A DNA stretch of 39,342 nucleotides from a virus (lineage: Duplodnaviria; Caudoviricetes). Below, piece after piece: positions 1 through 39,342 of the stretch. Both the position numbers and the translations under genes were made by a program. The stretch covers positions 1 through 39,342 of the IMG/VR virus record IMGVR_UViG_3300037483_000053. One strand, given 5' to 3'. Numbering within the stretch: the stretch's first letter is position 1; every line of letters begins with the position of its first letter. The notes below the pieces were generated by a model that was not told the DNA's origin, did not search any database, and saw nothing but the letters and a program-made list of their open reading frames with translations.

Positions 1-247
1 CATAATCATGTCAGATATGCCGCTAGAAAAAATTGGTGGCCCTGCTTGGTATGAGTGTAAATTTTGCAATCACAATGGTGTATGTCACTATGGCGAAGAA
101 CCTTGGCATAATTGCCGCACTTGTGATCACTCTGATATATTGAATGATGGCAAATGGGCTTGCTCGAATCAGAAAGTCAATAAAGAATTGACATTTGAAG
201 AGCAACTTGCTGGCTGTTCACTCTGGAGAAAAGGTTGGGGGCTATAA
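1..247 (+). CDS. C-terminal part of a probable Cas4-like / PD-(D/E)XK exonuclease (starts before the window)
   Basis: Frame is open back to the window edge. Cys-rich tail WYECKFC..C..NCRTC.H..W.C..GC lies just upstream of the helicase, a typical position for phage Cas4-like exonucleases. Confidence 0.55.
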   Translation, partial: IIMSDMPLEKIGGPAWYECKFCNHNGVCHYGEEPWHNCRTCDHSDILNDGKWACSNQKVNKELTFEEQLAGCSLWRKGWGL

Positions 248-465
248 TGCCAAATAGATTTCACAATAAAGAATATAACAGGATAGAGCCACATAGCATT
301 GAATATTTTAAACAAAGAGTGGCTCTTGCATTATCATTTACTCCAGAAATGAGTCCGTGTGGTGAATGTGGCTATCCTGTTATAAAAGGATATTTCTGCA
401 ACAACTGCGGTAACACAGAGCCAAACAAATCATTCAATGAACAAGAATATGTCAAAACCAGCTAA
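247..465 (+). CDS. small Zn-ribbon hypothetical protein
   Basis: ATG overlaps the upstream TAA (TAATG); CGECG...CNNCG motifs. Confidence 0.55.
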   Translation: MPNRFHNKEYNRIEPHSIEYFKQRVALALSFTPEMSPCGECGYPVIKGYFCNNCGNTEPNKSFNEQEYVKTS

Positions 466-2086
466 ACAAGATAGGTGGTATCAAATAGAGGCAGTTGAAA
501 AGACAACTGCTTTGATGGATGGAAATCCATCTGCCCACCCTCTCATTGTAATGCCAACTGGCTCTGGTAAGAGCCATACAATGTGTATGTTTGTAGATGC
601 ACACCTTACTAAGAAGCCTGCTGACAATATCCTTATTCTTTCTCATGTTGCTGAAATACTTGAGCAGGACCACGAGGCGCTTTCTGATTTCTTTGATATT
701 GATATTGGTTTGTACTCTGCTGGTCTTGGTGAGCGTGATATAAAAAAAATTACGGTTGCTAGCATACAAACGGTATATAACAACCCTGAAAAATTCAAGC
801 ATTTTAATATTGTCATAATTGATGAGTGTCATCGCATTCCAATTAATAACAATAGCATGTACAGGAAATTCCTTTCTGAGTTGAATGCGGTTTACATTGG
901 GTTAACCGCAACTAACTTCCGTCTAGGACATGGATATATTCATGAAGGTGAAGGTGCTCTATTCACTGACATTGCATATGACCTGTCTGAGTATGAGGCA
1001 TTCAATCGTCTTGTTGATGAAGGATTTTTATCAAAGTTGATAACAAAGAAAACAATAGAGCAATTAAATACAGATGGCCTTAAAAAGACAGGTGGCGACT
1101 TCAATGTAAAGGCAATGGTTGATAGGTTTGACCGCTCTGAGATTACAAACTCTGCCGTATCTGAAATAATAAAGTTTGGGAAAAATTTCAAGAGGTGGTT
1201 GATATTTACTATTGATATTGATCATGCAGAGCATGTTGCAGATGAATTGTGCAGAAATGGAATTTCCACTGCTTGTATTCACTCAAAGATGGGCGAAGAT
1301 AGGAAGCAAGTAATCAAAGATGCAAAGGATGGCAAGTATAGAGCAGTTGTTAATGTTGATATATTGACAACTGGATATGATGACCCAAATATTGATTTGA
1401 TTGTTCTCCTTAGACCAACTGAATCACCATCGCTGCACATTCAGATGATTGGCCGTGGTCTGCGGGTTGTTTATGCACCTGGTTTTGATCTTGATACAAT
1501 TGAAGGGCGCTTAAATGCAATTAAAGCAAGTAATAAACAAGCATGCCTTGTTTTGGATTTTGCTGGCAATACAGAGAGACTTGGTCCAATTAATGATGTG
1601 AAGGTTAAACAGAAAGGAAAGTCACAAGGAGGCGAACCAATAACAAAAGAGTGTCCAGGTTGTGGAGTAATTCATCACCCAAGTGTTCGCACCTGTGACA
1701 TTTGTGGACATGAATTTGTATTCAAAGAAAAGATAAGCACAAGCGCAACAACTGCTGATGTAGTAAAAAATTCAAGCAATATAAAACAGTGGGTTGATGT
1801 TGCCGGTGTTTCATATTCAATTCACCAGAAGGCAGGAAGTCCATCAAGCTTGCGAGTCACTTACAATGTTGGATTTGTTTCATTCAGTGAATGGATTTGT
1901 TATGACCATGATGGATTTGCTGGCAGGAAAGCAAGGCATTGGGTCAAGTGGCGATGGATAGGAGTTGCTGGAATGCCAGATGACTTGTCTGGTTTGTATA
2001 AGAACACTGACTTGCTGATGAAGCCTAAGCAGATACTTGTCAACAACAGTGGAAAGTTCCCATCCATAGATGACTATTCATTCTAG
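437..2086 (+). CDS. superfamily 2 DEAD/DEAH helicase, RadD/YejH-like, with C-terminal Zn finger (start may be 449)
   Basis: Q motif RWYQ, Walker A PTGSGKS, DECH, motif III LTAT, TTGYD, QMIGRGLR, LDFAGN, CPGC..CDICG. Confidence 0.92.
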   Translation: MNKNMSKPAKQDRWYQIEAVEKTTALMDGNPSAHPLIVMPTGSGKSHTMCMFVDAHLTKKPADNILILSHVAEILEQDHEALSDFFDIDIGLYSAGLGERDIKKITVASIQTVYNNPEKFKHFNIVIIDECHRIPINNNSMYRKFLSELNAVYIGLTATNFRLGHGYIHEGEGALFTDIAYDLSEYEAFNRLVDEGFLSKLITKKTIEQLNTDGLKKTGGDFNVKAMVDRFDRSEITNSAVSEIIKFGKNFKRWLIFTIDIDHAEHVADELCRNGISTACIHSKMGEDRKQVIKDAKDGKYRAVVNVDILTTGYDDPNIDLIVLLRPTESPSLHIQMIGRGLRVVYAPGFDLDTIEGRLNAIKASNKQACLVLDFAGNTERLGPINDVKVKQKGKSQGGEPITKECPGCGVIHHPSVRTCDICGHEFVFKEKISTSATTADVVKNSSNIKQWVDVAGVSYSIHQKAGSPSSLRVTYNVGFVSFSEWICYDHDGFAGRKARHWVKWRWIGVAGMPDDLSGLYKNTDLLMKPKQILVNNSGKFPSIDDYSF

Positions 2087-2254
2087 TGGACCCCTCCTAG
2101 CCCCTTCCTAGCCGCTTCCTGCTTGCCCCTAGCCTACCCCCTCTCCTATATAGGAGAAGGGCTAGGCGCCCCCTCCTAGCCCCTCCTAGGCCGATTCTAG
2201 CGGCCTATCCCCTAGCCTAGACCCCTAGGATTCGCCTAGGGAACCTCTATAAGT
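2083..2254. repeat. CTAG-phased, TG/CA-free intergenic element (copy 1)
   Basis: 12 CTAG in 2083-2239; no TG or CA in 2125-2254; perfect palindrome TCTCCTATATAGGAGA at 2142-2157. Confidence 0.85.
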
Positions 2255-2305
2255 GGTTGATTTTCAACTATTTATCAAAAAAGTCAATTAATTCACAAAA
2301 ATTTG

Positions 2306-2333
2306 TAGACGGAGCTGAAAATTGGCGTATAGT
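2306..2333 (+). promoter_or_regulatory. sigma70-like early promoter
   Basis: TAGACG-16 bp-TATAGT with an A/T-rich UP-like tract upstream; flanks resemble those of the promoter at 3094. Confidence 0.55.
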
Positions 2334-2383
2334 TTGAATCATGGTAAGTCAATAACTGAATATCTAAATAAGGCGATAAGACA

Positions 2384-2563
2384 ATGGAATATCAGATTAA
2401 TGTAGCTTTAGATGGTAAGCACTTCTGCCGCGTTAGCGTAGGTGAAATTGAACTTGACGCGAAGATTAAGGCAACTGAGTTTTCTAAGCGGTTCCCTAAG
2501 TCAGAAGGATTCAAGATCACCCTGATGCTCTGGAAGACTTCTGGTTATTCTGTTGAGTTCTAA
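2384..2563 (+). CDS. 59-aa early hypothetical protein (not in ORF track)
   Basis: Hand translation MEYQINVALDGKHFCRVSV...RFPKSEGFKITLMLWKTSGYSVEF*; directly follows the promoter. Confidence 0.7.
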   Translation: MEYQINVALDGKHFCRVSVGEIELDAKIKATEFSKRFPKSEGFKITLMLWKTSGYSVEF

Positions 2564-2596
2564 AGGAGGATAAGAAGATGATCGGAGTATAAGAAG

Positions 2597-2800
2597 ATGG
2601 CCACTAGACTTGTAGACTCAATTGCTCACAAAGGGTGCGCAGCTAAGGTCTATTTTGACTCTGATCTGTCTGAGTACCGCGTGAAGTTCTACAAAGAAGG
2701 AAAATGGCAGCATGGCGCCGACCACTTCACGGATGACCGTGATGACGCCTGCCACACTGCTCACCTTGAAATAGCTAGAATGGCAGGGAGATTATCATGA
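2597..2800 (+). CDS. early hypothetical protein
   Basis: GGAG RBS; 67 aa; stop overlaps the next start (ATGA). Confidence 0.7.
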   Translation: MATRLVDSIAHKGCAAKVYFDSDLSEYRVKFYKEGKWQHGADHFTDDRDDACHTAHLEIARMAGRLS

Positions 2801-3042
2801 AATACGCAAATCGAATGACTGACGAGAAGTTGACTCACTGGGCTGAAAAGACTGTGACTTCAATCAACAATGGCATTGCTCGTGGTCGCGCATTGCGCGG
2901 TAATTGTGAGCAGCCACTTATCACTCGTTTCAACCGCATTATGCGTGAGTTGAAGAAACGCCGCATGTGGAGTGAGTTCTGTGAAAGCATGGGCGTTAAT
3001 CCGCGTAAAGATGGTGATCAGTTTAAGAAAACTGTTCATTGA
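2797..3042 (+). CDS. basic early hypothetical protein
   Basis: GGAG RBS, ATGA coupling, 81 aa. Confidence 0.7.
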   Translation: MKYANRMTDEKLTHWAEKTVTSINNGIARGRALRGNCEQPLITRFNRIMRELKKRRMWSEFCESMGVNPRKDGDQFKKTVH

Positions 3043-3093
3043 CTTTACTTCAGTAAACAATTTATATTAGGAGCGAAAGCGTCTAAAAAATTG

Positions 3094-3122
3094 TTTACTC
3101 TTGTTGGCAATGTCGTTATAGT
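3094..3122 (+). promoter_or_regulatory. sigma70-like promoter followed by a 5' leader hairpin
   Basis: TTTACT-17 bp-TATAGT with upstream A tract; hairpin GTTAGC-GGAAA-GCTAAC at 3133-3149. Confidence 0.65.
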
Positions 3123-3177
3123 TAGTCCCGACGTTAGCGGAAAGCTAACAAATTAAACCTAAACTGGAGAAATGATC

Positions 3178-3981
3178 ATGGCAAAGTACCTCATTCAAGA
3201 CAACTTCCGTGTTCTGCGTAAGGGTGAATTTGTTCAGGCTGCTGAAGAAGCCGGAGAGTTCATCTATGACACTGAAACTGCTGATTCACACTCGATGGCA
3301 ACGCTGAGTGAAATCGCAAAGGCCAATGGCGTGGAAGTCCACTCCAAGGCCAAAAAGGTTGATCTGATCATCCAGATCAATGAAAAACTGTCCACCCTCA
3401 ATGTACCGGAGCAAAACAAAATGACTGATACCCAAGTTGTAGAAAAAATCATTGCTGATGGCGTTACCGCTGGTAAGTCTGATGATGACATGCTGCTGGA
3501 AATTGTGAATTCTGGCGTCAGCTTCAAGAATGCCACGAAGGTGTTCAAGATGGTGATGGAGGAGAAGGGATACCGCGTCAGCGCAAAGGAGCGTAAGGAG
3601 GAAGCAGCAAAGATTCTGGCTGATGGCAACTTCGACCTGACCACTGCGGATGGCGTGAACACCGCCGTTGATGCGCTGGTTGTTGGCGTTGCTGACACCA
3701 ATGAAAAGAGCGCCATTGGCTTCATCCGCTCGTATGCAAAGGCAAATGAAATCTCCCTGCCCAAGAAGGAGAAGGGCAGTGCTGGTCGTGTTGGCGGCGG
3801 CGGCATGTTTGCCAAGTTGGGTGAATGGATGTTGGAAAACCGCGACGCGACGGTTGAAGACATCAAGAGGGCCACAATGACCATCAAGTCTGACATGAAT
3901 GAGAAGCAGGCAGTCAAGTATGCCAGCATCGCTCATGACATGCTGAAATTCGCCCGCAAGTTCCACGAGACTGCTGCCTAA
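3178..3981 (+). CDS. probably highly expressed hypothetical protein with a possible Rho-N/HeH/SAP-like nucleic-acid-binding motif
   Basis: Own promoter, RBS GGAGA at 3166-3170 and terminator; many C-ending codons; motif SMATLSEIAKANGVEVHSKAKKVDLIIQI. Confidence 0.75.
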   Translation: MAKYLIQDNFRVLRKGEFVQAAEEAGEFIYDTETADSHSMATLSEIAKANGVEVHSKAKKVDLIIQINEKLSTLNVPEQNKMTDTQVVEKIIADGVTAGKSDDDMLLEIVNSGVSFKNATKVFKMVMEEKGYRVSAKERKEEAAKILADGNFDLTTADGVNTAVDALVVGVADTNEKSAIGFIRSYAKANEISLPKKEKGSAGRVGGGGMFAKLGEWMLENRDATVEDIKRATMTIKSDMNEKQAVKYASIAHDMLKFARKFHETAA

Positions 3982-4010
3982 AACTAGGCACGATGTTTTG
4001 TGGTAGTCGC

Positions 4011-4042
4011 GCCCCTAGCCAATCGGCTAGGGGCTTTTATTT
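4011..4042 (+). terminator. Rho-independent terminator
   Basis: GCCCCTAGCC-AATC-GGCTAGGGGC followed by TTTTATTT. Confidence 0.9.
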
Positions 4043-4080
4043 TGCCTTCATATATTAGAATATTCTAATATGCTAATAAG

Positions 4081-4180
4081 CTCCTAGGAGCTTGCAGGAG
4101 GCGTTTTAACTATCTACCCGCTACCTACCTACAGGGCTACATCTAGAAACGCCTCCTAGATAGTCGAGAATCGCCTCTAG
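4081..4180. repeat. CTAG-rich, TG/CA-poor intergenic element (copy 2)
   Basis: Inverted repeat AGGAGGCGTTT (4096-4106) / AAACGCCTCCT (4147-4157) around a CTACCTACCTAC core; 17-mer AAACGCCTCCTAGATAG shared with 12125-12141. Confidence 0.8.
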
Positions 4181-4347
4181 CACAACTACCCATACTATCA
4201 TAGGCGTGATAATCATTAGCATGCTGCTGTCTATCTATTACCATTTGATAGCTGCTAATAGGCGGGAGGATAGGAGGGGAGTTTTATTGATAGGATTAGA
4301 GGGGGAGAATATACGATACAAGTTCAAATCAATCACCAGAGGGAATC

Positions 4348-5265
4348 ATGAAGATTTTAGGAGCTGGGTTGGCTGGTTGTATTGCAGCAGCCATGAATCA
4401 AAATGCAACAATCATCGAATCAAGCAACAAAGGCAATCAGCAAAAGCACAAAGCTGTGTTGAGATTCCGCTCTCCACATATAGGAGAGGCAGTTGGAATA
4501 CCATTCAAAGAAGTAAAAGTGTACAAGGGTATATGGCACCGTGGCGCGCCAGCAACTCTTTCTCCACGGCATATAATCCTATACTCCAGAAAGGTGGCTG
4601 ATGTTGCAGCATGCAGATCAATTACTAATTTGGAGCCAGTTAATCGTTGGGTTGCTCCTGATGACTTTCATGAGCAATTGCTTGATATGTGTGATGGGCG
4701 CATTGAATATGGAACTCATTGCGATGCAGATGTCATAAATAGTCTGAAGGACGAACCAATTATAAGCACTATCCCAATAAATGTAATTGCAAACATATTG
4801 GGCAAGAGTATTGCTGTAAGTTGCAAATCAAGTGAAATATACGTTACACAATTGTCTGTTGAAGATTGTAATGTATATATGACAAATTATTACACTAGCC
4901 CTGATGTATTGCCATACAGAGCGTCAATAACAGGCAATAAAGTAATAATAGAAAGCTGTTGGCAAATTACCAAAGAGTGCATCAATCATGTAATTGACAG
5001 CTTTGGAATAAAAGGCATGTCAATTGATGTTATTGTTGATAATCACATACAGAGAAATGGCAAGATAGTTCCAATTGATGAAGATGCACGTAAACAGTTC
5101 TTAGTTTATGCAACAATTAAGCATGGCATATATAGCCTTGGTAGATTTGCAACATGGAGGAATATAGTACTGGATGATGTATACACAGATATTTTGAAAA
5201 TCAAAGCGATGATTAACAAAAGTCATTATGATCAACTGAAGATGGAGTACAACTATGAAAGTTAA
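4348..5265 (+). CDS. FAD/NAD(P)-binding oxidoreductase-fold protein, distantly resembling the UDP-galactopyranose mutase / amine oxidase group
   Basis: N-terminal Rossmann motif ILGAGLAG..AA....IIE; ISTIP; C-terminal flavin motif IYSLGRFATWR...DDV. Confidence 0.75.
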   Translation: MKILGAGLAGCIAAAMNQNATIIESSNKGNQQKHKAVLRFRSPHIGEAVGIPFKEVKVYKGIWHRGAPATLSPRHIILYSRKVADVAACRSITNLEPVNRWVAPDDFHEQLLDMCDGRIEYGTHCDADVINSLKDEPIISTIPINVIANILGKSIAVSCKSSEIYVTQLSVEDCNVYMTNYYTSPDVLPYRASITGNKVIIESCWQITKECINHVIDSFGIKGMSIDVIVDNHIQRNGKIVPIDEDARKQFLVYATIKHGIYSLGRFATWRNIVLDDVYTDILKIKAMINKSHYDQLKMEYNYES

Positions 5266-5998
5266 GCTGATTGATTATCAAACGAATGCACTTGAAATCC
5301 TTCTGTACACAAAGAATACCAGACTCACATCTGGTGAATCAATTCATGACATTATGAATTGGCCAGAAGAAAAGAAACTTGAGCATTTGGATTACATGCG
5401 TAATACCATCTCAAGTTCATGGGAATTTGCAGACTATACCTTTGAAATTTCAGAAGTGAGTCGCTCATTCACTCATCAGTTGGTCCGCACACGCACAGCC
5501 AGTTTCGCACAGCAAGCTCAGCGAGTTGTTGATGTACGCGATTCAGGCTATGTTGCTCAAACTGATCACCCAATCTTTCATGATGCAGTAAAACACAGCT
5601 TTGAAGAGTATGGAAAGTTGGTTGATGATGGAGTGCCAGTTCAAGAGGCTCGTGGGGTGCTGCCTACTTGCACTAATACCAACATAATTTTCAAGGCAAA
5701 TCTGCGCACGCTGTCTCATATGGCTGAAATGCGTATGTGCAAACGTGCAGAAGGAGAATATCAAAAGGTATTTGCAGAGATTCGCCGTGAGGTGTTGAAA
5801 GTACATCCATGGGCAGAGAAATTCATTCAAGTGTATTGCGTCAAGACTGGCCTCTGTGCATTCCCAAATTATGCAGAGTGCCCAGTGAAGCCATTTGTAC
5901 TTGCTCCAACTAAGGAGCAGATTGCAGCAATTGAATCTGCATGGAATGATTGTTACCACGTTGCAAATCCAGTTGCAAAAGATGGGAGAACAATGTAA
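5255..5998 (+). CDS. thyX: flavin-dependent thymidylate synthase (ThyX) homologue with non-canonical motif
   Basis: SSWEF..YTFEISEVSRSFTHQLVRTRTASFAQQAQR, EARGVLP, NLRTL, R.C.RAEGE. Confidence 0.85.
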   Translation: MKVKLIDYQTNALEILLYTKNTRLTSGESIHDIMNWPEEKKLEHLDYMRNTISSSWEFADYTFEISEVSRSFTHQLVRTRTASFAQQAQRVVDVRDSGYVAQTDHPIFHDAVKHSFEEYGKLVDDGVPVQEARGVLPTCTNTNIIFKANLRTLSHMAEMRMCKRAEGEYQKVFAEIRREVLKVHPWAEKFIQVYCVKTGLCAFPNYAECPVKPFVLAPTKEQIAAIESAWNDCYHVANPVAKDGRTM

Positions 5999-6489
5999 TG
6001 ACAATTCAAGAATTATTCAAAATTGGGATGAAGCGTGACATCCCATTGTTAATGGAGGATGCCAAGGGTGGCATCATCTTAAATTTAGGCGCAGGAAACC
6101 AATCCATTGATGGAGCTACTGCATTCGATTGGCCAGATTGGGATGCAGAACATGGCTTTATACCATGCCCAGACAATTCAGTATCTCAAATTCACGCTTA
6201 TCATTTCTTTGAACATCTGCGTGACCCTAGAATAATATTGGCAGAGTGCCAGCGAGTACTCAAAAAATCAGGCCACATAAACATTGTGGTGCCATATTAC
6301 AAATCGAATATGGCATTCCAGGATTTGGATCACAAATCATTCTTTACTGAAGATACATGGAAGAATCTTTTTTCAAAAGAGTATTACTCAAAAGGGAAGA
6401 TTGATTGGGAATTCAAGATTGGATTAAACATCATCATTGGCATCAATGAACGCAATTTGTGCTTAATGACTCAACTTATTAAGGAGTAA
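5998..6489 (+). CDS. class I SAM-dependent methyltransferase (Methyltransf_11-like)
   Basis: LNLGAG, PDNSV...HFFEHL, E..RVLK..G.I.IVVP, D.DHK. True start is the TAATG overlap with thyX. Confidence 0.85.
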   Translation: MTIQELFKIGMKRDIPLLMEDAKGGIILNLGAGNQSIDGATAFDWPDWDAEHGFIPCPDNSVSQIHAYHFFEHLRDPRIILAECQRVLKKSGHINIVVPYYKSNMAFQDLDHKSFFTEDTWKNLFSKEYYSKGKIDWEFKIGLNIIIGINERNLCLMTQLIKE

Positions 6490-6492
6490 GGA

Positions 6493-6810
6493 ATGGCCAA
6501 GAAGCAGAGCAAGTGTTTTGTTGCAGTTGAGCTTGAAAGTGCTGCAAATACTTATGAAGAGCGCAATGCAATTTATGGCGATACATACAAGCGCCATGGG
6601 CATGTAATGTCTGCTCTTTTCCCCGATGGCATTGCAGTTGACAATCCACATGACATGAATCGACTTGGTGTCTTGAATATGATTGTTGGAAAGTTGACGA
6701 GGTATGCAACAAACTTTGATAATGGTGGCCACAAAGATAGTCTGCATGATTTGTCTGTGTATGCAGCAATGCTGAATGAACTTGATCACGAGGTTGATCA
6801 TGAAGGGTGA
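6493..6810 (+). CDS. all-alpha nucleotide pyrophosphatase-like protein (nucleotide-modification-associated domain 1 / DUF6378-like)
   Basis: ER...YGD, KLTRY, H.DSLHDLSVYAAML motifs; AAGGAG RBS. Confidence 0.7.
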   Translation: MAKKQSKCFVAVELESAANTYEERNAIYGDTYKRHGHVMSALFPDGIAVDNPHDMNRLGVLNMIVGKLTRYATNFDNGGHKDSLHDLSVYAAMLNELDHEVDHEG

Positions 6811-7348
6811 TTTTGTTGTAATTGATACTGAGACAACTGGGCTTCTAAAGCCAAGCCCAGTTGATAAGAATATGCAACCTTTCATCACAGAGTTTTATGG
6901 CATTCGCATAAACAAGAACTGGGAAGTTGTTGGTGAATTTGAAACATTCATTAAGCCTCCTATGCCAATTCCTGATGAGGTTGTCAAGATAACTGGCATC
7001 ACTGATGAAATGGTTGCAAATGCACCTACATTCATTGAAGTTTTTGATGACATTGTTGAGCTCTTTCATGGAGCAAGACGAATGGTTGCACACAATTTAT
7101 CATTTGATGCAGGAGTTTTAAGGCAGGAACTTGAGCGCCATGACTTGGCTTTCAAGTTCCCTTGGCCACCAGAATGGCATTGCACAGTTGAACTTAGCAA
7201 ATCAATCAGAGACAAGGCATTGAAGTTGAGAGATTTGCATGAGATTGCAACTGGCACTCCACATGAAGATGGTGCACATCGTGCTAAAAATGATGTCATG
7301 GCTCTAGTTCGCTGTTACAAATGGCTTTGTGATAAGGGATTTGCATAA
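6800..7348 (+). CDS. dnaQ: DEDDh 3'-5' exonuclease (Pol III epsilon-like)
   Basis: IDTETTG, VAHNLSFD, AHRAKNDV; GAGGT RBS before ATG at 6800. Confidence 0.92.
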   Translation: MKGDFVVIDTETTGLLKPSPVDKNMQPFITEFYGIRINKNWEVVGEFETFIKPPMPIPDEVVKITGITDEMVANAPTFIEVFDDIVELFHGARRMVAHNLSFDAGVLRQELERHDLAFKFPWPPEWHCTVELSKSIRDKALKLRDLHEIATGTPHEDGAHRAKNDVMALVRCYKWLCDKGFA

Positions 7349-10165
7349 ATGAAAGAAATCATCAACCTGGCGCTGAGAACTGAATACACCTTCAAAAAGG
7401 TGTATGGCTATGCAGAAGATATAGTGAAATATGGCAATGTAGCAGTTGGAATAGCAGATTCCAATAATACATTTGGTCATGTCACTCTTGAAAAAGAGTG
7501 CAAGAAAGCAGGCATAAAGCCAATCTTTGGCATCAGGTTGATGGTTGTCCGTGATGCAACTGAGAAAGGAAAAGCTCGTCACCACGGGCCAGAATACATT
7601 TTCATTGCAAAGAATCAGGATGGCTTGAAAGAAATATACAAGTTGGTCATGGCTGCATATGACCAATTTCACTTCTGGCCAAGAATTGATGTGCATGATG
7701 TCAAGAAGTTAAGCAGAAATGTTATTGTAATTGCAGAGAACTTCTTTGATGAGACTCGCATTGATTATATTGCGCTTAGTCCATCAACACCAAAGTTGAT
7801 TAAAGATTTTCCATTGCCAAAGGTTGCAATAATTAACAACTACTATCCAACTGCCTTTGACAAACCAATCTATGAATTGCTGTCTGATGGCGGGTTTATC
7901 CATACATATCCACAGCATATTATGACAACTGCAGAGTGGTATCGAATCTGCAAAGATGAAGAAGCAATAAACAACACTCATGTAATTGCAGATATGTGCG
8001 AGCACTTCACCATTCCAAAGGCACCAATGGTGAGGTACAATGGCATGATGAAAATTGAAGTTGCTATTAAGAATGGCGCAAAGAAAAGAGGCATTGATAT
8101 TGATTCAGAGCCATACAAGTCACGCATGGAGCGTGAATTGGATTTGATTAAGCAGAAGGATTTTGGTGACTATTTCCTTGTTGTTGCTGACATGATAAGA
8201 AAGGCTAAGGCAAAGGGAATATTGGTTGGGCCTTCTCGTGGCTCATCAGCAGGCTCACTTGTTTGCTATTTGCTTGGCATCACTGAAATTGACCCTTTGT
8301 CATTTGGATTGATTTTTGAGCGATTCATTGATATCAATCGTGCTGACCTACCTGATATTGACGTTGACTTCCCTGATAACAAGCGTCAAATTGTAATCAA
8401 GCAACTTGTCAATGACTATGGCGAAGAGAAAGTTGGTCATATTGCTACAATTGCTAAGCTGAAAGCAAAGAGCGCAATTGGTGCATTTGCTAAGTCTCTT
8501 GGCATACCTCCTTATGAGACAGAAGGAGTAAAAGACGCAATCATTGAGCGCAGTGGTGGTGATGCCCGTGCGGCGATGTGCATAATGGATACATTTGAGA
8601 CAACTGAAGTTGGTCAAGTATTTATTGAAAAGTTCCATGCTATGAAGCTTGTTGAAAGAGTTGAGAATCACTCTAGTCACGCAGGGGTTCACGCAGCTGG
8701 TATTATTGTTTGCAATGAACCATTGACTGATTTTGTTGGTCGCAATACTCGTGATGACATGGTAATGGTTGATAAGAAGGAGGCTGAATATCTCAATCTG
8801 TTGAAGATTGATGTGCTTGGACTTCGCACGCTGTCAATACTTCATGATTGTGCAAAATTGGCAGGACTTGACCCACAAATTTATTACACGCTGCCATTGG
8901 ATGATGGCGATGCATTCAAGCTGATAACTGATGGTAGGTGGTCAGGTATTTTTCAGTTTGAAGGCCAAGCTCTGCAGTTTGTAACAAGGCAAATCGGCGT
9001 ACATGAATTCAATGATATTGTAGCAATCACTGCACTAGCTCGTCCTGGTTCAATGAACTCAGGTGGCACAAACAAGTATATCAAATCAAAACTTGGTGAA
9101 GTAAAGCCTGTTTACTTTGATAAGATTCACGAAGACATAACTGGTGAAACTTTTGGTGTAACTGTATATCAGGAACAAATGATGAATATGGCCCGAGAAA
9201 TTGGCGCCATGAGTTGGGAAGATGTGTCTGATTTGCGTAAGGCTGCATCAAAATCACTTGGTGATGAGTTCTTTGCAAAGTACAAGGACAAGTTCATTGA
9301 AGGTGCAACAGCAGTAAATGGTTATACAAAAGAAAATGCAGAGGAAATGTGGTCAGACATTCAGCACTCTGGCTCTTGGATTTTCAACAAATCACATGCA
9401 GTAAGTTATGCTCTGATTTCATACTGGACTGCGTGGGCCAAGGCGCACTACCCACTTGAATTTGCAGCAGCAAACCTTAACAATGCAAAGGATGATGATT
9501 CTGCATTGAAGTTATTGCGTGATATGGTAATAAATGATGGCATTGAGTATGTAGCAATTGACCCTGATGAATCGAAAGAAAATTGGTCAATTGCAAATGG
9601 TAAGTTGATTGGCGGTTTGACAAGCATCAAGGGAATTGGTGCAAAAAAGGCAAAGGAAATTATAACAAGGCGTGATAATGGATTGCCTTATACTCCTGCA
9701 ATGGCAAAGACTTTGTTCAACCCAATTACAATGTTTTCCTCTCTATTCCCTTGCAAAGATAAATGGGGCAAACTATATGAAAGGCCAATTGATTTTGGGT
9801 TGATTGCACCTCCAAGCAACATTGCTGATGTTACAAGCGGAACTTGTGTTGTTATTGGTAAAGTTATTAGTCGTGATCTCCGTGACCGCAATGACTACCA
9901 ATCAATACAAAAACGAGGTGGCAAAAAAGTTGACAAGAATCAGTTTTATTTGAAATTCTATATTGAAGATGATACTGATTCCATCATGTGCATGATTTCC
10001 CCACAAGACTTCAATAAGTTGAATGGAAAGAGATTGGCAGAAACATTGAAGGAAGGTGAAACATACGTCATTGTTAAAGGTGAAATACGCAGTGACTGGC
10101 GAATGATAACTGTTAAAGAAATACTTGATTTGACTGAATGGGAGAAGAACAATGGTGGCATCTGA
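7349..10165 (+). CDS. dnaE: DNA polymerase III alpha subunit (family C)
   Basis: PHP N-terminus (LRTEYTF..GIAD), RGSSAGSLV, FERF, PDIDVDF, HAAG, LLKIDVLGL, FQFE, YQEQ, FNKSHA. Confidence 0.96.
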   Translation: MKEIINLALRTEYTFKKVYGYAEDIVKYGNVAVGIADSNNTFGHVTLEKECKKAGIKPIFGIRLMVVRDATEKGKARHHGPEYIFIAKNQDGLKEIYKLVMAAYDQFHFWPRIDVHDVKKLSRNVIVIAENFFDETRIDYIALSPSTPKLIKDFPLPKVAIINNYYPTAFDKPIYELLSDGGFIHTYPQHIMTTAEWYRICKDEEAINNTHVIADMCEHFTIPKAPMVRYNGMMKIEVAIKNGAKKRGIDIDSEPYKSRMERELDLIKQKDFGDYFLVVADMIRKAKAKGILVGPSRGSSAGSLVCYLLGITEIDPLSFGLIFERFIDINRADLPDIDVDFPDNKRQIVIKQLVNDYGEEKVGHIATIAKLKAKSAIGAFAKSLGIPPYETEGVKDAIIERSGGDARAAMCIMDTFETTEVGQVFIEKFHAMKLVERVENHSSHAGVHAAGIIVCNEPLTDFVGRNTRDDMVMVDKKEAEYLNLLKIDVLGLRTLSILHDCAKLAGLDPQIYYTLPLDDGDAFKLITDGRWSGIFQFEGQALQFVTRQIGVHEFNDIVAITALARPGSMNSGGTNKYIKSKLGEVKPVYFDKIHEDITGETFGVTVYQEQMMNMAREIGAMSWEDVSDLRKAASKSLGDEFFAKYKDKFIEGATAVNGYTKENAEEMWSDIQHSGSWIFNKSHAVSYALISYWTAWAKAHYPLEFAAANLNNAKDDDSALKLLRDMVINDGIEYVAIDPDESKENWSIANGKLIGGLTSIKGIGAKKAKEIITRRDNGLPYTPAMAKTLFNPITMFSSLFPCKDKWGKLYERPIDFGLIAPPSNIADVTSGTCVVIGKVISRDLRDRNDYQSIQKRGGKKVDKNQFYLKFYIEDDTDSIMCMISPQDFNKLNGKRLAETLKEGETYVIVKGEIRSDWRMITVKEILDLTEWEKNNGGI

Positions 10166-11252
10166 TGAATACTTGGACACTCTAATTGGCAAGCCATTAT
10201 TCAAGATGGACTCTCTTGGCGGCATCAGAACATGGAAAGTTGAAGTTGATTTTTTGAATTGCTATCTTGTAATTGAGCATGGAAAGGTAGGTGGCTCCAT
10301 ACAAGAAAAATATGAAGAAGTGGAAGAAGGAAAAGCAAGCCGCGATATATATGAACAAGTTGAGTCTCGCGCACGCTCACGGATTCGCAACAAGCTTGAC
10401 ATGGGCTATGTTGAAAGCATTGAATTAGCAAAGTTGCCAAAGCGCAATGTAATGGGCCTGCTGATGCCAATGCTTGCTCATAAGTCAGAGAATAATCTGC
10501 ACAAGATCAATTGGGGCAATGCATGGGCACAACGCAAGTACAATGGCCATCGGTGTCTAATAACAAATCAGAATGGCAAGATAATTGCATACTCAAGGAA
10601 AGGCAGAGAGATTGAGTCAATTGGTCACATAATTGATGAACTTTCTGGAATACCAGAAAACATCACACTTGATGGCGAATTGTATTGCCATGGAGTTGCT
10701 TTGCAAAAAATCGGAAGTTGGATAAAGCGCAAACAAGAAGATAGCAAAAAATTGAAGTATCACGTCTATGATATGGTATCAAGTGATGCATTTGAAGAAA
10801 GGCTATTTTTGTTAAGAGAAATAATTGATGAATTTGAGCATGTTGAGATTGTTCCAACGAGGCCAGTCAACCACATGGAAGATGTTATGGAATTCATGAA
10901 AATATTCCGTGGAGAAGGATATGAAGGATTGATGCTTCGCCATGGCAACTATGGCTATGAAGATGGTAAACGCTCTTACAGCCTTTTGAAGTTTAAGGAG
11001 TGGCATGACATCGAGGCAGTTGTTGTTGATATTACTGAATCAAAGGATGGCTGGGCAATACTTCGATGTAAGATGGAAAATGGCAAAGAGTTCTCTGTGT
11101 CTGCACCAGGCACTATGCAAGAACGCACAGAGTTGTTGCAAAACAAAGATGAATTCATTGGATTCTCTGTGAATGTTAAATTTGCAGAGTTGACTAAAGA
11201 TGGAATTCCATTCCATCCGGTTGCAACTGCTTGGAGAGAGGAAGGGGAATAA
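10152..11252 (+). CDS. ATP-dependent DNA ligase
   Basis: PMLA, motif I KYNGHR, LDGELY, YHVYD, GYEGLMLR, LLKFK, T.DGIP.HP. Confidence 0.93.
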   Translation: MVASDEYLDTLIGKPLFKMDSLGGIRTWKVEVDFLNCYLVIEHGKVGGSIQEKYEEVEEGKASRDIYEQVESRARSRIRNKLDMGYVESIELAKLPKRNVMGLLMPMLAHKSENNLHKINWGNAWAQRKYNGHRCLITNQNGKIIAYSRKGREIESIGHIIDELSGIPENITLDGELYCHGVALQKIGSWIKRKQEDSKKLKYHVYDMVSSDAFEERLFLLREIIDEFEHVEIVPTRPVNHMEDVMEFMKIFRGEGYEGLMLRHGNYGYEDGKRSYSLLKFKEWHDIEAVVVDITESKDGWAILRCKMENGKEFSVSAPGTMQERTELLQNKDEFIGFSVNVKFAELTKDGIPFHPVATAWREEGE

Positions 11253-11265
11253 TTGGTGCTTAATC

Positions 11266-11345
11266 AACCTTTCTAGATTCCTAGGATCTAGCCCTATCCC
11301 TTAGTAGGGGTCTATAGATTTAGCGTAGGAACGCCCGATTTAACT
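11266..11345. repeat. CTAG-rich, TG/CA-free intergenic element (copy 3)
   Basis: No TG or CA over 80 bp; CTAG at 11273, 11281 and 11288. Confidence 0.7.
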
Positions 11346-11364
11346 GTCAAAATAGGAGAATAAA

Positions 11365-11835
11365 ATGAATGTAATCAAGTTCAGCAGAGTTAATAAGAAT
11401 GACGAGAAAAAGTTGGTTTTCACTTCTCCTGCAACAGCAGGATCAGCTGGATTTGATTTAACTTGCCATAGCATCAAAGATGACCGCTATATGGATTGGG
11501 ATGTATCAAGCAGAAAGATTGCACTACATGGTAGTGTAACATTTGGAACGGGATGGTCAGTGGCCATTCCACACGGATTTGTTGGCTTGATTGTGCCAAG
11601 ATCAAGCGCGCATAAAAGCAATGTGAAGTTGGCAAATGATACTGGTGTAATCGATTCTGATTATCGTGGTGAGATTCTTTTGAAGGTTGAGTCAAAAGGA
11701 GAAGTTGGTCTCGTTGAAATGGGTAAGCCATATTTTCAGATGGTTGTTGTGCCTTGTTTGACTGCTTGTGAAGAAGTTGATTCGCTTGATGAAACTGTCC
11801 GTGGCAAAGGAGGCTTTGGGTCTACAAATGAGTAA
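11365..11835 (+). CDS. dut: trimeric dUTPase
   Basis: SAGFDL, PRSS, GVIDSDYRGEI, Q, RGKGGFGST. Confidence 0.96.
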   Translation: MNVIKFSRVNKNDEKKLVFTSPATAGSAGFDLTCHSIKDDRYMDWDVSSRKIALHGSVTFGTGWSVAIPHGFVGLIVPRSSAHKSNVKLANDTGVIDSDYRGEILLKVESKGEVGLVEMGKPYFQMVVVPCLTACEEVDSLDETVRGKGGFGSTNE

Positions 11836-12028
11836 ATTTAACTTCAAAGCAGAAGTAACAGGCCCATCTAATGATGGTTATGGTTACAACATCATCAATG
11901 TTAACACAGGTAATGTTGAGATAGTTGGTTGGAGAGTTGGCAGCAAAGAAGAGGTTAAAAAACACGCAGATGATTTTGCGCATAATGCTGCAATTCGACT
12001 TAGCCACGCTAAGGTGAATAAATTTTGA
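11828..12028 (+). CDS. hypothetical protein
   Basis: ATG at 11828 overlaps the dut 3' end with a GGAGG upstream; last gene before the hairpin. Confidence 0.6.
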   Translation: MSKFNFKAEVTGPSNDGYGYNIINVNTGNVEIVGWRVGSKEEVKKHADDFAHNAAIRLSHAKVNKF

Positions 12029-12039
12029 TATTTAGATGT

Positions 12040-12069
12040 GTTATAGGCGGCTTTTCAGCCGCCTATAAC
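12040..12069. terminator. hairpin between the convergent replication and late operons
   Basis: 12-bp stem GTTATAGGCGGC-TTTTCA-GCCGCCTATAAC; U-tracts are weak. Confidence 0.65.
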
Positions 12070-12175
12070 GCCCTAGGTTCGATTCTGTCCTCTACCCTAT
12101 ACCTACCCCTAGCCTCACCTATATAAACGCCTCCTAGATAGGCTATAGCTAGTTCTAGGGATACTCTAAACGCTT
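12070..12175. repeat. CTAG-rich, TG/CA-poor intergenic element (copy 4)
   Basis: Core CCCTATACCTACCC at 12095-12108 (reverse complement at 24496-24509); AAACGCCTCCTAGATAG at 12125-12141. Confidence 0.8.
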
Positions 12176-12178
12176 GTC

Positions 12179-12400
12179 CTACCTTGTCCCAATTGCTGAC
12201 TCTCTGCACTTGTAATATGTCCCTGCAACCTCAGCCAATTTTTCACTTGTTGCGCCAAATGAATCATCAGTCAACTCCCCCAGTGATGCTGGGCAACTTG
12301 CCACTACCAACCCCTGGTCCACGCAGCGCGTCGTTAAGCAGCTGCAACCCGATAGGAGTATGGCGGCAGTCAATATAAATAGGCTCCTTAATTGTTTCAC
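12179..12400 (-). CDS. o-spanin (Rz1-like outer-membrane lipoprotein)
   Basis: Lipobox LLSG/C; overlaps the 3' part of the i-spanin in another frame; C-terminal Y..C. Confidence 0.8.
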   Translation of the reverse strand: MKQLRSLFILTAAILLSGCSCLTTRCVDQGLVVASCPASLGELTDDSFGATSEKLAEVAGTYYKCRESAIGTR

Positions 12401-12611
12401 GTCGAATCTCCCGATTGATTGTTGTGTGCTTTATCTCTAGCTTTGCTATTGCATCAGCAGCTGCATCACTCGCTGCCTTTTGGACATTTTTTATTATGAC
12501 TTGCTCTTGAGCTTGATTGCCTTTTTCCCACTCAATGCCAATATATGTTCCAATAGCAAATGCAGAAAACATTGCAAGCAATCCAATACCAAGAAGTCCT
12601 ATTTTAGGCAT
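12267..12611 (-). CDS. i-spanin (Rz-like)
   Basis: N-terminal TM helix, helical periplasmic part, P.Y.DC motif; lies after the endolysin. Confidence 0.8.
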   Translation of the reverse strand: MPKIGLLGIGLLAMFSAFAIGTYIGIEWEKGNQAQEQVIIKNVQKAASDAAADAIAKLEIKHTTINREIRRETIKEPIYIDCRHTPIGLQLLNDALRGPGVGSGKLPSITGGVD

Positions 12612-12909
12612 TTATTTTACCTCCTGCTCTTTTTCCAGCGGTATCAGCAATTGAGTTTGACATATAACCAACCCCAAATGCATTCAAAGAAGATAACTCA
12701 TTCATACTATGTAGAATTACCAACCCAATAATCATACCAATTAAACAAAATATGCTTTGGTATGGGTGCTCTATCCAATATCCACGCAATGAGATGAATC
12801 TGCATTCTTCTTTGTGTATTCTTGCCATATCCTTTAGAAAATGTGTTAGCAATCCAAGTAGAGACATGAATAGAGGATCAGTAATATATGGCAACAATTT
12901 ATCAATCAT
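12604..12909 (-). CDS. small membrane protein (holin- or antiholin-like)
   Basis: 2-3 hydrophobic segments and a basic C-terminus; ATG at 12909 directly follows the endolysin stop. Confidence 0.55.
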   Translation of the reverse strand: MIDKLLPYITDPLFMSLLGLLTHFLKDMARIHKEECRFISLRGYWIEHPYQSIFCLIGMIIGLVILHSMNELSSLNAFGVGYMSNSIADTAGKRAGGKINA

Positions 12910-12910
12910 G

Positions 12911-13333
12911 TCAATCCACCAATTCAATGTGTGGGCAATCCCAACCATAGTGAATTCCTTCACTAGGATTATTTTTTCTTGGCCACAATCCACCCCACTT
13001 GGCTTTGTATCCTAGCGTTGAAGCTGCCTGAAGATGCGCTGCTGCAACCATTGCCAAATGCTCAGACTTCCAACTTGCTTTGCCATCTACAAAGGCATAA
13101 AAGTCAAGTGCTTTACCAGTTTGGTGATTCGACTTTACTTTATATCCATCGCAATATGGCGATGAACCATCAATGTGCAATTGGTGTTGTTCTTCTGCAG
13201 TTCTAAGGCCACTGTATGGACCGTGGCCGAAGTCTACCAAAGTAATTGTAATTGCAAGATCACTAATCTCAATCAACCTCTTATCAATACCTGCTCTGTT
13301 TGTCTTTGATTTTTCACTTAATGAGAATGCCAT
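12911..13333 (-). CDS. endolysin, peptidase M15 family (L-Ala-D-Glu peptidase type)
   Basis: GLRT.EEQ, SNH.TGKALD, WGG.W, D.PH.EL. Confidence 0.9.
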   Translation of the reverse strand: MAFSLSEKSKTNRAGIDKRLIEISDLAITITLVDFGHGPYSGLRTAEEQHQLHIDGSSPYCDGYKVKSNHQTGKALDFYAFVDGKASWKSEHLAMVAAAHLQAASTLGYKAKWGGLWPRKNNPSEGIHYGWDCPHIELVD

Positions 13334-13460
13334 GATCTGTTTTCCTTCTTTGGTGCATTACAGTTAACTTGTGCTTTTGCTTTGCAGATTGCCAAGCTCC
13401 ATATATCCAAGCAACAAAACCAACCAAACCAAAGATCATCGAATATGATATAATGTCCAT
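13314..13460 (-). CDS. 48-aa single-TM protein in the lysis cassette (not in ORF track)
   Basis: Hand translation MDIISYSMIFGLVGFVAWIYGAWQSAKQKHKLTVMHQRRKTDHGILIK*; GAGGA RBS; fills the holin-endolysin gap. Confidence 0.6.
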   Translation of the reverse strand: MDIISYSMIFGLVGFVAWIYGAWQSAKQKHKLTVMHQRRKTDHGILIK

Positions 13461-13465
13461 GGTCA

Positions 13466-13786
13466 CTATCCTCTTTTTTCAAGGATTTTAACGAATAGCT
13501 TTTCAAGCCCAGTCACACCAAGACTAGCCAATCCAGCTGCAACTCCAACCTGCGCAGAAAATGATGCATTAGGTATTAGCAGCACCACTGCGCTGGCTGC
13601 AGTTGCAAGGCCGCCTGTTGATAAAGCCTTTGCAATTCCAATCTTCCATGTTATTCTTTCTGCACTTCCAATTATCTGTACAGTTGCAATAAAAGTGCCC
13701 AAGATAAAAAATATGCTTGCATTCACAAGAGCATCAACAATCTCAACGCTCCTTGTTGCAATTTCTTGTATTTTATTTCCTGGCAT
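13466..13786 (-). CDS. holin, P2 gpY-like
   Basis: Three hydrophobic segments with E.IT...IG.AL..G...P......G....L...G pattern; start MPGNK at 13786. Confidence 0.7.
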   Translation of the reverse strand: MPGNKIQEIATRSVEIVDALVNASIFFILGTFIATVQIIGSAERITWKIGIAKALSTGGLATAASAVVLLIPNASFSAQVGVAAGLASLGVTGLEKLFVKILEKRG

Positions 13787-13823
13787 TTCCACACCCCTTT
13801 TGGAATTGCAATATATTGTTTGA

Positions 13824-14315
13824 TTATTCGACGAGATTAAATTGAACTGGTACTGCATCAAGTGCATTTGCAGGGTCAACATCATATGCCGTGGCAGTGA
13901 GAGTATGCTTGCCAAGAGGCATGTCTACACACTGCCCACCTACCATGGCAGTCCATTCCTCTCCAGTTGCAAGAACTGGGGTTGATTGAATAGGTGCAAT
14001 CTCCCAAGTTTCAACACCATTGCAACCAGCATCAAATACAGCACCCCAGTAACCTTGCCATACATTTTCAGTATTGTTTACAATGGTAATTGATACCCAA
14101 ATTGTCTCGCCCCTGATGATTGTTCCTGCATCAACAACAGTAACAGTTGCGATCACAGCTTGGTGGCTACAATCGCTTGTGCTGCTGTCATTTACAACAT
14201 CAGCACAAGATATTCCAACAACTCCACTTGAACTTTCAGCAGGAGAGCTACCATTATTGCAACCAGCGATAACCAGTGCAATTGTAAAAACTACAAAACC
14301 AATTACATTTTTCAT
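13824..14315 (-). CDS. lipoprotein with a beta-rich (CARDB/Ig-like) domain
   Basis: Signal peptide with lipobox VIAG/C, Ser-rich linker, GE...VSITIVN...G.HTLTA pattern. Confidence 0.7.
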   Translation of the reverse strand: MKNVIGFVVFTIALVIAGCNNGSSPAESSSGVVGISCADVVNDSSTSDCSHQAVIATVTVVDAGTIIRGETIWVSITIVNNTENVWQGYWGAVFDAGCNGVETWEIAPIQSTPVLATGEEWTAMVGGQCVDMPLGKHTLTATAYDVDPANALDAVPVQFNLVE

Positions 14316-14336
14316 TGCATTACTCCTTTTATTTGA

Positions 14337-15326
14337 CTATGTAAACTTCCAATGATAAGGCACAACCAACACACCAGGTGGGCCAGCGCGATTTATTGGT
14401 GTGTTATCAATGCGTATAAAATCACCATGTATTAATTCATTTGGACTCACTCCTTGTTCATGCATTTCAGCAAGATTCCAAGTATAATCTGAAACTGGGT
14501 CCAACAAAACAATTGTCTTACCAGTTAGATCATTGCCAATGAACGGATGTGGTATCAGCAGCATGTCTGCCATCTTCATAGCTTGTGTTATCTCGATAAG
14601 CTCACGCCCAACAACACTGGTGCGTGGGGTGTAATCCTGCACTTCACCGCTCCAAACCCAATCAGTCTCACGCACATCTTTCCAGCGCCATCCACGGTCT
14701 TTAGCGTCATAAAAATCAGCACGTATGTCAGTTGGACCATTCAGGTGCCACGGAGCCTCTGGTGCTGCATATACAGCATCAGGGCATCCAGTGGCATTAT
14801 CCATTAACACAAAGATGAATTGACCAATTCTCCCATCACCGTGATCATACGGTGGGCAGGCAGCCACATACCGCTGCTGTGCTGACAGCGTCCCACCTAC
14901 ACCATCCTTTCCGAGGACAATTCTGGTTGCGTATGTTGCCGTCCAACTGGCTTTTGTAATTGTATTTCTGTAGCCACCTATAGTTGCAGTCACAAGATCA
15001 CCAGTAATAGGATCCGCCTTGATCTGTGGATAGAACCCATATGTGCCACCTGGCAGCGTGAGTATGGACATGCTTGTGGTTGTCGAAACAGATGAAATTG
15101 ATGTCTTCAACTGCGACTGACCGACTGCAGCCGCGGCAACCTTTGCCTGCGTCACCTGGGAATTTGCGATCATCGCGGTGGCGATGTAGTCATTAGCAAG
15201 CACAGGCGCACCACTTGCCTTTTCTGTAATGGCAATTGGATTATCACGCAATGCAGTAATTAGTGATGTTGTGATAGGACTATCTGGATCAATATCACCA
15301 TTTGGAATTGAAACCCATGCCGTCAT
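14337..15326 (-). CDS. tail fibre / tail-tip accessory protein
   Basis: N-terminus W..I....IDPDSP.T..L..ALRDNPIAI.E...GAP followed by short fibre-like repeats; follows the central tail gene. Confidence 0.6.
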   Translation of the reverse strand: MTAWVSIPNGDIDPDSPITTSLITALRDNPIAITEKASGAPVLANDYIATAMIANSQVTQAKVAAAAVGQSQLKTSISSVSTTTSMSILTLPGGTYGFYPQIKADPITGDLVTATIGGYRNTITKASWTATYATRIVLGKDGVGGTLSAQQRYVAACPPYDHGDGRIGQFIFVLMDNATGCPDAVYAAPEAPWHLNGPTDIRADFYDAKDRGWRWKDVRETDWVWSGEVQDYTPRTSVVGRELIEITQAMKMADMLLIPHPFIGNDLTGKTIVLLDPVSDYTWNLAEMHEQGVSPNELIHGDFIRIDNTPINRAGPPGVLVVPYHWKFT

Positions 15327-15329
15327 GAC

Positions 15330-15566
15330 TTAATCCTCAATTATTTCAATTTTGCTAACACTGCGGTCCATAATGAACCCACAGCGAATTGCAAATTTAT
15401 TTTCCCATGATTGCGTCATGTCATTGCATTTCATGGAAACACCAGCCCAATTAGTGCATTTTTTGCATGCACTAACACGTCTATTTTTAAAATCAACCAT
15501 TGGACACTTGATAACAAGTGATTCATCCAATTCGACATCAACAATAGGAAGCATATTATTCACCAT
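15330..15566 (-). CDS. small Cys-rich hypothetical protein
   Basis: CP...C..C..W.G...C pattern; tightly packed between tail genes. Confidence 0.6.
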   Translation of the reverse strand: MVNNMLPIVDVELDESLVIKCPMVDFKNRRVSACKKCTNWAGVSMKCNDMTQSWENKFAIRCGFIMDRSVSKIEIIED

Positions 15567-15568
15567 TA

Positions 15569-18500
15569 TTATGCAATGTAATATCCATTGTCGCCATTTG
15601 ACATCAACCCATCATCATCTGTTATGAAACCATATGAAGCCTTATTCTCATCAGTTTCATCTAGATAATCATTCATTGCATCAGGAGTTACAAAGCCATA
15701 TTTTATAAGCATGTATACAGTCGATTGCGCGATGTATTCATACAAATGCCCCGGCTCTTTTTCAAGTGCTTGCAAAATTTGGATTTTTTGCAATACATTT
15801 GCTCCATCAAATCCTTGAAACATTCGAGAATTAAGTATTGAATTATCACCAGTCCAAATATCATTCTTTCTAGCATCAAGTGAAAATTTAACTGTTTTTG
15901 GCGTTTCATTGAAGCGATTAAGAAGCCTACCAGCAAGAGTAACAACCAATCCTGCATTTGCAGACCTTAGCCAGTCTGCATATATAACTTTCACTGATTT
16001 TTCTCCGTGAGCATTAACACCTTCGCTATCTGGATCAGCTTGAATCTCCCATATGCGATAATTGTTTGGCTCATTGTCACCAGTTATATCAATTTTGTCA
16101 TAGTAAACCCACAATTGACTTATCCTATCCTTTGGATCATCAACAACAGACATTGAATTTTCAACAATGTCATATGTATCACTTATTGCTATTGGGGATT
16201 CATTTTTCAGCGCAGGTGCAATAGCCTTCAACTTAATCTTTCTGTTTATTTCATCCCACCAAATATAAATTAGATTTTGTTCCATCAATTTTACAATCAG
16301 TGAGTTAACACCAGTTGGCTCAGTTATTACATGAGTCAAATCATTAGCAGATAGCCAATCTGCCTTCTCTAAATCCCATTCATCATCAATTCCAGTTGGT
16401 GTGTCTCTCCCTGCGTCATATGGTATATATTCCTCTGGAATATTTGCATAATTCCTAAGTACATAATTCAGAATATCAACAACATTTACGCTGTTAAAGT
16501 AAACACACAATTGAACCTGATCATCAATTGACAAATCAGAGTCAGTTGACCCAAATTGCCCACCAACGACACCAGTCAGCGTATCTGTACTCACTCCAGT
16601 GTATTTGAGAACATTATCACCAACTCTTACATAACCTGGGTATATAACGCTGATTGAATTTCCAGTGTATGGGTCAATTGAATAATCAACTCCTTCACCA
16701 GATTGCAGAACAAGAGTTGTGCTAACACCAGCAGTATAATCAACACTAAGTGAACCAGAGCTTGGCGCAGGAATTTGTGCACGCTTGTCATCTGCAAGCT
16801 CAAGTATATCCTTACCACTTATTGTGACTCTGCCATTGCCATCTGGCCCATCAATCTTGTCAATTACATATGTGCGAGTTTCAAAATCAATCCATGAAAA
16901 ATCATCATTTATATACCCAACCAAAAGCCGCATTAAGCGACCTTTGTAATATGGATTCCTTGCTTTCAATTTGCCAAAAAAAGTTCCTTGGCTAGATGCA
17001 TCATATGTCCGTGTCGCGAAGTATGGATCAATGCCACGATCATGATGCGGAAAATCTTGCATCCTTATGGATATTGATCCTCTCCAACCCAATCCTTTAT
17101 CAGGTGTTATCCTTGTTGGTGTTGTGGTCGGATTGCCAACAATACACGGGAATCCTTCAATGCCAATTGGCAAATTTGAGTGCGGTTGGAAAAAGTTAAA
17201 TGTCTTTGTTGCCTTGTTGTAATTGGCCTTGTCCTGGCATGTTTTGTACGTGTTGTAGCAGGCGGCGCTCATGTCGAACGTCCCGTAGCCGCTCAACGCC
17301 TCCAACTGTGCATTGGTCAGTCGCGACGGCCAATATACTAGGCGGAGGATGTGACCGTTAAATATGTTTCCTCCAGACCCATTTTGCCCAATACCCATCC
17401 GGTCAACGGTTGGCATTGTTCCAGACGTATCCGCGACAGATGCCGCTCCGTCTCTGGATGCTGCAAAATCATTTGCTTTGTACGCAATAGCCATCCGGAA
17501 CACTTCACCGGCAGTTATTGCGCCAGTGTGCATACTAGCTTGTAGAACAGAGTCAGCAGAAACATATCCGCGTGCGGCGCCTTCCGCCTCAATAACAAAC
17601 GAGGATATTTGGTTCGTCAGGCTAGGATTGCTAAACGAGAACAGCCGTGGATACGCAGTTGCTCCGCTTATGTACTGTTTCTCCCCCTCAACAAACACCG
17701 TGGATTCGCTGACATTGTGGAAGCCGCTAATGTCCGTGCAGAGAATTCGATCTGCATTGCGGGTGACGGCGGCGGTTGTTGGAGTGGGAATGTAAGATGA
17801 CGGGGCTGCTCCAACCTCGACCTGACAGCCCCACGCGACTTTGCTACCCGTTAATGACGGTTCTGAGGCAGAATCCCCTGTTGTATTGAATGCAGGGTAG
17901 AGCGCGAATGCGATTGTGTTGTTTCCACTCGCATTATCTGCGGAGGTCATCCAGACCCGCCAGTAATCCCCGTAATCTTCCACGCCGCTGTTAACCGCGG
18001 TGGAAAACGTTATTGCTCCTGAGTTGGTATCTACAGTTATAGAGCGCGAAACAGCTGTGCCGCCAAGAATGAACACATTAATATAAGCGTAGTGTGTATC
18101 GCTGGTTGTTTTCTTTATGAACCATGACAGACAATACGTGTTACTACTACTGGTAATCGATCTGTTTTGTTGAACTCGCCCCGTCAACGCGCCGCTTTCG
18201 TCTGATACAGTATCAGCCGTCACCGTTCCATCGGGAGCAACATCCGTATTGCTATAGATAACGATATTAGTGCTAGAACTATTCAACCATCCGCCATCCC
18301 CGCCAGAGGTCAGTTGCTCGGATAAGTATGCAAGATTCGTCCGCGACTCCTCAGCAAAAAGCCCCCGACACTCCAGCGTCACAGGATCATAATCGAAGCG
18401 CGCCGTATCGGCTGCAACAACCTCTATAAGACCGGATTCGTTGACCCGCGTGGCGGTAGCTCCAGCACGAGTGCAGGTAAACACGGCGGTACCGACGCGC

Positions 18501-18673
18501 GGCGTGAGGGATGGCGATAACCCAGCAAAATGCATATCAAGCGTTGGAGTTGGTGTGCTCTTACCAGCTGCACATCCACCTTGGCCATAAGTGTTAGCAC
18601 ACGTATCTATGTCAGCAGCCAAAGCAACCATAGGTATGCGGCCAACAACCTTTTTAGACGTTGCAAACGTCAT
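15569..18673 (-). CDS. central tail-tip/hub protein with an inserted ~430-aa carbohydrate-binding/LamG-like region
   Basis: Position after TMP and Dit; split Cys motif; insert carries ARFDYDPVT...GL..EE.RTN, QVE.G..PSSYIPT....VTR.AD and LamG-like GHI....Y...LT.AQL. Confidence 0.8.
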   Translation of the reverse strand: MTFATSKKVVGRIPMVALAADIDTCANTYGQGGCAAGKSTPTPTLDMHFAGLSPSLTPRVGTAVFTCTRAGATATRVNESGLIEVVAADTARFDYDPVTLECRGLFAEESRTNLAYLSEQLTSGGDGGWLNSSSTNIVIYSNTDVAPDGTVTADTVSDESGALTGRVQQNRSITSSSNTYCLSWFIKKTTSDTHYAYINVFILGGTAVSRSITVDTNSGAITFSTAVNSGVEDYGDYWRVWMTSADNASGNNTIAFALYPAFNTTGDSASEPSLTGSKVAWGCQVEVGAAPSSYIPTPTTAAVTRNADRILCTDISGFHNVSESTVFVEGEKQYISGATAYPRLFSFSNPSLTNQISSFVIEAEGAARGYVSADSVLQASMHTGAITAGEVFRMAIAYKANDFAASRDGAASVADTSGTMPTVDRMGIGQNGSGGNIFNGHILRLVYWPSRLTNAQLEALSGYGTFDMSAACYNTYKTCQDKANYNKATKTFNFFQPHSNLPIGIEGFPCIVGNPTTTPTRITPDKGLGWRGSISIRMQDFPHHDRGIDPYFATRTYDASSQGTFFGKLKARNPYYKGRLMRLLVGYINDDFSWIDFETRTYVIDKIDGPDGNGRVTISGKDILELADDKRAQIPAPSSGSLSVDYTAGVSTTLVLQSGEGVDYSIDPYTGNSISVIYPGYVRVGDNVLKYTGVSTDTLTGVVGGQFGSTDSDLSIDDQVQLCVYFNSVNVVDILNYVLRNYANIPEEYIPYDAGRDTPTGIDDEWDLEKADWLSANDLTHVITEPTGVNSLIVKLMEQNLIYIWWDEINRKIKLKAIAPALKNESPIAISDTYDIVENSMSVVDDPKDRISQLWVYYDKIDITGDNEPNNYRIWEIQADPDSEGVNAHGEKSVKVIYADWLRSANAGLVVTLAGRLLNRFNETPKTVKFSLDARKNDIWTGDNSILNSRMFQGFDGANVLQKIQILQALEKEPGHLYEYIAQSTVYMLIKYGFVTPDAMNDYLDETDENKASYGFITDDDGLMSNGDNGYYIA

Positions 18674-19425
18674 ACACCCCTCACTTTCATGCTCCAGTTC
18701 ATATGAACTGTACTTGAATATCTTGGTGGGTCAATATTGCCATCACTCCAACAGAATGTAATATCAGTTTGGTAATTTTCATAATCCCAAGCAAAGAAGA
18801 ATGGCTTTTTAACTATGTGATCATACAAGCCTTGCCAATTGTTATCAAACCAAGATGGCAATATTACTTCTTGACTTATTGTGAATCTCTTTCCATTCCT
18901 TATCACTGACCTGCCAATGAATTGGCCACCATCAGAGACATTGCTATAAACCTCATCAGAATGCGCAAGTGAAGGAGGAATGAACCCAGCTGGCATTCCA
19001 CTTGGCAACTCCAATATATTTCCTATACAAAGTTGGCCAATGAGTGACGCAACATCAATGCTATTTACAAGGAATCTGAAATACCTAGCATTTCTTTGTG
19101 TCACTTTACGCAAATATGGATTGCCATTTGAAGGTGTATATTGCGAATCAAAGTCATGAATATCAGAAGAGAAATTATCACTTGAATATTGTGGCTTTAT
19201 ATTACCACTATTCAAGTGCAAGTTATGGCCAGCAATGGCCCAATAATCTGCATTTACAGCAGCCCCCATATCAACAGTTACATAGACAACTCCTGGTGCA
19301 TTAGCTTTCCACCAATCCGTGAGCAGCCAGTCCCAAGCATTTTCTTTTGGGTATCCAGATTCCTCTGATGTCACTGTAACAGTGCCATTAGCAAGGTGAT
19401 TGTCATAGCCTATGTATGCAGTCAT
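18670..19425 (-). CDS. distal tail (Dit-like) protein
   Basis: Immediately after TMP; discoidin-like N-half (VD.G.....D.WAIAGHNL, ARYFR) and PFFFAW. Confidence 0.65.
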   Translation of the reverse strand: MTAYIGYDNHLANGTVTVTSEESGYPKENAWDWLLTDWWKANAPGVVYVTVDMGAAVNADYWAIAGHNLHLNSGNIKPQYSSDNFSSDIHDFDSQYTPSNGNPYLRKVTQRNARYFRFLVNSIDVASLIGQLCIGNILELPSGMPAGFIPPSLAHSDEVYSNVSDGGQFIGRSVIRNGKRFTISQEVILPSWFDNNWQGLYDHIVKKPFFFAWDYENYQTDITFCWSDGNIDPPRYSSTVHMNWSMKVRGV

Positions 19426-21479
19426 CGCGCCACCAACTCTACACCTTCGCCAACTTGCTCATTTATTTGCTGCATAAGTTCACGGACACTGTCTTTGCTA
19501 TACCCAGCGCCATTTAGAGTCACATTAACAACTCTAACTGGTTGGGCAGTTTGCTCACGGCCACTTGGGATAGCAGTAGAACCAGGTGGCAAACCACTAG
19601 AAACAGGCGCAGAGGGCGAAGAACTACCGCCGCCGCCTACCGAAGCCCCGCGTCCTCCGCCGCCGAAACTAGCAGAACTAATTGCATTAATCTGAGACAG
19701 GCCCTGAGCAAGCATCAAGCCAGCAGGAATCAAGCCCCATGGGTATCCACCACCTGCCTCAAATGATTTAATCACTGCAGATGGTAGTGTAACAGCAGCA
19801 TTTGCTAAAGCAAGGGTCTTTTGTACTTCAAACATTTCCTTGTTATTCTTGGAAACAGTAGCAAGCATCAATGAGCCATTTTTCAATGCAGATTGATAAT
19901 CCTGCTTACGCATTGCATCAGCAAAATCAATTGACGCACGCCAAGAACCAGACTCTAGATTGAACAAACGTTCAAAATAATCTGATTGCTCTTCAAATTC
20001 TGCTTCGCGCTGTTCACGCTGACGTTCAATTCTTTCATCTTCAATGGCACGCAACTCTTCATCAAGTCTAATTGCTGATTCAAGGCGCAATTGATTCAAA
20101 ATTTCTTTATCATATACACCTTGTTCTTCTGCTTCATTTAGCAGATTTTGGCGCTCCATTTCTTCTTCAATTGCAACTTGTGTTTCATCTCGCATTCCTT
20201 TACGAAGCATTTCAACTCGCTTTTCTAGTGTTGCCTTCAACTTATCAAGTTCTTTTTGTTCTGTTGCACTCAAGCCTTCATCCTTTGGCTTGTTTACGCC
20301 AACATCAATAGTTGCAGTTGCTTTGCCTTCTTTGATATTGCGCTTATTCTTATCCCAAATTTTTGCAATCTTATCAATTGTGTCTTCCATGTCACCAGTC
20401 AATTCGTTGTTCAACTCTTCAGAGCCAGTCATGATGCTGTCACCAACATCATTGAATACTTCTTTAGTGATATCAGCCGCTGCCTTAAAGTCACCTTCAA
20501 ATAACGCAACTACTGCAGCAGCAAGTCCACCAATTGCACCACCAACAGTTTCCAAAGTGCCCATAAATACCGTTGACAGAGATGTTGTAAGTTGATTTAC
20601 TGCCTCTACAGCCACCAACATCATGGTTGAGAAAATCTTGGTTTTTTCAGACAATTCATCAGCTGGTTCAAGAGTTCCGAACAATGCGCTGGTGAATCCA
20701 AGAATATGAGGCGTAACATCTGCCAACGCAGCTTGTGTTGCGCTTAGACTATCTTTAATGGCACCCTTCAACCCCTCCTCACCAATTTCAACCATCAGGC
20801 TGTCAAAAGAGTCAGAAAGATTTGAAGTCATGCCGCTTATTGTGTTCATCTGCTCAGACATTGCGCCAGCAAACTGAACATCACCAATTCCCTTTAGGTA
20901 TTCTTGAATTTCATCTGCATTCTTCTTTACTTCAGTGGAAACACCTTGGAAAGTGAAAGTTACATTATCACCTTCACTGCGCGCCTTTACACCAAATTCT
21001 TTCAGTCGCTCAAATTCACCAGTTGCAGCATCAGCAACTGCCTCAATCATTTGATTAAGCGGCTTGCCCATTGCAGATGCAGTATTACCGAACGAGCGCA
21101 GAGAATCCTCACTTGGGTCCAGACCAAGTGCCTTCAACTTAATAAATGCATCAGTGATTTCTGAAACTTGGAATGGAGTCTCTTTAGCAAAATCACGAAT
21201 CAAATCCATTGCAGCAACTGCACCTTCAGCAGAGCCAGTTACTGTTTTGAGCGATGCTTGCATCTTCTCAAATTCAGCAATTGTTCCAACAAGCTCTCTG
21301 CCAACTGTTGCAATACCAGTTGCTGCTATAATTCCACTAAATTTGCTCCATGTGGCTTGAAGCCCACCAACTGCAGACTCAGTTTGCTTTGACCGCTGAC
21401 CAAGCGCATCAAGCTCTCTGACAGCACCTTTAATGTCGTCAGTTGTTACTTTGATGCCAAGTTCAGCAAGAGTAGTCAT
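19422..21479 (-). CDS. tail tape measure protein
   Basis: FA.ETPF.V, EAVADA.TGEFERLKEFG, helical Ala/Glu-rich body; follows the tail chaperones. Confidence 0.92.
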   Translation of the reverse strand: MTTLAELGIKVTTDDIKGAVRELDALGQRSKQTESAVGGLQATWSKFSGIIAATGIATVGRELVGTIAEFEKMQASLKTVTGSAEGAVAAMDLIRDFAKETPFQVSEITDAFIKLKALGLDPSEDSLRSFGNTASAMGKPLNQMIEAVADAATGEFERLKEFGVKARSEGDNVTFTFQGVSTEVKKNADEIQEYLKGIGDVQFAGAMSEQMNTISGMTSNLSDSFDSLMVEIGEEGLKGAIKDSLSATQAALADVTPHILGFTSALFGTLEPADELSEKTKIFSTMMLVAVEAVNQLTTSLSTVFMGTLETVGGAIGGLAAAVVALFEGDFKAAADITKEVFNDVGDSIMTGSEELNNELTGDMEDTIDKIAKIWDKNKRNIKEGKATATIDVGVNKPKDEGLSATEQKELDKLKATLEKRVEMLRKGMRDETQVAIEEEMERQNLLNEAEEQGVYDKEILNQLRLESAIRLDEELRAIEDERIERQREQREAEFEEQSDYFERLFNLESGSWRASIDFADAMRKQDYQSALKNGSLMLATVSKNNKEMFEVQKTLALANAAVTLPSAVIKSFEAGGGYPWGLIPAGLMLAQGLSQINAISSASFGGGGRGASVGGGGSSSPSAPVSSGLPPGSTAIPSGREQTAQPVRVVNVTLNGAGYSKDSVRELMQQINEQVGEGVELVAR

Positions 21480-21760
21480 TTTATTCTTCGCCTTATCAGG
21501 TCAATTTCAATAAGTATACTTGCTTCCCATGGAGTAACTTTTTGAAACAATCGGCTGTAGGAATCAATCTCATTTATGCCAACTGAATCACAACCTTGTT
21601 TCAACTCCAGATAAAACTTCCATAGATACTCACTTCCTTGTGGTAAATATGGACGATTTTTTAGGTGCTCAATTTCAATTCCAGTCCTTTTCTTTATGCG
21701 ATTCCAAATTTCAATCCTTGGGATGCTTGCATTTTTGTCATATCCATTTGCAAAGAACAC
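21476..21760 (-). CDS. tail assembly chaperone, frameshift extension (gpT-like)
   Basis: In the -1 frame of the upstream gene; YLW.FY.EL...EI.SY......PWE...L..ID pattern. Confidence 0.8.
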   Translation of the reverse strand: MFFANGYDKNASIPRIEIWNRIKKRTGIEIEHLKNRPYLPQGSEYLWKFYLELKQGCDSVGINEIDSYSRLFQKVTPWEASILIEIDLIRRRIK

Positions 21761-21789
21761 CCATTCTGCATAGTCAAAAATCCCTTTTG

Positions 21790-22158
21790 CTATGCTTTTA
21801 TAAAATTTACTCTTTTTGCAATGAACTTATCTGCCTGTTCGCAGATGTATGGTGCATTAATGTACAGATTTTCTGCAACCTCACGGCTGAATTCAATCTC
21901 TTGATCAGCGTGAGTCAACCCACGCCAACCAAGTGTTGCTTCAGCAATAAAAGAAGCTGTGTTGATAGAGCTATCCTTTCCTTCAGTCAACTTTGCAATA
22001 GCAGCACGTTGTGCTGCTGCCTTAATCTCTCGCAATTTATCTGAATCAGGCCCAACCAATCTGATGTAAAAATCAGTCTTTTTACCATCAGGTCCAATTA
22101 CCTGCATTTCTGCGCCTTCGTTGTGCACATCTTTGGTAACCAGCAAGTTGATGTCCAT
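21790..22158 (-). CDS. tail assembly chaperone (gpG-like)
   Basis: Between tail tube and TMP; G.DS, GW.G, ends in ..NF.. Confidence 0.85.
   Translation of the reverse strand: MDINLLVTKDVHNEGAEMQVIGPDGKKTDFYIRLVGPDSDKLREIKAAAQRAAIAKLTEGKDSSINTASFIAEATLGWRGLTHADQEIEFSREVAENLYINAPYICEQADKFIAKRVNFIKA
21802..21808 (-). promoter_or_regulatory. -1 programmed frameshift slippery site A AAT TTT
   Basis: In-frame X XXY YYZ heptamer; the -1 frame reads YKSIAKGIFDYAEW without a stop into ORF 21476-21760. Confidence 0.8.
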
Positions 22159-22171
22159 TTTTATTTACCTA

Positions 22172-22564
22172 TTACACCAGGGGTGACTGAGTCAGAGTGC
22201 CATTGCCAGTGAAGCTGAAATTTGCAGTAACAATGGCATCATTTGCAACGCTGCGCTCGATACTTACGATTGTTGCAGTTCCATTGAAATCAATGTTTCC
22301 TGCACCAGCACCTTCAGGGATAAGATGCAACTCAACGCTGGAGCCAACATTCATTGACTCCTGGCCATTAGAATCACTCTTGTCCCAATAGCAAGATACA
22401 GAGCCAGACCATGACTTTGTACCAGGCTTGTGGCCGCGATATGTATCGCCAATAACAGTGTCATCTGCAACAGCAGCAGTTTCAGTGATAGAAAAATTCA
22501 GCACCTCAGCAACAGCATTGGCACCAATTTTGACACTACCAGAATTACCAATTACATTTGCCAT
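22172..22564 (-). CDS. major tail tube protein
   Basis: 130-aa beta-rich protein: G..G.VKIG...VAE, G.KSWSGS, FSFTGNG.L. Confidence 0.85.
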   Translation of the reverse strand: MANVIGNSGSVKIGANAVAEVLNFSITETAAVADDTVIGDTYRGHKPGTKSWSGSVSCYWDKSDSNGQESMNVGSSVELHLIPEGAGAGNIDFNGTATIVSIERSVANDAIVTANFSFTGNGTLTQSPLV

Positions 22565-22583
22565 TTGTTATCCCCTTATCAAT

Positions 22584-22982
22584 TTACCGTGCGATGGTGG
22601 CGATGTAGCCAATTGTTACAACAATCTTGTACCAACCAGACTCTGCAACACCAGGTTGGCGGTACACCTTGTTAACGACTGCACACAGGCCATCGTAACA
22701 AACCTTTGAGTTGATGGTAAACGCACTCATTATTGTTTCTGCCATTGTCTTTGCGCTTACCGCACCTTCATTTACTGGATAACGCAAAATAACTCGGAAT
22801 ATGCCATCAGTCACATTGCTATCATTCATTGATAGAGGTGTTATATCATTTGGCAAATTTATCAATTCTGCATAAGCAGTGCCATTGACTGGCTGATATT
22901 CCATGTTTTCATGCGCGATTGGCAGGCCAAATGCAGCATCAATAAATGTGCTAATAAATGCCTGATCAATCTTTAGTGACAT
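22584..22982 (-). CDS. tail terminator (DUF4128-like)
   Basis: IA.EN..Y.P, GIF.V...YP...G; gene order. Confidence 0.7.
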   Translation of the reverse strand: MSLKIDQAFISTFIDAAFGLPIAHENMEYQPVNGTAYAELINLPNDITPLSMNDSNVTDGIFRVILRYPVNEGAVSAKTMAETIMSAFTINSKVCYDGLCAVVNKVYRQPGVAESGWYKIVVTIGYIATIAR

Positions 22983-23353
22983 TATCTAGTCACCTCTTTA
23001 ACTGCTTTCTCCATATTGCGCTGAACACGTTGCAAATTCTTTGCAATCATACCATCACGCTCTTCCCAAACTTCTGCATATGGCAAATTGTTGACCATGT
23101 GATTAGTCCCAAAACCAGTTATGTTATCCGCAGCTTCCTTCATTGCTTCAACACCAGTTTTATCTAGCCTTTCAATATCACCATGCTTTGGTGTTTCTCT
23201 GCTAGTTTGCCAATTGCCGCGCAGCCTACCAGTGTTAACACGAGTGTCACGAATTATGCCATTAAACAAACTCAACTTTATTGCGCGACACACTTTATCT
23301 GCATCAGTCTTTGTCTGCAATATGAATTTGGCAATGTCAGTGCTAAAACTCAT
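22982..23353 (-). CDS. neck / tail-completion protein (HK97 gp10-like)
   Basis: T.V.TGRLRGNWQ, NNLPYA, GM motifs. Confidence 0.75.
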   Translation of the reverse strand: MSFSTDIAKFILQTKTDADKVCRAIKLSLFNGIIRDTRVNTGRLRGNWQTSRETPKHGDIERLDKTGVEAMKEAADNITGFGTNHMVNNLPYAEVWEERDGMIAKNLQRVQRNMEKAVKEVTR

Positions 23354-23357
23354 GTCA

Positions 23358-23744
23358 TTACACCTTCATACCAACTTTATAAACCAATGGCGTGCCAGCA
23401 GGAGAAATAGGAGTCATACCAAGAACAGTGTACCAAACTCCACCCATTTGAACCAAATCATTTGCCCGTGGCTCGAACGGCGCTCCACTTGCTGCAATAA
23501 TCAAGAATCGCAAATTCTCATAAAGCAATGCAGCCTCGCCACCAAGACGATTATCAAATGCCTCAACTGTGCCTCCTGATGCAGGAGGATTAATTGCTGT
23601 AAATGAACCAGTTACAGTTACAGTTGATGTAACGCCAGTTATTGGATCAATTGTGTTTGTTTCACGCTTTATTGTGACAGATTGGCCAAACTGACTCAGA
23701 AGAGACAGTGCTGTTTCAGCCATATTGTCATAAAATGTGCTCAT
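23358..23744 (-). CDS. head-closure / head-tail joining protein
   Basis: FY..MA.TA..LL..FG, DP.TG, P..PAGTPLVY; gene order. Confidence 0.7.
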   Translation of the reverse strand: MSTFYDNMAETALSLLSQFGQSVTIKRETNTIDPITGVTSTVTVTGSFTAINPPASGGTVEAFDNRLGGEAALLYENLRFLIIAASGAPFEPRANDLVQMGGVWYTVLGMTPISPAGTPLVYKVGMKV

Positions 23745-24247
23745 GCACGCTCCAACGCGATACTCATCAAGCCAGATTTACGCAAAAAACTACGCAAAAG
23801 GGCGAGTCCACGGCTGTCTTTTGACAACTTCACAGCATTTTCAGATCCAAAATATTCAACTTCAACAGCACCTTCAACTTTTTCTTTCTTGGCAAATTTG
23901 TTCGGTGTGCGGTTATAAAGATCAACACCAGCATTAATCTCAAGTGCTAATGCCATTTGACAACTCTTTACATTGCGTGGAATCTCATCAGATTCCCAAT
24001 AAAAGCCATCAATTGGATCACTCATTATCCGTGGGAAAGCGAGGAACTGGTCCTTTGACACGCGCAATCCAATGATGTTGTCTTCGTGATCGCTGATGAA
24101 ATTACAAGCAGATATCAATTGCTGATCTGCTGCTTCAGCATCTGCAATAGTTGTTCCAAGCGAGGATGCATAAGCAATGTAATCAGCGCGTGTCACATAG
24201 CTGTTTGCATTTTCAATCACATCACCAGTTTCAACAACTATGCTCAT
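23741..24247 (-). CDS. head-tail adaptor
   Basis: IVVETG.....ANSY, Q.LAFPR, IP..VK, EKV.GAVEVEY. Confidence 0.8.
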   Translation of the reverse strand: MSIVVETGDVIENANSYVTRADYIAYASSLGTTIADAEAADQQLISACNFISDHEDNIIGLRVSKDQFLAFPRIMSDPIDGFYWESDEIPRNVKSCQMALALEINAGVDLYNRTPNKFAKKEKVEGAVEVEYFGSENAVKLSKDSRGLALLRSFLRKSGLMSIALERA

Positions 24248-24408
24248 AATTCACCCTCATAAAAATAGAAATTTGGAACAATTTCAACTTCGCCAGCTGG
24301 TGAAACCAAATTGGTAATTCTTATTGCATAAATGGAATCCTTTTCAAATCCCACTCGCCCTTTAACACTCCTTGCCCAGGGGTTGTTTTTGAATCAATTG
24401 AGCCAATC

Positions 24409-24532
24409 ATTATATAGCCCCCCCTACCCCTACCTCTAGACCCCTCCTAGGACCGCCGGAGCGGGCCTAGGCTAGTCTTTCGAGGTCTACCCCTAGGGTA
24501 GGTATAGGGAGGGGGCGCGCCTCGCCTTAAAC
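24409..24532. repeat. CTAG-rich, TG/CA-free intergenic element (copy 5)
   Basis: No TG or CA in 124 bp; five CTAG; core GGGTAGGTATAGGG at 24496-24509. Confidence 0.85.
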
Positions 24533-24540
24533 AAGTTGAA

Positions 24541-24741
24541 TTATTTGCCAACCTTCTTATTCTCAGCTTCCTTGGTTGCTTTTTCTTCAGCCTCTTTCTT
24601 TGCTTTTTCTTCTGACTCTTTGGTTGCAGATTCATCAACTTCAACAAACTTCTTGTGCTTCTTCGGATCAAAATCAGACTCATCAATCAGAACATAATCA
24701 CCCTGATTTTTGCCCCAAGGCATAACTTTGATAGCAGCCAT
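24541..24741 (-). CDS. small head-associated hypothetical protein
   Basis: GAGGTG RBS; GDYVLI.E.DFDP..H motif followed by an EK-rich tail; follows the capsid gene. Confidence 0.65.
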   Translation of the reverse strand: MAAIKVMPWGKNQGDYVLIDESDFDPKKHKKFVEVDESATKESEEKAKKEAEEKATKEAENKKVGK

Positions 24742-24773
24742 TTGAATCACCTCTTTTTTGATTACTGGTTATG

Positions 24774-24803
24774 AAAAAGCTCCCCTGGTATTACCCAGGG
24801 GAG
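24774..24803 (-). terminator. Rho-independent terminator after the capsid gene
   Basis: Stem CTCCCCTGG/CCAGGGGAG (24780-24803) followed by TTTTT on the - strand. Confidence 0.85.
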
Positions 24804-24818
24804 AAAGCCGCTGGTTCA

Positions 24819-25973
24819 TTAGCCAAGCGCCAGAGCAATGTGCTCCTTCTTGATAGCTGCAACGCCCCATGCCAGAGCAATTTCATACTGCATCTGGCGA
24901 TACTGAGCGTACATGCTGACCTCAAACGACAAGCCAGACATCGGGTCAGTGATGATCATGCGGTCAACAGCAGAGTCACCCTGCTCAGGCAGAGCTGGAG
25001 CGCGAGTTGCCAGTGCAATTGCAGAGCGCGGGAAGGCCATGTTGCGAGTAGCAGCAGCAATAACAGTAATTGCCGTGGCAGACTCAGCGATTGCCTTACG
25101 CAGACCAGGTGCCTGCAGAGTGATGGTACCGCCGTTGGAGACATCTGCATCACCAGAGGCAACAACATACTTGTTGGTGTCATTGGCGAAGGCGATGGCA
25201 TCACCAGCAACAATGGTACCAGTACCAGCAGAAGCCAGAGTGATGACCGTGTCGCCGATAGCATAACCAGCATTGTCAGTAGTTGCAGAAGCACCAGTAC
25301 CAGCGGTGCTGGTCTTGACCTGAGCAGATTCACGCAGGGCAAAGCCATGGATATCCATCAGCACACCACGACGCAGCAGGTTGGTATCACCAGCCTCATT
25401 GGCCTTAGTGACCTGGCCAAGGGTGCGCAAATTGGCACCAGCAGAAGTGTTCATCACAAACTGCAGGTCACTCATCGGAGCGCCATTGTCCTGAAGAATC
25501 TTCAGGGCCTGGGCGGTATCAGCAAGGCTGGAGGCAAACGGAGTTGTACCAGCAGTGCCATAAGCACGCGACGCATAAATATGAAGCGCAGCCAGATCAG
25601 CTTCAACTTCATTCGCCAGAGTGCGCATTGCCTGAGCGAACTGGTCACGCAGGATGACATTGAGCTTGGCACCGTTGTTGTCAAGGGCCAGACGCTGCTC
25701 GCCATTCCAGCGAACAGGAACACGACGTGCCTTGGTGATGACCATGGACGCATTGCCAATAGTCTGATCACCATCATCAGGCGGAGTAACAGCAGGAGTG
25801 ATGTCAGATGCAGTTGCAGCAGGAGCAACCGGAGAGCGTACAGTCTGGTTGACCGCAGCGCGCTCATAAGACATGTCAGCTGTTACAGCAGGAATGAAGC
25901 CAACCATTTCACGGGACACAACATCCAGTGCATTGTACAGCTCAGTAGTCAGATTGGTAATGGTATTTGCCAT
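24819..25973 (-). CDS. major capsid protein (P22 coat-like, HK97 fold)
   Basis: MANT.T.L......ALDVVSRE.VGFIPAV, Q..QAMRTL.NEVE.DL, LAWGV..IK.EH; strong codon bias; follows the scaffold gene. Confidence 0.92.
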   Translation of the reverse strand: MANTITNLTTELYNALDVVSREMVGFIPAVTADMSYERAAVNQTVRSPVAPAATASDITPAVTPPDDGDQTIGNASMVITKARRVPVRWNGEQRLALDNNGAKLNVILRDQFAQAMRTLANEVEADLAALHIYASRAYGTAGTTPFASSLADTAQALKILQDNGAPMSDLQFVMNTSAGANLRTLGQVTKANEAGDTNLLRRGVLMDIHGFALRESAQVKTSTAGTGASATTDNAGYAIGDTVITLASAGTGTIVAGDAIAFANDTNKYVVASGDADVSNGGTITLQAPGLRKAIAESATAITVIAAATRNMAFPRSAIALATRAPALPEQGDSAVDRMIITDPMSGLSFEVSMYAQYRQMQYEIALAWGVAAIKKEHIALALG

Positions 25974-26130
25974 TTCTTTTGCCCTTTAGTTGAAAATTTA
26001 TTTTCGTCAAGGCAAAAGAAAAGGTCAGTGCCTTGACAATGATTTTGTTCATCGTCAGGTCACTGACCTGGGGTAAAGTCACCGACTATTACCACTTGAT
26101 GCTTTTAACCTCAATCCCCAATCACTGATT

Positions 26131-26185
26131 GAGGCGCTAACGTTAGTTAGACTTCGGCTTCGCGTCTAGTCTAGTCGATAACTAC
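26131..26185. repeat. short TG/CA-free island between scaffold and capsid genes
   Basis: 55 bp with no TG or CA; TCTAGTCTAG. Confidence 0.5.
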
Positions 26186-26207
26186 AAGCAAGTAAAGATG
26201 CAAAAAT

Positions 26208-27017
26208 TTAATCTACTACCTTGCCACCCTTCCTGATATGAGCAGATTTTTCTGCAGGGTCCATTGCGTCAAATACATGCCGCTTGATGGTATTTGCAGA
26301 TGTTTCATTGCCCTTGCCAGAGTTGCCAGCGCCATTGGCATTGCTGCCCTTGATGACAGGAGCGAATGCTGCAGCCTCAGCAATCTCCTTCTTCAAGTCA
26401 TCAATTGTCATGGCAGTTGGCTTACCATCACGACCAACAACCTTCACAACAGGTTGATCATCCTTCAACTCCATTGATAAGCGGCTAGAAATGTGAGGAA
26501 TGAGAACATCAGCAGAGCCATCAATGGCAAGTTCCGTGGCAATCCGTGAAGCAGTGGCGCCAACAGTCAGGCCATTGATCATTGACTCAAGAGACTTGAT
26601 GCGGCCCTCTTTCTCAGTAACAACACCATTCAACTTTTCATTCCAACTTCTCTCAAGTGACTCAAGGTCACCAGACTTGCGCGCTGCTTCTTCTGCAGCC
26701 TTGCGCGCAGCTTCTTCTTGCTGCTTGCGATGCTTCTCTGCCTCTGCGTGCTTTGCCTTGTAACGATTGTTTTCTTCAGTCAGAGCATTGAGTTGATTCT
26801 GAAGAGCCTCAAGCTGCTTCTTGGCAGCATCATCGCCACCGCCACCGGCACCACCTTCTCCACCTGCTCCACCTTCTCCACCTGCTCCACCTTCACTGCC
26901 TGCGCCATCAGCACCAACACTGCGATGAAAGCCAGGATTGTTCACATAGAAATTTTGCCAAGCAACCACATCATAATGATCAACTGGCTTGCTCACACGA
27001 TTTACATTCTTGCTCAT
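26208..27017 (-). CDS. scaffolding protein
   Basis: Gly-rich linker (18-bp tandem repeat at 26851-26894), coiled coil, PHI..RL, C-terminal R..FD.M...EK...I..GGKV.D. Confidence 0.85.
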   Translation of the reverse strand: MSKNVNRVSKPVDHYDVVAWQNFYVNNPGFHRSVGADGAGSEGGAGGEGGAGGEGGAGGGGDDAAKKQLEALQNQLNALTEENNRYKAKHAEAEKHRKQQEEAARKAAEEAARKSGDLESLERSWNEKLNGVVTEKEGRIKSLESMINGLTVGATASRIATELAIDGSADVLIPHISSRLSMELKDDQPVVKVVGRDGKPTAMTIDDLKKEIAEAAAFAPVIKGSNANGAGNSGKGNETSANTIKRHVFDAMDPAEKSAHIRKGGKVVD

Positions 27018-27018
27018 T

Positions 27019-27201
27019 TTAGACCTCGCTGTTAATTATCTCACCAAACAAACGTTGCGTTATTGCATGCGGCTGCTTCTTACGTTCCTTGTCATTGGAT
27101 ATTTCTTTAAGCGCATCTAGTGAATCAATCCCATCATCACTAAATTCAATAATCTTTACTCCAAATACTTCAACTGGGTGCTCCCAAGTTGGAATCATCA
27201 T
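27019..27201 (-). CDS. small hypothetical protein
   Basis: Fills the gap between the MuF and scaffold genes with coupled start and stop. Confidence 0.5.
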   Translation of the reverse strand: MMIPTWEHPVEVFGVKIIEFSDDGIDSLDALKEISNDKERKKQPHAITQRLFGEIINSEV

Positions 27202-28271
27202 AGCTCTATGCCAGCCTTTTTGAAAGCAACAGGGTCCATCTTTTCCATTTGAACCAGAGTCATTGGCTCGAATCTCTTGCCAAGTTGCAATTCTGCGAAT
27301 TGCTGCGCAGTAAGACCGCCATCACGCAACAATTTGCCCCTAGTCTTACCAATTACCGAATCTTGAAACTCAGCAGGTTGTCTTTTTAGCCACCCATAGT
27401 AAGTTTCTTTTGCTGGCACGCTTTCAACGTCGCCATCTTCTCCCCTTGCTGTTCTTGTTCCACCTTCATCAAGAATAGCAAATCTATCATCCAATTCAGC
27501 AACAGTTGTAGTTCTACAACGCAAATGAAATGGTGGCCTTGGGCCTTTATCAATTGGATAAGCCTGGCCATCTAATCCACGGCAAATATCAGTTGTTTGG
27601 CTATCTAGAGTCGATACTATTCTAACGCCTCTTATTATGTCTGAGTTAGCATTCCACGTTGCATTTCTTGCTCCTTGCGCAGCGTGAGCTAAACCAGTGC
27701 GAACAACTGCATCAAGGTCTTTGCCATACAAATCACCAGCACCACCTGATGCATACATGTCACGTATTAATCGTTGCGTTGTTTTTCCCTGCGCATAACC
27801 AAGTCTGATAGCATTCTCTATCCGTGTGATGGAACGCTCTGACCAACCTTCAAAGAAGTCACCAAGCAGAATTCCGCCATCTGCACCGGTTACTTGCAGT
27901 GGCCTCGAATATATTGCTGATTTTAGCTGGGAATCACTTGGCAAATCAAAATCAAATTTGATATCAAGATTGCCAAGTGATTTCAACTCAAATCTTGCTT
28001 CATAAGATGCAAGCTTATCAACTTGTTTTGCCATGAGAGTAGTAACATCACCAGTTACCTCACTCATTGCATTGCGTATTACCTTTAATTGCTTTTCAAG
28101 TCTCTTGCGTGACCAGCTAGTGATATCCTCTTTTGCCAGATTGGATACAATGTGCCTCTCCATTTCACCAAGCAACTTGGCATACTCTTTCACAGCACCT
28201 GATTTGTACCTCTCAAGGTACACAGCATGCCTTGTTGCTTGGTCAATTAACTGACGTGGTGTACTTGGCAT
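27198..28271 (-). CDS. minor head protein (MuF / SPP1 gp7-like)
   Basis: STLDS.TT.IC..LDG, P.PPFH..CRTT, TY..WLK.QP..FQ..V.G. Confidence 0.9.
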   Translation of the reverse strand: MPSTPRQLIDQATRHAVYLERYKSGAVKEYAKLLGEMERHIVSNLAKEDITSWSRKRLEKQLKVIRNAMSEVTGDVTTLMAKQVDKLASYEARFELKSLGNLDIKFDFDLPSDSQLKSAIYSRPLQVTGADGGILLGDFFEGWSERSITRIENAIRLGYAQGKTTQRLIRDMYASGGAGDLYGKDLDAVVRTGLAHAAQGARNATWNANSDIIRGVRIVSTLDSQTTDICRGLDGQAYPIDKGPRPPFHLRCRTTTVAELDDRFAILDEGGTRTARGEDGDVESVPAKETYYGWLKRQPAEFQDSVIGKTRGKLLRDGGLTAQQFAELQLGKRFEPMTLVQMEKMDPVAFKKAGIEL

Positions 28272-29668
28272 TATTCACCACCTGCTCCACCAGATACCAG
28301 ATTCAATTTTTCAGCGTAATCTTCAACAGAAGTTTCATCATCAAAGATTCCACGCTTTTTCATGTACCGAATGTAATCTGACATAGGAACTGCACCGCCA
28401 AGGAATCCAATGATAACTTCCTTCATCTCAGCAGTATCACTGATGTGCTCCATGAAGCTTGTATCAATTGCATATTCAAGATCAGGACTAGCAGAAGCAC
28501 CCATGTACCTTTCGCACCAACTAAGGCACAGCGTATATGCTTCATTTACATTTGATACCATCAATGAAAGTACAGAATGTTGAATTTCCTTCTCTGCGTG
28601 AGATTGCTCTGCAGTTTTTGCTACGCCGCCTGGCTGTATCATCCGTGCGCCGATGCCAACCATCATATCAATCTTATCAAGCATTGCCTGTCTGACTGCT
28701 GGATTTGGCGGAGCAGAAGCAAAGCCAAATTGGCCATCTTCTGGAACAGCAAGAAGATTGCGAGAGCCAACATACATGCAATTCTTTTGCATCAAGTTGA
28801 TGTGCTCTTGTGTAACGCCACTCATCCATGGCTGAGCTTGACCTGCAAACCAAACTGAATCCTCAAAATCAGCAGAGTTGCGATAGTGAGCGATATTCAG
28901 CATAACAAGCGGCAACAGATTTATTGGATCAACATTTGAATCATTACTTGATGCGCCAATGAATGTGAATGGGATATAATCCCATGTCTTTCCTGCTGCA
29001 TCAGTTGGCGTGCGAACTTCACCAGCAATCCACTCACCCTTATCATTCATTGTGTGCTTGCACTCCTTGTAAATGCCATCTTCAAGGAACAATTCACGAA
29101 TGATTTTTGTTTCATTGACTGAATAGTCTTCAACAGTAGTTTCTTCAGCGTCTTCAATTGCAACAAAGCTCAACTTTGTAATCGAGCCAACTGTTTCATG
29201 CGCCCAGTTGATGACTTGCTTAGCATCAATCTGGTTGATATTTGCAACATACTTACCAGATACCATATCAGCCTTTGAGATTGGTCCTTCTACAACAGGG
29301 AATGACACATACAAAGCACAACGGCTTTTCTTGATAATTTCCTTTAGAACAACCTGTGACTGCTGATAAATAGAGTTACCATATCCATCTGCATTTTTCT
29401 TCAGGTATTCAAGATTAGGCGGAATGTTGATTGAAGGCGCCTTTGAGAAGGCCATGCCAAGCATTCCTTGAACAGTCTGACCAGCAAGAGCATAGAATAC
29501 AGCACGCCCTTTGTATGCATTGTTTCGTGCCTTATTCAAGTCACTTGTATCAAGTGGATTTAGATACACAAGATATTGTTCAACACCATCTGAATCAACG
29601 ACATTGTCAACATTGATCCAGTTATCAATGTTTTTGATATACTGCTTATGCTTTGAATTAATTGCCAT
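28271..29668 (-). CDS. portal protein (DUF4055-type)
   Basis: Y..RAVFY, INW, IPFTFIGA, LNIAHYRNSAD; immediately after TerL. Confidence 0.9.
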   Translation of the reverse strand: MAINSKHKQYIKNIDNWINVDNVVDSDGVEQYLVYLNPLDTSDLNKARNNAYKGRAVFYALAGQTVQGMLGMAFSKAPSINIPPNLEYLKKNADGYGNSIYQQSQVVLKEIIKKSRCALYVSFPVVEGPISKADMVSGKYVANINQIDAKQVINWAHETVGSITKLSFVAIEDAEETTVEDYSVNETKIIRELFLEDGIYKECKHTMNDKGEWIAGEVRTPTDAAGKTWDYIPFTFIGASSNDSNVDPINLLPLVMLNIAHYRNSADFEDSVWFAGQAQPWMSGVTQEHINLMQKNCMYVGSRNLLAVPEDGQFGFASAPPNPAVRQAMLDKIDMMVGIGARMIQPGGVAKTAEQSHAEKEIQHSVLSLMVSNVNEAYTLCLSWCERYMGASASPDLEYAIDTSFMEHISDTAEMKEVIIGFLGGAVPMSDYIRYMKKRGIFDDETSVEDYAEKLNLVSGGAGGE

Positions 29669-29676
29669 TTCTCACC

Positions 29677-30945
29677 TCACACCGCGCTTATTATTCCAGT
29701 ATTGATAATGATTGGTTTACGAATTGGCATTTCATAAACAATCGGATAGCCAGTGGCATCGTTTTGGTGATCAACACCTGCTGACTTATCAGGTTCACCA
29801 TTTTGGTTATACACCTGTTGCTCAAGATTTGATGCAACCGTTGGACAAAGCGTATCATTAACAAGCACTTTTCCGTGTGTGAAAGCCGCATTCACAGCAA
29901 GCACACGATCTTTAACAAATGGATTCTTGCTATTGGCTTTCACAGTAAATCCAGCATTTTTAAGCAAAGATATGTCAGATTTACTGGCATCAACCGTCTT
30001 CCTACTATCTCCGCTTGCATCAGGATATATTACAATCTTGTTGCCAGGGAATTTCTGCTTCAATGTATCTATCAAAGCAGGTGTATCAAATATCTTTGTC
30101 AATTCACCAACAGCATGCCATATACCATCACGGATTACATAGATTGTTGATGCCATATTGCCAACATTGAAGTCTTGACCTATGTACAGAACATCACCAA
30201 CTTTGATATCTTCACAAGAGCGATGCATCTCACGATTGTACGAGCCATAAACAACACCAGAGACAAGATTTACAAATTGACCAAGCAGATATGCTTTAAT
30301 CAATTCCTCTGGATATTGATTCATCAACTCTTCAATATAATCATCAGGCAAATTATGAGCATTACTATATGTGCTCATTTGAATCAATCGGCTATTTGCC
30401 AATGGACTCTTTTTGAATAGTTGATATGTTGCCTTAAAACCTTCTGGTGTCGTGGTTATAAACAACTGATTGATTCTTCCAGTTGGGTTCTTCTGACGCA
30501 AACGCGCTGACACTTTACGGAATACATGAATTGCCTTATTAGTTGGTAGTACATCAAATTCATCAAGTATTGCATCAGCAACTTTCCAACCAACTATGTT
30601 CTCTGGGTTGTCCATTGTGCGGCAATAAATGCTACCTAGATCAGGTATTGAAACAATGTGCTCACTTTTGTTTATCTTGTAATCCAAACCTAGAATTGGC
30701 AATGCCTCTCCAACAGTCTGATAAAATATATCTCGAATCAATGGATATGTTGGGGCAAGATATGCTTGGTCAATACCAGGGGCCTCCATCATATTTTTCA
30801 ATATACGAGCAAGGCCAACAAATGTCTTGCCAGAGCCAAATCCAGCAACTGCTGCAACATATTTTTCAGTGGCAGAGAGGAACTCATATTGCGGTTCTGA
30901 GAACTGCAACGTGACCTCTTCAACTCTCTGCGCAACTGCATTCAT
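29677..30945 (-). CDS. terminase large subunit
   Basis: Walker A GFGSGKT, YLAPTY, Walker B AILDE, TTTPEG, nuclease GQDFN, YPDASG, DH.NDA.GY. Start placed at 30945 from the ATGA overlap. Confidence 0.95.
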   Translation of the reverse strand: MNAVAQRVEEVTLQFSEPQYEFLSATEKYVAAVAGFGSGKTFVGLARILKNMMEAPGIDQAYLAPTYPLIRDIFYQTVGEALPILGLDYKINKSEHIVSIPDLGSIYCRTMDNPENIVGWKVADAILDEFDVLPTNKAIHVFRKVSARLRQKNPTGRINQLFITTTPEGFKATYQLFKKSPLANSRLIQMSTYSNAHNLPDDYIEELMNQYPEELIKAYLLGQFVNLVSGVVYGSYNREMHRSCEDIKVGDVLYIGQDFNVGNMASTIYVIRDGIWHAVGELTKIFDTPALIDTLKQKFPGNKIVIYPDASGDSRKTVDASKSDISLLKNAGFTVKANSKNPFVKDRVLAVNAAFTHGKVLVNDTLCPTVASNLEQQVYNQNGEPDKSAGVDHQNDATGYPIVYEMPIRKPIIINTGIISAV

Positions 30946-31172
30946 GCATCCAACCTTATCTTTGCCCAATCAAGAACCATAGCATTCATGTAAGCAAGAA
31001 TTGCTGCCTTATCCTTGAATTCACAATTAGCATGAGTCCAATGTGGCATCCCATTTTCATCAAGCCAAATGGCAACCACAGGAGACTTATGATCAACACG
31101 ATTTGCAGCATCAGCAAGAGCAGCCTTTGCACTCCATTCAATGTCTTCTGAAATTGGATCAATTGTAGCCAT
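30942..31172 (-). CDS. hypothetical protein
   Basis: Overlaps its neighbours; GGTG RBS. Confidence 0.6.
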   Translation of the reverse strand: MATIDPISEDIEWSAKAALADAANRVDHKSPVVAIWLDENGMPHWTHANCEFKDKAAILAYMNAMVLDWAKIRLDA

Positions 31173-31533
31173 TTTCACCACCAATTGGACTTATACTCAT
31201 ATACACTTCACCAAGCGCATATTTTGGCAACTTCTCTACATGGTATTTAGCAACGAGCGAGTCATCAACCCAAACTCCTGCCTTTGTCAATGCATCAAAT
31301 ATTGCCTTTGTATAATTGTCACCATCCCATTTGCCATTCCGTGGAGGAGCAAGCTTAATATCAACCTCAACCGCACAATCAATGCCTAAGTTAAGTGATG
31401 CTAAAGCAATCTGCCTCTTCACTTCCTCAGCATATAACCTACCCTTTTTGCTGAGAACCTTTTTGCCATGTATGCATACATAATATGTGTTCAGTGAAGG
31501 TGGCCATGGTATTCTGAACTCAATAGAATCCAT
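31159..31533 (-). CDS. rusA: RusA-like Holliday junction resolvase
   Basis: PWPPS.N, D.DN..K...DALT.AG.W.DDS.V. Confidence 0.9.
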   Translation of the reverse strand: MDSIEFRIPWPPSLNTYYVCIHGKKVLSKKGRLYAEEVKRQIALASLNLGIDCAVEVDIKLAPPRNGKWDGDNYTKAIFDALTKAGVWVDDSLVAKYHVEKLPKYALGEVYMSISPIGGENGYN

Positions 31534-31535
31534 GA

Positions 31536-31739
31536 TTAAACTCCATCATCAAGAATCCAATTCAACTCAGCGAGTCCTTCAATTGCATCCTCTGGAACAA
31601 ATATCACTGCATTTGCAGTAACAATCTCACCAGCATTGAAATTAATTGTTATTGATTTTACCAACTTATCATTTAGGCCAAGTGAATTAAGCAACTTTTG
31701 AACAACTTCACTTTTTGAATGAGCAAATACAGAGGCCAT
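31536..31739 (-). CDS. hypothetical protein
   Basis: AGGAG RBS before ATG at 31739. Confidence 0.6.
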   Translation of the reverse strand: MASVFAHSKSEVVQKLLNSLGLNDKLVKSITINFNAGEIVTANAVIFVPEDAIEGLAELNWILDDGV

Positions 31740-31741
31740 GA

Positions 31742-32158
31742 TTATTCTCCTGTGCAAATCTTCAACATAGGAGCAAATGAATACAAGCGCACTTCACATC
31801 GTGTCACAACTTCTTTTGTTGGAGACACATAGTAGTGATGTTCACCATCATCATATGGGTCATATACATAATTGCCATACGGGGATATATCCATTATAAC
31901 TGTGTGCAACTTAGCATGAGTGTTCAATGATGGAGCAAGCACCAAATAGCGACCTTGATCAGTGATCCATTCAATTGAATTAAATTCCTTATGCTTGATG
32001 CCATGTGCATCAAGATATTGCGGAATTGTAATACCACCATGCATATATCTATCGTGAAAATCACCCATGATCATTTCAACAGGCTCATCAATGAGCATAG
32101 CAATGCATGTTGCTACGCATGATTCATCACACGGCTGTATTTGCTTATTGATTTTCAT
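31742..32158 (-). CDS. C39-like (papain-fold) cysteine peptidase
   Basis: Q.....SC..TCIAM, H.VI.D, VYDP. Confidence 0.65.
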   Translation of the reverse strand: MKINKQIQPCDESCVATCIAMLIDEPVEMIMGDFHDRYMHGGITIPQYLDAHGIKHKEFNSIEWITDQGRYLVLAPSLNTHAKLHTVIMDISPYGNYVYDPYDDGEHHYYVSPTKEVVTRCEVRLYSFAPMLKICTGE

Positions 32159-32181
32159 AATTATCTCCAGTTTATCCAGCG

Positions 32182-32583
32182 TTATTTCTTGACCATTTCA
32201 AACACAATCTTCTTCACAGTCTTTTCATCAATATCATCACTATCGCCATTGCGAATATCCGTGAGGACGCGCGCAGCCAGCAACTTGTTTGACTCCAACT
32301 TAGAGTCGGTCATTACACGGCCAACGTGATCAATTACAAGCCCATTGATTTCAAACTGAGTGAAGTCAAATATGCGCTTTAGAGTTGATTCTTGCGCTTC
32401 TGTTATGCTGTGGTTGTAAATGTGAGATTGGAAGATTGACAGAGCATTCTCAAAAGTGCTAACTGAAGCAATCTTCTGGAAGTCTGCAATTGCGTCATTG
32501 ATATCAAATTCAGTTCTTGTGAGCTTACCTAGCCCAGCATCCTTGGCCAATCTAACTGCGTTGTTGGTTGGAAACATGGCCAT
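32182..32583 (-). CDS. hypothetical protein, candidate terminase small subunit
   Basis: Helical; acidic patch followed by a terminal beta strand (KKIVFEMVKK); upstream of TerL. Functional call is weak. Confidence 0.4.
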   Translation of the reverse strand: MAMFPTNNAVRLAKDAGLGKLTRTEFDINDAIADFQKIASVSTFENALSIFQSHIYNHSITEAQESTLKRIFDFTQFEINGLVIDHVGRVMTDSKLESNKLLAARVLTDIRNGDSDDIDEKTVKKIVFEMVKK

Positions 32584-32660
32584 GGCGCTGCGTATTCCCT
32601 TTCTTAGTTCGACGTAGTATAAGCGCCGCTTTCGATTTTCGGAAGCCTATAGGCGTTGAA

Positions 32661-32891
32661 TTACACACCACCTTTAGAAGTGTTTTCTTCTGGCACTCCT
32701 AGCTTGATTGCCCACTCTTTTAGCTTGTTTTTATCAGGTAATTCATGCTTACCACAAATGCAATTCCACATCTCATTTTCAACAGCAACCCTCCTGTTCA
32801 ATGCTTTCTCTAGCATGCGCATAGTATCATGCGCAACCTTTGCTGCATCTTCAATTGATGCATGAGTTTTTAACCATTCTTCATATTGCAT
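32661..32891 (-). CDS. hypothetical protein
   Basis: Likely start MQYEEW at 32891; helical. Confidence 0.55.
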   Translation of the reverse strand: MQYEEWLKTHASIEDAAKVAHDTMRMLEKALNRRVAVENEMWNCICGKHELPDKNKLKEWAIKLGVPEENTSKGGV

Positions 32892-33201
32892 TATTAACCC
32901 CATCCACAATAGCTTTGATATCGTGATTAGAGTTGCCACCAAGTTTAACAGTAAGATTAACATGCCCAGAAACAATGCCAACCAAATCACACCTGTTCAA
33001 TCTTTCTGCTCTCATTATAGAAGTCATCATGCTTATTGCATTTGATATAGTAATGATTCCAATCACGTGATCAATCTTGCCAAGTTTAGCTTTGCGATGT
33101 GTTGATGCAATTTTACAGAATCGCTTTCTCAACTCTGATTTCTTCAAATATTCAAACACCTCATCAGAAACAGAATCAGCAACAATTATAACTGATGACA
33201 T
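32881..33201 (-). CDS. hypothetical protein
   Basis: Strong GGAGGTG RBS. Confidence 0.55.
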   Translation of the reverse strand: MSSVIIVADSVSDEVFEYLKKSELRKRFCKIASTHRKAKLGKIDHVIGIITISNAISMMTSIMRAERLNRCDLVGIVSGHVNLTVKLGGNSNHDIKAIVDGVNNAI

Positions 33202-33203
33202 GA

Positions 33204-33509
33204 TTACACCTCCTCACCACGTATATTTGCATTCCTTGCAGCAATGCGCAATTTCAATCTGATAATTTTCCGTGCGACGTGTGTCAAGTAACTCGCTTCA
33301 CAATTCAAATCAATAATCAACTGCCTTATCATGATTGACACATCAGCAAGTTCTTCTGCTACCTTTGACACATTGCAGCGATTCCTGCGCAAGTGTTGAA
33401 TTGCTTGAATCAATTCAGCACACTCTTCAATTGCCATATCAAGGTTGAATTCACCACCCCATATTTTGCTGGTTTCTTTCAGAGCAGAATCATACTTATC
33501 ACTGATCAT
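33204..33509 (-). CDS. MazG-like nucleotide pyrophosphohydrolase
   Basis: IEECAELIQA...VAEELADV.IM. Confidence 0.85.
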   Translation of the reverse strand: MISDKYDSALKETSKIWGGEFNLDMAIEECAELIQAIQHLRRNRCNVSKVAEELADVSIMIRQLIIDLNCEASYLTHVARKIIRLKLRIAARNANIRGEEV

Positions 33510-33726
33510 TTTCTATCTCCTCATCTTTAATATATCACATATTCAATAAGCACTGCCATAATCATGCATTTGAATAATCTTCGCATCATCTTCATGTGAA
33601 TCAATATCAAGGGTAGGTGATCTACCACCAATGTAATTTGCATCAAATCCAAATGAGGGTGCATCACCTGCACTTCTGACCTTAAATCCTTCAAGTGGCC
33701 CATTCAGCAATAAACATTATATTTCA

Positions 33727-33963
33727 TTATTCCTTCTCCCAATACGTTGCACCTGGATTCAAGAATACAATTTCTTCACTGCTGCAACGGAATGATTTGA
33801 ATTCACTATTCCATTTGCCAATTCCATTCATCGAGTATTCACGCTCAATCAAATACCATTTACAAACATCACCATCATTAGGTTCTTGTTGAGATAGCTT
33901 TTTGAATTTTGTTAATACTAATAGTTCTTGATGTGATAATTTTCTTGCTAGAATTGCACTCAT
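33727..33963 (-). CDS. hypothetical protein
   Basis: GGAG RBS before ATG at 33963. Confidence 0.55.
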   Translation of the reverse strand: MSAILARKLSHQELLVLTKFKKLSQQEPNDGDVCKWYLIEREYSMNGIGKWNSEFKSFRCSSEEIVFLNPGATYWEKE

Positions 33964-34029
33964 AATTATCGTTTCTCCGTGTGGTTCGCGCTGCGCGGCT
34001 GTTGGCATAAGCTAAATTTATATGTGTTG

Positions 34030-34410
34030 TGAAAAAGTGTTGGAAAATAAAAAATTAACAGGTTCGAGGGTAAAAGTTAAAAATCTGTTTAACCCGCTCT
34101 AGCCCGCGCCGTTCCTAGCCCTCCCCTATATATACCTATAAAATAAAAAAATAAAAAAGAAATAGAAAACAATTAATTGGAAGAATAGGAGGGGTAAGCA
34201 GAGAGGGGTTTTGATGGAAATAGAGGGAGAGGTCGGGGAGGGCCGTTTTATTTTTTATTTTTTTATTTTCCGCTCTCGAATAAATTTTATTTTCGTTTCG
34301 CATCTCTAAATCCTCTTATAAATTAGTAACTTACGCCGACTCAACTAACAATTTCTGCTAAATTTTTACTGACTTTTATAGATATAAAAAAATAAATTTT
34401 TTTATCTTTC
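34030..34410. other. probable replication origin
   Basis: Non-coding, very AT-rich, downstream of the primase/helicase; AAAATAAAAAA repeats at 34140-34158 face TTTTATTTTTT repeats at 34246-34269. Confidence 0.55.
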
Positions 34411-34665
34411 AAATTTGCTTCTGTGTTCACAAAGCACACCAATCCAATCAACTCCGGTGAATTTATAGCTGAGAAATTCAACTAAATCATCAAATTCACA
34501 TTGGTTAACAAGCATGACAATCAATTCATAAATGAAAACAAACTCCAATTCTTGCGCTTGATTGATGTGTTGCAGGTGACAACAAATATTGGCCTTCCTT
34601 TTATGTCTAAATAATTCCCTCTAATTGGAATATTTCTGCTCATGACACTCTCCAGTTTATCAAAT

Positions 34666-37020
34666 TTAGTTCATTACATAGCAAGCGCGCTTCTTTCCAT
34701 CAACATCAATCTTCTTCAATTCAAGCCCATTTATCAAAACCCAATTGTTAATTGCTCTATTGATTGTCTCTGGATTATTGTACTTTGGATTCTTGGAAAA
34801 GAACTTATGGGCCTTGACTCTAGCATTGAAATGTGTTGCAACAATACCACCCACGGCGTGCCAAGGCTCATAATCATGACTGACTTTCTTCACGCAGCGT
34901 TCCCAAACCTCATTAATAGCAATTGTTTCAGCAGTTGCTTGTGATGTATTCAAGATATTATTGTACAAAAATCTGCGTATTTTCAGCTGATACTCCATGA
35001 ATGGTAGGATAAATTGCTCGAATTTGCCTCCATCAATCTCCAAAACAATGTCATTTAGCTTGCTTAAAACAATATCATCTACACTTTCACCATTGTAAAT
35101 TCGCCACATGTAACAGAAAGCAGCGATTTCAGTTGTCTGTTTCTCTGCGCTACCAATGATGCGTTTGATGAATTTGTACTCATCACGTGAAATATTATCA
35201 TTATTTACCAATGGCAATAGAGTTTCAGTCTCAAAGCGGTGTATGAACCCACCTGATTTTGAAGTTGAAACCTTGATTTGATATCCTTTGTGTGCGTGAA
35301 TGAACTTGAAAACAAAGCGCAGGAAGTCAACATATTCTGAATTTATCTTGATTTCCTTTGAGCTTAACTCAGTTGATGCTACTTCAGGGCGGTCAATATT
35401 GTCTGCATAGTAGTCAATCCGATTGCCAAGTCCAATATCAATCATACGCTGTGTAAGATTGCGTTCAATTGCCTCAGTCTGTTGAAGTCTTAGCATTGTG
35501 TAATTTGGATTATGCATGTCTTCAAATCGACTCTTACCAACAACCTTACCGCTGATATTGTGTCCATCCCATGCATTAATTTCAATGCGCATTACACCCT
35601 CTGTGTGAGGGTTATCAGCATTGGCAACCATATCCCAGTGACCGCTTGCCTCTGTATTAAGAATCAAGCCGCCATCTTTATTCTCTTCAAATCCAAGTGT
35701 CTTCAGATACGTTGTATCAGCAGTAACACTTTCATATATTGGAGAAAGCAATCTCAATCCAAGAGTATCAGATTCAGATTCACTATCCTTCAATTCACCT
35801 TTCATGTGAGTGAGAATGCGCTCAATTGGCTCACTGGTGTTACTATCCTTGCCAACACCAGAGGCAGAGATTATCTGCATATTCAAGTTGCACCCACGCC
35901 CACGGACTGTGCGGAAGATTGAGCCAAGCAATACAGAGTGATACGCGAAACAAGCTGGCACGTAAATCTCTTCAATCACTTGATATATTGCATCTTCAAA
36001 TGTCTTGAAAATGAGAGGCCATGGTTGTGGCCAATCTCTTACAAAACTTGTGTTGAAGTGTGGCAGTTCCTTCTTATCAGTTCCGCTGCCAGTGCTGTGG
36101 AATTTATAATAACGCTCACTGTTTATTTTCTTGATTGCTGATGCAGCTGATTGAGCGTGATGGTCATATGAGCTTTCAGTGAATATTGCGCATAGTATTG
36201 CAATGATTTCATCAAGCGGCACATTGTAATTGGCCAACTTCATTGCTGTACGTGAGCTTGGTCCGTGCCGGTGACCTGCTTGATAGTCTGCGATTAACTC
36301 TGCCATTGTCTTGGTCAGCGTCTCGCTCTCGTTTATAGCCTTCTCGCGGGTATCGGTCTCCCATCCTTCTATAGAATCGGCGGGAGGGAAGGCGGAAATA
36401 ATGTCAACCCAGTCATAAACAGTGCCATTGCCCATAAATACCACAAGGTGTGGGTTTTCAGGGTCTTTCATGTGATAAAAGCCAGGCAGGCGCAGAACAC
36501 GCGCCAAATCCTTAGCATTGTTATCACAGTCATACTTGGTTACTAGAGTTGACATGACTCCTTCCCACTGAATCTTGTTCATCTCAGTGGGCTTAATATC
36601 AGTCAACCAGTAATAGTGGAATTTGCCAGGGCTGGAATTTACAATGAAGCTAGGCTCAATTGGCCAGTCATTCCGTGGGGTGTCGCGCTTATTGTCATCC
36701 TCAACCCACACAGAGCGGATGCGCGTGATCATATTGATGGTGCGCTTGTGAGCTGGATCAAGAGCTTGATCCAATTCATTCACTGCGAAGAAGCAACCCC
36801 ATGCATCATTATTGTGGTTCTTCAACCACTTTACAATGGATTCATCAAAGTTACCAGTCTTGTGCCAAATCTTCCCATATTTCTTTACTGTTGCTATGTC
36901 CTTGGTTCCTCTGCCGTCATCCTTGGCTTGAAATATGAAAGGGAGATTTGATGGAAAAGCTGAAAGGAATCTGTTTGTGTCATTGCTGAAACTGTTATTA
37001 TCATTCAGGCTTGAATTCAT
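34666..37020 (-). CDS. primase-helicase: RepB-like primase N-terminus plus P-loop (DUF3987-like) C-terminus
   Basis: FFAVN, R.VWVEDD, SSPGKFH.YW, KD.ARVLRLPG..H.K, Walker A ASGVGKD. Confidence 0.85.
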   Translation of the reverse strand: MNSSLNDNNSFSNDTNRFLSAFPSNLPFIFQAKDDGRGTKDIATVKKYGKIWHKTGNFDESIVKWLKNHNNDAWGCFFAVNELDQALDPAHKRTINMITRIRSVWVEDDNKRDTPRNDWPIEPSFIVNSSPGKFHYYWLTDIKPTEMNKIQWEGVMSTLVTKYDCDNNAKDLARVLRLPGFYHMKDPENPHLVVFMGNGTVYDWVDIISAFPPADSIEGWETDTREKAINESETLTKTMAELIADYQAGHRHGPSSRTAMKLANYNVPLDEIIAILCAIFTESSYDHHAQSAASAIKKINSERYYKFHSTGSGTDKKELPHFNTSFVRDWPQPWPLIFKTFEDAIYQVIEEIYVPACFAYHSVLLGSIFRTVRGRGCNLNMQIISASGVGKDSNTSEPIERILTHMKGELKDSESESDTLGLRLLSPIYESVTADTTYLKTLGFEENKDGGLILNTEASGHWDMVANADNPHTEGVMRIEINAWDGHNISGKVVGKSRFEDMHNPNYTMLRLQQTEAIERNLTQRMIDIGLGNRIDYYADNIDRPEVASTELSSKEIKINSEYVDFLRFVFKFIHAHKGYQIKVSTSKSGGFIHRFETETLLPLVNNDNISRDEYKFIKRIIGSAEKQTTEIAAFCYMWRIYNGESVDDIVLSKLNDIVLEIDGGKFEQFILPFMEYQLKIRRFLYNNILNTSQATAETIAINEVWERCVKKVSHDYEPWHAVGGIVATHFNARVKAHKFFSKNPKYNNPETINRAINNWVLINGLELKKIDVDGKKRACYVMN

Positions 37021-37202
37021 TATAACTGCCCTAGTTTATGTTGTTTTCAACAGGTAATAAGGTCTATAGAGTACGCCTAGAGGGTAGTTGATAGGAAGTA
37101 TCTTAGATTTTCCGCCCTATTTACCTCAACTAAAAATAGGGTAAAGATAACTACAACAGTAGCAATCATGGCGTTAGAGTAACAGTAAACTGGAGAATAA
37201 AG
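37021..37202. promoter_or_regulatory. divergent control region (TG/CA-poor) with an operator-like inverted repeat
   Basis: Strand switch point; CCCTATTT (37115-37122) / AAATAGGG (37134-37141). Confidence 0.5.
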
Positions 37203-37730
37203 ATGAATGAAGTAAAACAAAAGAAGTTGCAACATGAAATAGATGTGATGCAAGGTGTCCTGATGGAGCCGTCGCTGGTTAAAACTCAAATTATTGAGGG
37301 TGTTTTCCTTGATTGTGTGGTAGCGGAGGCAGAGGGATGGAATATTCAAATCATCCCGTTAGTTGAGTGTGGCAACCCGCAAGTCCTCCGCAGAGACGTC
37401 AAGGAAGACACCCTGACTCTAATACACCACTGGCCCCACGGGTGGTCATTGGGAGAGTACGGTGGCTGGGAAGACGGTATTGCATGGAATAGGGTCAGAT
37501 ACAGGCCGTCTTGTGATTGGTCCCAAGGCGGGCCGATTATTGAGCGTGAAGAAATGCGTCTTCGGCCTGATTGTCATGACACCAATAAATGGGGAGCTGC
37601 AAAATATTGGCCTGATGGTAGATCAGAGTGGTGGTTTGGAAATACAATTCTTGTGGCCGCGATGCGCTGCTACGTTGCCAGCAAATTTGGTGATGAGATT
37701 GAAATTCCAAAATATGTGACATGCTGTTGA
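37203..37730 (+). CDS. NinX/DUF2591-like phage protein
   Basis: LD..VA.AEG, Y.PS.DWSQGGPIIERE, L.AAMRCYVASK.GDE.EIP. Confidence 0.75.
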   Translation: MNEVKQKKLQHEIDVMQGVLMEPSLVKTQIIEGVFLDCVVAEAEGWNIQIIPLVECGNPQVLRRDVKEDTLTLIHHWPHGWSLGEYGGWEDGIAWNRVRYRPSCDWSQGGPIIEREEMRLRPDCHDTNKWGAAKYWPDGRSEWWFGNTILVAAMRCYVASKFGDEIEIPKYVTCC

Positions 37731-37773
37731 TGTGATAATTGATTGGTATTATTGTAATATAAGGAGATTAAGA

Positions 37774-38016
37774 ATGAATTTTGAAATCGAAACATCTGAA
37801 GTAATTGCACTTGTGCTTATTGTATTCATGATTGCATACATGTGCGTGATATACATTAAGAAAATTCTTGATGATGAATTTGACAATGATGATTGGAACC
37901 CTGAGTGTTATTCCAAATGGGATATCAAATCTGAAGGGTCACGCAATTGCCATTACTGCGACGTGATGTTTACTTGCATTAAACAAACGAATATTAATAA
38001 TATTCATATCAAGTGA
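37774..38016 (+). CDS. small single-TM protein with a CxxC motif
   Basis: AAGGAG RBS before ATG at 37774. Confidence 0.6.
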   Translation: MNFEIETSEVIALVLIVFMIAYMCVIYIKKILDDEFDNDDWNPECYSKWDIKSEGSRNCHYCDVMFTCIKQTNINNIHIK

Positions 38017-38029
38017 ATTTGGAGGGGGC

Positions 38030-38206
38030 ATGCCTACTGTAAGCGAATTGATTGCTGACCTTGTTGAACAAGGCACTCCACATAAAGAAGCAGCGCGACA
38101 GACAAGGGAAAAATTGGCTCAAATCAAAAAGAAAAAAGAAGAAAATGATGCAGCATACCGTAACAATCGCTTGCTTAAAGGCGTGCGCATCTGGATGGAA
38201 GTTTGA
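38030..38206 (+). CDS. 58-aa basic hypothetical protein (not in ORF track)
   Basis: GGAGG RBS; MPTVSELIADLVEQG...GVRIWMEV*. Confidence 0.6.
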   Translation: MPTVSELIADLVEQGTPHKEAARQTREKLAQIKKKKEENDAAYRNNRLLKGVRIWMEV

Positions 38207-38354
38207 CTTGGCAATAAACTGGAGAATGTAATGAAAAATTTAATGCGTGATATCATAAATGATCCGATTGCATGGGCATGACTTCAACTGGCCAATATGG
38301 AGCAATAACCACAATACATACCGTGCCAAGTAAGACTGCATACCTATGTGATGA

Positions 38355-38388
38355 TGGCGTTACTTACTGGCGTTACTTACTGGCGTTA
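38355..38388 (+). repeat. 13-bp tandem repeat, 2.6 copies
   Basis: TGGCGTTACTTAC x2 plus TGGCGTTA. Confidence 0.9.
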
Positions 38389-38398
38389 AGGAGTCATT

Positions 38399-38770
38399 AT
38401 GACTATCACAGAATTTATCAGGCGTAAGAATGAAATCATTGAAAGAGCAACTGGTATAATTCTTGTACCAGAAGATCAGATTGTAGAAGTGCAAATGCCA
38501 ATTCAACTTTCAATGGCAGGTGATGCAGCAGCCTGCCCATATTGCCACCTCTATTTGTTGAAAAAGCGTGAATGCATTGGCTGTCCAATGTCAAAAGCAA
38601 GCAATCAGTGTGAATTTGACGGTGATAACACATATGATAAAGTTTATAGTGCACTTGGAACAAATATAACAAGTCCAATTAGTGAAGTTCACGGTGAACT
38701 AGCTGCATTGATTTATCAGTTTAATTCAGAGTTGCTGGCTGAGAGAGGCTGGGTGGGATGCAGCAATTGA
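38399..38770 (+). CDS. Cys-rich hypothetical protein
   Basis: AAGGAG RBS; CPYC...C.GCP...C. Confidence 0.7.
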   Translation: MTITEFIRRKNEIIERATGIILVPEDQIVEVQMPIQLSMAGDAAACPYCHLYLLKKRECIGCPMSKASNQCEFDGDNTYDKVYSALGTNITSPISEVHGELAALIYQFNSELLAERGWVGCSN

Positions 38771-38827
38771 TGAGGTTGAGGAGCGCCTGCTTTCACTGCA
38801 AAAATCAAGTGGAATAAAAGGAGCACA

Positions 38828-38974
38828 ATGATGTCAACTCTTATTAAAAACATAATCAACATAAATGATGAAGGTGTTTCTTTTGAATTGACTGAGGCGG
38901 CTGCATTAAACGGTCATTTAAAAGCAAGGCATTGGTTTTGTCAGAACATAGAGGAGTTATTAGATGGAAAATAA
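38828..38974 (+). CDS. 48-aa hypothetical protein
   Basis: AAGGAG RBS; overlaps the next start. Confidence 0.45.
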   Translation: MMSTLIKNIININDEGVSFELTEAAALNGHLKARHWFCQNIEELLDGK

Positions 38975-39342
38975 AACTGAACAACTTATCAATGGTGTAT
39001 CAGTAAATAAGCTGAAGAAATGGCGTGAAATGAGTGATCAACTCAAGTCAATCAAAGAAGAAGAAATGCAGTTGAGGAAAGAGATAATCAATGAACTTGG
39101 TGTTGCTCTTCGCACTCCATTCAAGATCAAGAATGATGACATCAACATCAAGGCAAAACGCTCTGTTGAAATGAAGGTTGATGATAAAGATTCTCTCCGT
39201 GATGATTATGAAGGTATGCCTCCTGAAATTCAAGCTTGCTTCCCTATCAGCTATGGATTCTCAAAGACTGCATACAACTCTCTGGATGCTGAAGGTAAGT
39301 CAACTGTTCATGAGTATGTAATTGAGAAGGAAGGTGCTCCTA
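38964..39342 (+). CDS. replication-module hypothetical protein, runs off the window end (not in ORF track)
   Basis: GAGGAG RBS; open frame MENKTEQ...W......L...KEEEM.LRKEI...K.AY..L....K....E....KEGAP. Confidence 0.7.
   Translation, partial: MENKTEQLINGVSVNKLKKWREMSDQLKSIKEEEMQLRKEIINELGVALRTPFKIKNDDINIKAKRSVEMKVDDKDSLRDDYEGMPPEIQACFPISYGFSKTAYNSLDAEGKSTVHEYVIEKEGAP

Follow-up and report, generated by a model that had tools for sequence, protein, structure and literature searches.

Why should a phage genome that is rich in TG and CA contain long stretches in which neither dinucleotide occurs? The first-pass annotation of the window, by which we mean the whole stretch of 39,342 nt analysed here, proposed that the phage modifies a base in TpG/CpA, accumulates such sites in bulk DNA as protection against nucleases and keeps protein-binding elements unmodified. 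The explanation we favour, as a moderately probable one, is a sugar-type modification of the thymine in TG combined with selection of the islands as unmodified predicted gyrase sites and sigma70 promoters. The record (39 kb) is estimated to be 81% complete, and about a fifth of the genome may be missing.

TG/CA excess and gaps in the window

In the whole window the odds ratio is 1.43 for CA/TG, 0.63 for TA and 0.58 for CG. Recounting found no TG or CA in any of the seven intervals listed as free of them, one of which, starting at 34216, extends to 34301. The near-free intervals hold two (4096–4180), four (12041–12180) and two (37052–37150), and the dense sample 6541–6600 holds the 11 counted before. 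Gap lengths depart from controls: nine gaps of at least 50 bp are observed against a mean of 0.025 in first-order Markov genomes, and the longest gap in 200 such genomes averaged 38.6 bp with a maximum of 53. For each of nine islands, no more than 2 of 10,000 base shuffles were free of TG/CA, and among ten dinucleotide classes only TG/CA has as many as five significant gaps in the window. Three gaps had not been listed before, namely 19611–19673 in the tape-measure gene (62 against a 95th percentile of 55 and a maximum of 74 in codon permutations), 12117–12175 and 36317–36362. The regions 1756–2160, 12080–12314 and 12120–12595 recur without difference in contigs of other runs and are thus not assembly artefacts. 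Non-coding DNA is not uniformly depleted, with TG/CA ratios of 1.3–1.7 in 6 of 17 stretches.

The bulk excess persists at synonymous codon junctions when compared with 200 codon permutations: T-G junctions number 2390 versus 1603 permuted (z 34) and C-A junctions 1025 versus 638 (z 22), and C-G (344 versus 739) and T-A (810 versus 1387) are reduced. When the 25 gaps of at least 29 bp are pooled (1341 bp), the earlier statement that TA and CG replace TG/CA holds for TA (1.82) and less so for CG (1.09); GA/TC is indeed not excluded (0.97), but AC/GT, likewise described before as not excluded, is lowered (0.60). These gaps contain 34 of the 83 CTAG of the whole genome.

Table 1. Islands, TG/CA-poor tracts, predicted promoters and modification block genes of the window
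Feature	Position	Strand	Remarks
TG/CA-free island after helicase gene	2083..2254		CCTAG repeats spaced 10-14 bp; top raw gyrase-matrix site, centre 2146 (dinucleotide-shuffle p 0.02 raw, 0.11 phase-only)
Predicted sigma70 promoter TAGACG-16-TATAGT	2306..2333	+	Consensus match only; -35 and -10 without TG/CA
Predicted sigma70 promoter TTTACT-17-TATAGT upstream of gene 3172	3094..3122	+	Inside TG/CA-poor tract 3059-3149; second-best match of matrix made from mapped 14-1 promoters
TG/CA-poor tract	4007..4181		Best phase-only gyrase site, centre 4054, p 0.0025
TG/CA-poor tract upstream of modification block	4254..4319		Gyrase shuffle p 0.037
phrog_4828 flavoprotein, UDP-galactopyranose-mutase-like fold	4348..5265	+	Homologue of F8 gp65; model pLDDT 92
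Divergent ThyX	5255..5998	+	RHR reads RTR; motif Ser reads Ala
SAM-methyltransferase-fold protein	5998..6489	+	49% identity to 14-1 gp13
DUF6378 protein	6493..6810	+	Matches C-terminal part of F8 gp57 family
3'-5' exonuclease and DnaE polymerase	6800..10165	+	Co-travel with block
Island after ligase gene	11266..11345		Gyrase-motif site, centre 11300, p 0.01
Island where replication and late genes converge	12041..12180		Gyrase-motif site, centre 12103, p 0.0025
TG/CA-poor tract in tail gene	18389..18505		Fifth raw gyrase site; shuffle p 0.12-0.14, not significant
Island of 63 bp, Gly/Ser linker of tape-measure gene	19611..19673		Borderline; no gyrase signal
Island upstream of head-tail adaptor gene	24409..24532	-	Ends in TATAAT -10-like box; sixth raw gyrase site (shuffle p 0.08 raw, 0.24 phase, not significant)
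Island upstream of major capsid gene	26131..26196	-	Two predicted promoters, TTTACT-17-TAGACT (26196) and TAGACG-17-TAACGT (26168); best promoter-matrix match
Island with predicted promoter TTCCGA-17-TATACT	32590..32657	-	Upstream of gene 32583
Two A-tract islands (34087-34170, 34216-34301) 3' of primase gene	34060..34410		Origin-like by position only; gyrase shuffle test not significant in either
TG/CA-poor tract between divergent primase and NinX-like genes	37052..37154		TG/CA count

A gene block shared with phages modified at TG

According to the available part of Yee et al. (2025, PMC12191111), the Pbunavirus phages F8 and 14-1 carry thymine that is sugar-modified at TG, the modified thymidine being of 362 or 390 Da; in F8 roughly one T in four is modified, and the DNA resists five enzymes whose sites contain TG. 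That part of the article names neither the biosynthetic genes nor a sequence footprint. By our count 27% of the T of F8 is located in TG. The phrog_4828 flavoprotein, ThyX-like, DUF6378, exonuclease and DnaE genes of F8 and 14-1 are all present in the window, which is an association and not a proven pathway; the DnaE proteins are 37–38% identical. The block extends beyond the cluster previously delimited as 4348–6810, since the exonuclease and DnaE genes accompany it. The methyltransferase-fold protein gave no match in F8 by tblastn.

The predicted structure of the flavoprotein is of the UDP-galactopyranose mutase fold (Foldseek E 1e-9, TM 0.55–0.64; structure comparison Z 20.0, rmsd 3.6, 289 aligned, against Z 16.9 for protoporphyrinogen oxidase), and mutase activity is putative. 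Sequence identity is 10–16%, none of 120 family members has the mutase Pfam match and PDB sequence searches found no significant match. A canonical ThyX was rejected for the neighbouring gene since, in place of RHRxxSxxQxSxR, the window has R-T-R and Q-Q-A-Q-R; 118 of 120 homologues have Thr at the His position of RHR.

The phage itself does not belong to the genus Pbunavirus, for which a myovirus of about 66 kb with sheath and baseplate is expected; the window is 39 kb with tape-measure and tail-tube genes, and no tail sheath was matched among its 57 proteins. Its genome is of siphovirus type and ~40 kb, with long islands and a bulk excess, both of which are absent in F8, 14-1 and other large relatives. 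Hypermodification based on 5-hmdU (M6/YuA, ViI, SH-Ab 15599) requires a dUMP hydroxymethylase, a 5-hmdU DNA kinase and an aGPT-Pplase, and in SH-Ab 15599 the modified T prefers TG (PMC8989533, PMC13458397). TTTAC-type -35 boxes are common to these systems and the window, but none of the three enzymes had a Pfam or PHROGs match among the 57 proteins of the ~81%-complete record.

Islands in relatives and control phages

Among the contigs examined, islands occur only together with the block: 13 of 68 block-bearing contigs have them, but none of the 60 capsid-related and none of the 38 helicase-related control contigs, which are fragments and include some near-duplicates. All six best DnaE matches, the closest relatives, have islands. 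Nevertheless, a significant island is lacking in 55 of the 68 contigs with the block, and so it is in F8, 14-1 and PY059 or the 50 kb each of WFH, MyoSmar, Carpasina, JSF39, YuA and SH-Ab 15599. As F8 and 14-1 are modified and lack long islands, islands are no necessary consequence of modification, and their spread could reflect common descent.

In relatives, islands also lie within essential genes whose reading frames are intact, and exceed the codon-permutation maximum (168 versus 79 in Ss1, 139 versus 81 in L029, 103 versus 76 in VA-RY-3). For 55 consecutive codons the ligase of Ss1 uses no His, Gln, Met, Trp or Cys. An island is found at the position of 11266–11345 in L034, L028 and L011 without alignable sequence; in L034 the position is kept and the sequence is not. 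The islands might instead encode structured non-coding RNAs, or act as terminators, with sequences that happen to lack UG/CA. This would agree with the terminator-like hairpin and T tail at 4011–4034, inside the tract 4007–4181, and with the intergenic location of several islands. We regard this as extremely improbable: no Rfam match occurs within the window, relatives have islands inside ligase genes, and controls have terminators and no islands.

A lineage-specific mutation or repair bias that turns TA and CG into TG/CA genome-wide may well explain the bulk excess, as the synonymous-junction odds are 9.4 here against 0.9–3.5 in 29 low-GC controls and reach 442 in one relative. It is improbable that the islands are merely constrained escapees of this bias. 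Escape would leave ordinary TG/CA and not zero across 130–170 bp, the islands stay TG/CA-free despite sequence divergence, and islands occur in VA-RY-3, L079 and L084, where the bulk bias is slight or absent (odds 1.7, 0.6 and 2.2). Accumulation of sites for nuclease protection is not supported as a general rule, because F8 and 14-1 are modified yet have CA/TG of about 1.0; their junction odds (1.8–2.1) resemble those of controls.

Predicted gyrase sites and promoters

We searched with the E. coli gyrase matrix, a 130-bp motif from a species that may not be the host of this phage. In Mu the matrix ranked the strong gyrase site first (site and motif from Sutormin et al., PMC6379681). Four of the top five sites of the window lie in the TG/CA-poorest DNA. 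In 8 (raw) or 7 (phase-only) of 16 island-bearing sequences the top site belongs to the poorest 2% for TG/CA, against 0 (raw) or 1 (phase-only) of 60 controls. In PVA7, held out and fetched afterwards, both top sites are inside islands; the best site of F8 (17.4) is likewise TG/CA-poor, overlapping an 80-bp TG/CA gap. In Ss1 only one of the top five is TG/CA-poor. The p<0.05 level of the shuffle tests is reached by 4 of the 16 regions of the window, 11 of the 42 islands in relatives and 2 of the 60 random regions; 12 of 16 and 31 of 42 miss it, and the two longest window islands do not reach it on the phase-only score. High periodic motif scores are found at 4054, 12103 and 11300 (p 0.0025–0.01) and not in most other islands. 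Random island-like sequence itself scores slightly higher on the matrix (mean 8.2 versus 7.3).

The window sites resemble the Mu site and the E. coli motif in length, GC periodicity of about 11 bp, matrix score and location downstream of operons. Mu however has a single site that keeps TG/CA, whereas the window has several weaker predicted ones without it (raw 8.7–10.4 versus 12.5, phase-only 12.1–14.5 versus 18.2). This bears on the proposal that structure alone, with bendable or promoter DNA preferring TA and CG over TG/CA, made the islands without any base modification. The islands have a GC/AT periodicity of 11–11.5 bp, and the non-coding DNA of every phage tested is mildly depleted of TG/CA (median ratio 0.86 versus 0.85). 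But the Mu site has 16 TG/CA per 130 bp, the top sites of the 60 controls retain 93% of the mean TG/CA, pooled islands lack a 10–11 bp TA periodicity and none of the 98 controls has islands. Structure alone is therefore very improbable, and the TA-bendability alternative of the first-pass annotation is not supported in its simple version.

Promoters give a second association. TTGAC occurs in 1 of 26 mapped sigma70 promoters of 14-1 against 49 of 73 in LUZ19, LUZ24 and PAK_P3, and the predicted promoters of the window have TTTACT or TAGACG where the -35 would be TTGACA; TG-free -35 boxes are common to the window, by prediction, and F8/14-1. TTTAC numbers 82 versus 35 expected in block-bearing loci and 7 versus 15 in controls. 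It is also favoured in YuA and SH-Ab 15599, where thymine is modified via other pathways; in WFH and MyoSmar TTGAC is above expectation (3 versus 1.5 and 4 versus 1.4). The spacers of 14-1 promoters have TG/CA at background (50 versus 41.6), so promoters account for hexamers and not for 130-bp tracts. Gyrase-site and promoter associations cover part of the islands. The view of islands as protein-binding elements is partly supported through these predicted sites, and most islands fail the gyrase test.

An alternative accepts both the TG modification and the selection of islands but replaces gyrase as their reader by a phage protein or a different host factor, which might serve an origin, packaging or the nucleoid; the product of 3172–3981 would be an example. 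The majority of islands failing the gyrase test, the A-tracts of 34060–34410 beside the primase and the short words common to 4113–4163 and 12091–12141 (76% alike) speak for it. Ss1 and VA-RY-3 have genes in the position of the 3172–3981 gene (269 aa), whose product gives a weak Rho_N/HeH-like signal, but its Atlas matches are all <0.9. Co-located islands of relatives have no alignable sequence, a finding that is easier to reconcile with shape readout than with a protein recognising a specific sequence, and the gyrase overlap appears again in PVA7 and F8. We consider such a reader unlikely.

Discussion

The modification with unmodified gyrase sites and promoters can be divided into steps. That the phage DNA is modified at TG is very likely, and that selection keeps the islands unmodified is likely too, if less so; this part of the original proposal agrees with TG modification in the block-sharing F8 and 14-1 and with islands only in block-bearing DNA among that examined. 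Given the sugar-modified T at TG in related phages, selection has likely spared the islands from modification for the binding of host gyrase and RNA polymerase. Chances are about even that gyrase would read the 110–170 bp, 11-bp-periodic islands near operon ends and at the convergent junction. It is fairly probable that a bulky substituent at C5, located in the major groove, would obstruct sigma region 4 at TTGACA and so lead to TTTACT and TAGACG. As for the chemistry, we can only speculate, with considerable doubt, that ThyX forms an exocyclic methylene on dUMP without reduction, that a sugar or polyol from the mutase-fold flavoprotein traps it, and that DnaE and exonuclease retain modified T only before G. 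The phage DnaE itself may be the source of the TG specificity.

Vertebrate CpG islands are regulatory DNA that remains free of modification and is set apart from bulk DNA by how densely it carries a modifiable dinucleotide. The phage would be the inverse, with the target absent from islands and abundant in bulk, so that the sequence itself would encode the protection. Whether this small-phage clade has such an inverse code is somewhat doubtful but possible: about 30% of T would carry a TG-triggered armour, TG/CA-free pads of 110–170 bp, kept despite the amino-acid cost in essential enzymes, would dock host gyrase, and promoters would have TG-free -35 boxes. In fungal RIP CpA/TpG is lost, TpA is gained and GC is lowered in repeats; the phage islands are unique, have a pooled gap GC of 48% versus 42% overall, and relatives keep intact reading frames.

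Hypermodified phages must still be read by host enzymes, at a cost for which this genome offers exact testable sites. If our explanation is true, dinucleotide gaps and -35 usage predict the modification context in uncultured phages; with an inverse code, both the modification target and the blocked host proteins would be readable from sequence. The block also names candidate genes for the modification of Pbunavirus, whose members are in wide use for phage therapy, and its methyltransferase may explain why F8 and 14-1 differ by 28 Da.

Islands without TG and CA

In a direct count, all seven intervals that the first-pass annotation had described as devoid of TG and CA contain neither, and the genome-wide TG/CA excess and CG scarcity it had seen by eye were likewise recovered (odds ratios CA/TG 1.43, CG 0.58; TA 0.63). 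The window has nine TG/CA gaps of at least 50 bp where 0.025 are expected from 200 Markov genomes, in which the longest gap never exceeded 53 bp. When ten dinucleotide classes were compared, TG/CA had five gaps with an expectation below 0.01 and the runner-up, AA/TT, had two. The excess persists in a codon-preserving test at synonymous codon junctions (T-G z 34, C-A z 22), and the depleted pairs there are C-G (z −22) and T-A (z −25). It had also been proposed that TA and CG replace TG/CA in the islands and that GT/AC is not excluded there; in the pooled islands TA is indeed enriched (odds ratio 1.82; CG 1.09), and AC/GT is reduced to 0.60. As 6 of 17 non-coding stretches of the window are not depleted, TG/CA depletion is no general intergenic property. 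The intergenic/coding TG/CA ratio was rejected as a marker, since its values are alike in loci bearing the gene block around the flavoprotein phrog_4828 (0.86) and in control loci (0.85; p 0.9). No Rfam match was found in the window.

Selection on the islands probably acts at the DNA level. In the related locus L034 the islands lie as in the window (behind the helicase gene, ahead of the flavoprotein gene and behind the ligase gene), and the local alignment scores with their window counterparts are 29, 20 and 18 at shuffle maxima of 24, 31 and 24. The ligase gene of the cultured relative Ss1 has an internal island of 168 bp, against a maximum of 79 in codon permutations, with 55 codons free of His, Gln, Met, Trp and Cys; ligase-gene islands are also found in VA-RY-3, in the same place as in Ss1, and in PVA7.

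The bulk TG/CA excess is lineage-specific. Codon-junction odds are 9.4 in the window vs 0.9–3.5 in 29 low-GC controls, and low-GC block-bearing loci exceed the low-GC controls (p 6e-5); at GC above 46% block-bearing loci and controls do not differ (p 0.29), and the Pbunavirus phages F8 and 14-1 have 1.8 and 2.1. Selection or mutation bias may be the cause.

Some further biases were observed. GATC and CCGG occur at 0.49 and 0.52 of their expected count over the whole window, consistent with restriction-site avoidance at TG-less sites, and two long antisense open frames (see table), one over the capsid gene and one over gene 3172, are probably a by-product of TA scarcity. Six block-bearing contigs (L018, L040, L043, L051, L055, L060) show extreme CpG depletion (odds ratio 0.06–0.17) and junction odds of 30–442; a second modification, or the host, is perhaps behind the CpG loss. 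The reverse bias, genome-wide TG/CA under-representation (0.72–0.94), is seen in L080, L079, L010 and JSF39 (L255). An AT-free tract of 530–570 bp lies in the Lys/Glu/Ala-rich gp66 gene of F8 (50598–51170) and of the pbunavirus loci L049 and L056–L059.

Distribution among relatives

The first-pass annotation had proposed comparing relatives with and without the gene cluster at 4348–6810; among the contigs compared, significant islands occur only in block-bearing DNA. From 80 flavoprotein-bearing IMG/VR loci, the 68 of at least 10 kb were analysed, and 13 have a significant island (two of them, L011 and L012, being near-duplicates), vs none of 60 capsid-related control loci (Fisher p 2e-4; 60 of 80 were long enough). 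Helicase-related loci without the flavoprotein have none in 38 (40 of 80 were long enough, and two carry the flavoprotein and are contigs already counted). The controls are fragments, whose genomes may carry the block elsewhere, and many of them are mutually similar.

Among cultured genomes, Ss1 has four islands and VA-RY-3 and PVA7 have six each; none was found in PY059, F8, 14-1 and the control JLT2, nor in 50-kb parts of WFH, MyoSmar, Carpasina and JSF39, the last taken in on its DnaE alone. When DnaE matches are ranked, the best six are all island-bearing and the following three island-free. Thus, the islands mark mainly a small-genome clade inside a larger modified group.

Overlap with predicted gyrase sites

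According to Sutormin et al. (PMC6379681), the gyrase motif spans 130 bp with a period of 10.75, and cleavage is enriched downstream of highly transcribed genes; a preprint (10.1101/2025.10.21.683783) ties the periodicity to DNA flexibility. In the 39 pooled islands of at least 80 bp the GC and WW power peaks at 11–11.5 bp. As an alternative, selection for the bendability of TA steps had been put forward; the TA periodicity looked for in the same 39 islands is absent. A plain Fourier score predicts gyrase sites poorly, as the known strong site of phage Mu reached at most 7.3 vs 14.4 for the best of the genome; therefore the published Sutormin matrix was used, which ranks the Mu site first in Mu (17876, annotated cut 17879).

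Predicted gyrase sites and other features of the window (gyrase sites by their centre; mean TG/CA per 130 bp is 22.6; raw and phase-only, score with and without base-composition preference)
Feature	Position	Strand	Raw rank	Phase-only rank	TG/CA per 130 bp
Gyrase site	2146		1		3
Gyrase site	2266			6	10
Gyrase site	4054		3	1	9
Gyrase site	12103		2	2	3
Gyrase site	18455		5		12
Gyrase site	24487		6		4
Gyrase site	32350			3	22
Gyrase site	34380			4	14
Gyrase site	35562			5	26
Gyrase site	37418		4		20
Predicted promoter, TTTACT box	3094				
Predicted promoter, TTTACT box	26196				
Gene 3172, 269-aa protein	3172–3981				
Antisense open frame	3264–3966	−			
Flavoprotein phrog_4828	4348–5265				
Methyltransferase	5998–6489				
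Island with strain variants	11266–11345				
Tail-gene stretch differing in run X5	15501–18477				
Antisense open frame	24771–26036	+			

Four of the top five window sites by raw score, and three by phase-only score, lie within the lowest 6% of TG/CA. The top site falls in the lowest 2% in 8 of 16 island-bearing sequences (phase-only 7), in 7 of 58 block-bearing sequences without islands (phase-only 4) and in none of 60 controls (phase-only 1). Exact dinucleotide shuffles keep TG/CA excluded; tested against them, the motif reached p<0.05 in 4 of 16 regions of the window, in 11 of 42 islands from relatives and in 2 of 60 regions drawn at random. The majority of islands fall short of significance. 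In PVA7, fetched after the gyrase idea had formed, both top sites are inside islands, and the best F8 site (score 17.4) overlaps an 80-bp F8 gap. Agreement was found at only one of five sites in Ss1, by raw score only in Carpasina, and not at all in the larger relatives WFH, MyoSmar and JSF39. Island-like random DNA has a small head start on the matrix. The Mu site retains 16 TG/CA, so wrapping by itself needs no TG/CA loss.

The −35 box

Among the promoters mapped by Putzeys et al. (PMC10914365; counted by eye, sigma70-labelled rows for 14-1, YuA rows not included), TTGAC occurs in 1 of 26 for 14-1 vs 4/4 for LUZ19, 8/10 for LUZ24 and 37/59 for PAK_P3 (p 6e-9), and TTTAC in 9 of 26 vs 3 of 73 in these three phages together (p 2e-4), which were taken as unmodified by assumption. 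Upstream of near-consensus −10 boxes, block-bearing loci have TTTAC 82 times vs 35 expected, TAGAC 28 vs 13.6 and TTGAC 22 vs 29.2; in control loci the counts are 7 vs 15, 4 vs 6.2 and 15 vs 9.8. Phage SH-Ab 15599, reported as TG-modified by another route (PMC13458397), has TTTAC 13 vs 3.1. All five annotated promoter repeats of YuA start with TTTACT, and the best two promoters predicted in the window have TTTACT boxes adjoining islands. In a generic sigma70 scan, shuffled sequence yielded more hits (36.8 and 40.2) than the real sequence (25 and 33). The spacers of 14-1 promoters retain TG/CA, and some TTGAC is present in WFH and MyoSmar. TTTAC boxes are known in other phages too, for example, T4.

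Thymidine modification in relatives and proposed mechanism

Yee et al. (PMC12191111) found F8 DNA to be resistant to five enzymes whose recognition sites contain TG. They also report that a nucleoside of 362 Da in F8 and 390 Da in 14-1 stands in for about one quarter of T, and assign these from fragments as tetritol and pentose derivatives. The share of T lying in TG is 27% in F8 and 30% in the window, and by our arithmetic both masses fit ethers of 5-hydroxymethyl-dU. Elsewhere, native nanopore assembly of Pbunavirus is reported to have failed (preprint 10.64898/2026.07.08.737226), restriction resistance was noted for Wifcevirus (PMC11990801), and phage RL38J1 is described with a true mutase next to DNA glycosyltransferases (PMC13326640).

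The window methyltransferase (also L008:6707–7207) is 49% identical to 14-1 gp13 and has no match in F8; it occurs in 58 Pseudomonas phage records vs 292 with the flavoprotein, and also in Mycobacterium and Gordonia phages. It is a candidate source of the 28-Da difference between F8 and 14-1. Since two methyls weigh 28 and the masses came from a triple quadrupole instrument (PMC12191111), the difference might be read as dimethylation, contradicting the authors' fragment-based assignment. The methyltransferase was rejected as a candidate for the anti-END protein, which is 14-1 gp88.

The genes of the Vibrio phage PVA7 (L251, PQ582223) are broken by many frameshifts. Compared with VA-RY-3 (L002), TG/CA lies at most two bases from 20 of 25 single-base insertions (background 56%, p 0.012), and 11 deletions show no such trend; small as these numbers are, the insertions may be base-calling errors at modified T.

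The likeliest mechanism is modification of T at TG by the phage with a group projecting into the major groove. Host proteins wrapping or reading the DNA there would work poorly, and for this reason selection would strip TG/CA from their sites. We favour synthesis of the modified thymine at the nucleotide level, because T outside TG is canonical in F8 and the window yielded no gene of the 5-hmdU pathway. The ThyX reaction includes an exocyclic-methylene step (PMC8989533), and a sugar hydroxyl could trap this methylene; speculatively, the TG context would be chosen by the linked DnaE and exonuclease. The modification is already known in relatives; the islands, the gyrase-site overlap and the −35 switch did not turn up in literature searches. 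Titles and abstract openings, in a coverage outside which most subscription journals lie, yielded no literature linking islands, gyrase or promoters to the modification.

Gene block and strain variation

The record (39 kb, 81% complete, siphovirus-type structural genes) has a replication arm ordered helicase, 269-aa unknown, phrog_4828, ThyX, methyltransferase, DUF6378, exonuclease, DnaE, ligase and dUTPase. Matches to the phrog_4828 protein occur in 362 phage records, chiefly Pbunavirus and kin, and matches to DnaE over 80% of its length in 360, these sets being counted separately with no identity of members implied. The phrog_4828 model (pLDDT 92) most closely resembles UDP-galactopyranose mutase; as identity is only 10–16%, the model shows a mutase-like fold, not mutase activity. 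Sequence searches of PDB and Pfam gave no matches for the flavoprotein. Thr takes the motif-His position in 118 of 120 ThyX homologues. The 269-aa protein is basic and gives a weak Rho_N/HeH signal, its gene has very low TA content, and a counterpart is kept directly ahead of the flavoprotein gene in Ss1 and VA-RY-3; an atlas search gave nothing scoring at least 0.9. The VA-RY-3 block contains a sulfotransferase-family gene (L002:21766–22521), whose product possibly decorates the base further.

The sequence occurs in sediment and soil sequencing runs, with no RNA run among the matches listed. Reads of four runs over the first half of the window gave 57 differences, and among the transitions in 40 of them TG/CA is lost in 12, kept in 11 and gained in 8; these strain differences are uninformative on TG/CA selection. 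In the island with strain variants, one of three variants makes a TG (one contig, depth 2). Run X5 differs at many positions of the tail gene, with 15501 joined to 16796, which suggests tail variation among strains.

Follow-up and report, generated by a model that had tools for sequence, protein, structure and literature searches.

The window analysed here, a phage record of 39,342 nucleotides (Caudoviricetes, IMG/VR record IMGVR_UViG_3300037483_000053), raises the question of what a flavoprotein and a variant thymidylate synthase do in one translationally coupled block with a replicative polymerase. A sequence-only reading had described abutting and overlapping genes that run into dnaQ, dnaE and a ligase; the ORFs lie where it placed them, on the plus strand, with overlaps or gaps of 14 nt or less. 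The six-gene block (4348-10165) comprises the genes for the flavoprotein (4348-5265, 305 aa), the variant ThyX (5255-5998, 247 aa, overlapping the flavoprotein gene by 11 nt), a SAM methyltransferase (5998-6489, 163 aa, stop/start overlap with thyX) and a DUF6378-like protein (6493-6810, 105 aa, after a 3-nt gap), followed by dnaQ (6800-7348, 11-nt overlap, with the start at 6776 in the ORF list) and the abutting dnaE (7349-10165). Further along the same strand are an ATP-dependent DNA ligase (10152-11252), overlapping dnaE by 14 nt, and a dUTPase (11365-11835), which would supply dUMP. A terminator-like hairpin with a T run (4011-4034, plus strand), a consensus match only, forms the upstream boundary, and a promoter scan of the window gave 7 sites versus 11.2 in shuffles. 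We propose that the block is probably a mobile phage cassette which makes a TG-specific sugar-alcohol thymidine, with the methyltransferase adding two O-methyl groups.

The 305-aa flavoprotein matches phrog_4828 (E 5e-77), with no match in NCBIfam or in Pfam, including GLF, down to E 0.1; its profile found nothing among PDB sequences, and no UDP-galactopyranose mutase (UGM) even at E 1. The predicted structure (pLDDT 92) has a flavoprotein fold closest to UGM, an enzyme whose chemistry is substitution at the anomeric carbon. Foldseek ranks 1 to 28 among the matches listed are all UGM (E 1e-9), and the VIA comparison with the UGM 4dsg gives Z 20.0 and an rmsd of 3.6 over 289 residues, with the next family at 16.9. 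The protein is predicted to activate or reduce a sugar via flavin N5, and UGM has been named as the other N5-sugar flavoenzyme besides ThyX (PMC8316439). The flavoprotein has 2287 relatives and 362 phage records, and a near-full-length DnaE relative is present in 356 phage records versus 360 for the flavoprotein.

The ThyX matches Pfam Thy1 (E 2e-37), passes the TIGR02170 equivalog cut-off (99.5 versus 87.9) and superposes on the ThyX fold with Z 18.6 and an rmsd of 2.2 over 185 aligned residues. It is a variant, as had been claimed: in the register of the alignment to 4gtf, with Thermotoga maritima numbering, His53 is replaced by Ile (window Ile52), His79 by Thr79, Ser88 by Ala88 and Tyr91 by Val91. 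His53, which we take to be the folate-stacking residue, is kept in none of 80 family sequences, all of which have Ile or Leu, and its mutant structures H53A and H53D are present among the fold-comparison entries. His79 of the RHR motif is kept in 5 of the 80 and Ser88 in 37, and position 91 is Val, Thr or Ala in 75. The dUMP- and FAD-binding arginines (equivalents of T. maritima 78, 80, 90, 147 and 174) are invariant in all 80. A family-specific Thr19-Lys20-x-Thr22-Arg23 motif has an invariant Lys20 and Arg23. A ThyX tree of 30 rows, with an unresolved backbone and a long outgroup, was uninformative. Tyr91 and Ser88 are reported to be conserved and important in ThyX, which can accept an aldehyde in free form by way of a carbinolamine at flavin N5, the formaldehyde shunt (PMC8316439).

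The methyltransferase is of the class I SAM type, with matches to Methyltransf_11 (E 1.5e-7) and phrog_6636 (E 2e-55) and 49% identity to gp13 of 14-1, a Pbunavirus and therapeutic Pseudomonas phage. Its Pfam matches (Methyltransf_11/12/23/25) are small-molecule families and its nearest PDB matches small-molecule methyltransferases. The sugar methyltransferase MftM is matched weakly (E 0.004), and the DNA C5, N6 and N4 methylase families not at all. DnaQ and DnaE both have strong family matches; DnaQ is of the proofreading exonuclease type with all three Exo motifs, and DnaE is of the replicative polymerase type with intact catalytic aspartate motifs. The identities given earlier for the flavoprotein, ThyX and SAM methyltransferase stood, and the pyrophosphatase remains putative: besides phrog_4889 (E 3e-15), the 105-aa protein matches DUF6378 alone, below threshold (E 0.0025), and has no Pfam MazG match, no solved relative and nothing credible in a profile search of the PDB. 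It is all-helical and 39% identical to the C-terminus of F8 gp57 (the Pbunavirus 'polynucleotide kinase'), its atlas neighbours are DUF6378/DUF1599 and HAD fusions, and its family has invariant Lys67, Arg70, Asp82 and Asp86. It may be a nucleotide kinase or an NTP pyrophosphatase, the former because in other loci this position is taken by DUF3310.

In 80 metagenomic viral loci chosen by the flavoprotein alone we found ThyX in 75, DnaE in 68, DnaQ in 67, the DUF6378-like domain in 57 and the methyltransferase in 12, a co-occurrence which, given that selection, indicates that the clustering is not due to chance. The cassette is also present in the PB1-like phages, for which a flavoprotein-ThyX-DnaE neighbourhood had been suggested. 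The claimed coupling with DnaE, although common, is not an obligatory one, as Rhizobium phage Y65 has the core cassette with PolA in place of DnaE. At least 45 of the 80 loci have a HAD phosphatase, which the window does not have. Inside the cassette, SDR genes occur in 18 and VOC-like genes in 15 clustered loci, and other plug-ins are sulfotransferases (4), carbamoyltransferases (4) and an FkbM methyltransferase (1), which are hydroxyl-decorating enzymes. Actinophages carry a parallel cassette, whose oxidoreductase is probably related to the window flavoprotein: they share three collinear motifs only (HMM E 0.17-0.35), with a profile-profile probability of 30.5 (E 5e-4), and a viral fold search for this link had a 257-aa protein as its third match.

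A comparison of 212 stop-to-stop ORFs of the window with Pbunavirus F8 gave matches only over the flavoprotein, ThyX, DUF6378-like, DnaQ and DnaE genes (F8 gp065/059/057/056/055), and with 14-1 over the same five (gp66/60/58/57/56) plus the methyltransferase (gp13), with no other window gene in common. The window ligase has no match in F8 or 14-1 at E 1e-4. Both phages carry modified thymidines, 362 U in F8 and 390 U in 14-1, at about a quarter of T and in a TG motif (Yee et al., bioRxiv 10.1101/2025.03.31.646159), in agreement with the modified pyrimidine that the sequence-only reading had predicted; the product is not an unknown one, its mass and TG context being already in print for these two phages. 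T is followed by G for 27.2% of T in F8 and 27.7% in 14-1, and F8 contains sites for each of the ten enzymes tested. Biosynthetic genes are not named in the preprint, where 'thymidylate' occurs 0 times. A gene assignment for the Pbunavirus modification was found neither in the literature searched, which has subscription journals outside its coverage, nor in passages of PMC13307970, PMC12904381, PMC12390725, PMC11990801, PMC12908700, PMC13326640 and PMC13697223. We consider it probable that the cassette makes this modification. Of the 36 non-structural F8 proteins that were scanned, about two thirds lack a Pfam match, and other enzymes could be hidden among them.

The masses of F8 and 14-1 differ by 28 Da (390 - 362), equal to two methyl groups. 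Among the annotated genes of 14-1, 88 of 90 have an F8 counterpart, the exceptions being gp13 and gp88 (anti-END inhibitor); gp13 is a clean 500-bp insertion relative to F8, and the methyltransferase is absent from the whole genomes of F8, PB1, E217 and Ss1. Its gene is found inside the cassette in 12 of 80 viral loci, 1 of 6 MAG contigs and 3 of 8 actinophage loci. Other differences are five short stretches unique to F8 and the divergent gp71 (57%) and gp12 (73%). The further decoration that had been proposed for the methyltransferase thus probably applies: based on the two phages with measured masses, this enzyme is likely to explain the 28 Da, and we predict that it O-methylates the sugar-alcohol side chain twice. 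From its gene content, the window phage would be predicted to carry the 390-Da form. The preprint, which used a triple quadrupole (bioRxiv 10.1101/2025.03.31.646159), assigned 390 from fragment spectra as a circularised aldopentose derivative. Such a pentoside (C15H22N2O10, 390.127) and the dimethylated form (C16H26N2O9, 390.164) lie 0.036 apart.

We infer the enzymatic steps from what the analysis established: the coupling of the genes and their co-occurrence, the folds and altered residues of the proteins, the genes in common with F8 and 14-1, and the mass arithmetic. The mutase-fold flavoprotein would activate or ring-open a pentose (phosphate) through flavin N5, and the folate-site-altered ThyX would use this pentose where formaldehyde is normally taken, joining it to dUMP at C5 and reducing it. 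The product would be 5-(2,3,4,5-tetrahydroxypentyl)-dUMP (nucleoside C14H22N2O9, 362.13), with the masses for pentose replacing formaldehyde adding up as 242-30+150=362. We put this C-linked pentitol chemistry slightly short of an even chance. The DUF6378-like protein, with the HAD phosphatase in most relatives, would handle phosphates. DnaE and DnaQ would incorporate the nucleotide at TG and replicate the bulky template, with host dTTP filling the other T positions, and the methyltransferase would convert 362 to C16H26N2O9 (390.16). That the polymerase sets the TG context seems to us evenly balanced, and we know of no polymerase with such context-selective insertion. At four-fold sites of the window, T makes up 64% before G versus 19-35% before other bases. 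TG enrichment is unreliable as a general marker, the codon index being low in F8 (0.25) and 14-1 (0.22) and 1.29 in one non-cassette control, from a set of 11 controls of mostly lower GC, each scored on one locus only.

An ordinary replication and nucleotide-supply operon, where ThyX forms dTMP and the Pbunavirus modification is due to genes that lie elsewhere and went unrecognised, would agree with the equivalog score and with the frequent position of phage ThyX genes beside a polymerase. Such an operon is very unlikely in view of the loss of Tyr91 and Ser88, its obligate pairing (75 of 80) with a protein of sugar-mutase fold and an accessory slot which holds sulfo-, carbamoyl- and methyltransferases and SDRs. 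If the published assignment is right, 390 would be a pentoside and 362 a tetritol that other genes, or donors from the host, provide; the target of the methyltransferase would be something else, for example a virion glycan or protein. The fragmentation reading of the preprint and the position of gp13 about 40 kb from the 14-1 cassette speak for this assignment, which we nevertheless find rather improbable: between F8 and 14-1 the flavoprotein is 97% and ThyX 94% identical, no glycosyltransferase was recognised among the window or F8 proteins scanned, and the window, like 12 other loci, has its methyltransferase gene within the cassette.

The cassette and methyltransferase role would be the same if the product were an ether, with the variant ThyX still giving a one-carbon unit and the exocyclic methylene-dUMP being trapped by a tetritol (phosphate), made from erythrose-4-phosphate via the flavoprotein, to 5-hydroxymethyl-dU O-tetritol. 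This isomer (C14H22N2O9) has the same mass and fits the preprint wording 'erythrose/threose sugar alcohol derivative' (bioRxiv 10.1101/2025.03.31.646159), and the combined loss of Tyr91 and Ser88 would show altered carbinolamine handling; with His53 gone in 80 of 80 sequences, and the ether outside the 88/104/120 series whose SP-15 member is C-linked, we regard it as unlikely. The TG specificity would need no context-selective polymerase if ThyX made a modified uracil nucleotide and the flavoprotein acted on DNA, for example by swapping thymine at TG via a flavin N5-deoxyribosyl intermediate, with the polymerase needed just to replicate a bulky template and the pool kept free of modified triphosphate by the DUF6378-like protein. 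The finding of the core with either DnaE or PolA, the anomeric substitution by UGM and the many invariant Lys/Arg and median pI of 8.2 of the flavoprotein family are consistent with such a post-replicative exchange. We consider it quite unlikely, as the window protein has a pI of only 7.6, we know of no flavin DNA transglycosylase, and in SP-15 the pentyl-uracil is made ahead of DNA synthesis, with a non-random placement (PMC5977210).

Pbunaviruses are in wide use for phage therapy, and it is the modified thymidine that determines how sensitive they are to restriction enzymes and END nucleases. In the window the proposed pathway is condensed into a compact block of six genes, and the F8/14-1 mass difference becomes a one-gene question, with the methyl reading challenging the published 390 assignment. 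If the pentose chemistry holds, the ThyX fold would gain a new reaction, and there would be a way into the SP-15 problem, which is 50 years old and has been unexplained since 1972; a TG-selective polymerase or base-exchange enzyme, if real, would allow DNA to be labelled at specific sites. We suggest tentatively, as a possibility below even likelihood, that a pentose-using ThyX and a mutase-fold flavoprotein build a C5-pentitol handle, that this one chemistry accounts for the Pbunavirus bases, the SP-15 dihydroxypentyl-uracil and the YerA41/Carin-5 linkers, that in about 490 records of cultured phages this handle is diversified by methyl-, sulfo-, carbamoyl- and deoxygenating plug-ins, and that a replicase or flavin base-exchange enzyme places it only at TG.

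Among known enzymes, UGM (Glf) is the best fold match by two programs and shares the N-terminal dinucleotide-binding glycine motif, but the window flavoprotein is only 10-16% identical (TM 0.5-0.64), is shorter (305 aa versus 360-510) and belongs to a family almost confined to phages, with no Pfam GLF match. T. maritima TM0449 has the fold and the dUMP/FAD-binding arginines in common with the window ThyX, which differs by the four replaced residues, the Lys20/Arg23 motif and a C-terminal Cys-rich extension.

SP-15, Carin-5 and YerA41 resemble F8 in a partial replacement of T by a polyol chain at 16-Da steps from the F8 mass, namely T+88 (SP-15, Carin-5), T+104 (YerA41) and T+120 (F8), or 330/346/362, the YerA41 value of 346 being a fragment m/z from a paper inconsistent on which linker goes with which phage. 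The SP-15 base is 5-(4',5'-dihydroxypentyl)uracil, and a ribose label and a triphosphate intermediate have been reported for this phage. These three phages have a divergent ThyX, with an SDR beside it in SP-15, and none of the three carries the flavoprotein, a candidate that we rejected. Their ThyX subfamily is different (about 390-410 aa; window-family profile versus gp130, E 0.003), and they use a PolA-UDG polymerase with further phosphorylation and glycosylation, whereas the window has DnaE.

The post-replicative 5-hmdU pathways of M6, ViI, PaMx11 and PhiW-14 (PMC8989533) share context-specific partial thymidine hypermodification and plug-in tailoring enzymes. ThyA-type hydroxymethylase, 5-hmU DNA kinase and aGPT-PPlase were found in none of the 33 window or 36 F8 proteins scanned, in line with the absence of described routes claimed before. 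The closest system is that of F8 and 14-1, with five cassette genes in the same order at 35-49% identity. The HAD part of F8 gp57 has no match among the window ORFs (the contig ends being incomplete), and the DUF6378-like domain here makes up a protein of its own, with no HAD attached. The window is an unrelated siphovirus of about 40 kb with a Jersey/Kagunavirus-like terminase, and its compact block includes the methyltransferase.

The six coupled genes at 4348-10165 appear to encode a real and widespread pathway, predicted from sequence to be a new form of thymidylate-synthase-based DNA hypermodification. No assignment of these genes to modification was found in the literature searched; the END paper as published in its journal, outside that scope, could contain one. 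The window, a contig of 39,342 bases, represents a siphovirus-like phage with its nearest terminase in Kagunavirus/Jersey-like phages (about 52%) and with head, tail, and lysis genes recognised by PHROGs. Both ends lie inside genes, a Cas4-domain exonuclease gene at 1-247 and an open frame at 38964-39342, and the genome probably extends a few kilobases further.

As described in the sequence-only reading, overlapping or abutting plus-strand frames run into dnaQ, dnaE, and ligase. The flavoprotein gene (4348-5265) matches phrog_4828 alone, a PHROG of unknown function, and is overlapped by the ThyX gene (5255-5998), which in turn overlaps the start of the small SAM methyltransferase gene (5998-6489). 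The DUF6378-like gene (6493-6810), named for a weak match, is followed by DnaQ (6800-7348) and DnaE (7349-10165), with the ligase gene next downstream; ThyX, methyltransferase, DnaQ, and DnaE were assigned by family scan. The absence of the hallmarks of described modification routes also held, with no glycosyltransferase, ThyA-type enzyme, TET/JBP, PurZ, or deazaguanine enzyme among the 33 window proteins scanned. A dUTPase (11365-11835, plus strand) and a MazG-type pyrophosphohydrolase (33204-33509, minus strand) lie outside the block. Directly upstream of it is a 269-aa gene of higher GC (3172-3981) with a weak Rho_N/HeH match; homologues of this gene are found at the corresponding position in 14 of the best 80 of 479 loci.

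Those 80 viral loci, the best of 479 by flavoprotein profile, formed our neighbourhood survey, and the cassette genes co-occur in other phages, as the earlier reading had supposed. Near the flavoprotein we find ThyX in 75 of the 80 loci, DnaE in 68, DnaQ in 67, the DUF6378-like domain in 57, and HAD or its fusion partner in at least 45; the methyltransferase is found in 12, every time between flavoprotein and DnaE. Four of the five loci lacking ThyX end within 2 kb, and the fifth (L052) extends 3.5 kb without it. Across the same best 80 of 479, a variety of interchangeable genes can occupy the slot between ThyX and DnaE, namely, SDR (18 loci), VOC-like (15 loci; the label is our own judgement, with no Pfam match), radical SAM/SPASM (7), sulfotransferase (4), carbamoyltransferase (4), an unclassified protein (3), and an FkbM methyltransferase (1), with examples in comparison loci L008 (4886-5701), L064 (11514-13337), L023 (11098-12000), L027 (8039-8830), and L018 (10567-11858). 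Where the DUF6378-like gene is missing, its slot is filled by DUF3310, a family which we take to include the T7 gp1.7 nucleotide kinase. DnaE is usual in the cassette and not required, since the 207-kb Rhizobium phage RHph_Y65 (L003, 9956-15971) carries the flavoprotein, variant ThyX, and HAD-DUF6378 with PolA and without DnaE. Its relative TM30 is placed among SP-15-like polymerases (PMC12686479). In the Vibrio phage PVA7 record, the flavoprotein, helicase, DnaE, and ligase genes are all split, probably by sequencing frameshifts.

The flavoprotein has 2287 relatives and 362 phage records, whereas the prokaryotic genome collection yields only 6 loci, each on a MAG contig of 3-59 kb. Its structure model (pLDDT 92) has UDP-galactopyranose mutase (UGM) as best Foldseek match, in every listed row to rank 28, and also as best match among 48,161 chains (Z 20.0, rmsd 3.6, 289 aligned), followed by protoporphyrinogen oxidases at 16.9. 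The modelled fold looks like UGM, yet we do not class the protein as one, because no sequence-level match to solved UGMs was found. UGM is described as forming a covalent flavin N5-sugar adduct, and ThyX as able to draw on free formaldehyde by way of an N5 carbinolamine (both in PMC8316439).

Structure comparison gives the window protein a ThyX fold; solved ThyX structures include H53A and H53D. In an alignment of 80 sequences (window, F8, 14-1, Y65, PVA7, and 75 loci; Thermotoga maritima numbering), the arginines equivalent to 78, 80, 90, 147, and 174 are invariant, and the family has an additional invariant Lys20 and Arg23. All 80 have Ile or Leu in place of His53, which presumably stacks on folate; His79 is kept in 5 and Ser88 in 37, and 75 carry Val, Thr, or Ala at position 91. 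Tyr91 and Ser88 are called strictly conserved in ThyX (PMC8316439). The invariant arginines together with the replacements at His53, His79, Ser88, and Tyr91 suggest a nucleotide site retained and a one-carbon-donor side remodelled.

The earlier reading's suggestion of a flavoprotein-ThyX-DnaE set in PB1-like phages was confirmed in the Pbunaviruses F8 and 14-1. Of 212 stop-to-stop window ORFs, only the flavoprotein, ThyX, DUF6378-like, DnaQ, and DnaE frames match F8, and these five plus the methyltransferase, with no others, match 14-1. A preprint by Yee et al. describes thymidine derivatives in both phages, with apparent masses of 362 (F8) and 390 (14-1), that take the place of about a quarter of T and lie in a TG motif; the masses come from a triple quadrupole and are read as a tetritol (362) and an aldopentose derivative (390), and the text searched names no gene for the modification (bioRxiv 10.1101/2025.03.31.646159). 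TG modification is probably complete, because T followed by G makes up 27.2% of T in F8 and 27.7% in 14-1, and F8 carries sites for every one of the ten enzymes tested.

Thymidine (242) amounts to dU joined to formaldehyde and then reduced. A pentose (150) in place of formaldehyde (30) would give 5-(tetrahydroxypentyl)-dU (362.13), by mass arithmetic an isomer of hmdU O-tetritol. We tentatively propose such C5 pentose alkylation as the source of the 362 product, with slightly less than even confidence, and consider the ether, hmdU O-tetritol, unlikely. Among 36 F8 non-structural proteins, most matching nothing, no Pfam match to a glycosyltransferase, TET/JBP, hmU kinase, or aGPT-PPlase was found. 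The 28-Da step to 390 corresponds to two CH2 (390.164) or CO (390.127), which unit-mass instruments cannot tell apart. Two methylations would be the simplest account, because the flavoprotein and ThyX of F8 and 14-1 are 97% and 94% identical. Of the 90 annotated 14-1 genes, 88 have an F8 counterpart, the exceptions being gp13, to which the window methyltransferase is 49% identical, and gp88, described as the anti-END inhibitor in the preprint (bioRxiv 10.1101/2025.03.31.646159). No methyltransferase match was found in whole F8, PB1, E217, or Ss1, and Pseudomonas records total 58 for the methyltransferase versus 292 for a flavoprotein-sized set, the totals being compared without pairing records. 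However, the masses come from two phages only, F8 has five short unique stretches, and gp71 and gp12 are divergent; the preprint authors instead assign 390 as a pentoside, to which their fragment spectra led them (bioRxiv 10.1101/2025.03.31.646159). The window adds a compact cassette with the methyltransferase inside, and a one-gene test.

TG specificity is the weak point of the proposed account. A nucleotide-pool route would need a polymerase or proofreader selecting context, whereas at the DNA level the flavoprotein would have to act on DNA. We favour the nucleotide-pool route, at about an even chance, because the cassette is tightly coupled to DnaQ/DnaE and SP-15 offers a precedent. Across 18 genes of the window, T at four-fold third positions reaches 64% when G follows and 19-35% when another base does, and the C-independent TG index (log2 odds) of 2.30 is the highest of all sequences tested; the median is 0.95 in the 68 scorable of 80 cassette loci and -0.68 in 11 controls (-1.53 to 1.29). 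This codon signature supports the importance of TG, but is suggestive only, because F8 and 14-1 score 0.25 and 0.22. The window has a strong TG/CA excess (rho 1.43) and a CG deficit (0.58); extreme CG depletion (rho 0.06-0.14) occurs in cassette contigs L060, L051, L043, L040, L018, and L055 and also in some non-cassette controls.

A parallel block in phages of Mycobacterium, Gordonia, Streptomyces, and Microbacterium (L089, 7535-15723; L090, 7805-17645; L093-L097) holds a small oxidoreductase (126 records), HAD, and DnaE, and among eight loci the same ThyX subfamily in seven (E about 1e-35), SDR in four, and the same methyltransferase in three. The oxidoreductase shows a weak link to the flavoprotein.

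Phage SP-15 contains a C-linked dihydroxypentyl-uracil (330.14), formed before the DNA is synthesised and never present at neighbouring positions in it (PMC5977210); ribose labelling and the triphosphate are named in the titles of 1978 papers. Thymidine linkers of 88 Da in Carin-5 and 104 Da in YerA41 are given in PMC12686479, which later swaps them and where 346 is a fragment m/z. The series 88, 104, 120 proceeds in steps of one oxygen. A divergent ThyX is common to all three phages and adjoins an SDR in SP-15. SP-15 gp130, a Carin-5 gene (45%), and a YerA41 gene (28%) make up a second, likewise divergent, family of ThyX proteins about 390-410 aa long (L117, L118, L119), a candidate for the pentyl-linker step. 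Unlike the window, these phages lack the flavoprotein and their ThyX belongs to another subfamily, so the resemblance is best taken as a likeness of working and not as membership.
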